Source: Phycisphaerae bacterium (GTDB lineage: Bacteria > Planctomycetota > Phycisphaerae > Sedimentisphaerales > UBA12454). Taken from it: a stretch of 64,000 bases of DNA. The notes under the pieces were generated by a model. That model had not been told where the DNA came from. It did no database searches and saw only the letters and a list, made by a program, of their open reading frames with translations. Location: contig JBGOWI010000005.1 in assembly GCA_041478555.1 (NCBI GenBank), positions 20,365 through 84,364 on the forward strand, read 5' to 3'. Position numbers and translations under genes: made by a program. Shown here piece after piece: positions 1 through 64,000 of this stretch. Position 1 is the first letter of the stretch, and every line of letters starts with the position of its first letter.

Positions 1-146
1 GAAAGTGCCCTTTTCCCTTAAGGGGAAATTAGCCCCAAAATCTGGGTCCCCCGTATTCATACTTTTATGTATGAATCTCGGCTACAATAATTATTTAATT
101 GTCGGTTGTAATTGTCCCCGGAACGTTGCGTAAAGTCAAATAGTTT

Positions 147-2144
147 TTATGAAAACTTAATCGGCGGTTTTGGTTTTTTCTTTTTGAGTTTTCCGCCTAA
201 TTTACTCGTTGTCGGCACAAGACCGATCTGCTCGGCAGCCTCTTTTTCCTGGATGTGTTTTCTTATGACATATTGCTCAACAAGTCCTGCGACCGTGCTC
301 GACATTATGTAAAGATTCAGCCCCGAAGGCGCTCTGTAAAGAAACAGAAGCATCATTATGGGCATCATCCACATCATCATTTTCTGCTGTTGAGCCGCCT
401 GCGGATTTGCTGCAGATGCTGAGGATGGCGTGAATTTTTGCTGTGCAAACATCGCTGCGCCAAGCAGAATGGGCAGAAGATTAAAACTTGTTCCGATAAG
501 TGCGCCGATAAACGGGATTTTTTCCGTGGCTGCCGGAAGACCGAACAGTGCATCCGGCGCCGAAAGGTCGGTAATCCAGAAGGGCAGAAACGTGGCTCCT
601 CTGAATTCGATGCCCGCGTAAATGGCACTGTAAAGCGCAATCCAGATGGGCATCTGAAGCAGCATAGGCAGGCAGCCCAGCACCGGCGAAGCACCATGTT
701 CCTTGTAAAGCTGCATCATTTGCTTGTTTAATTCGGCTTTGTTGTCGCCGTACTTCTTTTTAATTTCCTCCGCCTTGGGAGCCAGCTTTGACATCTTCAT
801 CATTGAAACCTGACTTTTTTTAGTTACCGGATGCAGCAGAAGGCGCACAACGAAAACGAAGATTATAATAACAATGCCGTAATTCGGAAGGTATTGATAC
901 AGCCAGTTCATAGCAGCGAGGATTAGAAAACTTAAGCTGCTGAAAGTGTCTCCACAGCAGGCCTGGAAATCGATTACCTTTATGAAACCCAGACTTTTGT
1001 AAAGCGGCACCGAATTAAAAAGATTTCTGTCCTTTGGACCGATATAAACCTGAAAGCTGCAGGTGTGTTCTGCTTTCGGGGCGAGGGCGACAGTTTCTGT
1101 CTGCAGCGCGACGCCTGTGTTTTCATCGTTGCTGTTTGTTATTCCGTCGGGGTTATAGTATATTGCGGATTTTTCTGCTATCCATTCGGCGGATAAATTG
1201 TTCTGGTCGTGCGGAAGCGGTCTTATAATAGCGGTGAAGTATTTATTTGAGATTGATGTCCAGAGGAATTTGTAGTCGGCGTTTTTATGGAATAGCGGCG
1301 CCTTCCCGCCGAAATCCTTGGCAAGCTTTTTGATATTTATCTTTGTTACTTCAACAGAGCCCTGAGGGCTTAAAAAGCCGGTTGTTATTGTTCTTGTATC
1401 GACCCTTTCGTTTTCTCTTGATATTCCGACCGGCCCAAGCATATCGAGCGAGGTTTTAATTTCAGAATTGCTCAAGTTGGCCAGGGTGATATCACAATTC
1501 AGCAGATAATCTTCGGGCTTGAGCGTATAGGTTTTTGTCAGCTTGACGAGTTCACTGTTGTCTTTCAGGATTGTTGCGTAAAAATTTATTGTTTGTGCGC
1601 CATTGCTGTTTTGCGTTATGCCGCTGCTTTGCCAGTTGAGCCTGTCGAGAGGAAAAGCCTTTGCCCAATCCGGCAGCAGCAGTTTTTTATCTGCCAGGGT
1701 GTTTGCCTTCTCGACTGAAGACAGCAGTTCGAGCGGCTGGGGATTTTTGCGGTCGCGGTTGTCATAGTCTCGAAGCCTTGCCGATAATACGGCAGCGCCT
1801 TTTGTAGTAAGCGTAAGCTCGAGTTTGTAAGGGTTGTTATTTTCGGCCGGCAGAACCGAGCCGAGCGTAAATGTTTTTTCTTCGGCGTTGGTAGCGGTAA
1901 TCTGGGACGTGGAAACAGGTGTATCCGGCAGGGGGGCAATCTCAGGCAGGGCTTTTTGAACGGGCAGATTGGCCTCAGCAGCAAGAGTTAAGATTCTTTT
2001 TTCAGTGTTTTGTCGCTTTGAAGATATACCTGATATACCTGCCCGTTGCGACGCGGTCGCACCGCGGCGAAAATTGAATATCAGGATAGCGCATACAATC
2101 AGATATGCAGAGACAAACACGATGGCCGGCTTTTTTATACTCAT
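147..2144 (-). CDS. yidC: Membrane protein insertase YidC
   Basis: 665 aa; large periplasmic domain then YidC motifs (YIGPKD, NYGIVII..VRLLLHP, GCLPMLLQMPIW, WITDLSAPD, PSGLNLY). Confidence 0.95.
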   Translation of the reverse strand: MSIKKPAIVFVSAYLIVCAILIFNFRRGATASQRAGISGISSKRQNTEKRILTLAAEANLPVQKALPEIAPLPDTPVSTSQITATNAEEKTFTLGSVLPAENNNPYKLELTLTTKGAAVLSARLRDYDNRDRKNPQPLELLSSVEKANTLADKKLLLPDWAKAFPLDRLNWQSSGITQNSNGAQTINFYATILKDNSELVKLTKTYTLKPEDYLLNCDITLANLSNSEIKTSLDMLGPVGISRENERVDTRTITTGFLSPQGSVEVTKINIKKLAKDFGGKAPLFHKNADYKFLWTSISNKYFTAIIRPLPHDQNNLSAEWIAEKSAIYYNPDGITNSNDENTGVALQTETVALAPKAEHTCSFQVYIGPKDRNLFNSVPLYKSLGFIKVIDFQACCGDTFSSLSFLILAAMNWLYQYLPNYGIVIIIFVFVVRLLLHPVTKKSQVSMMKMSKLAPKAEEIKKKYGDNKAELNKQMMQLYKEHGASPVLGCLPMLLQMPIWIALYSAIYAGIEFRGATFLPFWITDLSAPDALFGLPAATEKIPFIGALIGTSFNLLPILLGAAMFAQQKFTPSSASAANPQAAQQQKMMMWMMPIMMLLFLYRAPSGLNLYIMSSTVAGLVEQYVIRKHIQEKEAAEQIGLVPTTSKLGGKLKKKKPKPPIKFS
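2042..2068. repeat. 27-bp palindromic repeat lying in frame inside yidC
   Basis: cccgttgcgacgcggtcgcaccgcggc is the exact reverse complement of intergenic 6549-6575. Confidence 0.9.
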
Positions 2145-2149
2145 GATTT

Positions 2150-2926
2150 TTATCGTCCTTCGCTTAGCCTGTCGGCCTCAAAGTTGTCGAGCTCCTCGAT
2201 ACTGTAGATTTTCTTTTGCGTGGTTTTGTAATCATATTCGAGCCTGACAAAGTGAATGTTGTTTTGCTCGATATAGACATAGCTTGCCCTGTTGTCCTTA
2301 TCTCTCGGCTGGCCTATGGAGCCGACATTTATAATAGCTCTTTCTTCAGGTATTATGGGATAGATATAGTCAAGCTCATCCGGAGTGTAAAAATCAGGGT
2401 CATCGAGAAAAACGCCCGGCAGGTGAGTGTGGCCTATAAAGCAGATGTGCTTAACGCGGTCGAATTGCGAGGTTATTTTTGCCGGTGTGGTATATACGTC
2501 GTCGGGGAAGATATATTCGTTGATAGGTCTTCTTGGTGAGGCGTGCACGAAGTCCAGAATGGCTTTTGCGCCGTTAAGCTCTGTAGAAAGTGTCCATCTC
2601 ATCTGTTGACTTCCGAGATAATTCCAGCGGTTGTGCCGTTTTTTGGGGTCCTGTTCGATTTCGAGCTGACTTCTTGTCCAGAAGCTTGCCCGTTCGGCGC
2701 CGAGGTTGAAATTTGTCGGCTCGTACAGTATCGCATAATCGTGATTGCCCATGACGCAGGCTTGTGTTTTATCTATGACCAGGTCGAGACAGTCCTTCGG
2801 GTCGGGGCCATAACCGATTATGTCGCCGAGGCAGTAAATTGTTTTTATGCCCCTTTTTTCGATGTCCGCCAGCACGGTTGTCAGTGCTTCGAGATTTGAA
2901 TGTATGTCGCTTATTATTGCAAACAT
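2150..2926 (-). CDS. Metallophosphoesterase family protein
   Basis: Motifs SDIHSN, LGDIIGYGP, GNHD, GHTH, INVGSIGQPRD. Confidence 0.9.
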   Translation of the reverse strand: MFAIISDIHSNLEALTTVLADIEKRGIKTIYCLGDIIGYGPDPKDCLDLVIDKTQACVMGNHDYAILYEPTNFNLGAERASFWTRSQLEIEQDPKKRHNRWNYLGSQQMRWTLSTELNGAKAILDFVHASPRRPINEYIFPDDVYTTPAKITSQFDRVKHICFIGHTHLPGVFLDDPDFYTPDELDYIYPIIPEERAIINVGSIGQPRDKDNRASYVYIEQNNIHFVRLEYDYKTTQKKIYSIEELDNFEADRLSEGR

Positions 2927-2957
2927 GCAGTATTCCCGCTGAACTAAACCACTATTT

Positions 2958-3017
2958 GTTCACCCCGTTAGAGAACTTTTTCTTTTTCGGTTTCTTTCGT
3001 TCTCTAACGGGGTTCAC
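2958..3017. mobile_element. Miniature inverted-repeat element (CCCGTTAGAGAAC...GTTCTCTAACGGG) with 6-bp direct repeat GTTCAC
   Basis: gttcac 2958-2963, 13-bp perfect inverted termini bounding 2964-3011, gttcac 3012-3017. Confidence 0.7.
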
Positions 3018-3114
3018 AGTCAGAAATGATACTTATACCAGAAAAATTGCTGTTATTCCAGTATCAAATAAACCTGCGTCAAAGAAGACTTGTGGTATCG
3101 GGACGTGATGGCTG

Positions 3115-3969
3115 TTACTCTTTGGTTCCTTCGAGCCAGTATTCTGACATAATCTGCAAGTCCTTGGTGTCAACAGGGCCGTCGCCGGTCAGGTCGGTGC
3201 CGAGCCGGCAGTTGGCATTTGGGTCACTATAATAGTTATTGGGGTCATTGCAGTTGCAGAGCCAATCTGCAGCTAAAAGAGCAAAATCATGGAAATCGGT
3301 AGTGCAGTCCAGGTTGATATCGCCACCATCAGAGGCATCTTCGCACAGGACAAGTCCGTCAATGGCAAAATAGGACTCGTAAATTATATCACAAAAATCT
3401 GTTACGCTTATTGTCAGGTCATAAGTTCCAGCCTGATTGGCGTCGAAGGTGTATTCAAATCTTTTCCATCCCTTTGTTGAGCCGTAATTATTTACGTCGG
3501 CTACCGATATGTGGATAACTGGTATGCTTAGATTTGGATCTTCTATTAGTATAAGTTTTATTTCTCCATAGTCGTCGAATCGCAGATAATCGCATGTTCC
3601 GAAGAAATAAGCTCCGGTAAGTTTATTTCCGGGGTTTATGGTGATCTGCTGCCATATCTTGGCGTATTGTGGTTCGGGGGAAAAATTACCTGTACTAAGT
3701 GTAAGAAAGTAGTTGCCCTCGTACGGATAAAGTCCAATTTCGGGATCGATCTGCCATTGGGACGGGCTTCCTCCGCTTACCGGATTAGGAACAAAGTGGT
3801 GAACAACAGCAGTGTAGTTTTCATGCTGCCAGCCGGTAGGCGTGTTGAAATCGGGATTCGTATCGAAGAGTTCAAATCTTCCGTTATAAGGTGCAGATAT
3901 GACTTGTGTGGTTAGAAAAACAGAAAGCAGGCTAATGGCACCCCAGAAATGTGCACATTTACAATTCAT
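3115..3969 (-). CDS. Secreted hypothetical protein with C-terminal dockerin-like repeats
   Basis: 284 aa; signal peptide; GDINLDCTTDFHDFALLAADWL and TDLTGDGPVDTKDLQIMSEYWL. Confidence 0.8.
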   Translation of the reverse strand: MNCKCAHFWGAISLLSVFLTTQVISAPYNGRFELFDTNPDFNTPTGWQHENYTAVVHHFVPNPVSGGSPSQWQIDPEIGLYPYEGNYFLTLSTGNFSPEPQYAKIWQQITINPGNKLTGAYFFGTCDYLRFDDYGEIKLILIEDPNLSIPVIHISVADVNNYGSTKGWKRFEYTFDANQAGTYDLTISVTDFCDIIYESYFAIDGLVLCEDASDGGDINLDCTTDFHDFALLAADWLCNCNDPNNYYSDPNANCRLGTDLTGDGPVDTKDLQIMSEYWLEGTKE

Positions 3970-4013
3970 ATTATCCTATAATGGCAAACAATACCACTGT
4001 CTCGATTGTTTAT

Positions 4014-4042
4014 ATTATAATCCCGCGGGTGCAGAAAATCAA
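4014..4042 (-). promoter_or_regulatory. sigma70-type promoter for the 3969 gene
   Basis: TTGATT-17 bp-TATAAT on minus strand about 45 bp upstream of ATG. Confidence 0.6.
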
Positions 4043-4371
4043 GAAAAATCGGCACCGGAGGGTTTTTATACGGTAAGGACAGTATTTTTAAGGTCTTATA
4101 AAGAGTTGCTTAAGGAGGAGGGGGTGTTTGTATTTGCGGGCCTGGAGGTGCGATATCAACGCAGATGTTTCATAGCAGTCTTTCGCAGCATTTTTCTTAA
4201 CTGTCGAACAAGAGGGTTTCTCGGTGCCGGTTCAAGTATGCCCAGAGCCGGCCTTCGGCAAAAAATCAGGACTTTAAGCATAAGTTTTTCGACGAATGCA
4301 GGTGCTTTCAATCTGCCGAAGAGCAATCTGCTGTAAAAAAAGATTTGCAGTAAGTCGAAGATTTTTTTCAT

Positions 4372-4761
4372 TTGTCCGTGTGTCATAAAGACAGGCTTTC
4401 TTACGTGGCGCAGGTTCTTGGGGAAATGCAATATAATGATTTGCTCCAGCAGGTCTGCAGAAAGACAAAAAACGTTTTAATAGCGGGCAATCCGAAAGGC
4501 AGACAAAGGCCTGAGTACTACCTGGAATTGGCCTGGCTGAGCCAGCGGCTCAGTGAGGTTTCTGATGCAATAGACTTTTATGAACGTGCGCTGGATTTGA
4601 ATTATGCCAACGTTTACTGGAGGATGGATTTTGCCGAGTTTCTGGCTCAAAATGGTCGGCCCCAAAAGGCCGCCGAGCAGGCCCGTATATGCCTTAGAAT
4701 CAAACCAGGTTTCGACAGGGCTGAAGGATTACTTGCTGAGCTATTAACTCGGAAAGAATAG
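4372..4761 (+). pseudogene. 3' fragment (TPR region) of a paralogue of the O-antigen ligase/TPR gene
   Basis: DRLSYVAQVL..YANVYWRMDFAEFLAQNG..ARICLRIKP..AEGLLAEL aligns by eye with KRLKYVAGML..YGNADLRLKFAKALAENG..LRICLKLKP..AEKLLAEL of 13735-16299; TTG start without RBS. Confidence 0.6.
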
Positions 4762-4797
4762 AACCTCTGAGGGGATTTTTTCTTTTGCTATAAAGCA

Positions 4798-4914
4798 GTA
4801 AACCCCCACACTTTTACAGAAAACCACGGCTGTAAAGCTGTGGATGAATGCGATTATTCCCCCACACAGGCGAGGAATAGGTAGAGCCATACCGATAAAG
4901 GTGTGGGGGTAAAG
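4798..4914. mobile_element. Miniature inverted-repeat element (CCCCACAC...GTGTGGGG) flanked by GTAAAC/GTAAAG
   Basis: 11/12 inverted termini bounding 4804-4908; internal hairpin ccacggctgtaaagctgtgg. Confidence 0.6.
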
Positions 4915-5169
4915 AGGAGCATCAAATTAACACAATGTGGATAGCGTATTGTTTTAATTGTTTATAGGACTTAATTTTTTGATGATGTGAAATCTTCAGG
5001 AGGTTATGTCAGATTTTATTTTGTTTGTAAGTCTTTGTAAATGAAAGGCATATACAGTAAAAAATTTTTTGCATGAGGAGTATTTCGTAGATTGGGTTTA
5101 TATTTATGGTGGTTTTAGTCAATTATGGCTATGTAGGGAATTTTTAAGTATTTAGAGTTGATTATTGGC

Positions 5170-5198
5170 TTGACAAAGTCGCCTGATTTTGGTATTTT
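5170..5198 (+). promoter_or_regulatory. sigma70-type promoter of the LRR gene
   Basis: TTGACA-17 bp-TATTTT with TG extension. Confidence 0.6.
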
Positions 5199-5323
5199 AT
5201 AGGTTGTGTATAATTTAGGGAAAGTAGAGAAGAAAGGGAATGTAGTACTTTTATTTTGTGGGTGATACCACAGATTCCGGCTTAAGAACCGAACTGGATG
5301 CGATAGCATAGGAGGTAATAATT

Positions 5324-6493
5324 ATGAAACGCATATTTGTTTTTTTATTGGTTTTAGCAGTTGCCGGTATTTCTCAGGCAGCACCGGTAGTATTTAATGA
5401 CCCCAATCTCAAGGCTGCCGTCGAGGCCAAGCTTGGTATAACAGACCCAACCGCGACAGAGATGTTGTTGTTGACTTCTCTTGATGCCAACTCGCTGGGG
5501 ATTTCCGACCTGACAGGGCTTGAGTATGCGACAAATCTGACAACTCTTTATCTTTGCAACAATATTTTCGGCGACCTCGGTCCGCTCTCCGGCCTGACAA
5601 AGATGAAATATCTTTACCTGTGGGGCAATCCCCATATTACCAGTTTGTCCTCTCTTGCAAATATGAGCGATTTAAGGTATCTCAGGGCGTCCGGCTGCAA
5701 CATCGCTTACATCTACGTGGTATCAAATTTCAAAAAACTGGAGTGGTTGCATTTAAGCGATAACCTGATTTCCAATATAACGCCCGTGGCCGATATTAAT
5801 TCCCTTAAGTATTTGTACCTTTCTCTCAATGATATCTCAGATATTAATGTCTTGGCAGACCCGGATGTAAACAACATCAGGGAACTGGACTTGTCCGACA
5901 ATTTTATCTCGGATATAAATGCGCTTTCGGGTTTAACAAACCTAGTGAATTTGAAGCTGCGTTACAATGACCTCGGTAATATAAACCCGCTTTCGGGTTT
6001 GACAAAACTTCAGTATCTTTACCTGTCGGGCAACGATAATATTACAGACATCAATGCCGTGAAAAATATGAACAGCCTGGTGGAATTGGCACTTACCGAT
6101 GTCAATATAAGTGATATTTCTCCGCTTGCTGATGTTAATCAAATTAAGTACTTGTGGCTTGGATACAATCTAATAGAGGACATAAAGGCACTGACGAAAT
6201 TCAACAACCTGACTACACTCAATCTTAGTTATAATCCATTGAGTTTTGAGTCATGGTGTGTTTATCTTAAGCAGATTATCAATAACAAGCCCTCTGCCAC
6301 TATACTCTGTAATGTGCTTCTTAATGACCGTTTTACTGATATGAATGATATGCAAACTTTTGCCAGTAAGTGGTTGAGGCAAAATTGCAGTCTTGCCAAT
6401 GGCGATTGTAGCGGTGCGGACTTTGACGAGTCCGGCGAAGTGGACTTTTGGGATTTTGCTGTTTTCGCCAATTGGTGGATGTATCAGCCTTAA
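5324..6493 (+). CDS. Secreted internalin-like leucine-rich repeat protein with C-terminal dockerin-like domain
   Basis: Signal peptide, FNDPNLKAAV cap, about 22-aa LxxLxLxxNxIxDI repeats, ADFDESGEVDFWDFAVFANWW; RBS GGAGG. Confidence 0.9.
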   Translation: MKRIFVFLLVLAVAGISQAAPVVFNDPNLKAAVEAKLGITDPTATEMLLLTSLDANSLGISDLTGLEYATNLTTLYLCNNIFGDLGPLSGLTKMKYLYLWGNPHITSLSSLANMSDLRYLRASGCNIAYIYVVSNFKKLEWLHLSDNLISNITPVADINSLKYLYLSLNDISDINVLADPDVNNIRELDLSDNFISDINALSGLTNLVNLKLRYNDLGNINPLSGLTKLQYLYLSGNDNITDINAVKNMNSLVELALTDVNISDISPLADVNQIKYLWLGYNLIEDIKALTKFNNLTTLNLSYNPLSFESWCVYLKQIINNKPSATILCNVLLNDRFTDMNDMQTFASKWLRQNCSLANGDCSGADFDESGEVDFWDFAVFANWWMYQP

Positions 6494-6514
6494 AAGGTTT
6501 ATTTTGTGATACAT

Positions 6515-6544
6515 AAAAGGCCGCTGTAACAGGCGGCCTTTTTT
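6515..6544. terminator. Bidirectional intrinsic terminator
   Basis: aaaaggccgc-tgtaacag-gcggcctttttt between convergent genes. Confidence 0.8.
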
Positions 6545-6548
6545 ATTT

Positions 6549-6575
6549 GCCGCGGTGCGACCGCGTCGCAACGGG
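6549..6575. repeat. Intergenic copy of the 27-bp palindromic repeat
   Basis: Exact reverse complement of 2042-2068. Confidence 0.9.
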
Positions 6576-6738
6576 TGCGCTCAAGGCAAACAGGCAACTC
6601 TGCCGATAAAATAAGGAGAGCCGAAAAGGCTCTCCTTATGACTCAGTTCGCTTTCAAAGCAGACCGGCGGGACTTCGTCGAAAACCAAACCTGCTCGTGC
6701 GAACCGCAGAGGTTTAGTTCGGCAGGCTCACTACAGGT

Positions 6739-7578
6739 TTAAATTCCAAAAATAATTCTTAATCGTTTCGTCAGACCTTGCGGCAGAATTGCCGCTATTG
6801 AACGAATTAGCACATTCCGCAGAAACTGCCGTCTGTTTACAAAGCCGATTTTCAGAAATTCTTTTTGCAGTCTTATCTGCTGAACGGCTCTTTTGAGGCC
6901 GCTTCGTCTTTTGAGAAGCTCTTTTTCCCACCTGTGATAATAAAGCACCTGCCCAATGGTCGCCATTTTAGCGCCGTTTAGAAGCATTTTTGCCCAAAGG
7001 AGGTAATCCTCAAGACCGGCAAAAGGCATATAATTTCCTGCTTCCAGAACGGCTTTTTTGCGAAACATACTCGGGGCGTGATTCATACAGAATCTAAACC
7101 TGAACTTTTTTTCTATCTCATTATGGAGCAGGGGGCTGCGTCTTACAAACAGAACCTTTTCAGGACTCCGCTCAAAAGCGGCGAGATAACAGCTTACCAC
7201 GTCGATGTCAGGATTATTTTTTAGAAACGTTAATTGTTTTTCGAATCTTTGCGGCGAACTTAAATCGTCGGCATCCATTCGGGCGACAATGTCAAAACTG
7301 CACTTTTTTATGCCTTCGGCAAGGGCAATGCCAAGTCCCTTATTTTCTTCGAGATTTATAACTTTTAAAAGACCGTCTGTTTTTTGTTCGTATTCGTTGA
7401 TTACCTCTTCAAGCTCCGCACCGACAGGTCCATCCTTAACCAGCACAATCTCATTCGGCTTTGCAGTCTGAGCAAGAACGCTGTCAATCGCATCTCTGAA
7501 AAATTCAGGCTTGTCCTTCTCGTAAACGCTCATAAGGACGGAAAATTTCGGCAGGTTTTTATCGTTAAGCGGACTCAT
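6739..7578 (-). CDS. Glycosyltransferase family 2
   Basis: FSVLMSVY, VLVKDGP, ARMDADD, EDY motifs. Confidence 0.92.
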   Translation of the reverse strand: MSPLNDKNLPKFSVLMSVYEKDKPEFFRDAIDSVLAQTAKPNEIVLVKDGPVGAELEEVINEYEQKTDGLLKVINLEENKGLGIALAEGIKKCSFDIVARMDADDLSSPQRFEKQLTFLKNNPDIDVVSCYLAAFERSPEKVLFVRRSPLLHNEIEKKFRFRFCMNHAPSMFRKKAVLEAGNYMPFAGLEDYLLWAKMLLNGAKMATIGQVLYYHRWEKELLKRRSGLKRAVQQIRLQKEFLKIGFVNRRQFLRNVLIRSIAAILPQGLTKRLRIIFGI

Positions 7579-7583
7579 ATCTT

Positions 7584-8729
7584 TTATAAGACTCCGAGTT
7601 TCCGGTAAACTTCGACAAGTTTATCGACCATTTTTTCGCTCGTGAAATTCTTCTGCCACTTTTCAAAACCGGCTGTTCTCATCGGTTCGAAGTCTCCGGC
7701 CTTGTGTGTAAAAACATATTGCAGAAGGTCGGCCAAACCTTTTGGGTCTTTTGGCTTGCAGAGCAGACCCGTTTTTTTATCGTCGATAATTTCTCCCACG
7801 CCTCCGGTATTGCTTGCGATAACCAGCTTCCTAAGGCTCATCGCCTCGAGTATGCAGTTTGGCACGCCTTCGCTGTCGGACGGCAGAACGACCACCGATA
7901 TTCCTACAAGGGCGCTGAAAACATCTTTAGTGTAGCCATAAAATTCAATCTGGTCGGAGACACCAAATTTGCCAGCCAGTTTTTTTATTGCTGATGTATT
8001 ATTTTGTTTTTTACTGTCGGAGATTTTTGCGGCCAATTCGCCGCCGATAAGTCTGACCCTGATTATCAAATTCTTTTTCTTCAGTATGGCCATCGCCTTT
8101 ATAAGACAGTCGTGTCCCTTGCCCTGCGCAAAATTTGCAACCATGGCAATTCTTGCCGGCAGAGGTTTATCAGGTTCATCGCAAGGTTCATCTGGCTCGC
8201 CTATCTGGTCCCTGCCGTTTAAAAGTACGACGACTTTATTAGGATTGACTTTAGAGCAATTAATAATTTCGTCAGCGAGGTATTGACCGTTTACGACGTA
8301 ACAGTCAACCCAGCGGCTGGTAAGTTTGTCGAGCAGATGACAAAGTCTTTTTTTCCAGTTGGGATTTAAAGTGCCGCTGATGGATACTTCTGCACGCAGT
8401 ATATGCCGGATAGCATCTCTTTTTTTCCGGACGGCCCTGGCTATGAAACTTTCTATCAGAGGTGTTTGTATGACTGCGACATCTCTGTCTTTCAGTATTT
8501 TTGAAACTTCTTTTGCCGCAGAAAGTATTTTTGCCTTGCCCATAGGAACAGCAAACACCTCAAAACCGCGGGCGGCAAAGGCCTGCGCAAAGGGCGAATG
8601 TTTGTCCGAGGTTATAAGGACAGGTTTGAAGCAGCCTCGCGAAAACAACTTCTCCGCAAGCTTTACAATCTGCCATTGGATGCCACCCATATTCGCCGTA
8701 CTTTGTCTTATAAAAACAATCTCTTTCAT
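7584..8729 (-). CDS. Glycosyltransferase family 4
   Basis: KGHDCLIKA, VVVLPSDSEGVPNCILEAMS, ASNTGGVGE. Confidence 0.92.
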   Translation of the reverse strand: MKEIVFIRQSTANMGGIQWQIVKLAEKLFSRGCFKPVLITSDKHSPFAQAFAARGFEVFAVPMGKAKILSAAKEVSKILKDRDVAVIQTPLIESFIARAVRKKRDAIRHILRAEVSISGTLNPNWKKRLCHLLDKLTSRWVDCYVVNGQYLADEIINCSKVNPNKVVVLLNGRDQIGEPDEPCDEPDKPLPARIAMVANFAQGKGHDCLIKAMAILKKKNLIIRVRLIGGELAAKISDSKKQNNTSAIKKLAGKFGVSDQIEFYGYTKDVFSALVGISVVVLPSDSEGVPNCILEAMSLRKLVIASNTGGVGEIIDDKKTGLLCKPKDPKGLADLLQYVFTHKAGDFEPMRTAGFEKWQKNFTSEKMVDKLVEVYRKLGVL

Positions 8730-8735
8730 ATATTC

Positions 8736-10223
8736 TTAAAAGCCTTTTGTGTAAAGATAAACGGCCAGCAGCACAAATAACGAATATGCAGACAACATAA
8801 TTATGTTCTTCCATTGTTTTTGTTCTGCTATAAGGCTTTCTATTCCTGCGCCCATGATGATAAAAGCTATAGGCGCAAGCGAGTCTCTGTATCTATAAAT
8901 CGTCGGCTGCAGTCCTCCGAGCAGTAGAGTTGGAATGATTATCACGGTGATATATGCCAGCAGGAAGGCTAAAAACTCTGTGCGTCTGTCGATTATTATA
9001 ACGGTTCCGATTATCAGAAACGGCAGGCCGAGCCACCATTGCCAAATATCAGCCTGCAGAACAATGTCGTGAAGACCATTTTCAGGCGCAAAGATATTAT
9101 AAAGCTTTCTTGGCGGCGGATTTAGTATGGCAAGCGGTATATTAAGCAATCTAAGCGGTCCCTGTGATTTGTATATTTTGTCCAACACCTCACGCTTGCT
9201 CAGACACTCCTCTTGTATCATGGTTGTGTATCTGTCCAACATATTTTCGGCTTTACCTGTCAGTTGATTAAACTGATAAAAAAAGATTATGGTGCCGAGT
9301 GATATCATTGACAGAACAGCGACAGTTTTTCCGGCGGGATTACTTTTATACCTGAAACAAATAGCAATGGGAACTGTGGCAATAAACATCAGTCCGTACT
9401 CGAGCCGAATCCACATAAGCAGAATAATTGCTACTATGATTGATAGTATTGCCGAAAGAGGTTTTTTGTTGCGAATTATTATTGCAATGCCGAAAACCAT
9501 CATACTTGCCGCAAAGATTATCCATATTTCCTTAAGGAATCGGACCGAATAAAAGGCCGTCTGCGGAGCTATAACGGAGAGTAGTGAAACAATTGTTGAA
9601 GTCTTTCTGCTGAAAAGCTCCTCGGCAGCCAGTGTTACAATCGCGGCGGAAAACGCGCCCAAAAATGCTCCGACAATTCTGCACCAGATAAATTCGTCCC
9701 CAAAAAACCTGAATATTCTTGACATCAGAAAACTTGTCCTGTGTGCATTTTTCGTAAACTCAGGCAAGTTTATAAATTCAGGAATTGTTATATTTTTATA
9801 AACCTGCGCATGATAGGCATAGAAAAATTCGTCCGCCTGAAGTAAAGCCGAATCATAGTGCCTTATCCATTGATAAGTCCTGATCCGGTCATCATTGCAC
9901 ATATATATATCTGGTGATGCGGTCTCCATAACGAAAACAAGGCATATTCTCAAAAGCAGGGCAGCTGCGAAGGTAAAAGCTGCCATTTGCGAGCCTTTTA
10001 ATCGCAAGAGAAGAAACCCTGCGACCGCTGCTGCACAGAATATAGTAATATTAAGAACCACATTGGTGGCATCGTTAAGTTTGGCTACAAACAAAGGCAG
10101 AATTGCAAGTAAAGCCATCGCGGCCAGTATTACAAAAATCTGATATTCAGCCGTATCGCCCCAAAAAGTCGCTATCGCCTTAAAAAATCTGCTTATGATA
10201 TTGTCATTATGGTTCTTTGGCAT
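8736..10223 (-). CDS. Polytopic membrane protein, putative Wzy-like polymerase or GT-C glycosyltransferase
   Basis: About 12 hydrophobic segments, LKE and YRYR motifs, position in polysaccharide cluster. Confidence 0.6.
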   Translation of the reverse strand: MPKNHNDNIISRFFKAIATFWGDTAEYQIFVILAAMALLAILPLFVAKLNDATNVVLNITIFCAAAVAGFLLLRLKGSQMAAFTFAAALLLRICLVFVMETASPDIYMCNDDRIRTYQWIRHYDSALLQADEFFYAYHAQVYKNITIPEFINLPEFTKNAHRTSFLMSRIFRFFGDEFIWCRIVGAFLGAFSAAIVTLAAEELFSRKTSTIVSLLSVIAPQTAFYSVRFLKEIWIIFAASMMVFGIAIIIRNKKPLSAILSIIVAIILLMWIRLEYGLMFIATVPIAICFRYKSNPAGKTVAVLSMISLGTIIFFYQFNQLTGKAENMLDRYTTMIQEECLSKREVLDKIYKSQGPLRLLNIPLAILNPPPRKLYNIFAPENGLHDIVLQADIWQWWLGLPFLIIGTVIIIDRRTEFLAFLLAYITVIIIPTLLLGGLQPTIYRYRDSLAPIAFIIMGAGIESLIAEQKQWKNIIMLSAYSLFVLLAVYLYTKGF

Positions 10224-10224
10224 A

Positions 10225-11301
10225 TTAATCTATTCTCATAATTTCTTTCAATGTTGTTACGACTATTCTGCCTGTTTCCTGAGGAGGCATCTTTGGAAGT
10301 CTAATCAATTTGACTGTGCGATTTCGGCAGGCCAAGTCAATTACCGCCCCCATTTGTGAAAAATATTCGGATAAATCGATAATACCCGTTCCGCCCATTG
10401 CGACAATCATTTCCTGACTGCATTTACCTATCTCGTACAGCCAATTGCCTATTAAACGCTGTCTGGCCTGGTCAACAGAGATATCTTCCAGAACCATCTT
10501 ATCGCCTGAATACCTTTCTATGAAAAGAATAGTATCTATTTTTGCCTTGTCGGAAAACTCAAAATCAGGCAAAGCCTCACGTGCCGGTACCTGCATGTAT
10601 TCAGGTGTTATTCTTTTTGCGATATTTTCAAGTCTGGGAAACATCATAATAGCCGGCCGGACAATGTTCCGCACTTTCTCAGATATATTGGAAAAACAGG
10701 AAGGAATTAAAACTTTGTGTCTCGATTTGAACAAATGCGGAAACAGCGAGCGATGATACGGATAGATAGAAAACGCCTTGGGGTCGGAATAAATCAAATC
10801 CGGCGAAATAAAACTGAAATCATCGCTAAGGAAACTTGAACCGCTAATCTCCTTTGAAATACAGATAATTGCACTTGTTTTTCCCGTGCCTCCCAAGGCA
10901 GGCAGCAGCACACCTCGGCCATTTATGGCAACTGACGCACTGTGAATCATGCAATGTTTTTTTCTTAAAAATAACATTTGCAAAACCGGATGGATAAAGA
11001 GCAGAAGGTCTCTTTGGCCGGCAAGTATCCAGGAATCGTTCTTTTTCAGCAAATGCGTTTTGTACTTTTTAAAATAAAGATGATTGTCGCCAAAATAATA
11101 CGAACCGCCGGCATCGCTATACTCAGAAATTTCAGGGGCATATTTCTGAACCGAGATATCGATTTCCTCTTCCTTCAGAAAGTCCGTCCTGAATGGACTA
11201 AAAAATAACTCAAAAGACCTTTCACTTATATGGTTTTTTTGCAGACGAATTCTGACTAAATCGTGAATATTATAATAGAGCCAGTGTTTTTCTGTTTCCA
11301 T
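10225..11301 (-). CDS. HPr-kinase-related P-loop protein
   Basis: IHSASVAINGRGVLL-GGTGKTS-FLSDD resembles the HprK-type Walker A plus DD signature. Confidence 0.6.
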   Translation of the reverse strand: METEKHWLYYNIHDLVRIRLQKNHISERSFELFFSPFRTDFLKEEEIDISVQKYAPEISEYSDAGGSYYFGDNHLYFKKYKTHLLKKNDSWILAGQRDLLLFIHPVLQMLFLRKKHCMIHSASVAINGRGVLLPALGGTGKTSAIICISKEISGSSFLSDDFSFISPDLIYSDPKAFSIYPYHRSLFPHLFKSRHKVLIPSCFSNISEKVRNIVRPAIMMFPRLENIAKRITPEYMQVPAREALPDFEFSDKAKIDTILFIERYSGDKMVLEDISVDQARQRLIGNWLYEIGKCSQEMIVAMGGTGIIDLSEYFSQMGAVIDLACRNRTVKLIRLPKMPPQETGRIVVTTLKEIMRID

Positions 11302-11332
11302 TCCTTATTCTTTCTCAAAAATAATCGTCATA

Positions 11333-12649
11333 TTATTTACTCTGGGAGATAACTGAAATATATTTGATAAAGAATAGCAACATAAGCAGCGAATAAACTG
11401 CGAAGTATATAACTTGTGCGATGGCTGCCCCGATGAGTCCGATGTTAGTAAGCAGCAGATATAGGGCCGGCAGAAAGACTGCAAATGAAATTATCTCAAC
11501 CAGCAGGATTTTCCCTGCTCTGCCTATTGCAAGCAGTCCGGCAGGCAGGCAAAACGCAAAGCCCCATATAACAAGGGCAAACATAAAAATAATCATAACA
11601 CCCCACGCCTGTCTATATTCAGCTCCTGCTGCGATGCCCAAAATCCATTTGCCGAAAAGTATCGAGCCAAGCCATACGAGCACGGATACGCCGCCGGTAA
11701 TGGCTGCCGTTCTTGTGATGGCGTGTTTCATATCTGAAAATCGTTTTTTGGCCGCCAGGCGAGCCAGTTCAGGATAGATTACTTGCGATATCGGCTCAAT
11801 TAGATGCACCAGAACCCAGGCAAATTGTCTTGCTATCTTATAAAGACCGGTCGCCGCTGCGCCCAAAAGCGCTCCTGTAATCAAGACATCAAATTCTCTT
11901 GAAGCCAATCTGACCGACTGGTTCAGGTTAGTGCTCAGTACGAATTTCCAGATATTTTTATCTTTCGCAACGGTGCTTAATTTTGCTTTCAGGAAATTAT
12001 CGCCTGTTTCCCTATAAACTTGTCGCCATCCCGCAAACAACAGAAACACAGATTCCGCGACACCGGCAATCACCCAGATAACTACGAATACCAGCAAATT
12101 GCCGGAGAATATATACGCGAACACCGCAAGAATTAGTTTTAAAAATGCAGCGGTTACCATTGTTGCAGAAATAAGCTTAAATTTGTTAAATAGCCGCAGT
12201 AGGCCGGTGGCAGTACTCCTTAAATTAAAAAGTATCCAGAAACTGAAAGCGATGGTCGCATAAATCGTATCCTGCTCCCAGCCTTTCCATCGGCCAAGTA
12301 TATAAATAATGGCTATTGCTGTAAAAGTCCCTATAGCAGCGGTTGCAGCATCAAGAATCGTGCAGAACTTGACAAGTGATTTGAAATCTTCTTTTTTGTC
12401 CTGTTTGAGAAAATCTGCTCCGAATTTTATAATTGCCTGCCAGCACTGGAAATTCATAAGCCTGTCGATGATAAGTATGTATGACTGAATAATCGCAAAG
12501 ACACCCAGTTTTTCAGTGCCTAACGCTCTGGCAGCAAGGGACAGACTGATTAGTCCCATCAGGCCGGCGACGCTCTGGCCGCTGAAAAGCACCGAAGCGT
12601 TTTTGAACATCCTTTTTAAAATAACGTTATTAAACACTGTTTTTAACAT
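11333..12649 (-). CDS. wzx: Polysaccharide flippase (Wzx family)
   Basis: FKNASVLF..ARALG..LGVF, ATGLYKIA, GLIGAAIA; about 12 TM segments. Confidence 0.85.
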   Translation of the reverse strand: MLKTVFNNVILKRMFKNASVLFSGQSVAGLMGLISLSLAARALGTEKLGVFAIIQSYILIIDRLMNFQCWQAIIKFGADFLKQDKKEDFKSLVKFCTILDAATAAIGTFTAIAIIYILGRWKGWEQDTIYATIAFSFWILFNLRSTATGLLRLFNKFKLISATMVTAAFLKLILAVFAYIFSGNLLVFVVIWVIAGVAESVFLLFAGWRQVYRETGDNFLKAKLSTVAKDKNIWKFVLSTNLNQSVRLASREFDVLITGALLGAAATGLYKIARQFAWVLVHLIEPISQVIYPELARLAAKKRFSDMKHAITRTAAITGGVSVLVWLGSILFGKWILGIAAGAEYRQAWGVMIIFMFALVIWGFAFCLPAGLLAIGRAGKILLVEIISFAVFLPALYLLLTNIGLIGAAIAQVIYFAVYSLLMLLFFIKYISVISQSK

Positions 12650-12661
12650 AATTAAGAGTTT

Positions 12662-13738
12662 TCAATGATATTTTCTTCGCAATGCCTGCGTAATCTGTCT
12701 GACGCTGACGGCGCCGACAACGTGAAAAATCAGGACAATCAGCACGAGGATTGAGACGAACATTATGATGCTTCTTACGCTTCTGGCCGCCATAAGGAAA
12801 ATACCTGCACCGGTTGCAAGCAGCGTAACTATATAAGCGAGAACTGCCACGTGCCTTTGTTTCAGGCCCAGTCTCAGAAGTCTGTGATGAAAATGTTCTG
12901 TGTCGGGCATATAGACCGGTTTTTTGGCGCCGAATCTGTTAAGCATGATGAACAGGGTGTCGAATATGGGTATTCCCATTGCCAGCAGCGGCAGTGCGAA
13001 GCCTACAAGTGCCTGTGATTTTGCAGTGCACATAACGGTAGCCGAAGCGATGGTAAACCCGAGGAACAGGCTGCCGCAGTCTCCCATGAATATTTTTGCG
13101 GGATTGAAATTAAAAAACAGAAATCCGCTGACGCTGCCTGCCAGTGCGAGCATCATTACACACAGCACGGACTGCTCGAAATAGATTGCCAGTGCTGCAA
13201 TTGTTCCGCACGCAATTGCACAGATACCGGCCGCAAGACCGTCCAGTCCGTCGATGAGGTTTACTGCGTTGGTAACGCCTACAATCCAGAGGATTGTGAA
13301 TGGCCATGAAAATATGCCGAAGTCCAGACTGAACAAATCCGGCACGTTTATCACCTTTATTCTTATTCCAAATGCACAGACCATAGCCGCTGCCGTTGTC
13401 TGCGTCAGCAGTTTTACCCATGTTTTGACGGGTCTTATATCGTCAATCAAACCTGTTATAAAAACCAGCGTTGCCCCGCCGAGCAGAACGAAGATTTTTA
13501 TTCCGAGCTGACGGAAACTTTCACCGATTTTGTTGGGCAGCAGATACACCGCAGCGACCAGACACATCATTGAAACAAATATGGCCAGCCCCCCGATTCT
13601 TGCTATCCTGCCGGAATGCACCTTTCTCGGTTCTGCACGGTCAAACAGTTCGTATCGCCTCGCCAGAGCGATTACCGCCGGCGTCAGCATAAGCGACATG
13701 ACAAGCGAACCAAGATATGTAAGGATATAAGTCTTCAT
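12662..13738 (-). CDS. wecA: WecA/TagO-like undecaprenyl-phosphate GlcNAc-1-phosphate transferase
   Basis: RKVH..GG, GLIDD, NAVNLIDGLDGLA, FNFNPAKIFMGDCGS, HFHHRL. Confidence 0.88.
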   Translation of the reverse strand: MKTYILTYLGSLVMSLMLTPAVIALARRYELFDRAEPRKVHSGRIARIGGLAIFVSMMCLVAAVYLLPNKIGESFRQLGIKIFVLLGGATLVFITGLIDDIRPVKTWVKLLTQTTAAAMVCAFGIRIKVINVPDLFSLDFGIFSWPFTILWIVGVTNAVNLIDGLDGLAAGICAIACGTIAALAIYFEQSVLCVMMLALAGSVSGFLFFNFNPAKIFMGDCGSLFLGFTIASATVMCTAKSQALVGFALPLLAMGIPIFDTLFIMLNRFGAKKPVYMPDTEHFHHRLLRLGLKQRHVAVLAYIVTLLATGAGIFLMAARSVRSIIMFVSILVLIVLIFHVVGAVSVRQITQALRRKYH

Positions 13739-16299
13739 TTCTTTTCTGTATCGTCAATATTCTGCTTCATTACTTCCGGCCTGACCGAAAGCTCGGCCAG
13801 AAGTTTTTCAGCCTGCCGGTATTTCGGTTTGAGCTTCAGGCATATTCTCAGTTGCCTGACAGCTTCGTTTGCCTGTCCGTTTTCAGCCAGAGCCTTTGCA
13901 AATTTCAGCCTCAAATCGGCATTTCCGTAATCGGCTGTAACTGCCGCACCGAAGTATTCTGCCGCCTTTTGGCTGTTGTTGTTTTTGCGGTAATAATCGC
14001 CCAGCAGGATTAATTCCTCGATGTCCGCGGTATTTTTTGATGCCTTCTGCTCTGCCAGTTCAATCAGTTTTGATTGTGCCCTTTCAGCTTCGCCCCGGAA
14101 CTCATCGTGCTGCGACAGCATACCTGCGACATATTTCAGTCTTTTTGTATCGTCGCCGGCGATTTCAACGGCAAGGTCTGCCCTCTTTTCCTGTTCGATA
14201 TAAATCCGAACAATATCCCTGAAAAAGGTTCCGCCCAGACCGATGGATTTGCTGAACTTTTCGAAGGAATGGCCGATTTCGCCTCCACTTATATCCAGAC
14301 ATCCTGCGGCAAAAAGTGTTAACTCGTCGTTAGGCTCAAGCAAAAATCCTTTTTTTATATTATCTTCGCCCGCAGGTTCGAACAGTATGAGTTTCTGTAA
14401 TTGTCCCAGCAGACAATACACCGGCCCGAATGTCGGACACATCGTTCGTGCTTTTTTAAGCTCATCGACCATGTCATATGCTTCCTGGACAGCCTCATTT
14501 GTCAGGCCGCCGGTTTCAGGGTCGGTTTTACGGGCTGTATTCCACCATTTCCAGACATTCAGCCAGTATCCGTATTCAATATTATCCGGTTGTATCTGTG
14601 CAGCTTTTGCTGCATAAAGAATCAGCTCTTTCCCCTGGCTTTCTTGCGAAAGCAAGAACAGGGGGTTGTCGCTGCCTGCTCTGTCGTTTGCTCTTAACTT
14701 GCTTTCTATTTTGTATGCCTTTTGCCACCATCTTTCGCCAATCCTTGCCTTATCCGCACCGATTAAAGCCCAGAGATATACACATACAAGAACAACGGAT
14801 AATATCAATAATACAGGTTTTCTGAGCCTGACGGCGGGTATGGTTTGTGAATTTACCCTGACCTGGCCGAGTGTTATTATCAATGCGCAGAAAATTGCGG
14901 TAAGCACGGCATTGGCCGGCAGATGCTGGCCGAAGTCGGTAACGCTGTGAATAAGAACCGCGATAACTCCGAAGCCCAGACCGTATGCCGCAACGCTGAT
15001 GGAAGTTTTTCTGTTTCGTATAGCCCTTATGAAATTTGCCGCAACAACAAAGGCGAAGATGAGCATTATTATAAAACCCGTCAGGCCTGTTTCTTCCAGA
15101 AGCTGGGCGTATTCATTTTCAGCATAACTGAACTGAAGGGCCGTGTATATGCTTTGAAACATCGGATAAATAACTGCATGACTTCCGAGTCCCGTGCCGA
15201 AAAGGATAAATCGTCTCACCGGCTCGGTCATATCTTTAAGCACTTCCAGTCTCGTCGGGTATCTGTCGAGCGAGCTGAGCGTTGCGAGTCTTTCGTAAAC
15301 CGTATCGAATCCTGTGTATAAAAGACAGACAAGTGCTGCCAGCGCAACGATAACGACTATCCAGCCGTGCTGTCTGAAGGACCTTCGAGCTGAAAGCAGC
15401 AGAACCGTGATGCTCATGGCTGTAAGCATCGAGAGCATGCCGCCCCTCGTAAGCGATGCAAACACCGCCGCTGCCGATATACTTATCATTGCCGCCAGAA
15501 GCCACGGTTCTCTCGCCCTCGACGAATCGAAATATTCAAATACTGCCGCAGCAGTAGTTTCTCCTTTATCGAACTCGCGGTGAAGTATCAGCAGTGCCAG
15601 CGCAACAGCAGCTCCGATGGACAGGTTCATAAACTGCCCGAAGTGACTGTGGTTGACAAAAGGTCCGCTGATTGCCTTTTGCGGCGATGAGACAAACCAG
15701 TAAATTTTTCCGTTTCCGGCAACATCCTGTGCAATCGCCAGCACAGCAACGCCTGCCGCGATAATCACAATTGCCTTTAGGAGTCTTTTGATTTGCTCGT
15801 CAGTTTTAAACACGTTCAGCACGACAAAGAAGACCGCCGCCACACAGAGAATAATTCTCATGTCGTTCTTCGTGCCGTGCGGATAAAAACTGAGTGTAAA
15901 ATTTTCGAACTTGTCTGCAGCCCTGGTGTTTTCTGAAAGAAGTTCGCTTTTGAGTTTTACCGTTTCAGCTGAGAGGATTGAAACGGTCTTTTGCGGCATT
16001 GGGATAATTGTAAATGCTGCCAGCAGGATAAATGCCGCCACAGGCACATAAGCCCACGTCGAGACAAAATCCCCGGCGGAAAGTATCTGCCTGAGGAGAA
16101 AAACAATGAGCATTGCGGCACAAATGACAACTACAACCTCCTGACTCCATTGATGAACTGCGCCGAAAGCGAGTGGCATGAAGGTCAGAAGCAGTATCAG
16201 CAGTGTCTCAATGACCTTGTCGCCAAGCCGCCTGTATTCATCCTGTAATCGTGAATTTCCGCAGCTTGCGAAATTATTTATTTTTTCTTCCGTAGCCAT
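13735..16299 (-). CDS. O-antigen ligase family (Wzy_C) membrane protein with C-terminal TPRs
   Basis: GPFVNHSHF, SLTRGG, GTGLGS, AENEYAQLLEETG, HSVTDFGQH; TPR helices. Confidence 0.85.
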   Translation of the reverse strand: MATEEKINNFASCGNSRLQDEYRRLGDKVIETLLILLLTFMPLAFGAVHQWSQEVVVVICAAMLIVFLLRQILSAGDFVSTWAYVPVAAFILLAAFTIIPMPQKTVSILSAETVKLKSELLSENTRAADKFENFTLSFYPHGTKNDMRIILCVAAVFFVVLNVFKTDEQIKRLLKAIVIIAAGVAVLAIAQDVAGNGKIYWFVSSPQKAISGPFVNHSHFGQFMNLSIGAAVALALLILHREFDKGETTAAAVFEYFDSSRAREPWLLAAMISISAAAVFASLTRGGMLSMLTAMSITVLLLSARRSFRQHGWIVVIVALAALVCLLYTGFDTVYERLATLSSLDRYPTRLEVLKDMTEPVRRFILFGTGLGSHAVIYPMFQSIYTALQFSYAENEYAQLLEETGLTGFIIMLIFAFVVAANFIRAIRNRKTSISVAAYGLGFGVIAVLIHSVTDFGQHLPANAVLTAIFCALIITLGQVRVNSQTIPAVRLRKPVLLILSVVLVCVYLWALIGADKARIGERWWQKAYKIESKLRANDRAGSDNPLFLLSQESQGKELILYAAKAAQIQPDNIEYGYWLNVWKWWNTARKTDPETGGLTNEAVQEAYDMVDELKKARTMCPTFGPVYCLLGQLQKLILFEPAGEDNIKKGFLLEPNDELTLFAAGCLDISGGEIGHSFEKFSKSIGLGGTFFRDIVRIYIEQEKRADLAVEIAGDDTKRLKYVAGMLSQHDEFRGEAERAQSKLIELAEQKASKNTADIEELILLGDYYRKNNNSQKAAEYFGAAVTADYGNADLRLKFAKALAENGQANEAVRQLRICLKLKPKYRQAEKLLAELSVRPEVMKQNIDDTEKK
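14632..14665. repeat. Palindromic repeat in frame inside the O-antigen ligase/TPR gene
   Basis: 21-bp core 14638-14658 is the reverse complement of 43366-43386; encodes PLFLLSQESQG. Confidence 0.85.
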
Positions 16300-18496
16300 A
16301 GCCGTAATAACCGTAATAAGAGTAGTAACCGTATCGGCTATGTCTCGGCGAAACGTCGTTAACGACCGCTCCGAGCACGTGTGCTCCTACGCTGGCCAGA
16401 GCATCTCTTGCCTGCTGCGAAGCCTTTCGTGTGGATTTGTCTGCACGAAGCACCAGGATTGTAACATCGCAGATAGCCGCCAGTATCTGGCTGTCTGCCA
16501 CCGGCGTAACGGGCGGCGAATCAATCACTATTCTGTCATAGCGGTGAGTCAATTCCTTTAGCAGATTTGCAAATGCTTCGCTGTTGAGCAGTTCGCTCGG
16601 ATTCGGCACATCCGGCCCGCTTGTCAGCATCGCCAGTCCTTCTGTCTGGCAGGCTTTTATCGCCTCGTCGAGGGAGACTTGTCCCACAAGTATGCTCGAC
16701 AGGCCTTTTTCAGTTTCATTTGTGAAACCGAATATGCTGTGCTGCATTGGTTTTCTGAAGTCTGCGTCAACGATAAGAGTTTTTTGACCTGCCTGAGCCA
16801 TTGTTATGGCAAGGTTGCTTACCATAGTGGTCTTGCCGTCGTCCGGTGCCGGTGAAGTAACCAGAATGGTTCTTGCCTGTCCTTTTGGTACGCCGAAGAA
16901 TATGGCGGTGCGTATGGTTCTGTATGCTTCGGCAACAGAGGATTTCGGTTCGAGCTGTGCTTTCTGTCCGTGGCTGACAACGGCCTTTTTCCCCTTTCCG
17001 CTCATGGACGGCACAATTCCGAGCACCGGCACACTGAGAGCCAATGATATTTCCTCTGCGCTTCGCAGTCTCCAATCCAGCCGTTCTTTCATTACGGCAA
17101 GTCCGGTTCCGCACAAAATCCCCAGTATGAGACTTATCCCCACGATTTTTGCCTTTTTCGGGCTTGTCGCAAATTCAGCGGGTCTTGCCGCTTCGAGTAT
17201 GCTGATGTTGAGAGCTCCGGTGTCTTCCGAGACGTTCAGTTCTTTTATTCTGTCGTCGAGTATCTCACAGAATCTCTTGCTCTGTTCGAGCTTGGATTCG
17301 ATGACGGTATATTCTGTTGCCTTGATATTTAGACTCTGGGCAGCCTCTTTTTCCTGTTCGTAGCTGGCCGCCAGCTCGTCTTCTCGCTGTTTTGCAGTCT
17401 GGTATTTAATCTTCAGGACTTCGAGATACGCTTTTGCATGGCTGTCTAACTGCTCGGCAAGTTGTTTTTTGATATCTGCAATTTTGCTTCTCAGTGCTTT
17501 AACGGTGGGATGGTCGTCGCTGCACTGCAGTACCGCGCTCTCAAGCTCGGTTTTCAGGTCCTTCAGCTCGCTGCGCTGCTGTTTTTCATCGTCTTTTTCG
17601 AAAAGTCCTTCCGCTGTATTCGGCTGAGCCATTGCATATTGTTTGATTTTCAGCGGGTCATCGGCGAGTTTCCCCACGGCTTCGAACTCGGCCTTTGCAT
17701 TGATGGTGTCAAGCTGAGCCTCTGTAAGAGAATCGCTGAGATTTTTAAGTCTTTCAAATACCGTGTTTCCGCCGCTTTTATCGAATGAAACAACGCCATA
17801 TTTCCGGGTAAAATCGAGAAGCTCTTCGAAGTTTACGGCAAGTTCCTTGTCTCGTTCTATTTTTTCCTTCTGCAGAATTTTCAGCACTTCCGAAACAGTG
17901 CCCTTCTTTTGGCTTGTCTGATAGTTTACATAAGCTTCGACAACCGCGTTGACAATCTGAGCCGCCTCCTCTCTGTAGTTCGATTCACAGCTTACCGCAA
18001 TGATATCGTCCTTGATGCCGATTTCTACATCGAGAATTTTTCTCAGATAAATGACAAGATTATCAATCTCGCCCATTTCGATTACCGGCTCTGCCAGACC
18101 GATTCGGTCTTTTATCTTTTCGAGGAAAGCTTCAGGTTTTTCCTTGAATGTTTCCAGCTTCTTTATGTTGTTTCTCCGCACAACTTCAGCGATTATGGGT
18201 GTGGACTTGATGAGTTCTCCCTGTGTATAGAGATAATTCTTTGACTGCGTCATGGCTCCTTCGTATTCGGTGATAATTTTAGGCCCCGTCTGTTCAACGT
18301 AGAGTCTTGCGGTGCTTGTATAGGTCACCGCAGCCTTTGAAATATAAAGAATCGCTGCGGCTATGAAAACAACCGTTACGATGAGTATGCTCCACTTTCT
18401 TCTTCGAAGCGTTATTGCAAAAGTCCTGCTTCTGTTCTGCATTGGCTGCTCGGCAGCAGATGTCTGATTTTCCGCGTTTATATTATTTTCTGTCAT
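16274..18496 (-). CDS. wzc: Polysaccharide co-polymerase / BY tyrosine autokinase (Wzc)
   Basis: Two TM segments around a coiled coil, EAYRTIRT, PDDGKT, DADFRKP, IDSPP, Tyr-rich tail. Confidence 0.93.
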   Translation of the reverse strand: MTENNINAENQTSAAEQPMQNRSRTFAITLRRRKWSILIVTVVFIAAAILYISKAAVTYTSTARLYVEQTGPKIITEYEGAMTQSKNYLYTQGELIKSTPIIAEVVRRNNIKKLETFKEKPEAFLEKIKDRIGLAEPVIEMGEIDNLVIYLRKILDVEIGIKDDIIAVSCESNYREEAAQIVNAVVEAYVNYQTSQKKGTVSEVLKILQKEKIERDKELAVNFEELLDFTRKYGVVSFDKSGGNTVFERLKNLSDSLTEAQLDTINAKAEFEAVGKLADDPLKIKQYAMAQPNTAEGLFEKDDEKQQRSELKDLKTELESAVLQCSDDHPTVKALRSKIADIKKQLAEQLDSHAKAYLEVLKIKYQTAKQREDELAASYEQEKEAAQSLNIKATEYTVIESKLEQSKRFCEILDDRIKELNVSEDTGALNISILEAARPAEFATSPKKAKIVGISLILGILCGTGLAVMKERLDWRLRSAEEISLALSVPVLGIVPSMSGKGKKAVVSHGQKAQLEPKSSVAEAYRTIRTAIFFGVPKGQARTILVTSPAPDDGKTTMVSNLAITMAQAGQKTLIVDADFRKPMQHSIFGFTNETEKGLSSILVGQVSLDEAIKACQTEGLAMLTSGPDVPNPSELLNSEAFANLLKELTHRYDRIVIDSPPVTPVADSQILAAICDVTILVLRADKSTRKASQQARDALASVGAHVLGAVVNDVSPRHSRYGYYSYYGYYGYGYGRKNK

Positions 18497-18521
18497 TTTT
18501 ACCCTCTCTCTTGCTTAATCA

Positions 18522-20264
18522 TTAAAGAGCTAATGGGTTGATATACACACCGAAATTGATGCGAAGCATTTGATTCAGAATCACATTTCTCTTTGTTCTT
18601 GGCGTAACATCGACGCAAATGACGTCGCCAGGCTTTATTTTCACGTTATAGCTTTTAGCCATGAATTTCCTGTCGATTCTGAAGACTGCAGAGACAACCT
18701 CGCCCTTTGCATCCTGCCTGTATACGGTTACGAATCTCGGGTCGGCTATAAGGTCAACGCCTCCTGCAAAACCCAGAGCCTGCATGAGATTGTACTCAAC
18801 ATCAGGCGGATACGGGAAAACGCCCGGCGCCTTTGCCAGTCCTATTACGGTGAAGACCACAGGATTGAGTCTTTTTACTTCGATAAGGTCTCCTTCCATC
18901 AGCGGCACGTCGGCGAACGGAATATTCAGCCCTTTTACCGGCAGAACAATACCTTCGACAACGGCAGCAGCGGTAGCTGTCGGAACCGGAGCCGGCTGAT
19001 AAGCAGTTTGTGCAGGTTCGATGAATTTAACATCATTAACGCTCTCGGCAGGTTTGAACTCAGCTTTGCTTTCGACCGGCGTTTCAATGTATTTTTGATT
19101 GTTTGCCTCAGCAGAATTGGTTGCCGCAGGACAGCCCGGACATTCTTCTTTCTTTTCAGCATCTTGGCTTTTAACGCCGCCTTGGTTTAAGTCATTTGCC
19201 GCTTCGAGAAGTTCCGTTTCCTCCCCGTTAAGCTGTTTTGTCTGGCTTGTCGTAATCGCAGACGAGGGAAACTGAGCGGCAAGCTGCTCAAGAGCCCGAC
19301 CGACTATATATGCCTGCTCGGCACCGATGACGTTCTGTAGTTCTTTTATATATTCAGCCCGTTCAGCCGGGTTTTTAATATTTATATTTTTACTGTAAAG
19401 TGTGTCAGGGCCGTGCTGAACAAGAAGAGTTCCTTGTGTTGGACTGGAATCTTCAGGTCTAAATACAAGGTCGACCTGGAGTGTGGAGGAGTCAGATTCA
19501 TTTCCCGGCGTATTTTTTACCTCCTCTTTCGGCGTTTCAGTATATTCTGTGTATTTTTCGTTGACGCCGGTATCAAGTTCGGCCAACTGTTTTATTTCGT
19601 CGGCTCCTTTTGCTGTCTGAGAACCAGTTGTATATTTTCGTTTGGGATTTTTGATTATGATGACGCTTGCTCCGTTTTCGACGATGCCGCCCGCCTTCAT
19701 CAAAGCGTTTACCAGCGACATTTCATTGCTTCGGAGCTTATAGACGCCCGGCTGTACAACGGCGCCAACTACCGTAATGTCTTTAAGGTAATATTCCTTG
19801 ACATTACATACGACGCTCGGTTGAGTGATGATGTACTTGGGATAGTATGCGCTGACTATTTCAGCTTCTATTTGAGCGAGAGTTTTGCCTTCAACTTTCA
19901 TTTCGCCGAGTATCGGCAGCGTGATTGTGCCTGTATCCGATACTCTGCACAGATACGGCTGGACCTGCTGTTGCTGGTATTGCAGGTCTTTATAGAGTTT
20001 CGGCGATACCGCTGTCAGTATCGTCGGCATTTGCAGCTCGAGCACGTCTCCTGCACCGACCGTGTAGACGCCGTAATTATCTTTGGCGCTGAGCAGCTGG
20101 TCGATATCGACCACAGGAGTGATAGGTCCGGCCAGTTCGAACGCTTCAATCTGCTGACTGCTCGACATCTTCGGTTCTTGGCAGCCGACAAGAAGAGCAG
20201 CCGCACAGACAAACGCAGCGGTCAGCAGACACAATCTGAATGCACCTTTTATTGTCGTCAACAT
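18522..20264 (-). CDS. wza: Polysaccharide export lipoprotein (Wza-like, Poly_export plus SLBB)
   Basis: Lipobox LLVGC, YTVGAGDVL, GTITLPILG, VVGAVVQPGVY; ATG at 20264 with RBS (alternative GTG at 20393). Confidence 0.82.
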   Translation of the reverse strand: MLTTIKGAFRLCLLTAAFVCAAALLVGCQEPKMSSSQQIEAFELAGPITPVVDIDQLLSAKDNYGVYTVGAGDVLELQMPTILTAVSPKLYKDLQYQQQQVQPYLCRVSDTGTITLPILGEMKVEGKTLAQIEAEIVSAYYPKYIITQPSVVCNVKEYYLKDITVVGAVVQPGVYKLRSNEMSLVNALMKAGGIVENGASVIIIKNPKRKYTTGSQTAKGADEIKQLAELDTGVNEKYTEYTETPKEEVKNTPGNESDSSTLQVDLVFRPEDSSPTQGTLLVQHGPDTLYSKNINIKNPAERAEYIKELQNVIGAEQAYIVGRALEQLAAQFPSSAITTSQTKQLNGEETELLEAANDLNQGGVKSQDAEKKEECPGCPAATNSAEANNQKYIETPVESKAEFKPAESVNDVKFIEPAQTAYQPAPVPTATAAAVVEGIVLPVKGLNIPFADVPLMEGDLIEVKRLNPVVFTVIGLAKAPGVFPYPPDVEYNLMQALGFAGGVDLIADPRFVTVYRQDAKGEVVSAVFRIDRKFMAKSYNVKIKPGDVICVDVTPRTKRNVILNQMLRINFGVYINPLAL

Positions 20265-21028
20265 TTTCACCTTGACCCTCCGAAAAGAAATAAAATCACC
20301 CTTATGGGGATTGATATTTTTCAGCCCCGAAAATTTGTCTTTCAATGACGCCCCACCAAGGCAGTTAAAAACACCTTTTTCGACGAAGTTCACTTTTTAA
20401 CACCTCTCAAATAAAGACCTTACGCCCTGTTCGCAAGATCGATAAATCAAAGCAGCAATGTAAAGCTGGATTTACCCAGCTTCTCACTTTTGCCTATTTT
20501 AACACATAGAGTCAAAAAAGTAAAGCAACTTACGTTGTTATAAGGTCTTATGGCAAAAAAATCGCAGGTTTCGCACCTCAAATCAGCAAATTATAGGACG
20601 GCCTTTAAATCTTTTTTTGTCGCAGATATTTAGCTCGCCGATTTATTTGGCGGGTTTCATTTGTAGGTTGGCCTTGCCGTCATTTATCCGCCTTCGGCGG
20701 ACTATGGCAGTTTATTTAGCCCACAGTTTTATCCGCTACTGTTTACCCGCCATCGGCGGGGCGGATTCACGGATGGTCATTTTTCGCGGGACAACTTTTT
20801 TATTTCATAATTTAATTAAGACGCCACACTATCCGCAGACAGTTTGAACTGCTTGGGTCCTTGTTTTTAGTACTGAAAAATGGGCAAAATTTTATCTTCT
20901 TGTCCGATAAACCTTAAAGTTTTTATCTCTAAAGGCCGAAAAATCCAATATAGGACTTTTCCTTTATGCGCTGAAACTATGGTTTTTAGTGCTAAAAAAC
21001 GCGTTTTGATTGAATAAGGGATTATCCG

Positions 21029-22327
21029 ATGAGAACGGTAGCGGTAATTAACCAGAAGGGTGGATGCGGTAAGACGACAGTTTCGATAAATCTTGCCAGC
21101 GCCTTGGCTGCGGAAAACAAAAAAACTCTCCTTATCGACATGGACCCGCAAGGCCATTGTGCTGTGGGTCTGGCTGTGCCGGAGGAGCAGATTGAACAGA
21201 GCGTTTATGATGTGCTGGTAAGTTCTCGCCGAGGCGAAACTGTAAAGTTCACTGAGATTCTGTGGGAAATCAGCGATAACTTCGAGCTTGCGCCGGCAAG
21301 CATCGACCTGGCTGCCTTCGAACAGCAGACTAATGGAATCGTCGACCGCGAAAACTGCCTCAAAGACATTCTCAAAACCGTTGAAAAAGACTATGACTAT
21401 GTCGTTATCGATTGTCCCCCCGCGGTGGGACTGCTGACGTTCAACGCCCTGCGGGCAGCTACCGATGTTATTGTTCCCGTTGAAACGGGCTACTTTTCAC
21501 TGCACGGCCTGAGCAAACAGCTCGATACGCTCAGCATCCTCTGCAAGCAGTGTTCCCAGCATATACACGTTATGGTGCTTGCCAGCATGTACGACATCCG
21601 AACAAAAATGGGCAGAGAAATACTGTCCGAACTTCGAAAACACTTCTCAGGCAGAATGTTTCAGACCGTCGTCAACTTCAATACCAAACTCAAGGAAGCA
21701 GCGAGCCTGGGACAGCCCATCTGTGAATACGACCCGGCAAGCAGAGGGCATAAGGACTTCCAGTACCTCGCACAGGAGCTGATAGCGAGCGATACAATGG
21801 TCGAAAAACAAATGGTAAGTTCGCTCCACAAAGCAGAACCGCAAATACCAGTTGTCCAGAAAGCCCAAATCAGGAAAGAAGTTGTCAAAAGCCTCGATGA
21901 CAAGCTTGAGTCAATCAGCTCGTCAGCACATGAACTGCTCGCAGGTCTTAGCGGGGGACCCCAGCCGAAACCAAAGGCACTCGTCGGGGCGGAGCCCGCC
22001 GCAGCCCGAAAAGCCGTGCAGGGGGATATCGACAGCAGGCTCAACGACTTCTACGGTACAAGGCAGTCCGGCGGTGCGGTTAAATTCGTTACGCTTTATC
22101 CGCGCGCCAAAAGCGTTCAGATTGCAGGAGATTTCAATAACTGGCAGCCGCACCAGACAGCCTTGAAACCCACACAGGACGGCAAATGGGAGCTTGCCCT
22201 GGCTCTTGCACCGGGCAAGTATCGTTACCGTATGGTGGTTGACGGCCAATGGCAGCAGGACCCGTACAACGAACAGACCGAACTAAATCCGTTCGGCGAA
22301 TTCAACTCCATCCTCGAAGTAAAATAG
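21029..22327 (+). CDS. ParA/Soj ATPase fused to a C-terminal CBM48/AMPK-beta-like glycogen-binding domain
   Basis: NQKGGCGKTT, DMDPQG, IDCPP; C-terminus VQIAGDFNNW..GKW..LAPGKYRYRMVVDGQWQQDP. Confidence 0.88.
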   Translation: MRTVAVINQKGGCGKTTVSINLASALAAENKKTLLIDMDPQGHCAVGLAVPEEQIEQSVYDVLVSSRRGETVKFTEILWEISDNFELAPASIDLAAFEQQTNGIVDRENCLKDILKTVEKDYDYVVIDCPPAVGLLTFNALRAATDVIVPVETGYFSLHGLSKQLDTLSILCKQCSQHIHVMVLASMYDIRTKMGREILSELRKHFSGRMFQTVVNFNTKLKEAASLGQPICEYDPASRGHKDFQYLAQELIASDTMVEKQMVSSLHKAEPQIPVVQKAQIRKEVVKSLDDKLESISSSAHELLAGLSGGPQPKPKALVGAEPAAARKAVQGDIDSRLNDFYGTRQSGGAVKFVTLYPRAKSVQIAGDFNNWQPHQTALKPTQDGKWELALALAPGKYRYRMVVDGQWQQDPYNEQTELNPFGEFNSILEVK

Positions 22328-22411
22328 TCGCGGGTCGCTGGTATTTAGTTCCTTCGCCGTTGTTTAATAAACCGAATACCAAATGCTAAATACCAACGAC
22401 TAATTTTGAAT

Positions 22412-22951
22412 TTATTCAAAATTAAGTACTGCAAATTCGCCCCGATATTTCTTTGCCGCCTCATCGTAAGCCTTTGCCGCTTCTATTTCATCGTCAAAAT
22501 AGCCCAGATGTATTTTACGTCCCTTATGTGGCAGGCGGGCGCACCATTTATTATGTTCTTTGTGCCGGCAAACTCCTTTATATTTTGACGTGCCTTCGTT
22601 AAATCCCTGCTCGTTGTTCCAGTTGTTCTCTTGGGTGGTAACGATTCGCAGATTCACCCTGCGGTTATCTAATCCGTTGCGGTTTTTATGGTCGATGAAT
22701 CGGCCTTCCGGCGGCGGCATAATATACCGGTGCATAAACATAATCTTCCTGCCGCCATTTCGCCCTGCATAAAAAGCGCCTCTATGGTTGATGGCGTACC
22801 ATTTGTATTTGCTCAGCCGCTCGAAATCTTCCACATCTACTATTGCATATTTTCCCTGCGTCAGTTTAATGACTCTGAATGTAAAACCGTATTGCCTCCT
22901 GCGGTGCCAAAGCGCGATTTTGACTAATAGTTTTTCTATTGCCGCAGGCAC
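22412..22951 (-). CDS. HNH endonuclease / AP2 domain protein
   Basis: MHRYIM..IDHKNRNGLDNRRVNLR (HNH_3-like); SKYKGV..KWCA..HLGYF..EAAKAYD (AP2); start uncertain. Confidence 0.88.
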   Translation of the reverse strand: MPAAIEKLLVKIALWHRRRQYGFTFRVIKLTQGKYAIVDVEDFERLSKYKWYAINHRGAFYAGRNGGRKIMFMHRYIMPPPEGRFIDHKNRNGLDNRRVNLRIVTTQENNWNNEQGFNEGTSKYKGVCRHKEHNKWCARLPHKGRKIHLGYFDDEIEAAKAYDEAAKKYRGEFAVLNFE

Positions 22952-23234
22952 GTGAACCTTGATGGAAAAATTTAGATAAATTGAATCGTTTCCTGTGTTA
23001 AGAAAATCGAAAATTCATCCGCCCTTGGCGGATTCTTCAAATTTTCAATTTTAAATTTTCAATCTTCAATTTATATGTCCCTCCGTATTACCCAAAAACT
23101 TGCGCATTTTTATCGAATTTTCGTCAAAAATTTTGGAGGCCGAGTTTATAAGTGCTTGCCGGCTCTGGAGAAAAAATTTTTGATTTTTTCAAAGCGCGCA
23201 AGTTTTTTCTTGCGCGCCTGGTTGAAAAACCTTG

Positions 23235-23289
23235 TCCGCCGTAGCTGGTTCCTACGTAGCCTTTGGCGAAGTAGAATAGCAAAGGCGGA
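23235..23289. repeat. Nested palindromes of the CCGYCGTAGC...GCRAAG family
   Basis: Outer tccgccgtagct...tagcaaaggcgga encloses ctacgtagcctttggcgaagtag; related copy at 45568-45601 (reverse). Confidence 0.65.
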
Positions 23290-23411
23290 TTGCGCATTTT
23301 TGCGAGCCTTTTCAATATCAAAGTCTGATGTTATTTTCGACTACGTTATGACGATGGCCGAAATACCGCATTAAAACCATTAAAAACAGGCAATTGCATG
23401 ACAAATTTGTC

Positions 23412-23439
23412 TTGATTTTTCAAAATATAAAGATATAAT
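23412..23439 (+). promoter_or_regulatory. Possible sigma70 promoter of the ELWxxDGT gene
   Basis: TTGATT-16 bp-TATAAT. Confidence 0.45.
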
Positions 23440-23487
23440 GAATGGTTCAAAAAGATTTATATAATCCGCATTCAGGAGGACTTAGAA

Positions 23488-25326
23488 ATGAAGAAGAATC
23501 TCATACTGACCATATTAGTGCTGTTATTGTCTATCGCCATCGCTGCACTGGCCGGTGAACCATTCATGCTGAAGGATATTTATCCGGCATCGGCAAGCTC
23601 AAATCCTCAGTACCTGACGAATGTGAACGGCACATTATTTTTCCAGGCTGGCGACGGCACAAACGGCACTGAACTATGGAAAAGCGACGGCACCTTCGCT
23701 GGCACTGTAATAGTAAAGGATATAAATCCGGGGGCAGGACACTCAAACCCTTGGTACCTGACGAATGTCAACGGCACATTATTTTTCATGGCCAACAACG
23801 GCACAAACGGCTATGAGTTATGGAAAAGCGATGGCACCGCGGCCGGAACGGTTATGGTAAAGGATATATATCCGGGCTCGTCTGGCTCATACCCTGATTC
23901 CCTGACGAATGTGAATGGCACAGTATTTTTCAGGGCCGACGACGGCACAAACGGCTCTGAGTTATGGAAAAGCGACGGCACATCGGAAGGCACAGTAATG
24001 GTAAAGGATATAAACCCAGGTGCGGGAAGCTCATATCCTGCGTACCTGACGAATGTCAACGGCACATTATTTTTCATGGCCGACAATGGCACAAACGGCT
24101 ATGAACTATGGAAAAGCGACGGCACCCTGGCCGGCACTGTATTAGTAAAGGACATAAATCCGGGAACAGGAAACTCATACCCTGCAATACTGACGAATGT
24201 CAACGGCACATTATTTTTCTCGGCCGACGACGGCACAAACGGCACTGAACTTTGGAAAAGCGACGGCACTGAGGCCGGAACTGTTATGGTAAAGAATATT
24301 AATCCATCAACAGACTCATATCCTATGTACCTGACGAATGTGAACGGCACCCTGTTTTTCGAGGCCATCGACGGCACACACGGCTTCGAACTGTGGAAAA
24401 GCGACGGCACTCCGGCTGGCACTATTATGGTAATGGATATATATCCGGGAGCGCTGGGTTCAAACCCTCAGTACCTGACAAATGTCAACGGCACCCTGTT
24501 TTTCGCCGCCTACAATGGCACTAACGACTATGAACTATGGAAATGTGACGGCTCACCCACAGGAACCGTAATGTTGGTTAAGGATATATATCCGGGCCCC
24601 ACAGGCTCATATCTTGATAACCTGACAAATGTGAACGGCACCCTGTTTTTCAGGGCCAACGATGGCACAAACGGTCATGAATTATGGAAAAGCGACGGCA
24701 CTTCGGCCGGCACCGTTATGATAATGGATATATATCCGGGGGCAAATGCCTCAGGCCCTCAATACCTGACAAATATAAATAACCTGCTTTTTTTCACAGC
24801 CACCGACGGCATATACGGCTATGAGTTATGGATGTATTTATTGAACGACGAATGTCAGGCCAGTCTGAAGGTTGAGACGGGCAGCATTTACTATGGTTCA
24901 AATTTTGGCGCGGAAGGAACTGATTTGACAAGCTGTGCTTTTAATGACTACGCGGATGTCTGGTATTCTTACCAGCCGCAGATGGCCGGCGAATATACTA
25001 TCACCGCTGGCAGCGATGAATTTGATACGACTCTTGCCCTCTTTAATGCCTGCAACGGCAGCGAGCTCGCCTGTAATGACGATTACTATATGACTACCGA
25101 TTCTCAGCTCAGCTACAATATGATAAAGGGCAAACTCTACTACATCCGTGTCGCCGGCTACGATGGTCAGATGGGAAATTATCAGTTGTCTGTTACTGCC
25201 GGCTCCTGTGCAGAATGGGCGTCAAGCGACCTTAATGGCGATTGCGTTGTGGATATGCAGGACTTTGCCATAATGGCCTCTGAATGGCTGACCTGCCATA
25301 AAATCCCTGCAGAACTATGCCAGTAA
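23488..25326 (+). CDS. Secreted ELWxxDGT repeat protein with PPC-like and dockerin-like C-terminal domains
   Basis: Signal peptide, nine repeats of about 48 aa (LTNVNGTLFF..ELWKSDGT), DVWY..FDT.L..ACNDD..YYIRVAG, SDLNGDCVVDMQDFAIMASEWL. Confidence 0.9.
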   Translation: MKKNLILTILVLLLSIAIAALAGEPFMLKDIYPASASSNPQYLTNVNGTLFFQAGDGTNGTELWKSDGTFAGTVIVKDINPGAGHSNPWYLTNVNGTLFFMANNGTNGYELWKSDGTAAGTVMVKDIYPGSSGSYPDSLTNVNGTVFFRADDGTNGSELWKSDGTSEGTVMVKDINPGAGSSYPAYLTNVNGTLFFMADNGTNGYELWKSDGTLAGTVLVKDINPGTGNSYPAILTNVNGTLFFSADDGTNGTELWKSDGTEAGTVMVKNINPSTDSYPMYLTNVNGTLFFEAIDGTHGFELWKSDGTPAGTIMVMDIYPGALGSNPQYLTNVNGTLFFAAYNGTNDYELWKCDGSPTGTVMLVKDIYPGPTGSYLDNLTNVNGTLFFRANDGTNGHELWKSDGTSAGTVMIMDIYPGANASGPQYLTNINNLLFFTATDGIYGYELWMYLLNDECQASLKVETGSIYYGSNFGAEGTDLTSCAFNDYADVWYSYQPQMAGEYTITAGSDEFDTTLALFNACNGSELACNDDYYMTTDSQLSYNMIKGKLYYIRVAGYDGQMGNYQLSVTAGSCAEWASSDLNGDCVVDMQDFAIMASEWLTCHKIPAELCQ

Positions 25327-25437
25327 TAAGGCAATCTACTAAGCTCGTCCAGACTATTTATACGAGAGAAATTGGGGACAGTGGGGCAGTTGCAAGAACA
25401 TTCGCGCCGCGGCGTTCCGCAAATCTTATATCCTTGC

Positions 25438-25510
25438 CCCGTGAGATGTTTACCCCGTGGGATGTGAAACTATCCCATCGGGGCCGCTTCGGCTATCTCA
25501 TCGGGGTTCA
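25438..25510. repeat. Nested CCCGTGRGAT...ATCYCATCGGG inverted-repeat elements
   Basis: Outer cccgtgagat..atctcatcggg encloses gtttac-cccgtgggat-gtgaaact-atcccatcggg. Confidence 0.6.
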
Positions 25511-25811
25511 ATCTTAAATCTTAAATTAAAAAGCCCTGCCCGCCCCGGCGTATCGCGGCGTAGCCTTGCATAGTCGGATTCAATGTTCAAAGTTCAATGT
25601 TGAATGTTGGATGTTCAATACGTGCGCGTTCCTTTAGTTTTTGAAAAAGCTCAATGATTGCTGATTGATTATTGGTGATTTGAATTTATTTGGTGATTGT
25701 ATCTTGGTTATTGGTTATTTTTTTGTATTCATAATCGTATGACGTTTCTACGATAGACGAAACGAGTAGCACAGCCGGTGGACGAAATATGCGACCAAAA
25801 CTTGGTGCCTT

Positions 25812-25836
25812 AGACTTCGGCGAGCTCAGTCGAGCC
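25812..25836. repeat. GACTTCGGCGAGCTCAGTCGA palindrome family, intergenic copy
   Basis: 24/25 identical to reverse complement of 56728-56752; related copy at 40985-41008. Confidence 0.85.
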
Positions 25837-25850
25837 GTGTCTTCGTGGCT

Positions 25851-28391
25851 TTATGTTGTTTCCGGTGGGGCGGGTGCTTCTTTTGCCGGACCGGCGGGAA
25901 CAGGGGCAGGGGCAGGTTCGGCCTTGGGTCTTTCCTCGCTTAAGCCTTCGAACTTTAAATGTTCTTCGTCCTGAACATCAATCTTGATGAGATTTTTGCC
26001 TTTGAATTGGCCGCGAAGTATATTTTCGCTAAGCGGGTCTTCGATATATCGTTCTATTGCTCGGCGTAAGGGACGTGCGCCGAATTCGGTGCTGTAGCCT
26101 TTCTCGATTAGAAAGTCTTTCGTTGTGTTGGCAACTTCAAGACGATAGCCCTGCTTTATAAGACGCTTAAAGACCTTGTTAAGCTCATATTCGACTATGG
26201 TAGTCAAATCATCTCTTGTAAGTGCATGGAAGACTATCACGTCGTCGAGACGGTTGAGGAATTCCGGCCGGAAATGGCGGTCCACTTCTTTTTGGAGCAT
26301 TTCCTTCATTTTTTCATAGGTTGCTTCAGCGGTGCGTTTGCCGAATCCGAAGCCGGCCTGATTTCTGATTAAATCGGCTCCGATATTACTCGTCATAATA
26401 AGGATAACATTTTTGAAATCGACATGTCTGCCGAAACTGTCGGTCAGTCTGCCTTCTTCCATAATCTGCAGCAGCATATTGTAAACGTCAGGATGGGCCT
26501 TTTCGATTTCATCGAGCAGCAGCACCGCATAAGGTCTGCGTCTGATTCGCTCGGTAAGTTGCCCGCCTTCCTCGTAACCGACATAGCCGGGCGGTGCTCC
26601 GACGAGGCGGCTGACGTTGTGCTTTTCCATATACTCGCTCATATCTATCTGGACGAGGGCGTCTTCGTTGCCGAACATAAATTCGGCGAGTGCACGGGCG
26701 AGAAGGGTTTTGCCTACGCCGCTTGGGCCGATGAATATGAATGAGCCCATCGGACGATTTGGGTCCTTTAATCCACTTCGACTCCTGCGGACGGATTTAG
26801 CGACTGCAGCGACAGCCTCGTTCTGACTGACAATCTTCTTGTGCAACTCGGCTTCCAGCTCCAAGAGCCGCTCGGCTTCGTGCTTCTCAAGCCTTGTCAA
26901 AGGAATGCCGGTCATCTTGCTGACGACCTCGGCGATGGTTTCGGCGTCCACCGTGCCGGCAGTCTCCTTGTTCTGGTCATACCACTGGCGCTGGATTTCC
27001 GCCTTTTTGTCCAGAAGCTTCTGACATTCGTCGCGCAAGGCAGCGGCCCGTTCGTAATCGGCGTTTTTGACCGCCTCGTCCTTTTCTATCTGCAGCTTAT
27101 CAATCTGCTGCTCTATATCGGCCAGGTCCGGAGAGGTTGTCGTATTCTTGAGGCGGACAGACGCACCGGCTTCGTCCATAACATCTATGGCCTTGTCCGG
27201 CAGACAACGGCCGGTGATGTATCTGCTTGAAAGCTCAACGGCCTGATACAACGCCTCGTCAGTGAAACTTACACGATGATGTGCTTCATAACGGTCGCGA
27301 AGGCCTTTGAGTATGTCGAAAGTTTCGTCCTTAGTCGGAGGCTCGACAACAATAGTCTGAAACCTTCGTTCGAGAGCGGCGTCTTTTTCGACATATTTTC
27401 GATATTCGTCAAATGTCGTTGCACCGATACACTGCACTTCGCCTCGTGAAAGAGCAGGCTTTAAGACATTCGAGGCGTCAATTGCGCCTTCAGCGCCGCC
27501 TGCGCCGACGAGCGTGTGCAGCTCATCGATAAAGAGCATGACGTTTCTGGCACGTTTTACCTCGTTAATGACGGCCTTTATACGCTCCTCGAACTGGCCT
27601 CGATATTTTGTGCCGGCAACCATCAGGGCAAGGTCGAGAGAAACTATTCTTTTTTCGCGAAGAATTTCGGGGGCCTTTTTGTCAGCGATTCGCTGGGCGA
27701 GACCTTCAACGATAGCCGTTTTGCCGACACCCGCTTCGCCGATGAGCACAGGATTGTTCTTTGTTCTTCTGCAAAGAATCTGAATGAGGCGTTCAATTTC
27801 GGTTTTGCGGCCGATGACGGGGTCAAGCTCACCGTCGGCGGCAAGCAGGGTCAGGTCACGGCCGAAACTGTCGAGGGCCGGCGTGCGACTTTTCTGCTTT
27901 GCGGCTGCGGCCGGGTCCATCTTCATACCGAGAGATGGAATGCCATTTTCAACACCTGCACCGAGCAGATTCAAGACCTCCTGACGAACGTCTTCAAGCT
28001 TGAGGCCGATGTTCATCAGCACCTGAGCGGCAATGCCTTCGGTTTCACGAAGAAGACCAAGAAGGATATGCTCTGTGCCGATGTAATTGTGGTTGAGAGC
28101 GCGCGCTTCCTCGATAGCAAATTCAATGACCTTTTTCGCTCTGGGCGTATGAGGCAATTTGCCCATCGTTACCATATCTGGGCCGCTCTTGACGAGCTTC
28201 TCAACTTCGAGACGCAGTTTCTTGATGTCCACGTCGAGATTCTTCAATACATTGGCACCAACGCCTGAACCTTCCTTGACGAGGCCGAGCAGAATGTGCT
28301 CGGTGCCGATATATTCGTGGTTGAAGCGCTGAGCTTCCTGATTGGCCAGGGCCATTATCTTTCTGGCTCTATCGGTGAAACGCTCAAACAT
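25851..28391 (-). CDS. clpC: ATP-dependent Clp protease ATPase subunit ClpC
   Basis: [10 protein letters not shown] Clp_N repeats, GEAGVGKT and [11 protein letters not shown]-type middle domain, GARPLRR. Confidence 0.96.
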
Positions 28392-28904
28392 AAATACCTC
28401 TTATACTTATATCAAAAATCAAAGTGCAAAAATAAAAATGACAAATCAAAAATAAAAAATAAGATGTCAGACGTCAGATTTCAGATGGGCATATTTCTTA
28501 TTTTATCTTGCCAAAGACCTTTTATCAAGGGTAGTTCCATAGAATACGTTTCTATCTTTATTTATATGCTCTGCCCTGAATATTGTTCATATCCGCCAGT
28601 CCGCCCCGCCGAAGACGGGTAAAGCGGACAAGTTATAGGGCGTAAAACCGACTCTGCAAGACGTCTATCGGCTTTTATCGTCAAGAAATGAGGGTAACTT
28701 TATAGCCACAAAGGCACTAAGACACAAAGTGTAGGGTTTAGTTTTGAGTTGTGGAGCCGCAAAAGGCAGAAATTTTTGGGCAAAAAGAAGTTTTGACAAA
28801 AAGGTTCGGCTGGTGGAAAATAAAAGAGATAGAATTTTGATATAAAAAGAATACAGTCATAGGGACTCCTTACGGAGAATTCAGTAGACAGGAAAGGATA
28901 ATGT

Positions 28905-29012
28905 ATGGCTAAAAGTCGTGATGCCAGAAGAGATGTAAAGAAGAAAGCACAAAGAACGTTAAAAGAGAAACGGCTTGCGAAGAGAATGAAGAAAGAAGGT
29001 TTCTCCGCATAA
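28905..29012 (+). CDS. Small Lys/Arg-rich protein (35 aa), below the ORF-track cutoff
   Basis: MAKSRDARRDVKKKAQRTLKEKRLAKRMKKEGFSA; RBS AGGAAAGGA upstream. Confidence 0.7.
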   Translation: MAKSRDARRDVKKKAQRTLKEKRLAKRMKKEGFSA

Positions 29013-29399
29013 ACAGCATGACTGGCTCCTGCGTCTCCCCCTACGTCTTGCTTGTCGCAAGACAAGCTGTTGGGGGGTAGCGGGGATGATAGATTTTTAG
29101 TACAGCTTTATGGCGTAAGCCATCTCGGCGATTGATTTAAACCCGGATTTCCCGTATTAAGGCGGCGCAATGATATTTGGGATGTTATGCGGAACAATCG
29201 GGATTATGGCCTTGCTATCTTAACGATTGTAATTCGAGGAAGACTTTGGTATTATTGCGGCATGGCGTTAGCCATCCTGTGGATTGAAAGGCCTGGTTGC
29301 GTAGCCAGGCGTTTAATCCCCCCGCCCCTCCTGCGGCGGGCAAGCTAAGGCGGGTAAACTCTGGGGGATAAATATGGGAAATCTTAAGGAGAACTAAAA

Positions 29400-29813
29400 A
29401 TGAGTGAAAACAAAAAGGAAAATGAAGGTCAAAGCTGTTGCTGCTGCAAATGCTGGGGAAGAATTTTTATCACAATTGCACTTTTGACAATAGGGGCAGT
29501 AATCGGCCATGTGATGACTATGAGGCATCATTGCTGCCATCATATGAGGGGACTATGTGGCGGCAATGACATGCGCGCCTGCTGGGATAGAGGTGACAGG
29601 GAACGTGAGGGTAATTTCGAACATAAGTTCCGGGGGGAAAAGGAAGTTCGTGGTGAACAAAAGGGCTGGTTTGAACATAAGGCTGACACAGGAAAGCACA
29701 AACCAGGCTGCACTTGTCCGATATGTTCTAAAAAAGCTGCCTGGTTGTCAGAACCCAATAAAGCCGGTTGTCCGATGATGTACAAAAAAGAGGGTAAATC
29801 CGAGAAAGACTAA
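29400..29813 (+). CDS. Cys/His-rich single-TM hypothetical protein
   Basis: RBS AAGGAG; CCCCKC, TM segment, HHCCHH, CTCPIC. Confidence 0.7.
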   Translation: MSENKKENEGQSCCCCKCWGRIFITIALLTIGAVIGHVMTMRHHCCHHMRGLCGGNDMRACWDRGDREREGNFEHKFRGEKEVRGEQKGWFEHKADTGKHKPGCTCPICSKKAAWLSEPNKAGCPMMYKKEGKSEKD

Positions 29814-30042
29814 AAGCAGGATAACATAGCAGGTAGTAGAATAGACTCCAAGCTAACCCTTCTTTGTGGGAAATCCGGGGACACCGAAATGGAGAAAATC
29901 GAAAGTAGAAAGTTGACCCTGCCAAAGTCCGCCTGAGGCGGATAAAATTTAAGATTGAAGATTTAAGATTTCCGGGAATAACGTTGTCATGCCGACAACG
30001 GCTAAACACCCCCGACCACAGGGGTCGGGGCTAACCGAAGAT

Positions 30043-30303
30043 TTATTCTTCGTGGTTTTCGAGCATTTTGCGGAGATATTTGTTCTCCCGACGCGTAGCC
30101 TCCAAATCAAAAAGCAGATACTTGACCGTCAAGCGCAAATGGTCGAGAGAGTCCTGAAGGGTTTCCGTGTTCTGTTTGAACTTCTGATTATAAAGCTTTG
30201 TCTTTTGTGCCTGCGAAAGGAATTTTTTGCCCTGCTCGGCGGGCAGGTCATTGATTTCATTGAGGAGCTCGTTCAGCCTCGTTTCAAAAGCAGATGTGTC
30301 CAT
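30043..30303 (-). CDS. Small coiled-coil hypothetical protein
   Basis: 86 aa; RBS AGGAGG; LQDSLDHLRLTVKYLLFDLEATRRENKYLR. Confidence 0.85.
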   Translation of the reverse strand: MDTSAFETRLNELLNEINDLPAEQGKKFLSQAQKTKLYNQKFKQNTETLQDSLDHLRLTVKYLLFDLEATRRENKYLRKMLENHEE

Positions 30304-30379
30304 TTGTAAATCCTCCTACCAAAATCTTCTTCTTCAGCTTCCCTCCCTGAGATTAGAACGTGTCCTTATAAGTTTTCAG

Positions 30380-30395
30380 TGCAAAGTCTGTGCCA
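30380..30395 (-). promoter_or_regulatory. sigma54 (-24/-12) promoter of the 30303 gene
   Basis: TGGCACAGACTTTGCA matches TGGCAC-N5-TTGC. Confidence 0.8.
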
Positions 30396-30739
30396 TAAGA
30401 CTTTGGCTGATACGATGTTGCTTCAATCGCCTGAAAAATGAGGGTTTGCGGATTGCGGGGGCGGCGTTTTTTTTGGTGGCAAATATTGTGCATTTTGCGA
30501 GCTTTGAGGCAGTGTTGCAGAAAATGGACACAAAACCAGTAACCGGTGTTTTTATATAATGTAACTTGCTTTCAAATATACAGATATATATCTAAGGTCT
30601 CCGTTGTTATAAATCAACATGTCAAGTCGGCTTGGCGGCAGGTTGTACTTGCAGAAAGACAAAAACGGGAGTAAAATTAACGAATAGACAAAACCCCCGG
30701 TAAAACCGGGGGCTAAATATAATAAAAAGAGAAACCGAA

Positions 30740-31612
30740 ATGAAAATAAAACTGCCTGAAAAGCTGTGGCAACCGGAGTGGTATCTGGTGTTTGCGGGAT
30801 TAGCTTTTGTGGCTCTTATCCTTTGGCTTGTTTATGAGGCGGTAAGGAGCCTGAAAGAACAGCAGGGAAAAATCGCACAAATCAACGATTCATTGGCCGC
30901 AAATAAAAACCTGCTTGAGCAGATAAATCAGGGCGTAAGGCTGAGCGAGGCTGCAAAGACAATCGCATACCGGGATACGGACAGACAACAACTGCGTGCG
31001 AGCGTTATGGAAAAGCTGCATCAGCAGGATTTCGAAGCAACTTATGCAATGATAGAAGACATCGCACGAAGAAACGAATATAAACAGCTCGCGGGTGAAC
31101 TGAAACTGACCGCTGACGAGTACAGAAACGCAACCGACCTCGAAAGAGTCAACCAGATTATCAGTTATATCGATAAGCTGCTTGAACAGCATCAGTGGAC
31201 CACGGCAAGCGTGCAGATTGAAAGACTGCTGGCGCTTTATCCTGATTCGGAAAAGGCAAAAACGATGCAGCACGAGCTTGTCGAAAAAAAGGAACAGCGA
31301 AAAAGAGAGTTGCTCGCTGCGTGGGACCAGGCGGTAAAAAAAGCTGATACCGATTACAGCCTTATGATATTAAAAGAACTGGATTTGTACCTGACGCCGA
31401 GCGAAGGACTGGCACTGCAGGAGGCGGCAAGCGAGGTATTCAAAAATAAACTCCATAACCTCGGTGTGCAGTTCGCTCTTGCCGTGAGCGATAAGCACTG
31501 GGAAAAGGCGCTCGAAACGGGACAGGAGATTATCAGAGATTTTCCCAACAGCAGAATAGCAGATGAAATCAGAAGCAAAATGGCGATTCTGAGAGAACTG
31601 GCGAAAGAATAG
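30740..31612 (+). CDS. Membrane-anchored helical (TPR-like) hypothetical protein
   Basis: 290 aa; N-terminal TM followed by helical repeats. Confidence 0.8.
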   Translation: MKIKLPEKLWQPEWYLVFAGLAFVALILWLVYEAVRSLKEQQGKIAQINDSLAANKNLLEQINQGVRLSEAAKTIAYRDTDRQQLRASVMEKLHQQDFEATYAMIEDIARRNEYKQLAGELKLTADEYRNATDLERVNQIISYIDKLLEQHQWTTASVQIERLLALYPDSEKAKTMQHELVEKKEQRKRELLAAWDQAVKKADTDYSLMILKELDLYLTPSEGLALQEAASEVFKNKLHNLGVQFALAVSDKHWEKALETGQEIIRDFPNSRIADEIRSKMAILRELAKE

Positions 31613-31883
31613 AAGGCAGAATGCCCCTCTGGCGTCGCCCGCAGCTTGTCTATGTTTGCTCGATTAAGGCTTCGTTGGATAATAAGCGAATCAACAAGCA
31701 TACATGGCGTGCTGTAAAAGTTTTGAGGCAGCCCTGAACGTACAGCCGTTGCTCGTGGTCGTTGGAACAACGCCAACCTCTTCGTCAAAGCTTCCGCTGT
31801 TCACCGTGATGAGCAGATTCTCAATGTCAACCGGCTTTATCCTTATTCCAAAAATCTCATTTCAGCCCTAAATTTTAAGGCCT

Positions 31884-31920
31884 AAAAAAGAGAGTTCTGG
31901 AGAACCGCCAGAACTCTCTT
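31884..31920 (-). terminator. Intrinsic terminator of the vWA gene
   Basis: agagagttctgg-loop-ccagaactctct followed by a T run on the minus strand. Confidence 0.75.
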
Positions 31921-31951
31921 CTGATTAGTAGCAACGTGTTTCTACTTAGAT

Positions 31952-34900
31952 TTATGGCTTGTAAGCATAGTCAGTTGCCGTGTAGGTGTCAAATGCTATG
32001 CCAAACGTTACCGGAACTGTCGGAACTGGCACAGCCAAGCTGCAATCCGGGGTAGCGCCCTTTATTTGGGCAGTGAACGTGCCTTTTTCAAAATCAATTT
32101 TGACCTTGACGATTTCATTAGTGTCAGCCGTAGCTCCACCCTTGGCAGTCTCGTATATTGGACCCTTATGTGTTCTGCCGTAGTATCGATCATAGTGGAA
32201 TTGCAAGTCAAAAACGAAATTTCTAAGGCCCCAGGTCAGGGTGCAACTACCAATGTGGTATAATGGATCACCGCTAAATTCCGTCGGCACCGGCAGCAGA
32301 GATGCAATGCTTCCCATAACCGTGAGCGAATCGCCCTTTCCCGTCCGGCCTTGTTTAACTGTCCATTTTCCCACTTTTAGCGTATCGGCATACCCGTTCA
32401 TCAACGTTGTGGGAATGAGTACTCTACTGCCATTAACTATATCTTCGCCTGCTTGACCTACCCCAACGTAATCGCCAATCTCAATCTTTATAAACAGTGG
32501 GCAACTCAAACCACCAAGGCAGATATTTTTGGCCTGCAATGAGAAAGTTTGTTTGATCAAATCAAGGTTAAATGCAGTTATAGCCCCGGGACCACCTTTC
32601 GGAATTCGGTATTGGCAGTGGTACTTGCCTTTCTTTCCTCTGGTCGGGTCAAAGGCGATGGTTCCGCTGTAGCCTGTTGGATTGCAGGCATCGTAGATTT
32701 TAACATATACCTCGCTGGCGCTATTGATATCATTTTCTTCAATGCCGTTAGGGTCAACGAATCTCCCGGAACACGTAATGCTATCCATTTCCACCTTTTT
32801 GCCCTTACCAGCATTGATGTTACATTTATCAATCGTAATGTTACTGTCAGGAGGTGGTGTATACCCAGCCGTTGTCACTTGCAGAGACGCAGATCGCGAG
32901 AAATCCTCTCTTACAAGCTTATCTTTGATTTGCTTCGGGAGGTTTCCATTTACATCAGCAGACATTATAGCACCGTTGTATGTGAGTACCGCCTTGCCGC
33001 TATAATTGTCCATCTGGATAGAAATCTTGTGCAAACCATTTTGCCTGTAAATCAGATTACCAGTATATTTACCATCTTTAGCCAGAGAATCTGGTGTTAC
33101 GCCATCATCCCTAAGCGTAAAAGGTGTGATACTTCCACAGGGATCTTCAACCTGTGCAAATACATCAGCGCCAGCAATCGGCAATCCTTTTTCCATAGTT
33201 GCAGTCAATACAACAGTTGCTGGATACGTAACCGAAGTGCCTGCCGAGGAATCCACAGAAAGCGAATAGGTGACATCTTCCGGTAAACCACTGGCCCGGT
33301 AGCTGAAATCCATTATTGCGCCAGCGTTGGAAGAAGCGTCAAGTTCCCATTGTCCCATTTCGGGATTTTCCACGGAATATTGATAGAGAGTCTGGCCACC
33401 GGATTCAGTATTGCTGTCAGCAGCCACCTCAATGTCACTGGGGTTGTACAGATGAACATCCACATCTGCCAAACTACCAGTGTATGTAACTATTAAATCT
33501 AATCGGCCCAAAGTTGAATCTACCTGAAGAGGAAATGTCTCTGTTCGCCGATTAACAGTCTGGCTTCCAATGCCCACACCTTGACTGTCAGAAGCCTGCA
33601 GGAAGGCATCATCAAATACTTGGGTTACTTCCGCCAACGTCGTCGGCGACAGATAGATCTGGCCGCCTGTCTCATCCGCCATAGCACCCAAAGTAGCCGT
33701 ATCTGCATAGGTGCCATAGGCAAAAGTATAAATAGGAATCTGGGCGGCCTGATAAGCAGGAATTACAGACAAGGGGTCATCACCGGGGACGGTGCTTTCC
33801 CCATCGCTCAGCAGAAAGACCATCTTGGTGTCTTTTGTGGAACCAGTAGCAAGCAGACCGTTCAACGCTGCATTAGCAGCAGCTCCAATGGCTGTCATTC
33901 CATCAGCAGTAATAGTATCGATTATGCCCTTAATAGCATCTTTCGTTGCTTGACTGTTAATTGGGATAATAGGCTGCAGAACCGTGACGACATCATCAAA
34001 CATTATGACCCCGAGTTTGGTTTCATTTACTTCGGCCTTATCAACTAACAGTTTTGCAGCTATTTTCGCATTTTCAACTATTCCACTCATACTGCCGGAC
34101 TGATCGATGACAATCTGATAAACCAGGTTAGCATCGCCCATCCATATAATGTTAACATCGCTGCGGGCTGTACCGGGCAGCTGGATAGCCGGCGTGTTGG
34201 CGCCTGCCGGGGCAACAGTAGCGAGCTCCGAATAGTATGTACGAGGCCCCAACGACATTTTGTTGGCGTCATCATTTGTTGTATTACTGGATAATGTCTC
34301 CCAAGCGCTTTTACCGAAAACTCGATGCTGTTTGGTTATTCTAGTGTTTTGGTACGGTCCGGCGGGGTTACTTAAGCCATCCCAGGCGATGGAAAAGTTC
34401 AGCCAATTGTAGTGGCCACCCCTCGCATCCCATTGTCTATTCATAATCGCAGGCACAACGGGCTTATCGCCGGCCTGTAATAAATATTCATCATATAATC
34501 CGTAGTAATAGTGGCCCCATTCATGGGCGCAAGTGTATCCTGCACCATCAAGGTCGGCCAGCATATCGTGATCATGGCCAGCTCCTTCTCCGTCTTCAAA
34601 AATATCATACATATTAATATGGCCGCCAGTTACGTTTACGCCTCCCTTGTATGGCACATGAGGATGACCTTTTGCGTGCCATTGGAGGTTTGCTCTGGAA
34701 GCGTATTTTCCATTTGTATATATTCTTATATTTCTTAACTTATGTGTGCCTTCTGTTGACTCGTATACTCCATCAGCGAAGTATTGGAATATTTTTTCAT
34801 ACGTATCCTGTTTTTCTGAGCCAGGATTGCCCTGGGTGCTGCCATCATCATCTCCGCAAGGGTCGTTGTATAGCGAGACTATGACATCAACCAGTACAGT

Positions 34901-35149
34901 GCCAGGAACAGGAACAAGAGCAGGTGATGCTGTTAAATGTCTGATAGTCTCAGGAGCGTTAGCGTCGATTTTATCTATGTTAGTAATCGAGGAAGATGGT
35001 ATCGTTTTGTCGTTCACCACACGGCCCGAAAACCAGTGTACCTTCGCTTTAGCGAAATTTGCAACGAACAAAAACGCCACAAAACTTAACAAAAATAGCT
35101 TCGGAAAACGGGTGCTTTTACCTGCTATAAAGTTCTTGTTAGTTTTCAT
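31952..35149 (-). CDS. Secreted CLCA-like zinc metalloprotease with vWA and beta-sandwich domains
   Basis: HEWGHYYYGLYDEY; MIDAS DQSGSM..TAIG..LSDG; LRDDG..DGKYTG; ATG at 35149 with RBS GAAAGGA. Confidence 0.8.
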   Translation of the reverse strand: MKTNKNFIAGKSTRFPKLFLLSFVAFLFVANFAKAKVHWFSGRVVNDKTIPSSSITNIDKIDANAPETIRHLTASPALVPVPGTVLVDVIVSLYNDPCGDDDGSTQGNPGSEKQDTYEKIFQYFADGVYESTEGTHKLRNIRIYTNGKYASRANLQWHAKGHPHVPYKGGVNVTGGHINMYDIFEDGEGAGHDHDMLADLDGAGYTCAHEWGHYYYGLYDEYLLQAGDKPVVPAIMNRQWDARGGHYNWLNFSIAWDGLSNPAGPYQNTRITKQHRVFGKSAWETLSSNTTNDDANKMSLGPRTYYSELATVAPAGANTPAIQLPGTARSDVNIIWMGDANLVYQIVIDQSGSMSGIVENAKIAAKLLVDKAEVNETKLGVIMFDDVVTVLQPIIPINSQATKDAIKGIIDTITADGMTAIGAAANAALNGLLATGSTKDTKMVFLLSDGESTVPGDDPLSVIPAYQAAQIPIYTFAYGTYADTATLGAMADETGGQIYLSPTTLAEVTQVFDDAFLQASDSQGVGIGSQTVNRRTETFPLQVDSTLGRLDLIVTYTGSLADVDVHLYNPSDIEVAADSNTESGGQTLYQYSVENPEMGQWELDASSNAGAIMDFSYRASGLPEDVTYSLSVDSSAGTSVTYPATVVLTATMEKGLPIAGADVFAQVEDPCGSITPFTLRDDGVTPDSLAKDGKYTGNLIYRQNGLHKISIQMDNYSGKAVLTYNGAIMSADVNGNLPKQIKDKLVREDFSRSASLQVTTAGYTPPPDSNITIDKCNINAGKGKKVEMDSITCSGRFVDPNGIEENDINSASEVYVKIYDACNPTGYSGTIAFDPTRGKKGKYHCQYRIPKGGPGAITAFNLDLIKQTFSLQAKNICLGGLSCPLFIKIEIGDYVGVGQAGEDIVNGSRVLIPTTLMNGYADTLKVGKWTVKQGRTGKGDSLTVMGSIASLLPVPTEFSGDPLYHIGSCTLTWGLRNFVFDLQFHYDRYYGRTHKGPIYETAKGGATADTNEIVKVKIDFEKGTFTAQIKGATPDCSLAVPVPTVPVTFGIAFDTYTATDYAYKP

Positions 35150-35224
35150 ATTGCAATTCCTTTCTGAAAAATAAACAACATTCTTCTTATCGATTCCCAA
35201 TTTTACCGTTAACGTTTCACATTT

Positions 35225-36256
35225 TCACTGTTTATTTTTTGATTTTTGTTGTTTTTGCAATATCAAACTCCTTATTTGAAAGGCGTCGCCTCGAAATAAT
35301 AGCTCAATATCATCCCTTCCGGGCGTGAATTCCTTGCGGAATGTTGCAAACGGGTTATCAGAATCTTCAATATGTATCAGATAAAAGGGATTTTCCACTG
35401 CTTTTTTGATATATGGGTTCTTCGTAAAGTCTGCCTCAGTAAGAATTTTGAAAAGATTGGCTTTCCGAAATTCTTCCGCAGTTCTCTCGTCCAGCAAACA
35501 ACCTCGGATATATGGGCCGGGTGTTATCTGCGAAGATTTTTCCGGCTCTTCCTTTATTTTCTTTAAAACCTCTAATATTCCTTGGATGGAATCCGGGACA
35601 GAATCCTTTTTGCCTGCCCAGACGTAACGACCAAATTTGTTAAGGTTTGCGTAGATAATCACATGAGGAGGATAGTATTCAGATATTGCCTCAGATGGCT
35701 CTTGCCCTCGGAACTTAACCTCTTTTGGCATTTCGTGAATTGTGCCCGCCAACTCTCTGAAGAAAACCTCCGTTTGTACCCGGTATTCTGTAAGAGCCAG
35801 GATTTCCCCGTCGTGTTCGACGCTTTTCTGCAACAGCCCTTTTTTGTCAAGATAAGTCGTCTCTATGTCCAATCCGCTACCGCCCACAAGAGGCCCATAT
35901 TCTTCTATGTAGAAATATTCACTTTCAGCGACATCCTCAATAGCACTTCGGGAATTAGGCTCGGCAGGGGATGCCAATTGCGATCCCGACTGCAAGAAAC
36001 CGGGAAAATCTCTTTCGGCGGCTAAAGTAGCCAGGTTAACATCATATAACACCTGCTCTGTTTTTAAGGGTTCAACCACCCGTTTCTGTTCTATCTTTGA
36101 GGGTTCATCTGCCCGTGTCTGTTCTGTTTTTGAGAACTTAGCCAGCCAGATGGCAAGCAGTATAAATCCAGCGGCAAGCATTACGAAAAGCACACCCAGC
36201 AACCGACTAACAATTGTTCCACAGTTTTTTCGCCGCCCACGTGCTGTCATGGTCAA
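35225..36256 (-). CDS. Membrane-anchored hypothetical protein, probably co-transcribed with the vWA gene
   Basis: 343 aa ORF with N-terminal TM; no motif recognised. Confidence 0.75.
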   Translation of the reverse strand: MTMTARGRRKNCGTIVSRLLGVLFVMLAAGFILLAIWLAKFSKTEQTRADEPSKIEQKRVVEPLKTEQVLYDVNLATLAAERDFPGFLQSGSQLASPAEPNSRSAIEDVAESEYFYIEEYGPLVGGSGLDIETTYLDKKGLLQKSVEHDGEILALTEYRVQTEVFFRELAGTIHEMPKEVKFRGQEPSEAISEYYPPHVIIYANLNKFGRYVWAGKKDSVPDSIQGILEVLKKIKEEPEKSSQITPGPYIRGCLLDERTAEEFRKANLFKILTEADFTKNPYIKKAVENPFYLIHIEDSDNPFATFRKEFTPGRDDIELLFRGDAFQIRSLILQKQQKSKNKQ

Positions 36257-36613
36257 ATCGAACTTTCCTTACAAGGTATGTCTGCAAAAAATGGGTATTT
36301 GGTACTATACGAACAACACACCCAACCTCAATACCAATACCCCAAAGTAGAATTTTTAAAAGAAGCAAATATCATACTGATACCAGCCGCTTTGTCAATC
36401 GATAAAAACAGGAAGGTCATATCATGTCATGATAGATTGTAGCACATAACTACTGTTGTTTTCAGGTCTTACAATAACAGCCAGGTCATAGGCGGCGGAA
36501 TTAACTCCAACGGTCAAATTCATGCGTTTCTGTTTGTAATACCGGAGCCGACAACAATTGTTCTACTAAGTTTCGGCGGATTATCTATTCTCATCAGAAG
36601 GAAAACTATCTGA

Positions 36614-37921
36614 TTATTCGCTCATCAGATTTTTTACCGTGTATTGAGCAAGGGTCTGTCTGTAATTTTTGTTTATCCGCTTTATAACGGCAGCTTCGTC
36701 GCCGGGGGCAACAAATGAAGCGTTTTTAACGGCATCGTAAATTTCCGCAAGATTGAGATTTTCTGCAATCGTAGCGGGAGCAAAACCTGTCGCAGGCTCG
36801 CTCGTTTTTAAGAGCAATCCTGCCTTTACGAGGAGATTGAGGATTTTTTCCGTAAAATCGGCAGGCAGGTTCAACTGACTGCAGACAAGCTCAGCCGGCA
36901 CCGGCACATTTTTCTGCTCAAAGGCAGTGCAGATAAATTTTATGATATTCATCACCTGCACATCGGTCGCGAGGAAATATTCCTGCCGCCGGTTTGCCAC
37001 CGCTTTTTCGGCCTCCTCGATAGTCTTTAAATTTTGAGTTGTAAAGGTAAGCTGAAGGCCGAAAAGGACGATGAGCCAGGTTATGTAAATCCACAAGACG
37101 CCCAGCGGGATAAGGCCCAGTATGCCATAGAACACGCTGTATGGAATAAGCTTGACCATATAAAGGCCGAATGCCCACTTGGCGAGCAGCCAGGCCAATG
37201 CCGCAATCAGCGCGCCCCAGAGAGCCGCTCTGGAATTCACTTTTGCATTGGGCATAAGCATATACAGCGCGAATAAGCCAGCAAACGCAATAGCGAACGG
37301 CACAACCGGTCCTATATAAGTAAAGATACTCTTACTAAGATGGCCGGCGATGCTGTAGCGGGCGTTGACATAAACCGCAACTCCGAACAGCAGCGGACCC
37401 AGCGTCAGAAAGGCCCAGTAATTTGTAATCCTCTGAATCAGATTTCGGCCGCGGCTGACACCCCATATAGTGTTGAACGAATTTTCGATGGTGCTTAATA
37501 ATGCGATAGCCGCCCATATAATAAACACGCAGCTGATGATGGTAATCGAACCCTTGTTCAGGTTACTGTAAAAGCTGGTTGTAAATTCATCGATTTTCTG
37601 CGCGAGAGTAATTTTGTCGGTTGGATTGTTTGGGTCAATGGGATACTGGACGTTTTTAATGAAAGTCTGTTCGTAGAAAAAATTCCTTAACGGTGCACCC
37701 AGGTCTTCAAAGGCGCCGAGAGAATGGAAAATCAGAAGCATCACAATCGCAAGCGGCACAATTCCGAATATCGTATTATACGAGAGAATGGAGGCCTGCT
37801 GGTCCGCCCTGTTTTTGTACAGCAGTTTTATACATTGAGGCCAAAGTCTTATCTGAAAAAATATAAAGTGCGTGAATTTTCCCAGCTTGTCCGTCGGTTC
37901 GGATAATAATTTCCTGAACAT
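36614..37921 (-). CDS. YihY/BrkB family membrane protein with C-terminal winged-helix-like domain
   Basis: ASILSYNT, IENSFNTIW, YW..LTLGP, YGILG.IP...LWIY..W.IVLFG. Confidence 0.88.
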   Translation of the reverse strand: MFRKLLSEPTDKLGKFTHFIFFQIRLWPQCIKLLYKNRADQQASILSYNTIFGIVPLAIVMLLIFHSLGAFEDLGAPLRNFFYEQTFIKNVQYPIDPNNPTDKITLAQKIDEFTTSFYSNLNKGSITIISCVFIIWAAIALLSTIENSFNTIWGVSRGRNLIQRITNYWAFLTLGPLLFGVAVYVNARYSIAGHLSKSIFTYIGPVVPFAIAFAGLFALYMLMPNAKVNSRAALWGALIAALAWLLAKWAFGLYMVKLIPYSVFYGILGLIPLGVLWIYITWLIVLFGLQLTFTTQNLKTIEEAEKAVANRRQEYFLATDVQVMNIIKFICTAFEQKNVPVPAELVCSQLNLPADFTEKILNLLVKAGLLLKTSEPATGFAPATIAENLNLAEIYDAVKNASFVAPGDEAAVIKRINKNYRQTLAQYTVKNLMSE

Positions 37922-37924
37922 AAC

Positions 37925-40900
37925 TTATTCCTTTTTAAATATTTTTTCCAAGCCTTTTTGTATCTGCCTTTCGAGTTCTTTGCGCGCCTGGTCTTCCACA
38001 AGTTTGCCCACGTCTAATTTGGGTTTGTCAACGGTGCCTTTCAGCGGCAGCATAATTCTTTGGCCGTTGTACGTCCAGGGCAAAGTAACGTTCATCTTCA
38101 TCGATTTATCAAGGCCGATTTGGCCGCTGAAGTTAACGGGCTTGTTGTCGATGTCCATCTGCATATTATCGTATTTCAGAATACCGTTTGAAAGCACAAA
38201 CCGGGTTGGCAAAATGGTTACAACCGGGTTCGGCGAGCCTCCTGTAAGCTGAATAATTTGCGGCAGCAGCGATGAGCCGCCCAGGTGCATATTATCAATC
38301 GAGACGGTGCCGGCAATCGCGATTGTGTTCCTGTAGCCTGTTTCGAGCGGGATGACAAATTTTTCGCAATCGAAATTCAGGACGCCTGTAACGTTGACGG
38401 CATCGGCGAAAACGGGATTCATATAGCCCAAAAAGGCATCGGAAGTCTGGCGGGTAATTTGAATTTTGTCGAACATCTTCATTTCGCCCGGCGTCTGGAG
38501 CATTGTGGGTTTGCCAGCGAAATTTGCCGTTGAAGCGAAATTTAATGTGCCGTTGTTGACTTTTGTGGAAAATGGCGCAATTGTCATAAGGCCTTTTTCA
38601 ATCTTTACGTCGAATTCGCTTTTGCCGAAATTCAGTCCCATATATTCGGCGCTGTCGAAGCCGAAAGTTGCTTTTGCGTTGAGATTCGCCTTAAACTGCT
38701 CAGGCGCATTTTTAGGCCAGGTGCTTGAAAACCAGAGCGAATCGCTTCTTTTGCCGGTTGCGGAAAAGCCCTGCGGCATAAACGGCGAAACAATTGAGCT
38801 TGCCGCCGCAAGGTCATAATCAGCCTTGAAATCGCCTTCGGTTTTTGTATTTGCTCCGAGGTCGGCATTGGAGAGCCGGCCTGAAATTTTTATCTGGGGA
38901 CTGACGATGCTGAGCTGCGGTATGTCATAAATTTTTTCGGCAGTGTCGAATTTGCCGGCAAAGGATATAGTCATACTCGGCTGAGTAAAAGTTTCCCTGC
39001 CGGGCGAGGAGATTTTGAGATTTTCCACAGATATCTGTTTTGTGGATGCCTCGATAATATCGCCGGTTTTACTGAAGGCTAAATCGCCGCGGGCAAAACC
39101 TGAAAATTTGGAGGCGGGGTTTATTTTGCCCAACTGCGTCAGCCACGGCATAAGTTTTTCAAGTTCAACCGCTGCATTTGCATTAAACTGCAGCGGTCCG
39201 GCGGTGTTTTTGCCCAAAGGCATCGTGAGGTTACTGATATTTATTGTTCCAAACGATGCGGAGGTGTCCGCTGTTTTGATATAGAGCTGCTTTTGGTCGA
39301 TGTCGGTCTGGAAATCAAAACCTGCTGTTGCCGAAGACTCAGAAAGGATTGTGCCGTCCGGCATCGTTATTGCTATGCTGTTTAAAGATGCACTGCCGGT
39401 GCTTGCAAAAATTCTGTTTACCAGCGAGCCTTTGCCGATGAGCTGAGCTGAGCCGGAAAGCTGCGGCTTTATCTCAAAGAACTGGCCGACGTCCGACTGC
39501 ATTTTGGCAAGGTCCAAATCAGCAGTGTAATTCATATTGTCGGTTGTGCCGGTAAGCTGTGCCTTTACAAAAGATGAGTCGATAAGCAGCTTTTCGACCG
39601 TTACAACCTGTTTTTGCGAGACGATTTTTGCATCAACCTCGACAGGCTTTGAGAGGATTATCCGTTTTACCGGGAATTTTCCTTCGAGCGCCCAGAGTTT
39701 GACTTTGCCGGCGACTGTTCTTGTGCCGTTCTGCGCTTCAGTGTTTATATTGCCGCTTAGTCTGCCGTAATTGATGTCAAAATCCTCTTTGAATTTCGCA
39801 ATGGTCTTTATCTGTTTAAAAGTTTTGGCAACATCGCAGTCAAACTCGGCCTGCAGGGTGTCGGCAGAATCGGCCTTTAAAAAATCCTCAATACTGCGGA
39901 GCGTTTTGGGCACCGTTCCTTTCACATCGGCACTAAGACCGTCGGCTTCGATTTTCAGGCGGTCAATGTTTATTACCTTTTCGGTTGTGTTGAGTTTTAT
40001 ATCCGTCTCGAGTTTCGAAGTTTGGAGTCTGCCGCCTTTGAGTATCGAGCCGGATATATCGAGATTGCTTGCGTTGATTGTGCCCTGAAGGTTTTCGAAC
40101 TGACCTTTCTGCATCTGAGCATCTATGTCGGCTTTAACTCTGCCTGCTGCTGATACATTGACATCCAGCACTGCAAACAGGGGAGACAGTGTTGAGAGCT
40201 CAAGGTTGTTGACTTCTATAGAAAGCTCGCCTGTAGCATCTGCCAGAGACCATTGCTTTTTGGGAGTTTTCACCTGGCCGGCTGCTGCGATGTCGGAGAC
40301 CTCATTTGCGCCGGCGACCGTCATCGAAATATCAAAACTGCTTTTGCTGCCCAGAGGTCTTAATGCGATTTTGCTGTTTATATTCTTCAGCTCCAGTGTC
40401 TGCATTATCTGATTTGCATTTGGCGCACTGATTTTACAGCTGCCGTCGTTTATCGTTAAATTGAGCCGGTCTATCGGAAAAACCGGTACAGCCGGTTTTG
40501 TACCGATTTGTTTTGCTATTGTTACTGTTTTTGCCTTTTGCCGGCGGCTGTCAATTGTTACGGAAACATAAGGTTTGTCTATTGTTGCTTCGTCAATCTC
40601 CACCTTTCCGCCAATAAGTGCAAGATAACTGGGACGGGCGGCAATCTGTTCTGCGGTCAGTTTTGTGGTGCCCGTTTTGTTCGTAAAGTTCAGCTTGTCG
40701 GCCTTTAGTCCTGCAAACCAGCCCATCGAAAGAGAGTCAATATCCACTCTGCCGTCAATGGAGCTGTTTATCCTGGCGAGGATTAAATTCTTTCCGCTAT
40801 CACTCGACAGATACGCTGGCACTGCAAAGAAAAGAATTGAGAAAAATACGCCCAGAAAAAACAGCATCCACAGAAAGACCTTCTTTAAGGAAATTTTCGA

Positions 40901-40936
40901 GCCGGCCTTTTTTTGAGAATTATTTTCGGTCTGCAT
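37925..40936 (-). CDS. AsmA-like membrane-anchored protein
   Basis: N-terminal TM, long beta-rich body, C-terminal LPLKGTVDKP; ATG at 40936 with RBS GGAGGGG. Confidence 0.7.
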   Translation of the reverse strand: MQTENNSQKKAGSKISLKKVFLWMLFFLGVFFSILFFAVPAYLSSDSGKNLILARINSSIDGRVDIDSLSMGWFAGLKADKLNFTNKTGTTKLTAEQIAARPSYLALIGGKVEIDEATIDKPYVSVTIDSRRQKAKTVTIAKQIGTKPAVPVFPIDRLNLTINDGSCKISAPNANQIMQTLELKNINSKIALRPLGSKSSFDISMTVAGANEVSDIAAAGQVKTPKKQWSLADATGELSIEVNNLELSTLSPLFAVLDVNVSAAGRVKADIDAQMQKGQFENLQGTINASNLDISGSILKGGRLQTSKLETDIKLNTTEKVINIDRLKIEADGLSADVKGTVPKTLRSIEDFLKADSADTLQAEFDCDVAKTFKQIKTIAKFKEDFDINYGRLSGNINTEAQNGTRTVAGKVKLWALEGKFPVKRIILSKPVEVDAKIVSQKQVVTVEKLLIDSSFVKAQLTGTTDNMNYTADLDLAKMQSDVGQFFEIKPQLSGSAQLIGKGSLVNRIFASTGSASLNSIAITMPDGTILSESSATAGFDFQTDIDQKQLYIKTADTSASFGTINISNLTMPLGKNTAGPLQFNANAAVELEKLMPWLTQLGKINPASKFSGFARGDLAFSKTGDIIEASTKQISVENLKISSPGRETFTQPSMTISFAGKFDTAEKIYDIPQLSIVSPQIKISGRLSNADLGANTKTEGDFKADYDLAAASSIVSPFMPQGFSATGKRSDSLWFSSTWPKNAPEQFKANLNAKATFGFDSAEYMGLNFGKSEFDVKIEKGLMTIAPFSTKVNNGTLNFASTANFAGKPTMLQTPGEMKMFDKIQITRQTSDAFLGYMNPVFADAVNVTGVLNFDCEKFVIPLETGYRNTIAIAGTVSIDNMHLGGSSLLPQIIQLTGGSPNPVVTILPTRFVLSNGILKYDNMQMDIDNKPVNFSGQIGLDKSMKMNVTLPWTYNGQRIMLPLKGTVDKPKLDVGKLVEDQARKELERQIQKGLEKIFKKE

Positions 40937-41036
40937 AGTCCCCTCCAAAGAAAAATTAAAAATCAAAAATAAAAAATCAAAATTGACTTCGACGAGCTCA
41001 GTCGAGTCGTGGAAACCCGACAAGTCGGGATGTTTT

Positions 41037-41597
41037 TTAATCTTTCATAATTTCATCTGATTTTGCCTTTACGGCGTGGTCTATTTTGTCGGTGAATTCC
41101 CTGGTCAGGTCGTCAATAACTTTTTTGCCATGTTCGCGGTCGTCTTCGGTGATGGCCTTTGCCTTTTCCTGGTCTTCAAGTTTCTTATTGGCGTCCCTGC
41201 GTATGTTACGAATGCTGACCTTTGATTGTTCGCCGAGCTGTTTTGCCTGAGCGGCAAGCTGTTTTCTCCTTTCCTGAGACAGGGGCGGAATATTGAGCCT
41301 GACTATCTTGCCGTCGCTGATCGGCGCGATGCTCAGGTCGCTGTTTTTAATCGCCTTTTCGATTTCCTTTACCGAGGCAGGGTCAAAGGGCTTTATCACT
41401 ATCATACTTGCCTCGGGTGCAGAAAGCGCCGCAAGCTGCTTGAGCGGCGTCGGCGTTCCGTAATAATCCACCTTGATATTTTCGACAAGGCCGGTCGAAG
41501 CTCTGCCTGTTCTGACGGATTTAAATTCGCTGAGCAGAAAATCAAGCGCCTTTTCCATCATGTCTTTATGTTCGCTGATTATTTTCTGTGTCGGCAT
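41037..41597 (-). CDS. frr: Ribosome recycling factor
   Basis: RTGRA, YYG.PTPL, PPLSQERRK, IRNIRRDAN. Confidence 0.97.
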   Translation of the reverse strand: MPTQKIISEHKDMMEKALDFLLSEFKSVRTGRASTGLVENIKVDYYGTPTPLKQLAALSAPEASMIVIKPFDPASVKEIEKAIKNSDLSIAPISDGKIVRLNIPPLSQERRKQLAAQAKQLGEQSKVSIRNIRRDANKKLEDQEKAKAITEDDREHGKKVIDDLTREFTDKIDHAVKAKSDEIMKD

Positions 41598-41613
41598 AGC
41601 GTCCTCCTGCGGA

Positions 41614-42330
41614 CTAACAGATAATGGTGCCTATTTTTTCACCGAGAATCGCTTTGGTTATATTGCCTTTCTGAAAGATATTCAGCACAATAATCGGGAT
41701 TTTGTTTTCGCTGCACAAACTTATTGCCGAATGGTCCATAACCTTGAGATTCCTGTTGAGCACATCCTGATAAGACAATTTGTCGAAGAGCTTTGCTCTG
41801 GGATTTTTAATGGGGTCATCGTCGTAAACGCCGTCAACCTTCGTTGCTTTGATAAGCACATTGGCGTCAAGCTCGGAAGCACGCAGCGCCGCACAGGTAT
41901 CAGTTGAGAAGAACGGATTTCCCGTGCCACCTGCGAGAATTGTAACCCTGCCCTGCTCGAGATGTCTTATTGCTCTTCTGCGGATAAAAGGCTCGCAGAT
42001 GGCTGAAACTTCTATTGCACTCAACACGCGAGTCGGCTGACCCATTTTTTCAAGGGTTTCCTGCAGAGCGCAGGCATTGATGACGGTGGCGAGCATTCCC
42101 ATATAATCAGCCGTATGTCTTGGAATCTGACTTTTCTGGCTGAATGTTTCGCCTCGCAGGAAGTTTCCTGCTCCGACAACGACAGCAATTTCAGCGCCGA
42201 GCTTTTGTATCTGCATTATTCGTTCAACCAGCGAAGTGAGCTGCTCGCCGTCGATGCCGAACCCGCCGCTTTTGCAGAAGCTTTCGCCGCTGAGTTTGAG
42301 CAGCACACGTTTATACTTTAAATCACCCAT
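41614..42330 (-). CDS. pyrH: UMP kinase
   Basis: KRVLLKLSGE, GAGNFLRG, DYMGMLAT, GNPFFSTD; start moved to ATG 42330 (RBS GAAAGGA). Confidence 0.97.
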   Translation of the reverse strand: MGDLKYKRVLLKLSGESFCKSGGFGIDGEQLTSLVERIMQIQKLGAEIAVVVGAGNFLRGETFSQKSQIPRHTADYMGMLATVINACALQETLEKMGQPTRVLSAIEVSAICEPFIRRRAIRHLEQGRVTILAGGTGNPFFSTDTCAALRASELDANVLIKATKVDGVYDDDPIKNPRAKLFDKLSYQDVLNRNLKVMDHSAISLCSENKIPIIVLNIFQKGNITKAILGEKIGTIIC

Positions 42331-42374
42331 TGCTGTTTCTGTCCTTTCATTGCTGGAAAGATATAAAATAAGCA

Positions 42375-42408
42375 CCCCCCTCTCTTGCTTCGCAAGAAGC
42401 AGAGGGGG
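42375..42408. repeat. TCTTGC..GCAAGA..GC palindrome family copy between tsf and pyrH
   Basis: cccccctctcttgcttcgcaagaagcagaggggg. Confidence 0.8.
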
Positions 42409-42419
42409 CGCTTATTATA

Positions 42420-43298
42420 TTATCCGATGGCGAAACGCACAAATCTTTTTATCTTCGCAGTTCCGCCGGCTGCCTTTGCGGCATCGGCAAGGACCTTCTG
42501 CACAGGGACTTTCTCATCTTTCACAAAGCCCTGCTCCAGCAGGCAGTTATCGGCAAAGAATTTTTTTATTTTGCCGTCAACAATTTTTTCAGCGATATTG
42601 GGAGGCTTGTTTTTTGCCTGTTCGGCGGCGATGGACCTTTCGCGCTCAATTATCTGGGCTGAAATGCCCGACTGGTCGAGCGCAAGCGGATTGACGGCAG
42701 CGATGTGCATCGCAATATCTTTGGCAATCAGTCTGAACTGCTCATTGTCGGCAACGGCCTGCGAGCTTGTTTCAAATTCGACCATTACGCCGATTTTGTC
42801 GTTAAAATGAACATAGGTGGTAATAAGGCTGGGTTTGGAATTATCCAGAACATATTTTTCATAATCACAAACAACCATTTTCTCGCCTGTCTTACTTACA
42901 GTTTCTGTAATAATCTCTGAATACTTTTTGCCATTAACTTTAGTATTAACAAGCTTTTCAGGACCACTTTGTTCTTTACAATTTTGTATGTAGTTCCTCA
43001 TGTATTCAACCGCCTCGGAAAAAGCATCGCTTTTTGCTACAAAGTCAGTCTCACAACACAGTGTAGCTAATGAAGCAAACTTAAAGCGGTCAGTCTCGCT
43101 CTCTACGCATACAACAATACCTTCCGTCACTTCTCTGTCAGCCCTTTTTGCAAGCGTCGCCAGACCCTTCTTGCGGAGTACCGTCATCGCCTCTTCGATA
43201 TTGCCGTTAGTTTCTTGCAGGGCCTTTTTGCAGTCCATCATTCCCTGACTGCTCATCTTGCGAAGCTTCATAACTATAGCCGGTGAAATTTCCACCAT
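42420..43298 (-). CDS. tsf: Elongation factor Ts
   Basis: GMMDCKKAL, CETDFVAK, IAMHIAA, RFVRF. Confidence 0.97.
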   Translation of the reverse strand: MVEISPAIVMKLRKMSSQGMMDCKKALQETNGNIEEAMTVLRKKGLATLAKRADREVTEGIVVCVESETDRFKFASLATLCCETDFVAKSDAFSEAVEYMRNYIQNCKEQSGPEKLVNTKVNGKKYSEIITETVSKTGEKMVVCDYEKYVLDNSKPSLITTYVHFNDKIGVMVEFETSSQAVADNEQFRLIAKDIAMHIAAVNPLALDQSGISAQIIERERSIAAEQAKNKPPNIAEKIVDGKIKKFFADNCLLEQGFVKDEKVPVQKVLADAAKAAGGTAKIKRFVRFAIG

Positions 43299-43359
43299 TG
43301 TTTTATCTCCTGTAATTAATCGTTAAAAGACAGTTGAAAAACCTGCATATACAAAACGA

Positions 43360-43393
43360 CCCCTCTTCTTGCTTTCGCAAGAAAGCACAGGGG
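43360..43393. repeat. TCTTGC..GCAAGA..GC palindrome family copy between rpsB and tsf
   Basis: cccctcttcttgctttcgcaagaaagcacagggg. Confidence 0.85.
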
Positions 43394-43410
43394 CCGATAT
43401 GCCTGCATTA

Positions 43411-44268
43411 TCAGTCCTGAGAAGTCTGCGGCGTTTGCTGTGACTGGGAAGGAGGCTGCGGTTCGGCAACGGCCTGGCCGGCGCCATCGGCGCTGGGCAC
43501 AGGTGTTTCCTTGTCCGCCCTGGCAAGTGAACGCCGTCGGCCGCGAGACCTTCGCGATAATTCATCATCCCTTGCAACAGTTTTGTGCATCGTTTTGCCT
43601 TCGGCAACAGCGACGGCAAGTTCGCCGATTATTATCTCTATCGCCTTTACCGAATCATCATTGCCGGGAACGGCAACATCAACCAAATCAGGGTCGGAGT
43701 CGGTATCAATTATTGCTATCGTAGGAACTTCCATTTTTTTTGCTTCGCGCAGGGCGAGCATCTCTTTGCGAGCATCAACAACAACTATCGCGCCGGGTAT
43801 CTGATTCAGTTTGCGAATACCTTCAAGATTTGACTTGATTTTGCGAAGCTCACGCTTCAAAGTCGAAGCCCTTTTTTTGCTTTCAGTCTCTATCGAGCCG
43901 TCATTCGCCATCGACTCAAGCTCTTCAAGGCGCTGAATACGAGAATGAATAGTCCTGAAATTCGTCAGCGTTCCGCCAAGCCAGCGAGTGGTAACATAGT
44001 GCATACCGGTTGATTCGGCAGCCGACTTCACAGCCTTTTGAGCCTGACGCTTGGTGCCGATAAATACAATATCTTTACCCGATGCTACCACGTCAGAAAG
44101 GAGTTTTTTAGCCAGGATTATCCCTTTAAGCGTCTCACGAACGTTAATAATATGAATCACGCCGCGACGGGCATAAATGTACGGTTTCATCTTCGGATTC
44201 CAGCGACTGGCGGCATGACCAAAATGAATACCTGCATTTATCAGGTTACGAGCCAAATCATTTGCCAC
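43411..44268 (-). CDS. rpsB: 30S ribosomal protein S2
   Basis: AGIHFGH..RWNPKM, RWLGGTLTNF, PGNDDS; GTG at 44268 fits RBS GGAGG spacing better than TTG at 44277. Confidence 0.96.
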   Translation of the reverse strand: MANDLARNLINAGIHFGHAASRWNPKMKPYIYARRGVIHIINVRETLKGIILAKKLLSDVVASGKDIVFIGTKRQAQKAVKSAAESTGMHYVTTRWLGGTLTNFRTIHSRIQRLEELESMANDGSIETESKKRASTLKRELRKIKSNLEGIRKLNQIPGAIVVVDARKEMLALREAKKMEVPTIAIIDTDSDPDLVDVAVPGNDDSVKAIEIIIGELAVAVAEGKTMHKTVARDDELSRRSRGRRRSLARADKETPVPSADGAGQAVAEPQPPSQSQQTPQTSQD

Positions 44269-44354
44269 TAAAGACAACCTCCAATATCAAAACTTCTATT
44301 CTTTTATTTTCTAATCCGGTTCATACGGCGAAACGCAAAGTTCGAGGACACAAT

Positions 44355-44383
44355 ACCTTACTGTCCGGCGCCTTTGCTGTCAA
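44355..44383 (-). promoter_or_regulatory. sigma70 promoter of the rpsB operon
   Basis: TTGACA-17 bp-TAAGGT. Confidence 0.6.
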
Positions 44384-44566
44384 GATTTTTTGTCCGGTTT
44401 AACACTATGCTGCAAAGAGCCTCTTTTTGGCGGTCTTTTGGCTGGAAAAGGAGAAAAAGTTTGTTTTTTCAGCTTTTCAGATAACATATATCAGAGACTA
44501 TAATTTTGTCTTCTGTATTCTGAATTTCTGCCGTTTTTTGGGAATTTTAACCAATAGCGCTGAACT

Positions 44567-45100
44567 ATGAAAACAGGTCTGAAATACACAATTTTTAGAA
44601 CCAAGTGGGGTTTTTTCGGACTTTTGGCTGCCGAGAGCGGACTTTTGCGGACGACTCTGCCGATGAGTAGTTCTCGAACGGCCAAAAAATACCTACTGGT
44701 CGGTACGTCAGAACCTGCAAGAGAAGACAAAAAACTTTATCCTGAACTTCTGAAAAGCATAACAGATTATTACAAAGGGGCTTATGTAGATTTCAACAAG
44801 TTGTTTCTGTCGATAGTTTACCCTCGATTCAGCAGTTTTGGCCGCAAAGTCCTTAAAGTCTGTAAAGGAATTCCGCCCGGCAAAACGATTACATATTCAC
44901 AGCTTGCAAAAAAGGCAGGTTTTCCGAGAGCAGGGCGGGCGGCAGGAAGCGTTCTTGCTAAAAATCCGCTGCCTTTGATTATTCCGTGCCACAGGGTTAT
45001 CCGAGCCGATGGCGAAATAGGCAATTTTAGCGCATCGGGCGGCGGCAGATTAAAAAAGAAAATGCTCGAACATGAAAAGGGTATAGGGTATAGGATTTAG
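44567..45100 (+). CDS. ogt: Methylated-DNA-protein-cysteine methyltransferase
   Basis: IPPGKTITY, NPLPLIIPCHRV. Confidence 0.93.
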   Translation: MKTGLKYTIFRTKWGFFGLLAAESGLLRTTLPMSSSRTAKKYLLVGTSEPAREDKKLYPELLKSITDYYKGAYVDFNKLFLSIVYPRFSSFGRKVLKVCKGIPPGKTITYSQLAKKAGFPRAGRAAGSVLAKNPLPLIIPCHRVIRADGEIGNFSASGGGRLKKKMLEHEKGIGYRI

Positions 45101-45133
45101 GGTTTAGAAAAAATTGCGGTAAGGAATTTAAGA

Positions 45134-45517
45134 ATGAATGCGATTAGGAAAATAACAACTGAAAATGCACCTGCTGCGATAGGGCCTTATTCGCAGGCCG
45201 TCGTTGCAGGTGATATGATTTATCTATCGGGTCAGATTGGACTTGAGCCCAGGAGCGGCAAACTTGTCGATGGCGGAATTATTGGCGAGACAAGAGGGGC
45301 ACTCGAAAATATTAAGGCTGTTCTGCTTGCGGCAGGAAGCAGCCTGACGAAGGTTGTATCTGTGAGCGTCTATCTTGCCGACATAAATGAATTCTTAGAA
45401 ATGAACGAAGTTTATACAGGTTACTTTAAAGAACCTTATCCTGCACGCACAACGGTTGCGGTAGACAAGCTTCCCAAAAATGCGAGGATTGAAATTTCTG
45501 TTGTTGCAGTTAAATAG
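45134..45517 (+). CDS. ridA: RidA/YjgF enamine deaminase
   Basis: APAAIGPYSQA, YLSGQIG, PART, IEI. Confidence 0.9.
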   Translation: MNAIRKITTENAPAAIGPYSQAVVAGDMIYLSGQIGLEPRSGKLVDGGIIGETRGALENIKAVLLAAGSSLTKVVSVSVYLADINEFLEMNEVYTGYFKEPYPARTTVAVDKLPKNARIEISVVAVK

Positions 45518-45759
45518 CCACGAAGGCCCAAAGTTTATTGAAGATTTAAGATTTAAAATTTGTGGAATCCGACTTCGCACATTCGTGCTACGACGGACAG
45601 GCTGCCTGCGGCGGGAATCTTTTGGCTGAGTTTGAAAAGAAAAAAGGATAGAATTTTGGCAAGCAGCGAGGAATTGTAACATGATAAATTTTTAGAACGG
45701 ATTTATTGATTTAACCCAGGATTTCCCTGAGCCAAAAAATCATCTATTAGGAGACACTA

Positions 45760-47520
45760 ATGGCCTCATCAAGTAACGCTGACCTCGACGTGAGCAAAAT
45801 ACCGCTTTATCAGCCCAGACATTTCGTGCCGCCCGATATCGATTTGACGAAGACTACCGAGGTATGTGCGCTGTATCAGAAACTTTCGGATATGCCCATA
45901 GATTCGTGGGCAGATATGGAAGCATTTCTGGCCGATTGGTCGGAGCTGGAAAGCGTGGTCAGTGAGCACGCCGTAGTGCTTTGCATTCGAATGACATGTC
46001 AGACGGATGATTTGACCCGCGGTGAGGCTTTCAGACATTTCACGCAGGAGGTACTGCCTGCAATTAAGCCGCTGGAAGACCAGCTAAAAGCCAAGCTCGT
46101 TTCGTTCTACGATACCACCGCGCCGCCCAATAACCGTTATGTCGTCCTCATCAGAAATGCTTGCGGCGATATTGAATTATTCCGCCAGGAAAACGTCTTG
46201 CTCCAGAAGCGTGAAGATGCGCTGATTCAGGATTATCAAACGGTATGCGGTGCGATGATGGTAGAGTTTCAAGGCCGGCAGTTCACTATGCCGCAAATGG
46301 GCCACAAACTGGCCGAGCCGGACAGGGCCCTTCGCGAGGCCGCCTGGCGAGCGGCAGCCCAGCGACGGCAACAGGATGCCGGCCGTCTCGATGATATTTT
46401 CGACGAGATGATAGCATTGCGACACGAGATGGCTCTCAACGCCGGCCAGCTTAATTATCGCGACTATAAATTCAAGGAATGGCATCGCTTCGACTACACC
46501 CCGGAGGACTGCAATCGCTATCACAACGCCGTCATAGAAGCAGTCGTGCCAGCGTTTGACAGGATTTTGCGGCATCGCCAACAAGCAATGCATCTCGATA
46601 CAATGCGGCCGTGGGATTTTGACCCGGTACAGCCTGCCGACCCCTACAGCAGGGCGCCATTGCGCCCCTTCACGCAGGTCGAAGACCTTGTTAGCGGCAT
46701 ACGAAACATCGTGCGCCGGCTCAATCCGGATTTTGGCCGGCTCATCGCAGAGATGGATGCGCTCGGATTGCTGGATTTGGCCAGCCGAAAGGGCAAAGCG
46801 CCGGGAGGTTATCAGGAGTCTCTGCAGGAACGCCGGCAGCAATTTATCTTTGGCAGCGTCGTCGGCAGTAATGATGATGTGTATTTGCTGCTGCACGAGG
46901 GTGGTCATGTGTTTCATGCGGCAGCCTGTCGCGATGAACCGCTGATAACATATCGACATTCACCGATTGAGTTTTGTGAAATAGCCTCGCAGGCTATGGA
47001 GCTGCTTGGTAGCCGATACTTAGACGAGTTCTACAACGCAGCAGATGTTCGGCGGGCATGGCGCGAGAGACTGGAGCATACTGTTTACGGCCTCATCTGG
47101 GTCGCCAACGTTGACGCGTTTCAGCATTGGATTTACGAACACCCTCGGGAGGACCGCCGAAGGCGTCACGAAGCGTGGGTGCAGATTAACCAGCGTTTTT
47201 TCGGGCAGTTCTATGACTGGTCGGGATTGTCGGAGTATCGTGCGACGACGTGGCACAAGCAACTGCATATTTTCCAGGTTCCGTTCTATTACATCGAATA
47301 CGGCATCGCTCAATTAGGGGCGTTGGGGATTTGGCTGCAGGCACAGGATGATATTGACGCGGCCGTTAATCGTTACCGCGCAGCCCTGGCCCTGGGCGGC
47401 TCCAAACCGCTGCCGGAGTTGTTTGCTGCGGCCGGCCTGGAGTTCGATTTTTCCGCCCGAACGGTCGGACCGCTGGTCGAAGCCGTCATGAACGAGTGGG
47501 AAAAAGTCCGCAACGCATAA
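45760..47520 (+). CDS. M3 family oligoendopeptidase
   Basis: RKGKAPGGY, HEGGH, EIASQAME, QLHIF..PFYYIEY. Confidence 0.92.
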   Translation: MASSSNADLDVSKIPLYQPRHFVPPDIDLTKTTEVCALYQKLSDMPIDSWADMEAFLADWSELESVVSEHAVVLCIRMTCQTDDLTRGEAFRHFTQEVLPAIKPLEDQLKAKLVSFYDTTAPPNNRYVVLIRNACGDIELFRQENVLLQKREDALIQDYQTVCGAMMVEFQGRQFTMPQMGHKLAEPDRALREAAWRAAAQRRQQDAGRLDDIFDEMIALRHEMALNAGQLNYRDYKFKEWHRFDYTPEDCNRYHNAVIEAVVPAFDRILRHRQQAMHLDTMRPWDFDPVQPADPYSRAPLRPFTQVEDLVSGIRNIVRRLNPDFGRLIAEMDALGLLDLASRKGKAPGGYQESLQERRQQFIFGSVVGSNDDVYLLLHEGGHVFHAAACRDEPLITYRHSPIEFCEIASQAMELLGSRYLDEFYNAADVRRAWRERLEHTVYGLIWVANVDAFQHWIYEHPREDRRRRHEAWVQINQRFFGQFYDWSGLSEYRATTWHKQLHIFQVPFYYIEYGIAQLGALGIWLQAQDDIDAAVNRYRAALALGGSKPLPELFAAAGLEFDFSARTVGPLVEAVMNEWEKVRNA

Positions 47521-47748
47521 GACACTTGTACGTAGAAGCGAGAGAAATCCGGACAAGGAATCCGAAATCAAATCCGGGGACACCATACCTATTTTTATTT
47601 GCGCCAGGCATACGGCCGCCTATGATGCCCGGCGTGGCAGCGGTTTTTGCTTGCCTAAAGTACAAATCATAAATAAAATCCAACTGCTGCTGTCAAAACA
47701 GGATACGTTGTTGTACTAAACTAAACAAATAATATAAGGCGGCTTAAT

Positions 47749-50136
47749 ATGGCTAAAGCCGAGTCAGAAAATGTCCGCGACATACTTGTAAGCCTCGCTG
47801 CTGTCGATAGCGCCGCCTTCGCGCTGCTTTATGACATATATTATGAGAGAATATTCAGCTACTGCGTCAGCAGAATCCGCGCCAGACAGGCAGCAGAAGA
47901 CCTTACAAGCGCCGCCTTTCTTGCCGCTGCTAAAACAATCTCAAAATTTCGAGGAAAGACAAGAACCGAGTTTGCCGACTGGCTGTATGCAATCGCTACT
48001 GCAAAAATAAATCTGTATCTGAGAAAAAAGCAGATTATAGAAAAACTTATGGCAACAGTTGCCGAAATTCAGGCGGCAAAGGCTCAGGATTCCCAGCCGG
48101 ATACAATTACCTGGCCGATGCTGCACAACGCCATTTTAAAACTCAGGCTGAAAGAGCAAACTATCATTGCCCTGAGATTTTTTGAAAATCTTGCCATTGG
48201 CAGAATCGCTGAGATTACAGGCTCAAGGCCCGATGCTGTACGACTCAGAATCGCAAGGGCACTTGAAAAAATAAAAATGTTCAACACGGAAAAACAGTTT
48301 GAGGATGCCGTAAAAAAACTCGATATAGATAATACACCGGATTCTGCACACAAGGAAAAACTCCGTGCAAAAATACTTGCCACATTCGATTCGGCCGGCA
48401 GAAAAAAACATCGGGTACTTCTGTATCCTCTCGCTGCCGCGGTTGTTTTAATAACGGCAGGTTTGACCCTGCGGTTTTACCCTGCGGATAAAATACCGCT
48501 TCCTCTGCGGCGTATCGTGAAACCTCCCAAGCCCGCAGCAGAGGTAACCCTTGTGCCGCAACAGGAAGAAAAGTCCCGCCTCGAAAATATTAAACAGCTC
48601 GCAGCTGAAAAAAACATCCCCGAACTATTAAAAATCCTCAAAGGTGATGATTTGACTGCAAGGCTACTCGCCGCAAAGTTCCTTGCAGAGCTTACAGACT
48701 CTAACACTGCTGATATAATAAAACTTGTTTCACCGGCAGGAAAACAGGCCGACTCAAACAAAACGGCCGTACAAAAGCCTCAGCAGCAAAAGACGCTGTA
48801 TATCAAGACAATCGACAAAAAAACAAAGCAGGTGCTTGCCGATGTTTGGCTGCAGATTAGATTTGACGGCGAAAAAAACATGCTTGAGGTTCCTACCGAC
48901 AGCAATGGGCAATATCTGCTGGTGCTGCCGGCAGAATCGTTAAACAGGCTGCAGATACGTGCAGCCATGAAAGGATACGCAGCTATGAAGATGCAGCGGC
49001 GCTCGGCACTAACTGTGCCGGAGGCGATTTTATTTGAGATGTCGCAGGTTTCAGAAATAGGCGGTCTTGTCGTAGACGAACAGCTTAAGCCGGTGGAAAG
49101 TGCCGAGGTAAAGGTGCGTGTTGGTTCCGACTTCAATTCTGAACTGCCTATGGTCGATGCAGACGAAATATTCAAGACCGATGTTAATGGTATCTGGCGA
49201 TGCGACAGCTTTCCCCGGGATGCGTGTCAGGTCTCAGTTATGGTAATGCATCCTGATTACATCTCGCAGGAAAGTTACCAGTCTGTGGTTGTCGAACAGA
49301 ATGAAAACCCATCATATCTTATGGTCCTCGAAAAAGGCGTTACCGTTACAGGCAGGGTGCTCGATTGGGAGCAGAAGCCGCTGCAGGCAGCAATCACTAA
49401 AGGGACCGACAGGCGTGAAAATCCTGTAATCTGCGACCCGAACGGCTGGTTCCGCTTCGATAACATCGCGCCGAGAGTTGAAACCTTCACCGCTCAATGT
49501 GAAGGTGCCGCACCGCAGATACAACAGGTTGATATTGGTCCAAACATGCCGCCGATAGTCTTTAACCTCGAACCTGCAAACACCATCCGGGCAAGGGTCG
49601 TTGATATTAACGATACACCATTAAAAGACGTTTACGCCAGGACTTCATCATGGCACGGGTTTAGTTCGCTCAATTTTGAGGCTAAAACCGACGCAAACGG
49701 TTTTTTCCAGTGGACGGGAGCACCGGCAGACGAAGTCTTATTCGACCTTTACAAACCAGACTACATGCGTATCAGCAACTTTGGCATGACAAACAAAAAC
49801 GATTATGTAATCACACTTTTGCCGCCGTTCAGAATCAGCGGCACCGTAACCAGCAGCGACCCAAACCGGCCCGTCAACAATTTCAAAATTACACAGGGCA
49901 TCTACCGAAATGACTCAAATCAGATTTTATGGCAGGAGTTCGTCTCATCTGTGTTTTCCGATAACAGATATGAACTGACTGTCACAGAACCCTATGAACT
50001 GCGGTTGAAAGTTGAAGCTGACGGTTTTGAGCCGGCCCAATCGCCGATTTTTTCTCCCGAACAGGGTGCAGCAGAATGCGATTTTGTGCTGACACCAGTA
50101 AAGACCAACCTCTACGATACAGTCGAAACACAATAA
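47749..50136 (+). CDS. ECF sigma factor fused to a TM segment and extracytoplasmic carboxypeptidase-regulatory-like domains
   Basis: Region 2 (AEDLTS..F..WLY.IA), region 4 (LRFFE..IAEI.G), TM LAAAVVLITAGL, repeated GxVxD..P/TDxNG.F domains. Confidence 0.85.
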   Translation: MAKAESENVRDILVSLAAVDSAAFALLYDIYYERIFSYCVSRIRARQAAEDLTSAAFLAAAKTISKFRGKTRTEFADWLYAIATAKINLYLRKKQIIEKLMATVAEIQAAKAQDSQPDTITWPMLHNAILKLRLKEQTIIALRFFENLAIGRIAEITGSRPDAVRLRIARALEKIKMFNTEKQFEDAVKKLDIDNTPDSAHKEKLRAKILATFDSAGRKKHRVLLYPLAAAVVLITAGLTLRFYPADKIPLPLRRIVKPPKPAAEVTLVPQQEEKSRLENIKQLAAEKNIPELLKILKGDDLTARLLAAKFLAELTDSNTADIIKLVSPAGKQADSNKTAVQKPQQQKTLYIKTIDKKTKQVLADVWLQIRFDGEKNMLEVPTDSNGQYLLVLPAESLNRLQIRAAMKGYAAMKMQRRSALTVPEAILFEMSQVSEIGGLVVDEQLKPVESAEVKVRVGSDFNSELPMVDADEIFKTDVNGIWRCDSFPRDACQVSVMVMHPDYISQESYQSVVVEQNENPSYLMVLEKGVTVTGRVLDWEQKPLQAAITKGTDRRENPVICDPNGWFRFDNIAPRVETFTAQCEGAAPQIQQVDIGPNMPPIVFNLEPANTIRARVVDINDTPLKDVYARTSSWHGFSSLNFEAKTDANGFFQWTGAPADEVLFDLYKPDYMRISNFGMTNKNDYVITLLPPFRISGTVTSSDPNRPVNNFKITQGIYRNDSNQILWQEFVSSVFSDNRYELTVTEPYELRLKVEADGFEPAQSPIFSPEQGAAECDFVLTPVKTNLYDTVETQ

Positions 50137-50162
50137 GTATATCCGCTCAGCGGCGCAATAAG

Positions 50163-50193
50163 AAAGCCCCTGAAAATCCTTCAGAGGCTTTTT
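50163..50193 (+). terminator. Intrinsic terminator
   Basis: aaagcccctgaa-aatcc-ttcagaggcttttt. Confidence 0.65.
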
Positions 50194-50236
50194 GTTCAAA
50201 TCACTCTCTAATAAAACAGGGCCGAGCGGCCTGTTA

Positions 50237-50635
50237 TCACTTCTTCTTATTCAATTCTTTATGTTTGCTGTAGCCGCATTTCGAACACTTGTCGAAAGCT
50301 TCAGGGTCCTGATAATTCGGTATAAAAACAGTGCCGCATTTCGGGCATTTCATTGCAATATATGCCGACATCTGACCGCACTTGGGGCATTTGAATACGG
50401 GCGGCGCCGTCGCCGAACCTGCTTCCTCGTTATTCCTACGGGTGTCCTTGGCGTCCAGCTTGAAAATATTGCCGCATTGAGGATTGACACACATAAGCAG
50501 AACAGAACTGCTGGGTGCCGAGCCGCCTATACTGCCGGAACGATTGGTTATTACTGTAATTATTACAGCAAGTGCTATGCAACCAACTGCAATACCAATC
50601 GAGACCCTCTTTTTCATTACTTTATCCATGTCCAT
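50237..50635 (-). CDS. Membrane-anchored zinc-ribbon-like hypothetical protein
   Basis: N-terminal TM; CVNPQC, CPKC, CPKC, CSKC. Confidence 0.8.
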   Translation of the reverse strand: MDMDKVMKKRVSIGIAVGCIALAVIITVITNRSGSIGGSAPSSSVLLMCVNPQCGNIFKLDAKDTRRNNEEAGSATAPPVFKCPKCGQMSAYIAMKCPKCGTVFIPNYQDPEAFDKCSKCGYSKHKELNKKK

Positions 50636-51039
50636 ATTCCCTAAACAGTTGCCAAAACGGGCTTATGTCCCTTCATAGCTAAATCTGTGCGATATTCTGG
50701 CTTGCGAGATTCAAGAAGTCAAAAATATTTTTAAGGCAGCCTTCAACTATCCGTATATAACAGCTCCACAATGCCAGCTGCTACAAAGACGGTCCGGAAA
50801 TATATCCTTTGAAATAATCCTCTTCGAAATAAAAAAGGCTAAAAAATATCGGTTTTTGTTTTTTTGCTCAAATTCCCTTTTTTTTAATCCTCAAAAGGAT
50901 GAATTATATTGACTATTTTGCCTATTTTGCTAAAATTAACATTATAAGAGACTGGTAGGTTTATCACTACCAGATTCAGGGATGGCAGCCTTAGGGGCGA
51001 TTTTTTCCCCAAGGAGGAGGTCTTACGAAAAGTAGCAAA

Positions 51040-52287
51040 ATGAGAAACACGGCAGCTACAAAAGACATTGTCTTTCTGCAGCCCGATTTTTGGCTGCGGT
51101 TTTTGCTGGCGGTCATTATCAGTCTGCCGGTAGGACAGATAGCCTATGCCCAACAGCAACAGCTTGCAAGACAAAGAACAGATTATTTCAAGCTCGTTTC
51201 CACCGTCGAATACACAGCCAAGCAGGGCAACGAAAGCAGACAATATCGGCATCAAGCTGAACCGTGGTTTATGGTTACCACTGTACCCCAGACCAATGAG
51301 CAGAGACATTATCATCTTATAACAAACGACTTAAAACTTCAGGATGCGAACTTACAACAGAAATACCAGTACGCCGGCGAAATAAATTATGACCTGACAG
51401 AAAAAAGATTTATGACAGGTGTTGACTCAGATTTGATGCACCTGCAGAAGATGAACAACGAATGTATAAAGAGCATCGACGGCAAGGCCCCGAAAGAGGT
51501 CGGAAAGACATGGACGTGCAGATTCAATCTTGGGACATTCAACCATTACTCGCTGCCTGATGAATTGAAATTTACCGTAACGTCAATCAAGGTTCCGACA
51601 GACGAGCTCGGCGACTTTATCGCTGTACGTGCAATATCAGACCCATTCCTCGTAAAGGCTGCTGCACAGACAGAAGGCTATGGCTTTGTCAAATGCAAGA
51701 TTGCCAGCGTTTATCTTTTTGACCCTAATGTGTATCGGACAAACGAAGAAGATATTTATGCCAGTGCAATGGTTTTTCTGGCCGCTACGAAAATGGACGG
51801 TATGACCCAGCAGTACCGCTATGAGTTCGGAACATACAAAACGGATGCGAACGCTGCGTCAGCCGATATGAACGGGCTCGGCCTTGAGCTCGAAGGTTTT
51901 GTCAGAGAAATTCGGCTGATACCGCAGCCCATTGAAGTCGATAAGCCGTGCGGCCTGCCGATGTGGGCCAAGTCGGAGATAGTAAACGCCGCTCAGCTCG
52001 CGTCGACCTGTGCGGCCGTTGCATGCGAACAGGATATAGTCAATCCCGTTGCGAGCATCTACCTTGCCGCCGCGAGAACTTATCAGCTTCAGGATGAGTG
52101 CCTGCTTATCCCCGCTCCGTGCGAAAGAAGCGTCTGTCAGGCACTGAGATATGATGTCGAAGAGATTTATCCTATGGACATCTGTGGAGGAAAAGCATTT
52201 CCATTATGGCCGTTTGCCGCGATACCGCTGGCATTTATAACATATCATCACCACCACGACCACGAAAAAAGCCCATATAAACCATAA
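51040..52287 (+). CDS. Exported hypothetical protein with Cys-rich, hydrophobic and His-rich C-terminus
   Basis: 415 aa; signal-like N-terminus; ends FPLWPFAAIPLAFITYHHHHDHEKSPYKP. Confidence 0.78.
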   Translation: MRNTAATKDIVFLQPDFWLRFLLAVIISLPVGQIAYAQQQQLARQRTDYFKLVSTVEYTAKQGNESRQYRHQAEPWFMVTTVPQTNEQRHYHLITNDLKLQDANLQQKYQYAGEINYDLTEKRFMTGVDSDLMHLQKMNNECIKSIDGKAPKEVGKTWTCRFNLGTFNHYSLPDELKFTVTSIKVPTDELGDFIAVRAISDPFLVKAAAQTEGYGFVKCKIASVYLFDPNVYRTNEEDIYASAMVFLAATKMDGMTQQYRYEFGTYKTDANAASADMNGLGLELEGFVREIRLIPQPIEVDKPCGLPMWAKSEIVNAAQLASTCAAVACEQDIVNPVASIYLAAARTYQLQDECLLIPAPCERSVCQALRYDVEEIYPMDICGGKAFPLWPFAAIPLAFITYHHHHDHEKSPYKP

Positions 52288-52337
52288 GGGCGGATATTTA
52301 AGATTTAACATTTAAGATTGAAGATTGAGCTCTTCTT

Positions 52338-53339
52338 TTACTTTTTGTACTTTTTATAAATTCCAAGTGCAAGTATAGCAAGTAATATCACTGCGCTGAT
52401 GTGTTCGAGCGGTGTTGTGCCCATTTTGTGATAATGGCTGTGTATCTGACCGCCTAAATTGCTGAACGTTGCGTCAAGTAACAGTCCGGCTGCCAATGCA
52501 CAGGCCGCAATGGTAAGTATATATATTATCGCTGTACGCCTGCCGAGGACCTTCCAGATTGTTACAAAAGTTGCGGCATTTGTCGCAGGGCCCGTCATTA
52601 AAAATACAAGGGCGGCGCCGGGCGTAAGACCTTTAGCAATCAGCGCAACAGCTACCGGAACAGAAGCCGTTGCGCAGACATAAACTGGAATGCCCACCAG
52701 CATCATTAAAATCATTGCACCAAGGCCGGTGCCGATTTTGTCGGCAAAAAAGTCGTCAGGCACAACGACTGAAATAAATGCTGCTATCAACAAGCCGACA
52801 AACATCGCGGTGCCGAGTTCGCGAGGAAGCACCAGAAACGCATGTCGAAAACCGATTGAGAATTTGCTCTTGTCATTTGTCGAATCTTCATCGTCCGGCA
52901 ACTCTGCGGCGGCAGAAGCATCTTTGCCGAATAAATCCACCGCAATGCCGCCGACTATGCCTGTTATCAGTGCAACAACAGGACGAACGACCATAAAGAC
53001 CGGACCGAGCAAGCTCAATGTTACAAAAATACTGTCAACGCCTGTCTGCGGCGTGCTTAAAAGAAATGCGACTGTCGCACCGGGACTTGCGCCGCGTTTT
53101 CGCAGCGACATCGATACAGGTATTACCCCGCAGCTGCACAGAGGCAAAGGTACGCCGAAAAGCGAAGATTTTATTATCGGCCAAATACCTTTTCCGGCCA
53201 GATGTCTCTGCACGAAGCTGGTGGGTATCAAAACCTTCAAGATGCCGGCAACGACAAAACCAAATAACAGATAAGGACTCATCCGGCCCACCGTCGCCCA
53301 GAAATCAACAGCAATCGATTTTAAAAAGTTACCAATCAT
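52338..53339 (-). CDS. DUF318/ArsP-type permease (SO_0444-like)
   Basis: PLPLCSCGVIP, FLLSTPQTGVDS, PVYVCATASVP, FLMTGPATN. Confidence 0.88.
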   Translation of the reverse strand: MIGNFLKSIAVDFWATVGRMSPYLLFGFVVAGILKVLIPTSFVQRHLAGKGIWPIIKSSLFGVPLPLCSCGVIPVSMSLRKRGASPGATVAFLLSTPQTGVDSIFVTLSLLGPVFMVVRPVVALITGIVGGIAVDLFGKDASAAAELPDDEDSTNDKSKFSIGFRHAFLVLPRELGTAMFVGLLIAAFISVVVPDDFFADKIGTGLGAMILMMLVGIPVYVCATASVPVAVALIAKGLTPGAALVFLMTGPATNAATFVTIWKVLGRRTAIIYILTIAACALAAGLLLDATFSNLGGQIHSHYHKMGTTPLEHISAVILLAILALGIYKKYKK

Positions 53340-53683
53340 TTTTTTATCATCGTCAGAAGCATTTTGAAACGCTCTTTGGCCTGGACGGCGTGAGGGACAT
53401 TGGCAGGCATAATCACAATTTCGCCGGCTTTTGCCTCGATGTTTTTGCCGCCAATGACAAGAACAGCAGAGCCTTCGACAATCTGAACAAGTGCATTATA
53501 AGGGGCCTGATGTTCGCTTAACGACTGGCCGGCGTCGAAAGCAAATAATGTAATTGTTCCGACAGGTTTATCTATTATCGTTTTGCTTACTATCGAATCG
53601 GTTGAATAATCAACCAGACCGGCAAGGTCAACTGCGTTTGCCATACAAGACTGAAGAACGGTATTTTTTTCAGCTTTTTTCAT
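53336..53683 (-). CDS. Cupin domain protein
   Basis: TLFAFDAGQSLSEH, MPANVPHAV; ATG at 53683 with RBS AAGGA. Confidence 0.88.
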   Translation of the reverse strand: MKKAEKNTVLQSCMANAVDLAGLVDYSTDSIVSKTIIDKPVGTITLFAFDAGQSLSEHQAPYNALVQIVEGSAVLVIGGKNIEAKAGEIVIMPANVPHAVQAKERFKMLLTMIKK

Positions 53684-53696
53684 ATCATATCCTTTT

Positions 53697-54980
53697 TTAT
53701 CCGAGCATTTCAGCCATATCTTTTTCCGGTTCGCCAATCGGCTTTATATTATATTTTTCAACCAGAATTTTTAGAATATTCGGGCTGACAAAGGCCGGCA
53801 GAGAAGGGCCGAGCCTGATATTCCTTATGCCAAGATAGAGCAGCGTAAGCAGAATTGCAACAGCCTTCTGTTCATACCACGAGACGACAAACGACAGCGG
53901 CAAATCATTCACGCCGCATTTGAACGCTTCGCCAAGCGCCAGCGCGATTTTTATAGCAGAATAGCAGTCGTTGCACTGGCCTGTGTCAATCAGTCTTGGT
54001 ATGCCATCAATCGTGCCGAAGTCATTATAGTTGAAGCGATACTTTCCACAGGCAGCGGTAAGTATCAGGCAATCTTTCGGCACAAGTTCTGCAACCTGCG
54101 TGTAGTAATTGCGTCCCGGCTTTGCACCGTCGCAGCCGCCGATAAAGAAGAAGCGTTTGATTTTTCCGGCCTTTACCGCTGTGATGATTTTATCGGCAAG
54201 GCCGAGCACGGCAGTATAGTGAAAACCGGTGTTTAATGTGCCGGCCTTGTTTTCCTTCAGCGGCGCGGACTTTAACGCCTTTTGAATTACTTTGCCAAAA
54301 TCCCGCCCTTTAATATGAAGAGCGCCCGCGACGCCGGCTATGCCACAGGTAAATATTCTATCTTTGTAACCGTCCCTGGGAATCATAACACAGTTGGTTG
54401 TAACCAGAATCGCACCGGAGAATTCATCGAACTCCTTTCGCTGATTCTGCCATGCTGTGCCGTAATGACCGATGAGATGTTTGAACTTCCTCAATTCGGG
54501 ATAGCCGTGAGCAGGCAGCATCTCACCGTGTGTGTAAATATTTATACCCTTGCCTTCAGTCTGTTTTAAAAGTTCATAAAGGTCGAGCAAGTCATGGCCG
54601 GTAACGACAATACCAGGGCCGGCTTTTGTGCCGCCATAAACCTGTGCAGGTTTGGGTGCACCGAATCTTTCCACGTGGGCGTTATTCAGCATCTCCATTG
54701 TTTTTAAATTCATCTGACCGGCCTTGAGCACAAGCTCAAAAAATCTTGCCAAATCGAAGTCAACATTCGTGAGCGTGGCAAAAAGCGCCTCGTGCATAAA
54801 GCCGTCAACTTCCGCATCAGTTTTGCCAAGCTCCCTTGCATGATAGGCATAAGCGGCGATGCCCTTAAGACCGAAGACAAGCATATCCTGAAGACTCTGA
54901 ATGTCAGGGTCTTTGCCGCAGACGCCGAGTTTTGTGCAGCCCTGCCCGCCGGCTGTCTGTTCACACTGATAACAAAACAT
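53697..54980 (-). CDS. hcp: Hybrid cluster protein (hydroxylamine reductase), short form
   Basis: MFCYQCEQT..GC..GVCGK, TGHDL, YTHGEMLPAH, GGCDG, GQCND, SWYEQKA. Confidence 0.95.
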   Translation of the reverse strand: MFCYQCEQTAGGQGCTKLGVCGKDPDIQSLQDMLVFGLKGIAAYAYHARELGKTDAEVDGFMHEALFATLTNVDFDLARFFELVLKAGQMNLKTMEMLNNAHVERFGAPKPAQVYGGTKAGPGIVVTGHDLLDLYELLKQTEGKGINIYTHGEMLPAHGYPELRKFKHLIGHYGTAWQNQRKEFDEFSGAILVTTNCVMIPRDGYKDRIFTCGIAGVAGALHIKGRDFGKVIQKALKSAPLKENKAGTLNTGFHYTAVLGLADKIITAVKAGKIKRFFFIGGCDGAKPGRNYYTQVAELVPKDCLILTAACGKYRFNYNDFGTIDGIPRLIDTGQCNDCYSAIKIALALGEAFKCGVNDLPLSFVVSWYEQKAVAILLTLLYLGIRNIRLGPSLPAFVSPNILKILVEKYNIKPIGEPEKDMAEMLG

Positions 54981-55012
54981 AGTTAATCCCTTTCAAATTA
55001 AAACGGTCATTC

Positions 55013-55420
55013 TTATTTTCTTTTCAGCAGCTCATCCAGCGTTATATTTTTCAGGTACTCTTCAATATATTTCTGAAGAGAAGCAAGTTTTTTACTTACT
55101 ATACAGGCCGGTCTTTTAGGGCAGCACTTCACATCAAAGACACATCTGTTCAGACAAACACCATCCTGTATCGCTTCTATAACCCGATAAAGACTGATTT
55201 TTTCAGGACTTTTTGCAAGCTCAAAGCCGCCGTTGGCTCCCATCCGGCTAACAACCAGCTTTGAAGAAGAGAGCTTCTGAAGCAGTTTACAGCCAAGCTC
55301 GTAAGACACATCGCAGTTTTTGGCAAGCCGACGAGCCGATACTGGTGCGCCGCCGTAATTTTCCACAAGGCCGACGATAAGTCTCAGGGCATAATCGGTA
55401 TTTCGCCTAATAACATCCAT
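55013..55420 (-). CDS. Rrf2 family transcriptional regulator, likely Fe-S binding
   Basis: TDYALR, GANGGFELAK, CLNRC..CC..C. Confidence 0.92.
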   Translation of the reverse strand: MDVIRRNTDYALRLIVGLVENYGGAPVSARRLAKNCDVSYELGCKLLQKLSSSKLVVSRMGANGGFELAKSPEKISLYRVIEAIQDGVCLNRCVFDVKCCPKRPACIVSKKLASLQKYIEEYLKNITLDELLKRK

Positions 55421-55433
55421 CTAACCGCCTAAA

Positions 55434-55622
55434 AAATCCTAAATTCGAATGCTTGTCCCCGCAAAAGCGGGGATCGAAACCCTCCACAGGACACCTTACG
55501 GTGGAAACAAATCCGAATTACTAAAATTCAAATGACCGAAACTTTCGTATTTACCGTTTTGAACATTTGAAAATTCGATTTTTGAATTTGTTTAGAATTT
55601 CGGATTTCGTACTTCGATATTT
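55434..55622. repeat. Block of degenerate heptamer repeats in two opposing halves
   Basis: aaatcctaaattcgaa..aaatccgaatt.. versus ..tttagaatttcggatttcgtacttcgatattt. Confidence 0.6.
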
Positions 55623-55630
55623 GTTATATA

Positions 55631-55666
55631 TATGACTATTTTAGTCCTACTTAAAAAATCTGTCAA
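55631..55666 (-). promoter_or_regulatory. sigma70 promoter with overlapping Rrf2-type operator
   Basis: TTGACA-17 bp-TAAAAT; palindrome GACTAtttTAGTC at 55634-55646 covers the -10. Confidence 0.8.
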
Positions 55667-55790
55667 TACTATTTTTTATTTTTTTCATCCCGCATCTACT
55701 TTGAGGTGGTTGCATTAGACTATTTTGCAAAAGTTGCTTAAGAATGGTTAGTTTATCGTTTTTGTTTACAATGCCAAAGTAGGTGCGGGA

Positions 55791-56603
55791 TTAAAGCGGG
55801 TTGTTTATCAGGCTGCAGGCTATAAGGCACAGATTGGCGGTGTTTTGGGGGCTTTGAGGATAGAAAAGATAATTGCCTATGGTCTGTGTGCCGATTTGCT
55901 GTGACTGTGCTATTGCAGGGGCAAGCAGGACAAACTGGCCCGGCCGCAGACAGACATTAAGGGCTGCTGATTCAAAGGCAAATTCATAATGGCCCCGGCC
56001 GGCGGGCTGTTTTTTTGTCTTCTGTGCGACGCCGGTCCTGTAAACAGGCGTGATATCAAGCCTGCAGAACTGCCGCAGACCGATAAGCGGCTCTGCCTTT
56101 ATGCGAAGGGCTATTTGGCCGGCGTCAAAACCAATGCCTGCTGTCGCACTGCCTGAACGGTAGATAACCGAGACCGGCTGAGGTGTTTCAGCAATAACGA
56201 TGTCGTCGAGTGTATTTTCGGTGATTAGAAGATTGATGCGTTTTTTTATTTCAGGCTGTGATTGTGCCAGAAGCTGGGCTATTTTCTGCCAGGAGATTCT
56301 GTCGCCTGCACAACCGACAAGACCATTGGCCGAAAAGGCAGCAGGGTCGTTGTATTTTACAGGCAATGTGTCGGTTCGGCTGATTTGCTCCTGAATCTCC
56401 GTTAGTTTGTCCGCCCGAATTTGAAATAGATATATATACATACTGACGGTCATGGTTTTATTTTCCGAAGGCTGCTGTTGACTAATCAGCTCGGATGCTT
56501 TGATATCCTTCCAAACCTTGGGGGATGGGGCATTTGAACCTATGCAGCCTGCCAGAAATGAAATGAGAAGAAGAACCACCAATAGACAAAAGGGTTTTTT
56601 CAT
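55791..56603 (-). CDS. Hypothetical lipoprotein
   Basis: Signal peptide with lipobox LAGC. Confidence 0.8.
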   Translation of the reverse strand: MKKPFCLLVVLLLISFLAGCIGSNAPSPKVWKDIKASELISQQQPSENKTMTVSMYIYLFQIRADKLTEIQEQISRTDTLPVKYNDPAAFSANGLVGCAGDRISWQKIAQLLAQSQPEIKKRINLLITENTLDDIVIAETPQPVSVIYRSGSATAGIGFDAGQIALRIKAEPLIGLRQFCRLDITPVYRTGVAQKTKKQPAGRGHYEFAFESAALNVCLRPGQFVLLAPAIAQSQQIGTQTIGNYLFYPQSPQNTANLCLIACSLINNPL

Positions 56604-56611
56604 GGGAGCTG

Positions 56612-56640
56612 ATGGTAATTTAAGAGAGGCTTAGTGTCAA
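56612..56640 (-). promoter_or_regulatory. sigma70 promoter directly upstream of the lipoprotein ATG
   Basis: TTGACA-17 bp-TACCAT, 8 nt before ATG. Confidence 0.6.
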
Positions 56641-56666
56641 CGCCTCAATGGCGGCAGCAAATCCTG

Positions 56667-57035
56667 TTAAATATCAAACTGCGGCCTGGTGCAGAATTGA
56701 AAGGCAATGTGTTTTTTGCTGGCTTTCGGTTCGACTGAGCTCGCCGAAGTCTGCTCGGGCTGCAAATCAACTATCCTTACAACACGTGCGTATGCTGAAA
56801 CCTTGCCGCCAAACCGGTCGGCACTATCGGCATCAGGTATGTCCAGCTCGACATTGAAAAGGTCACCAGTGTCCATAATCGCGTTCTGGCTGCTTTCCAC
56901 CAAAAGACCATCAGGACTGATGTCTACAGTACTGCCGCTAAAGATATGGTCATGTAATGAGCCGACTTTTCGACAGAATATGCCTACCCTGACAGGCAGG
57001 CGTCTGTGCTTCCTCCTCTCATTGCCTCCTCTCAT
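56667..57035 (-). CDS. PilZ domain protein
   Basis: ERRKHRR (RxxxR) and DISPDG (DxSxxG), ARVVR, IAFQF. Confidence 0.9.
   Translation of the reverse strand: MRGGNERRKHRRLPVRVGIFCRKVGSLHDHIFSGSTVDISPDGLLVESSQNAIMDTGDLFNVELDIPDADSADRFGGKVSAYARVVRIVDLQPEQTSASSVEPKASKKHIAFQFCTRPQFDI
56728..56752. repeat. GACTTCGGCGAGCTCAGTCGA palindrome in frame inside the PilZ gene
   Basis: Encodes TSASSVEP; matches 25812-25836 at 24/25. Confidence 0.85.
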
Positions 57036-57100
57036 TGCTTCCGTGCCTTAATATTAGTTTAAAAATGTCAAAACCTTCATTCTTTTCTTATAGAGACTAT

Positions 57101-57117
57101 TGCAAATAATATACCAA
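57101..57117 (-). promoter_or_regulatory. Putative sigma54 promoter of the PilZ gene
   Basis: TTGGTATATTATTTGCA (GG-N10-GC); palindrome TGTCGTTtaaaAACGACA at 57229-57246 as candidate activator site. Confidence 0.6.
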
Positions 57118-57417
57118 CGAGACAATCTCAAAAATACCCCATTTTAACTTGTTTAAGAGCTTTCTTAGAATGGGCTTACAAACGTTTCGTTGCTAATTTT
57201 AAACCTGGGAAATTGTAAAATTAGCAAATGTCGTTTAAAAACGACAACAAAGGCTATGCTGGAATAAATAAAAACAGCAGTGTAAGTATCAAATCAAGTC
57301 TCCTGATATATAAAAAAGTCATAAGATATTGTTTATAAATATGTTATGATTAAGAAGACCGGCAGCGAGGGTATGTTTTTTTAAAGCAGCATTGTTGATT
57401 TTTTGCAACATGGAAGA

Positions 57418-57447
57418 TTGACAGATACTGCTAACATTTTCTATAAT
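57418..57447 (+). promoter_or_regulatory. sigma70 promoter of the two-component operon
   Basis: TTGACA-18 bp-TATAAT, 8 nt before ATG 57456. Confidence 0.75.
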
Positions 57448-57455
57448 ACTGCATT

Positions 57456-58556
57456 ATGTCCAATACTGGTCGACAAGACACTTCGATTAAAGAGCTTGGC
57501 AAAGGGGCGGAGGAGGGTTTTGCCCCTGCTGTTTTGCAGTCACTGCCGGTTGGGGTTATCGTGTTTGACAAAGAACTTAAGATTCTAACTGCAAATTCAT
57601 ACGCTTCTGACCTTATAGATGTACGAACAACCGCCGACGTTACACTCGCAATCGGAACTAATGAAAAAATCTGGGGAAACTGGCGCAAAATACTGCGGGA
57701 AGTTATAAAAGACGGCAAAATCTGTCGGTTTGATAATGTGAGCTATTGTCTTGCAGACAAAATGTCTCTATTGCAGATAACATGTGCACCGCTGAGAAAA
57801 TCATCGGCTGATTCAATACAGGGCGGCCTTATCATGCTGGAAAATATGACCGAAAGAGCAAATATCCAAAAGCAGCTTGCAAATATTGAAAGGCTTGCCG
57901 CTCTGGGAAAGCTCGCAAGCAAGGTGGCACACGAACTTAATAATCCAATCGACGGGATAATGCGATACATCAATCTGGCAAAAAGAGCCATCAGCGAAGA
58001 AGGGCTGTCAAAGCCCGTCGAGTACCTTGAACATGCCGGGGAGGGACTGAAAAGAATGGTACAGATTATTACAGAACTGCTTGAGTTTTCACGAAGCAGA
58101 TATTCGACTCTCGAGGATACACCTATGGATAAAATCATCGACGATGCAATCAAATTTGTTGAGCCGAAGGCTGTGGCAGCAGGGGTAGAAATCGAACGCC
58201 AGTTCAAGTCGCCTCTGCCGAAAGCAAGAGGCGGAAACCTCTTTCAAGTGTTCTGTAATCTGCTCAAGAACGCAGTTGAGGCAATGCCCGACGGCGGAAA
58301 GGTAACAATAAGCTGCGGTGTTTCTGATGATAATATTGCAGTAATAAAGTTTCGGGATACAGGACCGGGATTTGAGCCGGCAAACAGTGAAGCAATTTTT
58401 GAGCCCTTCTTTACGACCAAGACGGGCGGCAAGGGCACCGGGCTGGGGCTTGCTATCTGCAGGGATATCATAGAAAAGTACGGCGGAAAAATCACCGCTC
58501 AGAATGCACCCAATGTCGGCAGCATATTTACAGTCTATCTGCCGTTGAATAAATAA
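57456..58556 (+). CDS. PAS-containing cytoplasmic sensor histidine kinase (NtrB-like)
   Basis: VAHELNNP, QVFCNLLKNA, DTGPG, FEPFFTTK, GTGLGL. Confidence 0.93.
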   Translation: MSNTGRQDTSIKELGKGAEEGFAPAVLQSLPVGVIVFDKELKILTANSYASDLIDVRTTADVTLAIGTNEKIWGNWRKILREVIKDGKICRFDNVSYCLADKMSLLQITCAPLRKSSADSIQGGLIMLENMTERANIQKQLANIERLAALGKLASKVAHELNNPIDGIMRYINLAKRAISEEGLSKPVEYLEHAGEGLKRMVQIITELLEFSRSRYSTLEDTPMDKIIDDAIKFVEPKAVAAGVEIERQFKSPLPKARGGNLFQVFCNLLKNAVEAMPDGGKVTISCGVSDDNIAVIKFRDTGPGFEPANSEAIFEPFFTTKTGGKGTGLGLAICRDIIEKYGGKITAQNAPNVGSIFTVYLPLNK

Positions 58557-58641
58557 AAAGAGAAATAGCCGCGAAGGCACGAAGACACAAAGGAAGAAAC
58601 AGGTAAAACAAAAGAATACAAAAAACGAAAATTTGGAATCT

Positions 58642-60030
58642 ATGAAGAACAGCAATATTTTAATAGTTGACGACGACAGGATAATACTTGATTCGCTTTG
58701 CGAGTTTTTAAAACTCGAAGGTTACAGCACTGTCGGAGCCGAATCATACAAACAGGCGGTAAACCAGATACAAAAACAAAAATTTTCTCTCGCCGTTGTT
58801 GATGTCAATCTGCCGGACGGCAGCGGTTTCGAGCTGCTCAATTTAGTCAAAAAAAATCATCCGCAGACCGTTGTGATTATTATCACTGGTTACGGTACAA
58901 TTGAAAGCGCCGTCGAGGCAATCAAGATGGGGGCTTACGATTACCTTACAAAACCCATTAATGATGACGACTTACGGCTGGCTGTCGAAAGGTCGCTGAA
59001 ACAGCAGTCGCTTATCAGCGAAAACGAAAATCTCAAAAGCCAGCTTGAACGCAAATACAGCCTTGAAAATATCATCAGTCAGAATTACAAAATGGCTAAA
59101 ATCTTCGACCTTGTCGAGGCTGTTGCGGACAGCAGGTCAACTATCCTTATGACAGGGCCCAGCGGCACGGGAAAAACTATTCTGGCAAGAGCGATTCATT
59201 ACCGCTCCGGAAGAAAGGATAAACCATTCGTCGAGGTAAGCTGCGGTGCTCTGCCGGAAACTCTGCTCGAAAGTGAATTGTTTGGACACGTAAAAGGCTC
59301 TTTTACCGGCGCTATCAGCGATAAACAGGGAAAATTTCTTGCCGCAGACGGAGGCACAATTTTTCTCGATGAAATCTGCAGCGCTTCGGCGGCCCTGCAG
59401 GTAAAGTTTCTGCGCGTCATTCAGGAAAGACAGCTTGAGCCTGTCGGCAGCAACAAAACTATTACCGTCGATACTCGCTTGATTGTCGCCTCGAACAAAA
59501 ATATACTCGAAGAAGTAAAACACGGCAGGTTCAGAGAGGATTTGTATTACAGAATCAATGTAATAACAATAAACCTTCCGGCACTTAACGAAAGACCGGC
59601 CGATATCCCACTGCTTGCCGAGCATTTTATGAAAAACTTCTGCATATCGCATAACCGTGCAAAGCTGGGAATTACCGAGAGGGCAATGGATGCCCTGCAG
59701 AGATATAACTGGCCGGGAAATGTACGTGAACTCGAAAATGTTTTGGAAAGAGCGGTCCTCTTGAGCAAAACAGACTATATCACATTAGAAGATATACCTG
59801 TCAATATAACCTCTCACATGGTCGAAATCAGTCCGGAAGATTATAAAAACATAAGTCTCAAAAACGCGATTGTCGAACCGGAAAGAAAAATTATCAGAGC
59901 AGTCCTTGAGGCAAACAACTGGAACAGACAGCTTACGGCAAAGGCCCTTAATATCAACAGAACCACTCTTTATAAAAAAATGAAAAAATACGGACTGGAA
60001 GCGGAAGCTGAGAGGCTGGGAATAAGGTGA
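58642..60030 (+). CDS. sigma54-dependent response regulator (NtrC family)
   Basis: REC domain, GPSGTGK, ESELFGH..GSFTGA, FREDLYYR, WPGNVREL, Fis-type HTH. Confidence 0.95.
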   Translation: MKNSNILIVDDDRIILDSLCEFLKLEGYSTVGAESYKQAVNQIQKQKFSLAVVDVNLPDGSGFELLNLVKKNHPQTVVIIITGYGTIESAVEAIKMGAYDYLTKPINDDDLRLAVERSLKQQSLISENENLKSQLERKYSLENIISQNYKMAKIFDLVEAVADSRSTILMTGPSGTGKTILARAIHYRSGRKDKPFVEVSCGALPETLLESELFGHVKGSFTGAISDKQGKFLAADGGTIFLDEICSASAALQVKFLRVIQERQLEPVGSNKTITVDTRLIVASNKNILEEVKHGRFREDLYYRINVITINLPALNERPADIPLLAEHFMKNFCISHNRAKLGITERAMDALQRYNWPGNVRELENVLERAVLLSKTDYITLEDIPVNITSHMVEISPEDYKNISLKNAIVEPERKIIRAVLEANNWNRQLTAKALNINRTTLYKKMKKYGLEAEAERLGIR

Positions 60031-60116
60031 AAAAATCCGGCAGACAGAGGACAGAAAATTTTGCTCGTTCTCGCGACAAAAGCAATTTTTAGGAGCCGCC
60101 TTAATTTTTTCGGCTG

Positions 60117-61949
60117 CTAATAGAACCAATTCCCGGCAAAAACGGCGAAGTCTTTCATATTCACGAAACAATCATCGCCAGTCAGGTCGCCTGGACATCC
60201 AGGCGTTGGCGGCTGCAGCCAATTTTCAACCAGCACCTGCAAATCCTCAAAATCCACATCCCTGTCTTCGTCAAAATCACCGGCGATAGCACCGAAAAGG
60301 GCAACAAGTTCGATACCGTTACCGGTACCGAGGTTGCGGGAATATTGTTTGTCGATAGAGTTGTTCCAGTGCTCGTGGACGCCAAGACTGGACAGTCGCG
60401 TTCCGTCCCTTTCAGGGTCGTAAAATGTTTTTGAGCAGGGGTCATTCGCCAGTGCCGCCTCGTGGAGGTAATCATCGGTTCCTGCATGAGCCGGGCCGTT
60501 GGGATCAGGCCATTCGGTAACGAGAAAGTCAAAACCCACAGAGTCGATGGCCACCATGTCCTGCGAGGCAAAAATGCTTGAAGGCCAATCATTATTAAAT
60601 GGCGCCATCTGCCATTTCAGCGGAACTGGAGAAGTAAACGGAGGGATCGTTTTCCCGTGCTGGCCCGCATATAACCCATCAATGAGGCAAAGCAGCGTCT
60701 TGTCGCCGAGATGGCGATGCCCCATCAAGTCTACCAAATCCCTGTACTTGCCGCTGGCTGGAACGCTATAGGCACAATCCGAGTGCATATCATAATATCC
60801 GCTGGCATCCGGTCTTCTGAGAGAGCCGAAATGGTTTTTTGCACAAAGGGTAATTCCCGCCACGTTGTAATGGCCTTTTAGAGAGGGCAGATTGATAAAG
60901 TATTCTGCGTCCACATACGATTGCATAACATGGTCCTGCGTTTTACCGTTGGCATGCGTGGTACTCCAGTAGAAATTGACGTCGGAGGGCGTGGCTTGGG
61001 TCCGGTTATACCAACCGAGATAATCCAGATAATGAACGTTCGGGAAATCCGGCTGAATCATATCGTAGAATTCATTGCACCATAAGCAGGTTGGGTCGCC
61101 AATAGCAATATCAGACTCGGATACTCCGACGACGTTCACAAGCTGGTCCAGCAGTGCATGCATAATCTGGGGTGAGCATATCGGATAGTCAGGATGGTGG
61201 TTGACGCTGACAAAGTTATAATCGGTGGCGCCGGCGTCCCCCCTTACGGCTATCATATCCACAAAATTGACTTTAATCATAATTTTCTCGCCGCTTGTGT
61301 ATCCCACGTCTGGCTTACCGTGTTCTTGATTAAAATATAGAAAAAGAGCGTTCCACGCCTCTGCAACATCCACTTCCCCGGTCAGCGTACAAATGGTACG
61401 CTGTATCATCGAGTTAATAACCTGCTGATTGGTATGATTGCTCTGCCACCAATACCCATCACCCGTACCCGGACCATTCCAAGTAGTAGCATTCGGGTCG
61501 TGCACCCAAACTACTCGGCCTGGATGAACTCCTCTGGCAACTCCTATGGGGCTGTTTGCAGGTGATGAGCCGGCTGCCTTTGTCTGTTTATCCGTGTTAA
61601 ATGTCAGGCAAAGCCATACACACCCGATACTAACTGCTACACACAATAATCCGCTAATGTAGCGTGAACGTGAAAAATGACTTTTTGCCTTACGAAAAAC
61701 TGCCGCCGAACCACCCAAACCCAGAAGCCAGACGATAAAACCCGATGCAAGCGGAAAAGCAACTCGTTGACAGGGATAAGTTATTCGTGAGGGTTTGGGA
61801 ATCACCCGTATCAACGTCCAGATTAACGCCAGCAGGCCGACCACCGGAAACAGCCATATCAACCAGCGGTGTTTTCTCTTACCTTTAATATGCTTGCCCG
61901 TCCTGGGACAAATCGATATGCCAGACTTTTCTTCTCGAAACCTTATCAT
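60117..61949 (-). CDS. DUF362 domain exported protein with dockerin-like C-terminus
   Basis: RVIPKPSR..YPCQR, PGRVVW, KIMIKVN, INLPSLKGH..TLCAKNHFG, GDFDED..GDLTGD..DFAVFAGNW; ATG at 61949 with RBS AAGGAGG. Confidence 0.85.
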   Translation of the reverse strand: MIRFREEKSGISICPRTGKHIKGKRKHRWLIWLFPVVGLLALIWTLIRVIPKPSRITYPCQRVAFPLASGFIVWLLGLGGSAAVFRKAKSHFSRSRYISGLLCVAVSIGCVWLCLTFNTDKQTKAAGSSPANSPIGVARGVHPGRVVWVHDPNATTWNGPGTGDGYWWQSNHTNQQVINSMIQRTICTLTGEVDVAEAWNALFLYFNQEHGKPDVGYTSGEKIMIKVNFVDMIAVRGDAGATDYNFVSVNHHPDYPICSPQIMHALLDQLVNVVGVSESDIAIGDPTCLWCNEFYDMIQPDFPNVHYLDYLGWYNRTQATPSDVNFYWSTTHANGKTQDHVMQSYVDAEYFINLPSLKGHYNVAGITLCAKNHFGSLRRPDASGYYDMHSDCAYSVPASGKYRDLVDLMGHRHLGDKTLLCLIDGLYAGQHGKTIPPFTSPVPLKWQMAPFNNDWPSSIFASQDMVAIDSVGFDFLVTEWPDPNGPAHAGTDDYLHEAALANDPCSKTFYDPERDGTRLSSLGVHEHWNNSIDKQYSRNLGTGNGIELVALFGAIAGDFDEDRDVDFEDLQVLVENWLQPPTPGCPGDLTGDDCFVNMKDFAVFAGNWFY

Positions 61950-62128
61950 CTTTCCGCCTCCTTTTGCCCCCTCTTTTGCAACGAACAATACTTTCTAATA
62001 AAGAGGAACAGATTAACCAATTATACCCTTGATTTTGTAAAAAAGCAAGGAAAAAGAGTAAAAAAGACGAGATTTGCGACTAAAAGTCATCCGCCTCTGG
62101 CGAGACCTCGCCGTTAGGCGGGGTGGTA

Positions 62129-62935
62129 TTACAAAAGATTTTGTTTTACATATTTGATGGCGTTGTCAAAGATTGTTCTGCCGTCGGCTCTGGTTTTGTC
62201 ATTCAATCTTGTCCAGTGCGGGTGCTGAGTGTGTCTTACAAATCTTTCAGGATGAGGCATAAGCCCTAATACTCTGCCGGTTGAATCACACAGACCTGCG
62301 ATAGAATCAGTCGAACCGTTGGGATTTATCGGAAATGGGCCGGTATTGCCGTTTTCGTCAACATATCTGAATACAATTCGGCCATCTGCCTTCAGTCTTT
62401 CAAGCACTTCATTATTTTCAAAGACAACCTTTCCTTCGCCGTGAGCTATCGGCAGATAAATTCTTCTGTCAGGGTCGATGAAGATACACTTTCTGCCTGA
62501 AGGTTCAAGATATACCCATCTATCCTCGAATTTACCACTGTCGTTGTACGTGATTGTTATCTGCTGTCTGCCTGAAGGTTCGATTTTACCGAGGATGCCG
62601 GTCTTTACAAGGACCTGAAAACCGTTACAGATGCCCAGGACGATTTTGCCTGATTCTATAAAGGCGTTAAGTCTGTCGGAGAGATGATGAATAATCTGGT
62701 TTGCAAGGATTTTGCCTGCAGCGACGTCGTCGCCGTAACTGAAACCGCCCGGAATGACAAGAATCTGGAAGGTATCGAGAATATCAGGGCTTTCAATGAT
62801 TCTGTTTATATGGATTCTCTGTGCCTGGCAGCCGGCAAGCTCAAGTGCGTATTGCGTCTCCACATCACAATTGATGCCCGCTGCTCTTAAAACCAGTGCG
62901 TTTACCCCGTTAGAAATTTTTCCCTTCTGTATCAT
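62129..62935 (-). CDS. purQ: FGAM synthase glutaminase subunit PurQ; present start codon lies inside an inserted element
   Basis: LRAAGINCD, PGGFSYGD, LGICNGFQ, AHGEG, NPNGS, LMPHPER. Confidence 0.95.
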   Translation of the reverse strand: MIQKGKISNGVNALVLRAAGINCDVETQYALELAGCQAQRIHINRIIESPDILDTFQILVIPGGFSYGDDVAAGKILANQIIHHLSDRLNAFIESGKIVLGICNGFQVLVKTGILGKIEPSGRQQITITYNDSGKFEDRWVYLEPSGRKCIFIDPDRRIYLPIAHGEGKVVFENNEVLERLKADGRIVFRYVDENGNTGPFPINPNGSTDSIAGLCDSTGRVLGLMPHPERFVRHTQHPHWTRLNDKTRADGRTIFDNAIKYVKQNLL

Positions 62936-63006
62936 ATTATTGCCTTGTTAGGAATTTTCCATTTTTATATCACATTCCCCGTTTTAGAATTTCTAACGGG
63001 GTTTAC
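62900..63006. mobile_element. 95-bp inverted-repeat element (CCCGTTAGAAAT...) with GTTTAC direct repeat inserted in the 5' end of purQ
   Basis: gtttac 62900-62905 and 63001-63006; termini cccgttagaaat / atttctaacggg. Confidence 0.8.
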
Positions 63007-63022
63007 CTGTTGTGCCATTTAA

Positions 63023-64000
63023 TCACCATTTCAATGGTTTCTGCCAGGCGTCTTTCAGCTTGTCAATTTCGATATCAATAACTTTTTTGCCTGCAGCATC
63101 TTTAACGATAAATCTTTTCTGTTCGGTTATTTTTCCTATCTGGCCGAAGGGGACGCCGAGCATAAGTTTCGCAAAATCGTTGTAATTTTCAGGCTTGACT
63201 TCCACTATGTATCGCGAACAGGACTCGCTGAATAATTGCGTCGCCGGAGCGGCACAATCAGAGGTTTTTGGTAAGCCCTTAAGGTCGGCGTGGATTCCGA
63301 AGCCGCCTGCAAAGGCCATCTCTGCAAGTGCAACAGCAAGGCCGCCTTCACTGCAATCGTGGCAGCTTATAATAAGACCTGCGTCAATCGCCCTGTGTAT
63401 CTTTTCAGCAGCAGCAGCAGCGGTTTTGATATCTGTTTTTGGGACATTTGCTCCGAGTTGATTTTGAATTTTGTAGTAATGTGAGCCGCCAAGCTCGTTT
63501 TTCGTAAGGCCGACCATAAACAACAGATTACCGGCGGACTTGGCGTCCATTGTTACGCATTTTTTAACGTCATCAACAAGGCCTATTGCGCTTATCAGCA
63601 GCGTTGCAGGTATTGATATTTCCGTGCCGTCATCGCAGAGAAAATTATTGTTCAGCGAGTCTTTACCCGAAATAAATGGTGCACCGAAACCAACGGCGCC
63701 GTCAAAACAGGCCTGGGCAGAGCGGACCAGAGAGCCTAAGGTTTCTTCTTTTTTGCAGTCTGCCCAGCAGAAATTATCCAGCAGTGCGATTCTGTCAGGT
63801 CTTGCGCCGACACAGATGATATTTCTTATCGCTTCGTCAATTCCTGCAAGAGCCATCCAGTATGGGTCTATATCGCCATAGAAAGGATTTAAGCCGCAGC
63901 CGATTGCAATACCTTTGTCAGAATTGGATTTCGGCTGAATTACTGCTGCATCGTTCGGGCCGTCATTAGCGATTCCGCCGAGGGGTTTTACGACCGAGCC
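63023..64000 (-). CDS. purL: FGAM synthase subunit PurL, 3' part (runs off the window)
   Basis: DNFCW, PFISGKDSLNN, HDCSEGGLAVALAEM, LFSES. Confidence 0.95.
   Translation of the reverse strand, partial: GSVVKPLGGIANDGPNDAAVIQPKSNSDKGIAIGCGLNPFYGDIDPYWMALAGIDEAIRNIICVGARPDRIALLDNFCWADCKKEETLGSLVRSAQACFDGAVGFGAPFISGKDSLNNNFLCDDGTEISIPATLLISAIGLVDDVKKCVTMDAKSAGNLLFMVGLTKNELGGSHYYKIQNQLGANVPKTDIKTAAAAAEKIHRAIDAGLIISCHDCSEGGLAVALAEMAFAGGFGIHADLKGLPKTSDCAAPATQLFSESCSRYIVEVKPENYNDFAKLMLGVPFGQIGKITEQKRFIVKDAAGKKVIDIEIDKLKDAWQKPLKW

Follow-up and report, generated by a model that had tools for sequence, protein, structure and literature searches.

Insertion sequences of the IS1380 family have ends starting with CC(C) and generate duplications of 4-5 bp. 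The related piggyBac elements, for which IS1380 serves as an outgroup, have CCC ends and duplicate the 4 bp TTAA (PMC10813416). The hairpin elements described here resemble both in their CC(C)..(G)GG ends and in a 4-bp duplication with outer T..A, but their duplicated cores have a free centre (TGAA, TAAA, TCAA, CGAG), never being TTAA or YTAR, and no transposase gene has been found with them; from IS1380 they are further set apart by the existence of element-rich genomes without IS1380 and by an end sequence that is common only through CCCGCA. Correia/NEMIS, RUP and ERIC are bacterial miniature inverted-repeat elements (MITEs)—short, non-coding, with inverted-repeat ends, target duplications and many copies, some of them with effects on neighbouring genes. 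Bacterial MITEs, including these three, have been reviewed (PMC10969869), and that review mentions neither ‘start codon’ nor ‘ribosome’ nor ‘IS1380’. The elements studied here are likewise short, non-coding, inverted-repeat, duplicating and present in many copies, but they comprise several end types united only by YCCC, include units down to 21-26 bp and have one branch bound to start codons, where it rebuilds the start.

Rickettsia palindromic elements are tolerated within genes and have no known transposase (PMC10969869), and the present elements, also palindromic and without a transposase found, differ from them in that their 4-bp duplications are clear and their CCC..GGG ends defined, as well as in being mostly intergenic or located at start codons. 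The palindromes of the REP/REPIN type, which are associated with RAYT, carry GTAG or CGTC tags (PMC3733652). Small GC-stemmed intergenic hairpins and a RAYT in the source genome are points of likeness; the elements, however, duplicate their target and have no GTAG tag, and the hairpins of the RAYT are a different, two-copy sequence. Finally, dif and loxP are core sites of tyrosine recombinases, and the preliminary description of this DNA had likened a hypothetical end-to-end junction of an element (arm, 6 bp, arm) to the sites of such recombinases in general. The comparison is not supported: no such junction was observed, only four of the six spacer bases derive from the target, no recombinase is linked, and the cores differ among near-identical copies. 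It should be noted that the elements live in bacteria that have not been cultivated, namely Sedimentisphaerales-like Planctomycetota and Omnitrophota, whose mobile DNA has barely been described.

Insertions in the window and in the source genome

All five sequences previously pointed out in the window, i.e. the whole stretch of 64,000 nt analysed here, were re-read from the DNA and agreed to the letter. The three strong elements all begin with CCC and end with GGG, as had been stated, with perfect or near-perfect inverted-repeat arms of 10-14 nt, differing ends and unrelated interiors. Element 1, of the CCCGTTAGA family (2964-3011, 48 bp; 2963..3012 with the terminal C..G pair), is a CCC..GGG hairpin with GTTCAC on both sides, the duplicated TTCA lying at 2959..2962 and 3013..3016. 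It is intergenic and lies 38 bp upstream of where a metallophosphoesterase gene (2150-2926, minus strand) starts; it is missing from six relatives, and the genome G003 has a single GTTCAC at the site. Element 2, of the CCCCACACC family (4804-4908, 105 bp, CCCC..GGGG; 4803..4909 with the terminal C..G pair), follows the terminator of a TPR gene and stands between GTAAAC on the left and GTAAAG on the right, with copies of TAAA at 4799..4802 and 4910..4913. The G at 4914 next to it is the native flank base, the same as in G003, where the empty site reads ATAAAG; in the genome G001 this locus is occupied by a different member of the CCCCACACC family. Part of the end of element 2 also recurs in its interior, at 4859-4872. 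Element 3, again of the CCCGTTAGA family (62906-63000, 95 bp, CCC..GGG; 62905..63001 with the terminal C..G pair), has GTTTAC on both sides and the duplicated TTTA at 62901..62904 and 63002..63005. It interrupts a PurQ-like gene on the minus strand 12 bp within its 5' end, and the reading frame of this gene is now headed by an ATG that belongs to the element and is in frame (62933-62935).

A fourth, decayed member belonging to the family CCCGCA..TGCGGG (55688..55790, 101 bp, T..A terminal pair) has the flanking cores TTCA and TTAA, matching at three of four positions. The two weaker cases, at 20741 and 23013, did not hold up, both being CCGCC..GGCGG mini-hairpins with non-repeating flanks; of 105 mini-hairpins of this kind, 4 do show the pattern, and these two are not among them. 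It was correctly stated that the window holds no partner transposase gene.

The search of the genome for CCC..GGG inverted repeats with 10-nt arms, at most one mismatch and a length of up to 460 bp yielded 422 pairs, 62 of them with flanking hexamers matching at five or six of six positions (45 and 17, respectively) and 68 with the central four flank bases identical. As controls, the right flank was displaced by offsets between 1 and 20 bases, by -1 and by -2, giving ten registers in all; identical cores numbered 1-8 at nine of them and 21 at the tenth (offset -2), because runs of CCCC create a register artefact there. The tabulated hexamers thus match beyond chance. Of the 39 perfect 8-bp inverted repeats, whatever their sequence, that lie between matching hexamers, 18 begin with CCC and end with GGG. 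When filled alleles were compared with empty ones in same-genus genomes, a single-copy hexamer was seen at the empty sites of all three strong window elements, and further clean empty sites were found for three other elements (six loci in total); empty sites, whose lack in relatives the preliminary description had named as evidence against its own view, are therefore present. The three strong sites are genuine insertions.

The three end types account for 31, 112 and 44 pairs genome-wide, their registers partly overlapping, and all of these are non-coding. The ends include at least CCCGTTAGA, CCCGCACC and CCCCACACC, with YCCC.. on the left and ..GGGR on the right, and lengths range over 21-257 bp in the 63 pairs that bear a duplication. 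For annotation this means that roughly 150 small hairpins in a genome of 2.4 Mb are insertions and not regulatory palindromes, several of them changing gene starts, the PurQ-like gene being an example.

The duplicated segment and the terminal base pair

The repeats that had been described as one shared 6-bp target are real, but the duplicated segment is 4 bp long and no single hexamer is conserved. The flanks are not confined to GTTYAC/GTRAAC but also read ATGAAT, GTTGAC, GCGAGC, ACAAAT and others, and no general enrichment of GTTTAC ahead of CCC was seen in the genome. An identical 4-bp core together with a complementary Y..R pair was found in 63 pairs, with T at the first core position in 54 and A at the fourth in 58. 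In the 85 pairs matching at four or more of six positions, hexamer positions 1 and 6 account for 37 and 34 of the 91 mismatches and positions 2-5 for just 3, 6, 4 and 7. In the apparent hexamer, the four duplicated bases, which mostly read TNNA, are thus joined by a single base of the target and by the terminal base of the element, whose terminal pair is C..G or T..A. The left flank would be read as native base, duplication and terminal base, and the right one as terminal base, duplication and native base, the duplication passing for 6 bp only where the native flank bases happen to equal the terminal pair. The same layout is seen where a 24-bp hairpin is nested in a family member (TTGAAT becoming TTGAAT..ATGAAT) and at another site, where native ATGAAG has become ATGAAT..ATGAAG; the three additional empty sites are in agreement with it. 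It should be pointed out here that a palindromic target preference combined with a terminal base pair can mimic a longer duplication, which bears on the reading of MITE flanks generally.

The duplicated 4-mers are of at least 11 kinds and vary also within clusters, one cluster of near-identical copies having the cores TGAA, TTCA, TTTA and TACA. At 80 loci of other species, 49 of the 82 ends examined show the 4-bp duplication with the terminal pair, 21 C-type elements there reading ATGAAC..GTGAAN and similar. It is therefore established that these are insertions, that 4 bp are duplicated, that the elements have a terminal pair of their own and that they are spread over many genomes in two phyla. 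With YCCC..GGGR ends and a 4-bp duplication, the elements are miniature inverted-repeat elements; the MITEs of a DDE transposase, earlier put forward as the alternative to a recombinase, are thus the better reading, although not with the 6-bp duplication that was assigned to them.

Elements at start codons

The branch with the end CCCGCACCTTCT is located on start codons. In the source genome, 20 of 63 elements adjoin an open reading frame of at least 80 aa, compared with 1.5% of 20,000 random positions, and in other species, Omnitrophota included, 40 of 49 elements adjoin one of at least 60 aa. Members of the start-codon branch keep one orientation relative to the asymmetric core, in 16 of 16 cases here and in 36 of 40 elsewhere. 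This branch inserts into start codons at A|TGAA, where ATG or GTG is rebuilt from the duplicated TG and the A or G that terminates the element, and the end AGAAGGTGCGGG provides a Shine-Dalgarno-like AGGTG 4 nt upstream; the source genome's own 16S rRNA ends in ..GGATCACCTCCTTTCT. In many cases a short frame begins at the old start and overlaps the new one by ATGA. In the frame test, 30 of 54 elements have a length that places the frame of the old start onto the TGA of A|TGAA, and in 19 of these 30 the frame from upstream does terminate at the ATGA overlap, compared with 6 of 30 when the element is flipped; in-frame fusions make up only 2 of 57 start-codon cases. Judged from the reading frames, a gene interrupted by an element of this branch is probably still translated, since the short upstream frame ends in overlap with the rebuilt start. 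This branch, restoring ATG or GTG behind a Shine-Dalgarno-like end, and the duplication-flanked units of 21-26 bp are the new points of the present analysis, the former, found in many species of two phyla, offering an example, open to testing, of a selfish element built to do no harm at the base where a gene is most sensitive.

Candidate modes of movement

Based on the above results, the elements probably form one superfamily of non-autonomous MITEs (YCCC..GGGR, 4-bp duplication) moved in trans by a DDE transposase which, judging from the CCC ends and the 4-bp staggered cut, would be of the IS1380/piggyBac type and which is missing from the assembly. Each unit would be hairpin-forming DNA of 21 to about 260 bp without genes, and one shared insertion process would act on elements with different ends and unrelated interiors; what is retained of the single mechanism proposed earlier is therefore the common process and the variable interior, but not the conserved 6-bp target. 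IS1380 matches over the curated cut-off occur in 19 of 151 genomes of the order, with copies that have ends CCCGCA.., are flanked by TTAA, TTAG or CTAG and duplicate YTAR or TTAA; in a second IS1380 clade of the order, a single variable base separates CTAG from CC.. (CTAG|N|CC..), the same geometry as in the elements. The ends, however, share only the first six bases (CCCGCA) with these copies, and none of the 63 duplications is TTAA, CTAG, TTAG or CTAA, the outer T..A being kept. The source genome, the assembly of which is 98% complete by marker genes, gave no match to the profiles NF033539 and PF01609 (no IS1380, no DDE_Tnp_1), and the only IS1380 of a same-genus genome is a frameshifted copy with different ends. 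Long copies enclosing a transposase or recombinase, suggested earlier as worth looking for, and any autonomous partner sharing the element ends were not found in the source genome or in the 80 loci of other species. The seven sampled genomes with at least 13 CCCGCACCT elements of ~100 bp have no IS1380 match over the cut-off, and the ten genomes from which full-length IS1380 loci (L016-L025) were taken have zero elements of the CCCGCACCT type. The fixed orientation of the start-codon branch, not predicted by symmetric cut-and-paste without selection, also counts against an IS1380/piggyBac-type transposase. The same applies to the 21-26-bp units, which occur with duplications at unrelated loci in the source genome: a double-stranded element of that length would be too short to join both its ends in one transposase complex, and how so short a unit of ~25 bp moves without a partner transposase is a mechanistic question in itself.

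MITEs of another DDE family with 4-bp duplications, such as the IS5, IS701 or ISH3 types, would agree with the duplication and the inverted-repeat ends, and several other IS types are present in the order; but the ends of those three types start with GG, GA or CA and not CCC, those of other IS copies examined are unrelated to the elements, and the source genome is devoid of DDE_Tnp_1 matches, all of which makes such an origin quite unlikely. Site-specific recombination of a circle with the junction GGG-R-NNNN-Y-CCC at a shared 4-bp core, by a tyrosine or serine recombinase, is judged very improbable. An exchange with a 4-bp overlap would yield the same junctions, including the nested case, the core is constant in certain lineages, being TGAA in the start-codon branch and CGAG in three copies of 56-57 bp, the start-codon branch is fixed in orientation, and seven Phage_integrase matches exist in the source genome; however, neither these nor any other recombinase was found beside an element examined, the CGAG group occurs in both orientations, the near-identical cluster mentioned above has four different cores, and a double-stranded circle of 25-30 bp would not be feasible. 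The excised or joined form was absent from contigs of four other metagenomes, where contigs cannot show rare forms. Single-strand movement by RAYT (an HUH tyrosine transposase), inserting 3' of a tetranucleotide with a second copy at the right end, is also very improbable. Single strands could explain the tiny units, the source genome has one RAYT-type Y1_Tnp gene, and it is rich in tetranucleotide-tagged hairpins, with TTTA or CTTG ahead of a C-rich stem; yet that gene is flanked by its own distinct GTAG-tagged hairpin, a sequence found only twice in the genome, Y1_Tnp is widespread in the order (133 of 151 genomes) irrespective of the elements and was not found in G001 (36 elements; 87% complete), and the 4-mer differs among near-identical copies. 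REP/REPIN-RAYT systems proper have the RAYT flanked by the same repeats and no duplication, whereas a different flanking hairpin and duplications were found here. Palindromes derived from IS200/IS605, inserted 3' of one fixed tetranucleotide and without duplication, do not agree with the number of 4-mers and their variation within clusters.

Unlikely, too, is that hairpin or cruciform DNA with its ends held side by side is moved by an external structure-reading nuclease or recombinase, e.g. HNH-AP2, or by an unrecognised protein. Ends held in this way would account for the 21-26-bp units, one of which is nested in another element, for there being no autonomous copy among the genomes and loci screened in two phyla, and for the fixed start-codon orientation; of the 13-bp CCGCC..GGCGG hairpins, 4 of 105 also show the pattern, compared with ~0.1 expected, and the source genome has 26 HNH_3 and 18 AP2 matches. 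On this view, the elements at start codons would have adapted to parasitise translation starts, rebuilding both start codon and ribosome-binding site. No known enzyme of the HNH-AP2 kind transposes DNA, however, and no HNH gene framed by element ends and a duplication was found in the source genome. Across the 151 genomes, AP2 and the ~100-bp elements occur together in 22, elements only in 13, AP2 only in 33 and neither in 83, a co-occurrence that tracks phylogeny and is weak beyond the home family. Five genomes combine 17-26 AP2 matches with 0-1 elements.

Elements of the window and their empty sites

The genome under study (2.41 Mb, 91 contigs, 45% G+C) carries in the window (contig C3, 20365-84364) three small gene-free inverted-repeat insertions that begin with CCC and end with GGG: element 1 (2964-3011), with a hypothetical gene on one side and a metallophosphoesterase gene on the other; element 2 (4804-4908), behind a TPR gene; and element 3 (62906-63000), at the 5' terminus of a PurQ-like gene, itself downstream of a PurL-like gene. 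A fourth, decayed member is located at 55689-55789. The five sequences given in the preliminary description were all confirmed letter for letter, and its two weak cases, at 20741 and 23013, were rejected as members of the family. A search against Rfam gave no match over the elements.

The syntenic regions from the same-genus genomes G001-G005 were located and aligned with the genome under study. The comparison of filled with empty alleles, proposed in the preliminary description, revealed empty sites in relatives for all three window elements as well as for three further elements on contig C28. Exactly 54 bp are missing at element 1 in six relatives, GTTCAC being single in G003; the site of element 2 reads ATAAAG, in one copy, in G003; and about 101 bp are missing at element 3 in G003 and G004, the site there reading GTTAAT and TCTTAT. 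In G001 (locus L005), the site of element 2 (window 4798-4914, behind the terminator of the TPR gene) holds another CCCCACACC-family member whose interior is unrelated, which means either that the site is a hot spot for insertion or that an old insertion has diverged rapidly. Among the contigs of four other sediment metagenomes covering window 2000-6000—where rare forms are invisible—neither joints skipping the elements nor a circle form were found; elements 1 and 2 were both bridged by contigs in all four runs, and therefore the insertions are fixed in those strains.

Two other features of the window should be mentioned here: a match to the c-di-AMP riboswitch at 1-93 (minus strand), truncated by the window edge, and a 30-nt GC-rich palindromic repeat (CCCGTTGCGACGCGGTCGCACCGCGGCGAA) with inverted copies at 2042-2071 and 6546-6575, present also on at least four further contigs of the same genome and in other genomes of the family.

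Abundance, duplication and target

In the genome, the motif CCCGTTAG is found 36 times and its complement 39 times, mainly in tight inverted pairs between direct repeats. A genome-wide census of any hexamer repeat bordering perfect inverted repeats of 8 bp (within 500 bp) yielded 39 cases, 18 of which start with CCC and end with GGG, exhibiting three end types (CCCGTTAGA, CCCGCACC and CCCCACACC). GTTTAC showed no general enrichment before CCC. When the six flanking bases per side (the hexamer) were compared for 422 CCC..GGG pairs, they agreed at 0, 1, 2, 3, 4, 5 and 6 positions in 56, 117, 100, 64, 23, 45 and 17 pairs, respectively. The central four bases (the core, hexamer positions 2-5) were identical on both sides in 68 of the 422 pairs; the control with a shifted right flank gave 1-8 identical cores, and 21 at offset -2, because CCCC runs shift the register.

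The preliminary description had proposed a shared 6-bp duplicated target, GTTYAC/GTRAAC, which does not hold: the apparent hexamer is a 4-bp duplication lying between one native base and the terminal base of the element. Among the 85 pairs matching at four or more positions, mismatches concentrate at position 1 (37) and position 6 (34), with only 3, 6, 4 and 7 at positions 2-5, and the base closing the left hexamer is complementary to the one opening the right hexamer in 63 of the 68 pairs with identical cores (C..G in 32, T..A in 31). GTTYAC/GTRAAC is therefore the TAAA/TTTA core class plus a C..G terminal pair. The site C28:11093 is ATGAGG, ATGAAA and ATGTTG in the relatives and ATGAAT..ATGAAG when filled, so that the T is the element's own base; at a 24-bp hairpin nested in another family member, the TTGAAT of that family became TTGAAT..ATGAAT, and the A thus belongs to the element. 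As for element 2, the final G is common to the empty site and the right copy, the adjoining C being the element's own.

An independent set, which led to the same conclusion, was obtained by comparing a 21-nt end pattern with public genomes, which gave 120 stretches, 80 of them examined. An identical 4-bp core together with a complementary terminal pair was present at 49 of the 82 ends in these 80 loci, 21 of the elements being C-type (e.g. ATGAAC..GTGAAT); the hexamers agreed at position 1 in 24 and at position 6 in 11 of the 49. The target reconstructed from 63 elements is R|TNNA|Y, with T at the first (54/63) and A at the fourth (58/63) core position, flanked on the left by A or G in 45 and on the right by T or C in 47. 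With strands collapsed, the cores are TGAA (23), TAAA (17), TCAA (9), CGAG (4) and seven rarer ones. The superfamily of mini-transposons is real. A full-text literature search found no publication whose title or abstract describes this element family or a start-codon-seeking MITE, and the words 'start codon', 'ribosome' and 'IS1380' are absent from the 2024 review on prokaryotic MITEs (PMC10969869).

Elements at start codons and the smallest units

Twenty of the 63 duplication-bearing elements adjoin the beginning of an ORF (80 aa or more), compared with 1.5% of random positions, and in other species 40 of 49 adjoin one of 60 aa or more, many of them in genomes labelled in their records as Omnitrophota. 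The target of this branch in other species is A|TGAA in 33 and A|TGAG in 6 of 49; elements of the T..A type rebuild ATG (24 cases) and those of the C..G type yield GTG (16 cases). The gene-side end is AGAAGGTGCGGG, followed by the start codon, and the AGGTG within it is complementary to CACCT close to the 3' end of the 16S rRNA of the genome under study. The orientation is constant, in 16 of 16 cases in this genome and 36 of 40 elsewhere. The old start opens a short frame in 54 of 57 start-codon cases; by element length plus 6 (modulo 3), these 54 cases fall into class 2 (30), class 0 (16) and class 1 (8), and in 19 of the 30 class 2 cases the frame crosses the element and terminates on the TGA within ATGA, compared with 6 of 30 for the flipped element. 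Judging from this arrangement, translational coupling would open the hairpin at start-codon elements. At locus L134, from an Omnitrophota record, two start-codon elements form a tandem pair, the second lying inside the GTGAA start made by the first.

Element 3 lies 12 bp within the PurQ-like reading frame, where its 101 added bases cause a frameshift, the native start (ATG 63016-63018, minus strand) being out of frame owing to the insertion. An ATG within the element (62933-62935) is in-frame and now heads the PurQ-like ORF, the first four residues of the protein being swapped for ten new ones. Element 3 shows a rescue related to that of the start-codon branch.

The smallest duplication-bearing units are of 21, 24 and 26 bp, at unrelated loci, two of them being of identical sequence: the same 21-bp hairpin with TAGA flanks is found at C20:38172-38192 and C1:106834-106854. 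It adds 27 bp (21 plus terminal pair plus duplication), i.e. a multiple of three, and both copies appear to lie within coding-like sequence. Hairpins of 13 bp with CCGCC exhibit the same flank pattern in 4 of 105 cases. Transposase complexes are not known to bring together the ends of a double-stranded element as short as 21-26 bp; a fold-back form would let the ends of so short an element meet. Units of 14 nt (TTTACCCCGTGAGA, CTTGCCCCGTTAGA) also occur in arrays, as do nested hairpins ending with CCCAGTTAGAT..ATCTAACGGGG, often beside HNH genes (C19:870-2330, C91:~3690-3780, C74:20384, C81:24300 and C31:2551); these structures resemble stacked or solitary ends of related elements.

Candidate movers

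Concerning autonomous copies, only three pairs of the same ends with matching cores lie 300-8000 bp apart in the genome under study, all of them separate small elements or chance; its self-comparison revealed no multi-copy high-identity IS, and neither DDE_Tnp_1 nor IS1380 gave a match in it. In the 80 external loci, the partner ends are always 43-323 bp away, the 12 unpaired ends representing decayed copies, contig ends or chance matches in unrelated bacteria, and the 21-nt end pattern had no match among viral contigs.

The elements may be moved in trans by an IS1380/piggyBac-like reaction, as suggested by the ends and geometry of the IS1380 copies in the order together with the CCC ends and the 4-bp TTAA duplication (rarely other 4-mers) of piggyBac, for which IS1380 was used as an outgroup (PMC10813416). 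The IS1380 ends in the order are TTAA|CCCGCATATTTCAT.., TTAG|CCCGCATTTCTCAC.. and CTAG|.., and a second clade, CTAG|N|CCTYAAACAAGCG.., has one variable base, a spacing of the same geometry as in the elements here; another insertion sequence, from the home family, has CTAA|CCCAACTTCC..|TTAG. The evidence against such a mover is, however, substantial. The ends of the elements and of the IS1380 copies have CCCGCA alone in common, TTAA or YTAR occurs in none of the 63 cores, and the IS1380 copy of a same-genus genome carries a frameshift and differs in its ends. IS1380 is matched in 56 of 151 genomes of the order (above the curated cut-off in 19) and the ~100-bp CCCGCACCT class is present in 35 of 151, including 18 of 25 in the home family; the seven sampled genomes with 13-36 copies of that class have no IS1380 match above the cut-off, and the ten genomes supplying full-length IS1380 loci (L016-L025) have no ~100-bp CCCGCACCT copies. 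Co-occurrence thus gives no support to IS1380 as the present-day mover in element-bearing genomes.

The arm-6-arm layout of tyrosine recombinase sites, suggested in the preliminary description, is likewise not supported: junctions like those observed would also arise through a recombinase whose overlap is 4 bp, but the cores TGAA, TTCA, TTTA and TACA occur within one cluster of near-identical copies, and none of the seven integrase-family matches in the genome adjoins any element examined. The RAYT transposase (Y1_Tnp type, tied to REP palindromes) was rejected, since Y1_Tnp is found in 133 of 151 genomes with or without elements and its own flanking hairpin differs: the sole RAYT-type gene (C81:27472-27981) has on both sides a GTAG-tagged hairpin (TAGGGGCAGAC..GTCTGCCC) found only there. 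A REP survey (PMC3733652) covers palindromes tagged with GTAG or CGTC, inverted repeats on the flanks of RAYT genes, and REPs that sit inside small target palindromes; the word 'duplication' is absent from it. A short tandem array of CCCTGTCTGCCCTGATACATTG is located downstream of the RAYT gene. The homing-endonuclease-like HNH-AP2 genes stand out by their number (26 HNH_3 and 18 AP2 matches, with 14-21 AP2 matches per same-genus genome), one of them lying in the window (22412-22951, minus strand); they encode two protein types, each with a conserved promoter-like upstream sequence and surrounding heptamer repeats. They do co-occur with the elements, but only in a way that tracks phylogeny. 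Beside the window copy, at 23561-24868, there is a ~144-bp tandem repeat in six overlapping copies of 68-83% identity.

Follow-up and report, generated by a model that had tools for sequence, protein, structure and literature searches.

REPIN/RAYT and IS200/IS605-type elements are abundant hairpin-forming repeats, and flanking direct repeats are, to our knowledge, not a feature of either system; in REPIN/RAYT, the abundance of the repeats goes with a cognate Y1 transposase gene that they flank. Correia elements are an example of MITEs that alter the expression of neighbouring genes, and Tn7 at its attachment site and homing elements insert site-specifically beside conserved genes. In programmed translational bypassing, exemplified by phage T4 gene 60 and the mitochondrial 'byps', a stop codon directly after the take-off codon serves as a criterion. 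Bacterial MITEs in general have been described as small, non-coding elements with terminal inverted repeats, a target-site duplication and many copies, which can fuse to host ORFs or give them expression signals, and Rickettsia palindromic elements (RPEs), about 150 bp long, as short palindromic repeats that lie in frame in unrelated genes and are translated with the host protein (PMC10969869). Here we analyze a 95-bp element at the beginning of purQ in a 64,000-nt stretch of a Phycisphaerae genome (hereafter the window, i.e., the whole stretch of DNA examined), where it has separated the gene from its original start codon and most likely provides a new one.

On the minus strand of the window, the purL stop codon (TGA, 63025–63023) is followed 4 nt later by an ATG (63018–63016) that reads ATG GCA CAA CAG before entering the first of two GTAAAC copies, which flank the element (CCCGTTAGAAAT...ATTTCTAACGGG when read from 63000 to 62906) and agree with each other at 6 of 6 positions (Table 1). 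The terminal inverted repeat of the element (62904–62918 and 62988–63002) is 15 nt long and 100% complementary, and its interior holds two decayed copies of the element end, which match at 81% and 75% in the order given in the table; the end 12-mer itself occurs only twice in the window against 0.35 occurrences expected, a count that 5 of 100 shuffles reach. Translation from ATG 63018 ends at a TAA at 62967–62965, and the purQ frame, which is closed by a second TAA at 62950–62948, stays open from 62947. An ATG at 62935 opens a 268-aa ORF. Every feature named in the original prediction, this ATG included, is present at the coordinates given there. The upstream purL fragment matches positions 416–715 of the 718 in the PurL profile TIGR01736. 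The product of the purQ ORF scores 200.9 bits against the NCBIfam PurQ model TIGR01737 (cut-off 177.8) in a match that begins at residue 15, its first 10 residues (MIQKGKISNG) being encoded by the element. It finds only itself in this genome, which is estimated to be 98% complete, and its close homologues come from sources named Planctomycetes, Phycisphaerae or Sedimentisphaerales bacterium.

Table 1. Features of the purL–purQ junction, in window coordinates.
Feature	Coordinates	Strand	Basis or remark
purL, 3' part	63023–64000	minus	open-ended ORF running off the window; NCBIfam TIGR01736 match
Remnant of old purQ start, 17-codon upstream ORF (MAQQVNPVRNSKTGNVI then stop)	62965–63018	minus	sequence and translation
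Upstream GTAAAC copy	63001–63006	minus	flanking repeat
95-bp element, conserved termini and composite interior of three decayed units	62906–63000		
Two decayed internal copies of the element end	62943–62958 and 62977–62992	plus	repeat search
AAGG, Shine-Dalgarno-like, inside the element	62943–62946	minus	7 nt upstream of ATG 62935
ATG inside the element, proposed present purQ start codon	62933–62935	minus	first in-frame start after TAA 62950–62948
Downstream GTAAAC copy, PurQ codons V-N	62900–62905	minus	followed by GCA CTG GTT TTA
purQ as now readable, 268 aa	62129–62935	minus	ORF and TIGR01737; starts MIQKGKISNGVNALVLRAAG

The prediction that an element had interrupted purQ, and that relatives would display a single uninterrupted site, was borne out by comparison of their 5' regions: such a site is present in 36 of 37 relatives (18 of 19 in one set and all 18 in another), and the opposite outcome, in which MIQKGKISNG would be found everywhere, did not occur. 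The one exception is a genome from another genus (G024), in which a related element of 99 bp occupies this position of purQ. In about half of the relatives, purQ begins M-x-Q/N/D-[VI]-[NKR] a few bases past the purL stop. Metagenomes supplied 80 loci that encode relatives of PurQ; 76 of these are readable, 70 of them being uninterrupted and 6 filled, and 4 are unreadable. The ancestral N-terminus anticipated for this gene, MAQQVN, is nearly realized in a 97%-identical PurQ of 262 aa that starts MAQQVT, and another protein starts MAQQIN. The read evidence, which consists of assembled contigs only, includes a contig of 171 nt from DNA run X1 (possibly the source sample of the window) that spans both element junctions with no differences, and the join is therefore found outside this assembly as well; a contig from run X11 (62870–63010) bridges the purQ-side junction only, and RNA runs X19 and X20 have zero cover across the element. 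Along with the multiple copies of its family and the target-site-like repeats described below, these comparisons support a real insertion, in which a mobile element interrupts purQ.

The family was searched with a pattern requiring paired terminal ends within 160 nt, such that its 11-nt ends are common to the copies by construction. This genome of 2.41 Mb holds 25 copies (none with a reversed-pattern control), and 40 relatives hold 0–62 copies each, with copies in 23 of the 40 and 0–1 control matches per genome. When prokaryotes were scanned with a single genome for each species, at least 120 stretches had family copies, and the MAG labels among the matches listed comprise Omnitrophota, many Patescibacteria lineages, Planctomycetota, Nitrospirota, Desulfobacteria, WOR-3, Clostridia, Bdellovibrionales and one Methanosarcinales archaeon; the assignment of the last is by label only, two family copies lying on a contig (L080) titled Methanosarcinales archaeon MAG. 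A viral collection yielded one match.

Of the 124 copies listed, 115 have complementary bases immediately before and after the element, and in 66 the 4 bp outside this closing pair are the same on the two sides, compared with 1 of 124 in a shifted control; within this genome, the flanking repeats are perfect in 21 of 25 copies. The direct repeat is mostly TNNA, and the target reconstructed from 99 copies is R-T-N-N-A-Y (T in 79 and A in 81 of the 99) with no wider signal, i.e., the general target of the family is only a 6-bp RYNNRY-like site. Read by this rule, the upstream GTAAAC at purQ is the 4-bp duplication TAAA with one base of the closing pair. Copies are mostly 44–74 bp in the size range scanned and reach 165 bp in this genome, and many fold as a conserved stem of 12–13 bp with two hairpins that have nothing in common in sequence from one copy to the next. 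Short, non-coding, bounded by terminal inverted repeats and a target-site duplication, present in many copies and facing uninterrupted sites in relatives, the elements have the traits of MITEs, and by analogy we regard the family as MITE-like, behaving like the Rickettsia palindromic elements but with a far wider host range.

At gathering thresholds, Rfam models matched only a 16S fragment in 14 loci with family copies and nothing on the elements, and literature searches (supplements aside) did not find the family described, the matches to two 9-mers being unrelated primers. MAGs are often without insertion sequences, and a search of this genome for a parent transposon found no end pair 300–8000 bp apart with matching flanks. 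When neighbouring genes were compared over the at least 120 cross-phylum loci listed, no gene family was common to more than 9 loci; the largest cluster resembles pilus-assembly ATPases, as we presume from the N-termini. A second copy in the window (48 bp, 2964–3011, or 2958–3017 with its flanks) has GTTCAC on both sides and is intergenic, 38 bases upstream of a minus-strand ORF starting at 2926. Other repeats sharing the core of the end motif occur in genome G000 on contigs C19 (875–992 and 2235–2330), C91 (3690–3972), C71 (2882–3000), C50 (7482–7799) and C90 (8059–8357), and repeats of this sort include tandem 14-nt units and hairpin units of 51–53 bp on at least 10 G000 contigs.

Family copies have a marked relationship to coding sequence. 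Lengths are a multiple of three in 83 of the 124 copies listed (p = 3e-14) and in 18 of the 25 in this genome, and 50 of the 83 multiple-of-three copies lie inside an open frame of at least 120 codons, as opposed to 5 of the 41 with other lengths. Multiple-of-three elements keep 2.91 of 4 possible frames open, compared with 2.16 when shuffled, and these length and frame biases argue that copies are translated rather than removed. Two copies in this genome are exact in-frame inserts, one of 23 residues in a protein that we take, from reading its sequence, to be GH95-like and one of 21 residues in a 1307-aa protein; the former is absent from all 6 orthologues and the latter from 5 of 6, and the G004 orthologue of the 1307-aa protein carries a different insert of 11 residues there. 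This position in the 1307-aa ORF (L152/L165 on G000 contig C17; L166 in G004) is a hot spot, and the G000 ORF has a further 10-residue insert just upstream of the family insert.

Two PurQ relatives (P0002 and P0034) contain another family copy in frame near the C-terminus (...RAPLETRHQRCLT...SLTGQADG...), so purQ has been struck at a second site too. Copies also sit exactly at the prepilin leader cleavage motif, on G000 contigs C1 (43112–43210), C61 (3180–3242) and C71 (14701–14763) as well as in L086, L092, L106 and L136; there, the last codon of the element restores the glycine before F-T-L, and the insert would therefore leave with the leader. The prepilin motif was rejected as the main target of the family, with only 7 of 163 copies located there, as was the notion that all family ends carry an in-frame ATG: of 330 ends, 37 have one in one frame and 40 in the other.

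How PurQ is now translated was approached through the element's own start codon. Beyond the TAA at 62950–62948, ATG 62935 is the first start in the purQ frame and its sole canonical one. In 42 of 106 uninterrupted purQ loci an AAGG lies 4–12 nt before the ATG, at 6–7 nt in 29 of them (control window, 5), so the AAGG and its distance of 7 nt at 62935 match the native ribosome-site spacing of purQ; the match at this ATG is 4 nt only, and a 16S gene, looked for in the assembly, was not found. In all 8 filled loci an ATG lies 27–30 nt upstream of the end of the element. Three metagenome loci contain the same variant at the same purQ site, exactly 95 bp long and 83–88% identical to the window copy, in hosts whose PurQ is 67–72% identical to that of the window and whose silent sites are 36–46% identical; taken together, the four 95-bp copies sit in hosts with PurQ 67–82% identical. 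Over the 30 coding bases of these four copies, only 4 sites vary, all of them at third positions and all synonymous, and thus all four copies encode MIQKGKISNG. The peptide itself is not under strict conservation, as a second variant, found at the purQ site in three loci, differs by amino-acid replacements in the N-terminal codons. An element-type N-terminus appears in 13 of the best-scoring 120 PurQ protein clusters. The non-coding part of the element is likewise 83–88% conserved against the 36–46% of the hosts' silent sites, a difference that plain tolerance does not explain. On these comparisons of sequence, PurQ most likely starts now at ATG 62935, the element most likely supplying both the ribosome-binding site and the start codon, in agreement with the start originally proposed.

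Taken as a whole, the account that we consider probable combines insertion, an element-supplied start and a translational relay, with no removal of the element. As comparison with relatives shows, a family member inserted into TAAA within purQ codons 5–6 (GTA AAC), and the gene was thereby cut off from its original start 4 nt past the purL stop. PurQ would then be translated from ATG 62935 with the aid of the element's AAGG, beginning MIQKGKISNG and continuing as the ancestral protein from VNALVL onward. For ribosomes that have finished purL, ATG 63018 is probably still the point of entry, and translation of the 17-codon remnant from there may melt the 15-bp terminal stem; these ribosomes would stop 29 nt before the new ATG and could reinitiate there, this relay being the weakest step of the account. 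A remnant ORF of 12–27 codons from the old ATG is present in all 8 filled loci, its stop overlapping the new ATG in 2, which suggests a termination-reinitiation relay from purL. Of the two routes that had been envisaged for toleration of the insertion, reinitiation thus fits the filled loci, and removal at the DNA or RNA level went unsupported. With the upstream ORF ending at 62965 and the purQ frame open only from 62947, the two do not overlap, and a simple frameshift therefore cannot join them. In the predicted mRNA fold (−35.6 kcal/mol, z = −2.1) the termini form a 15-bp stem, with the AAGG and AUG in the loop and the AAGG unpaired; the predicted stem begins 17 nt past ATG 62935 and, if the model holds, might hinder elongation. 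A promoter scan of the element returned no minus-strand site. The element itself would stay, merely tolerated at the N-terminus, and the N-terminal peptides to be expected are MIQKGKISNGVN... from the element start and MAQQVNALVL... under excision or bypass.

The purQ site has been filled recurrently. In a tree of 117 PurQ loci, the 8 filled loci fall in at least 5 separate places, each beside uninterrupted sisters, and on a tree of 118 PurQ protein clusters the distribution of the 13 filled clusters takes 7 changes, where shuffling gives a mean of 12.6 and never fewer than 10; in one PurQ subclade most members are filled. The flanks of filled loci are native to each lineage. No other full-length copy of the 95-bp variant was found in this genome or in the 40 relatives, and none in 400 other genomes of the class, where scoring was limited to the top 2 candidates of each genome. 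The filling of the same purQ site in at least 5 branches of the PurQ tree is unexplained: recurrent targeted insertion would account for part of it, and part would likewise follow from an ancient filled state that selection has maintained and that has been lost precisely more than once. We offer only tentatively the broader view that the purQ copy, rather than a chance survivor, is a specialized variant that spreads between distant bacteria and lands specifically at the first purQ codons, bringing its ribosome site, start codon and N-terminal peptide along as a portable set, and that it belongs to an undescribed cross-phylum family (with one archaeal MAG contig bearing two copies) of structured palindromes, often three-way junctions, that are built to be harmless in coding sequence through multiple-of-three lengths and few stops in four frames. 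Three further observations concern purQ neighbourhoods: L014 (genome G001) has an extra ORF of ~235 codons between purL and purQ, an occurrence of AAGGCAATA upstream of purQ in G001 was judged a coincidence, and in L204 a gene for a tyrosine recombinase of the phage-integrase family (2219–3241) lies just downstream of the filled purQ.

The same distribution bears on whether history ran in the opposite direction, with the filled state old and the uninterrupted alleles arising through repeated precise excision between the flanking repeats. This explanation concerns origin rather than mechanism and is compatible with the account given above, and we consider it unlikely. Short direct repeats around a hairpin are a classic deletion substrate; moreover, the same 95-bp variant occupies the same site in hosts whose PurQ proteins are as little as 67–72% identical, one subclade is mostly filled, and the remnant start is M-x-Q-V-N-like in most of the 8 filled loci (L204 and G024 depart). 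However, the filled state is uncommon and spread out over the PurQ trees (8 of 117 loci; 13 of 118 clusters, with 7 changes), uninterrupted sisters stand beside each filled lineage, and the element copies are far less diverged than the silent sites of their hosts. The perfect repeats at this locus, together with the uninterrupted 97%-identical allele, fit a young insertion.

Excision at the DNA level in part of the population, with the cells concerned supplying PurQ from the old start, is an explanation to which we give little credence. A DNA contig from X11 runs directly from 62900 to 63002 and so leaves out exactly 101 bases, one from X1 leaves out 104, and the uninterrupted 97%-identical allele is a possible sign of excision as a source of functional copies. 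But the skip joints have only 30–31 matching letters on their shorter side at a likeness threshold of 88%, and short-sided joints of this kind often come from other organisms and are not assignable to this strain; the 104-base skip is what a relative lacking one codon would give, and both skips fit co-occurring relatives. The filled form is found without differences in a 171-nt contig, and the coding end of the element is under coding constraint, both of which speak against such excision.

Removal from the mRNA, or a ribosome that takes off at one GTA AAC and lands on the other, would be suggested by the identical two-codon repeats around a strong hairpin, an arrangement that recalls known translational bypass sites. 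As in those systems, matched codons (GTA AAC) flank a structured insert, but here they are a trivial outcome of target duplication. There is no stop right after the take-off codon, the next one being 12 codons on (62967–62965), the multiple-of-three lengths and open-frame bias of the family are what would be expected of translated copies, and no Rfam family matched the elements in the 14 loci searched. We find such removal or skipping scarcely credible, and programmed bypass in particular was rejected on the lack of a stop beside the take-off codon and on the frame constraint of the family. That purQ has instead been inactivated, its open frame being a recent relic, is suggested by the loss of the original start and is highly improbable, given a 268-codon frame that is intact and the only purQ match in a ~98%-complete genome, and an arrangement that has lasted in several lineages, the new codons changing there only synonymously.

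Under the preferred account, in which the inserted element donates the start, the loss of a start codon to selfish DNA is survivable for an essential gene, because the invader brings a replacement. The comparative evidence indicates that the replacement start is translated and kept for long periods, and the same purQ arrangement is present in several only distantly related sediment bacteria. The family resembles the 'selfish DNA in genes' of Rickettsia on a much wider taxonomic scale, reaching candidate-phyla bacteria and, going by its label, at least one archaeal MAG contig. Its inserts matter for annotation: they make false N-termini, split genes and odd loops of 20 residues in sediment and groundwater genomes. 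Repeated insertion at one purQ site also raises a testable question, that of targeting versus selection.

Like the REPIN/RAYT repeats, the family forms hairpins, and genes matching PF01797 (Y1-transposase-like) are present in 39 of 41 relatives; a link to a Y1 transposase was rejected, as PF01797 matches are unrelated to element counts (G012 has 0 elements and 8 matches), and there was no PF01797 match among the genes beside purQ in four filled loci (G000, G024, L194 and L204). A PF01797 gene (~59–60 bits) lies directly downstream of purQ in L004 (2261–3088; G022), L009 (655–1368; G017) and L019 (2803–3567; G012), in all three of which the purQ start is uninterrupted. With Tn7 and homing elements the purQ element has in common that the same element occupies the same place in a conserved gene of divergent hosts, whereas the general target of its family is only the 6-bp site described above.

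The likeness to RPEs lies in the in-frame inserts, here of 21 and 23 residues in two genes, whereas copies of this family are mostly 44–74 bp, have exact 11-nt ends and a 4-bp flanking repeat, and occur in MAGs labelled as many phyla. The purQ copy differs further in being out of frame (95+6 = 101 bases, with in-frame stops) and in acting as a donor of a start codon rather than as an in-frame insert; as the two are set side by side by description only and their host groups differ, we class the family as working like RPEs and not as a member. Unlike MITEs with a parent transposon, it has no same-ended parent detected in this genome, and the interiors of its subfamilies are unrelated while the ends are identical across phyla. 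The donation of a ribosome site and start to an essential gene, recurring at one site, goes beyond the effects of MITEs described in the portions of PMC10969869 that treat them. With its unexplained attachment to the purQ start and its unusually wide distribution, the purQ element belongs to a known kind, the in-gene palindromic MITE.
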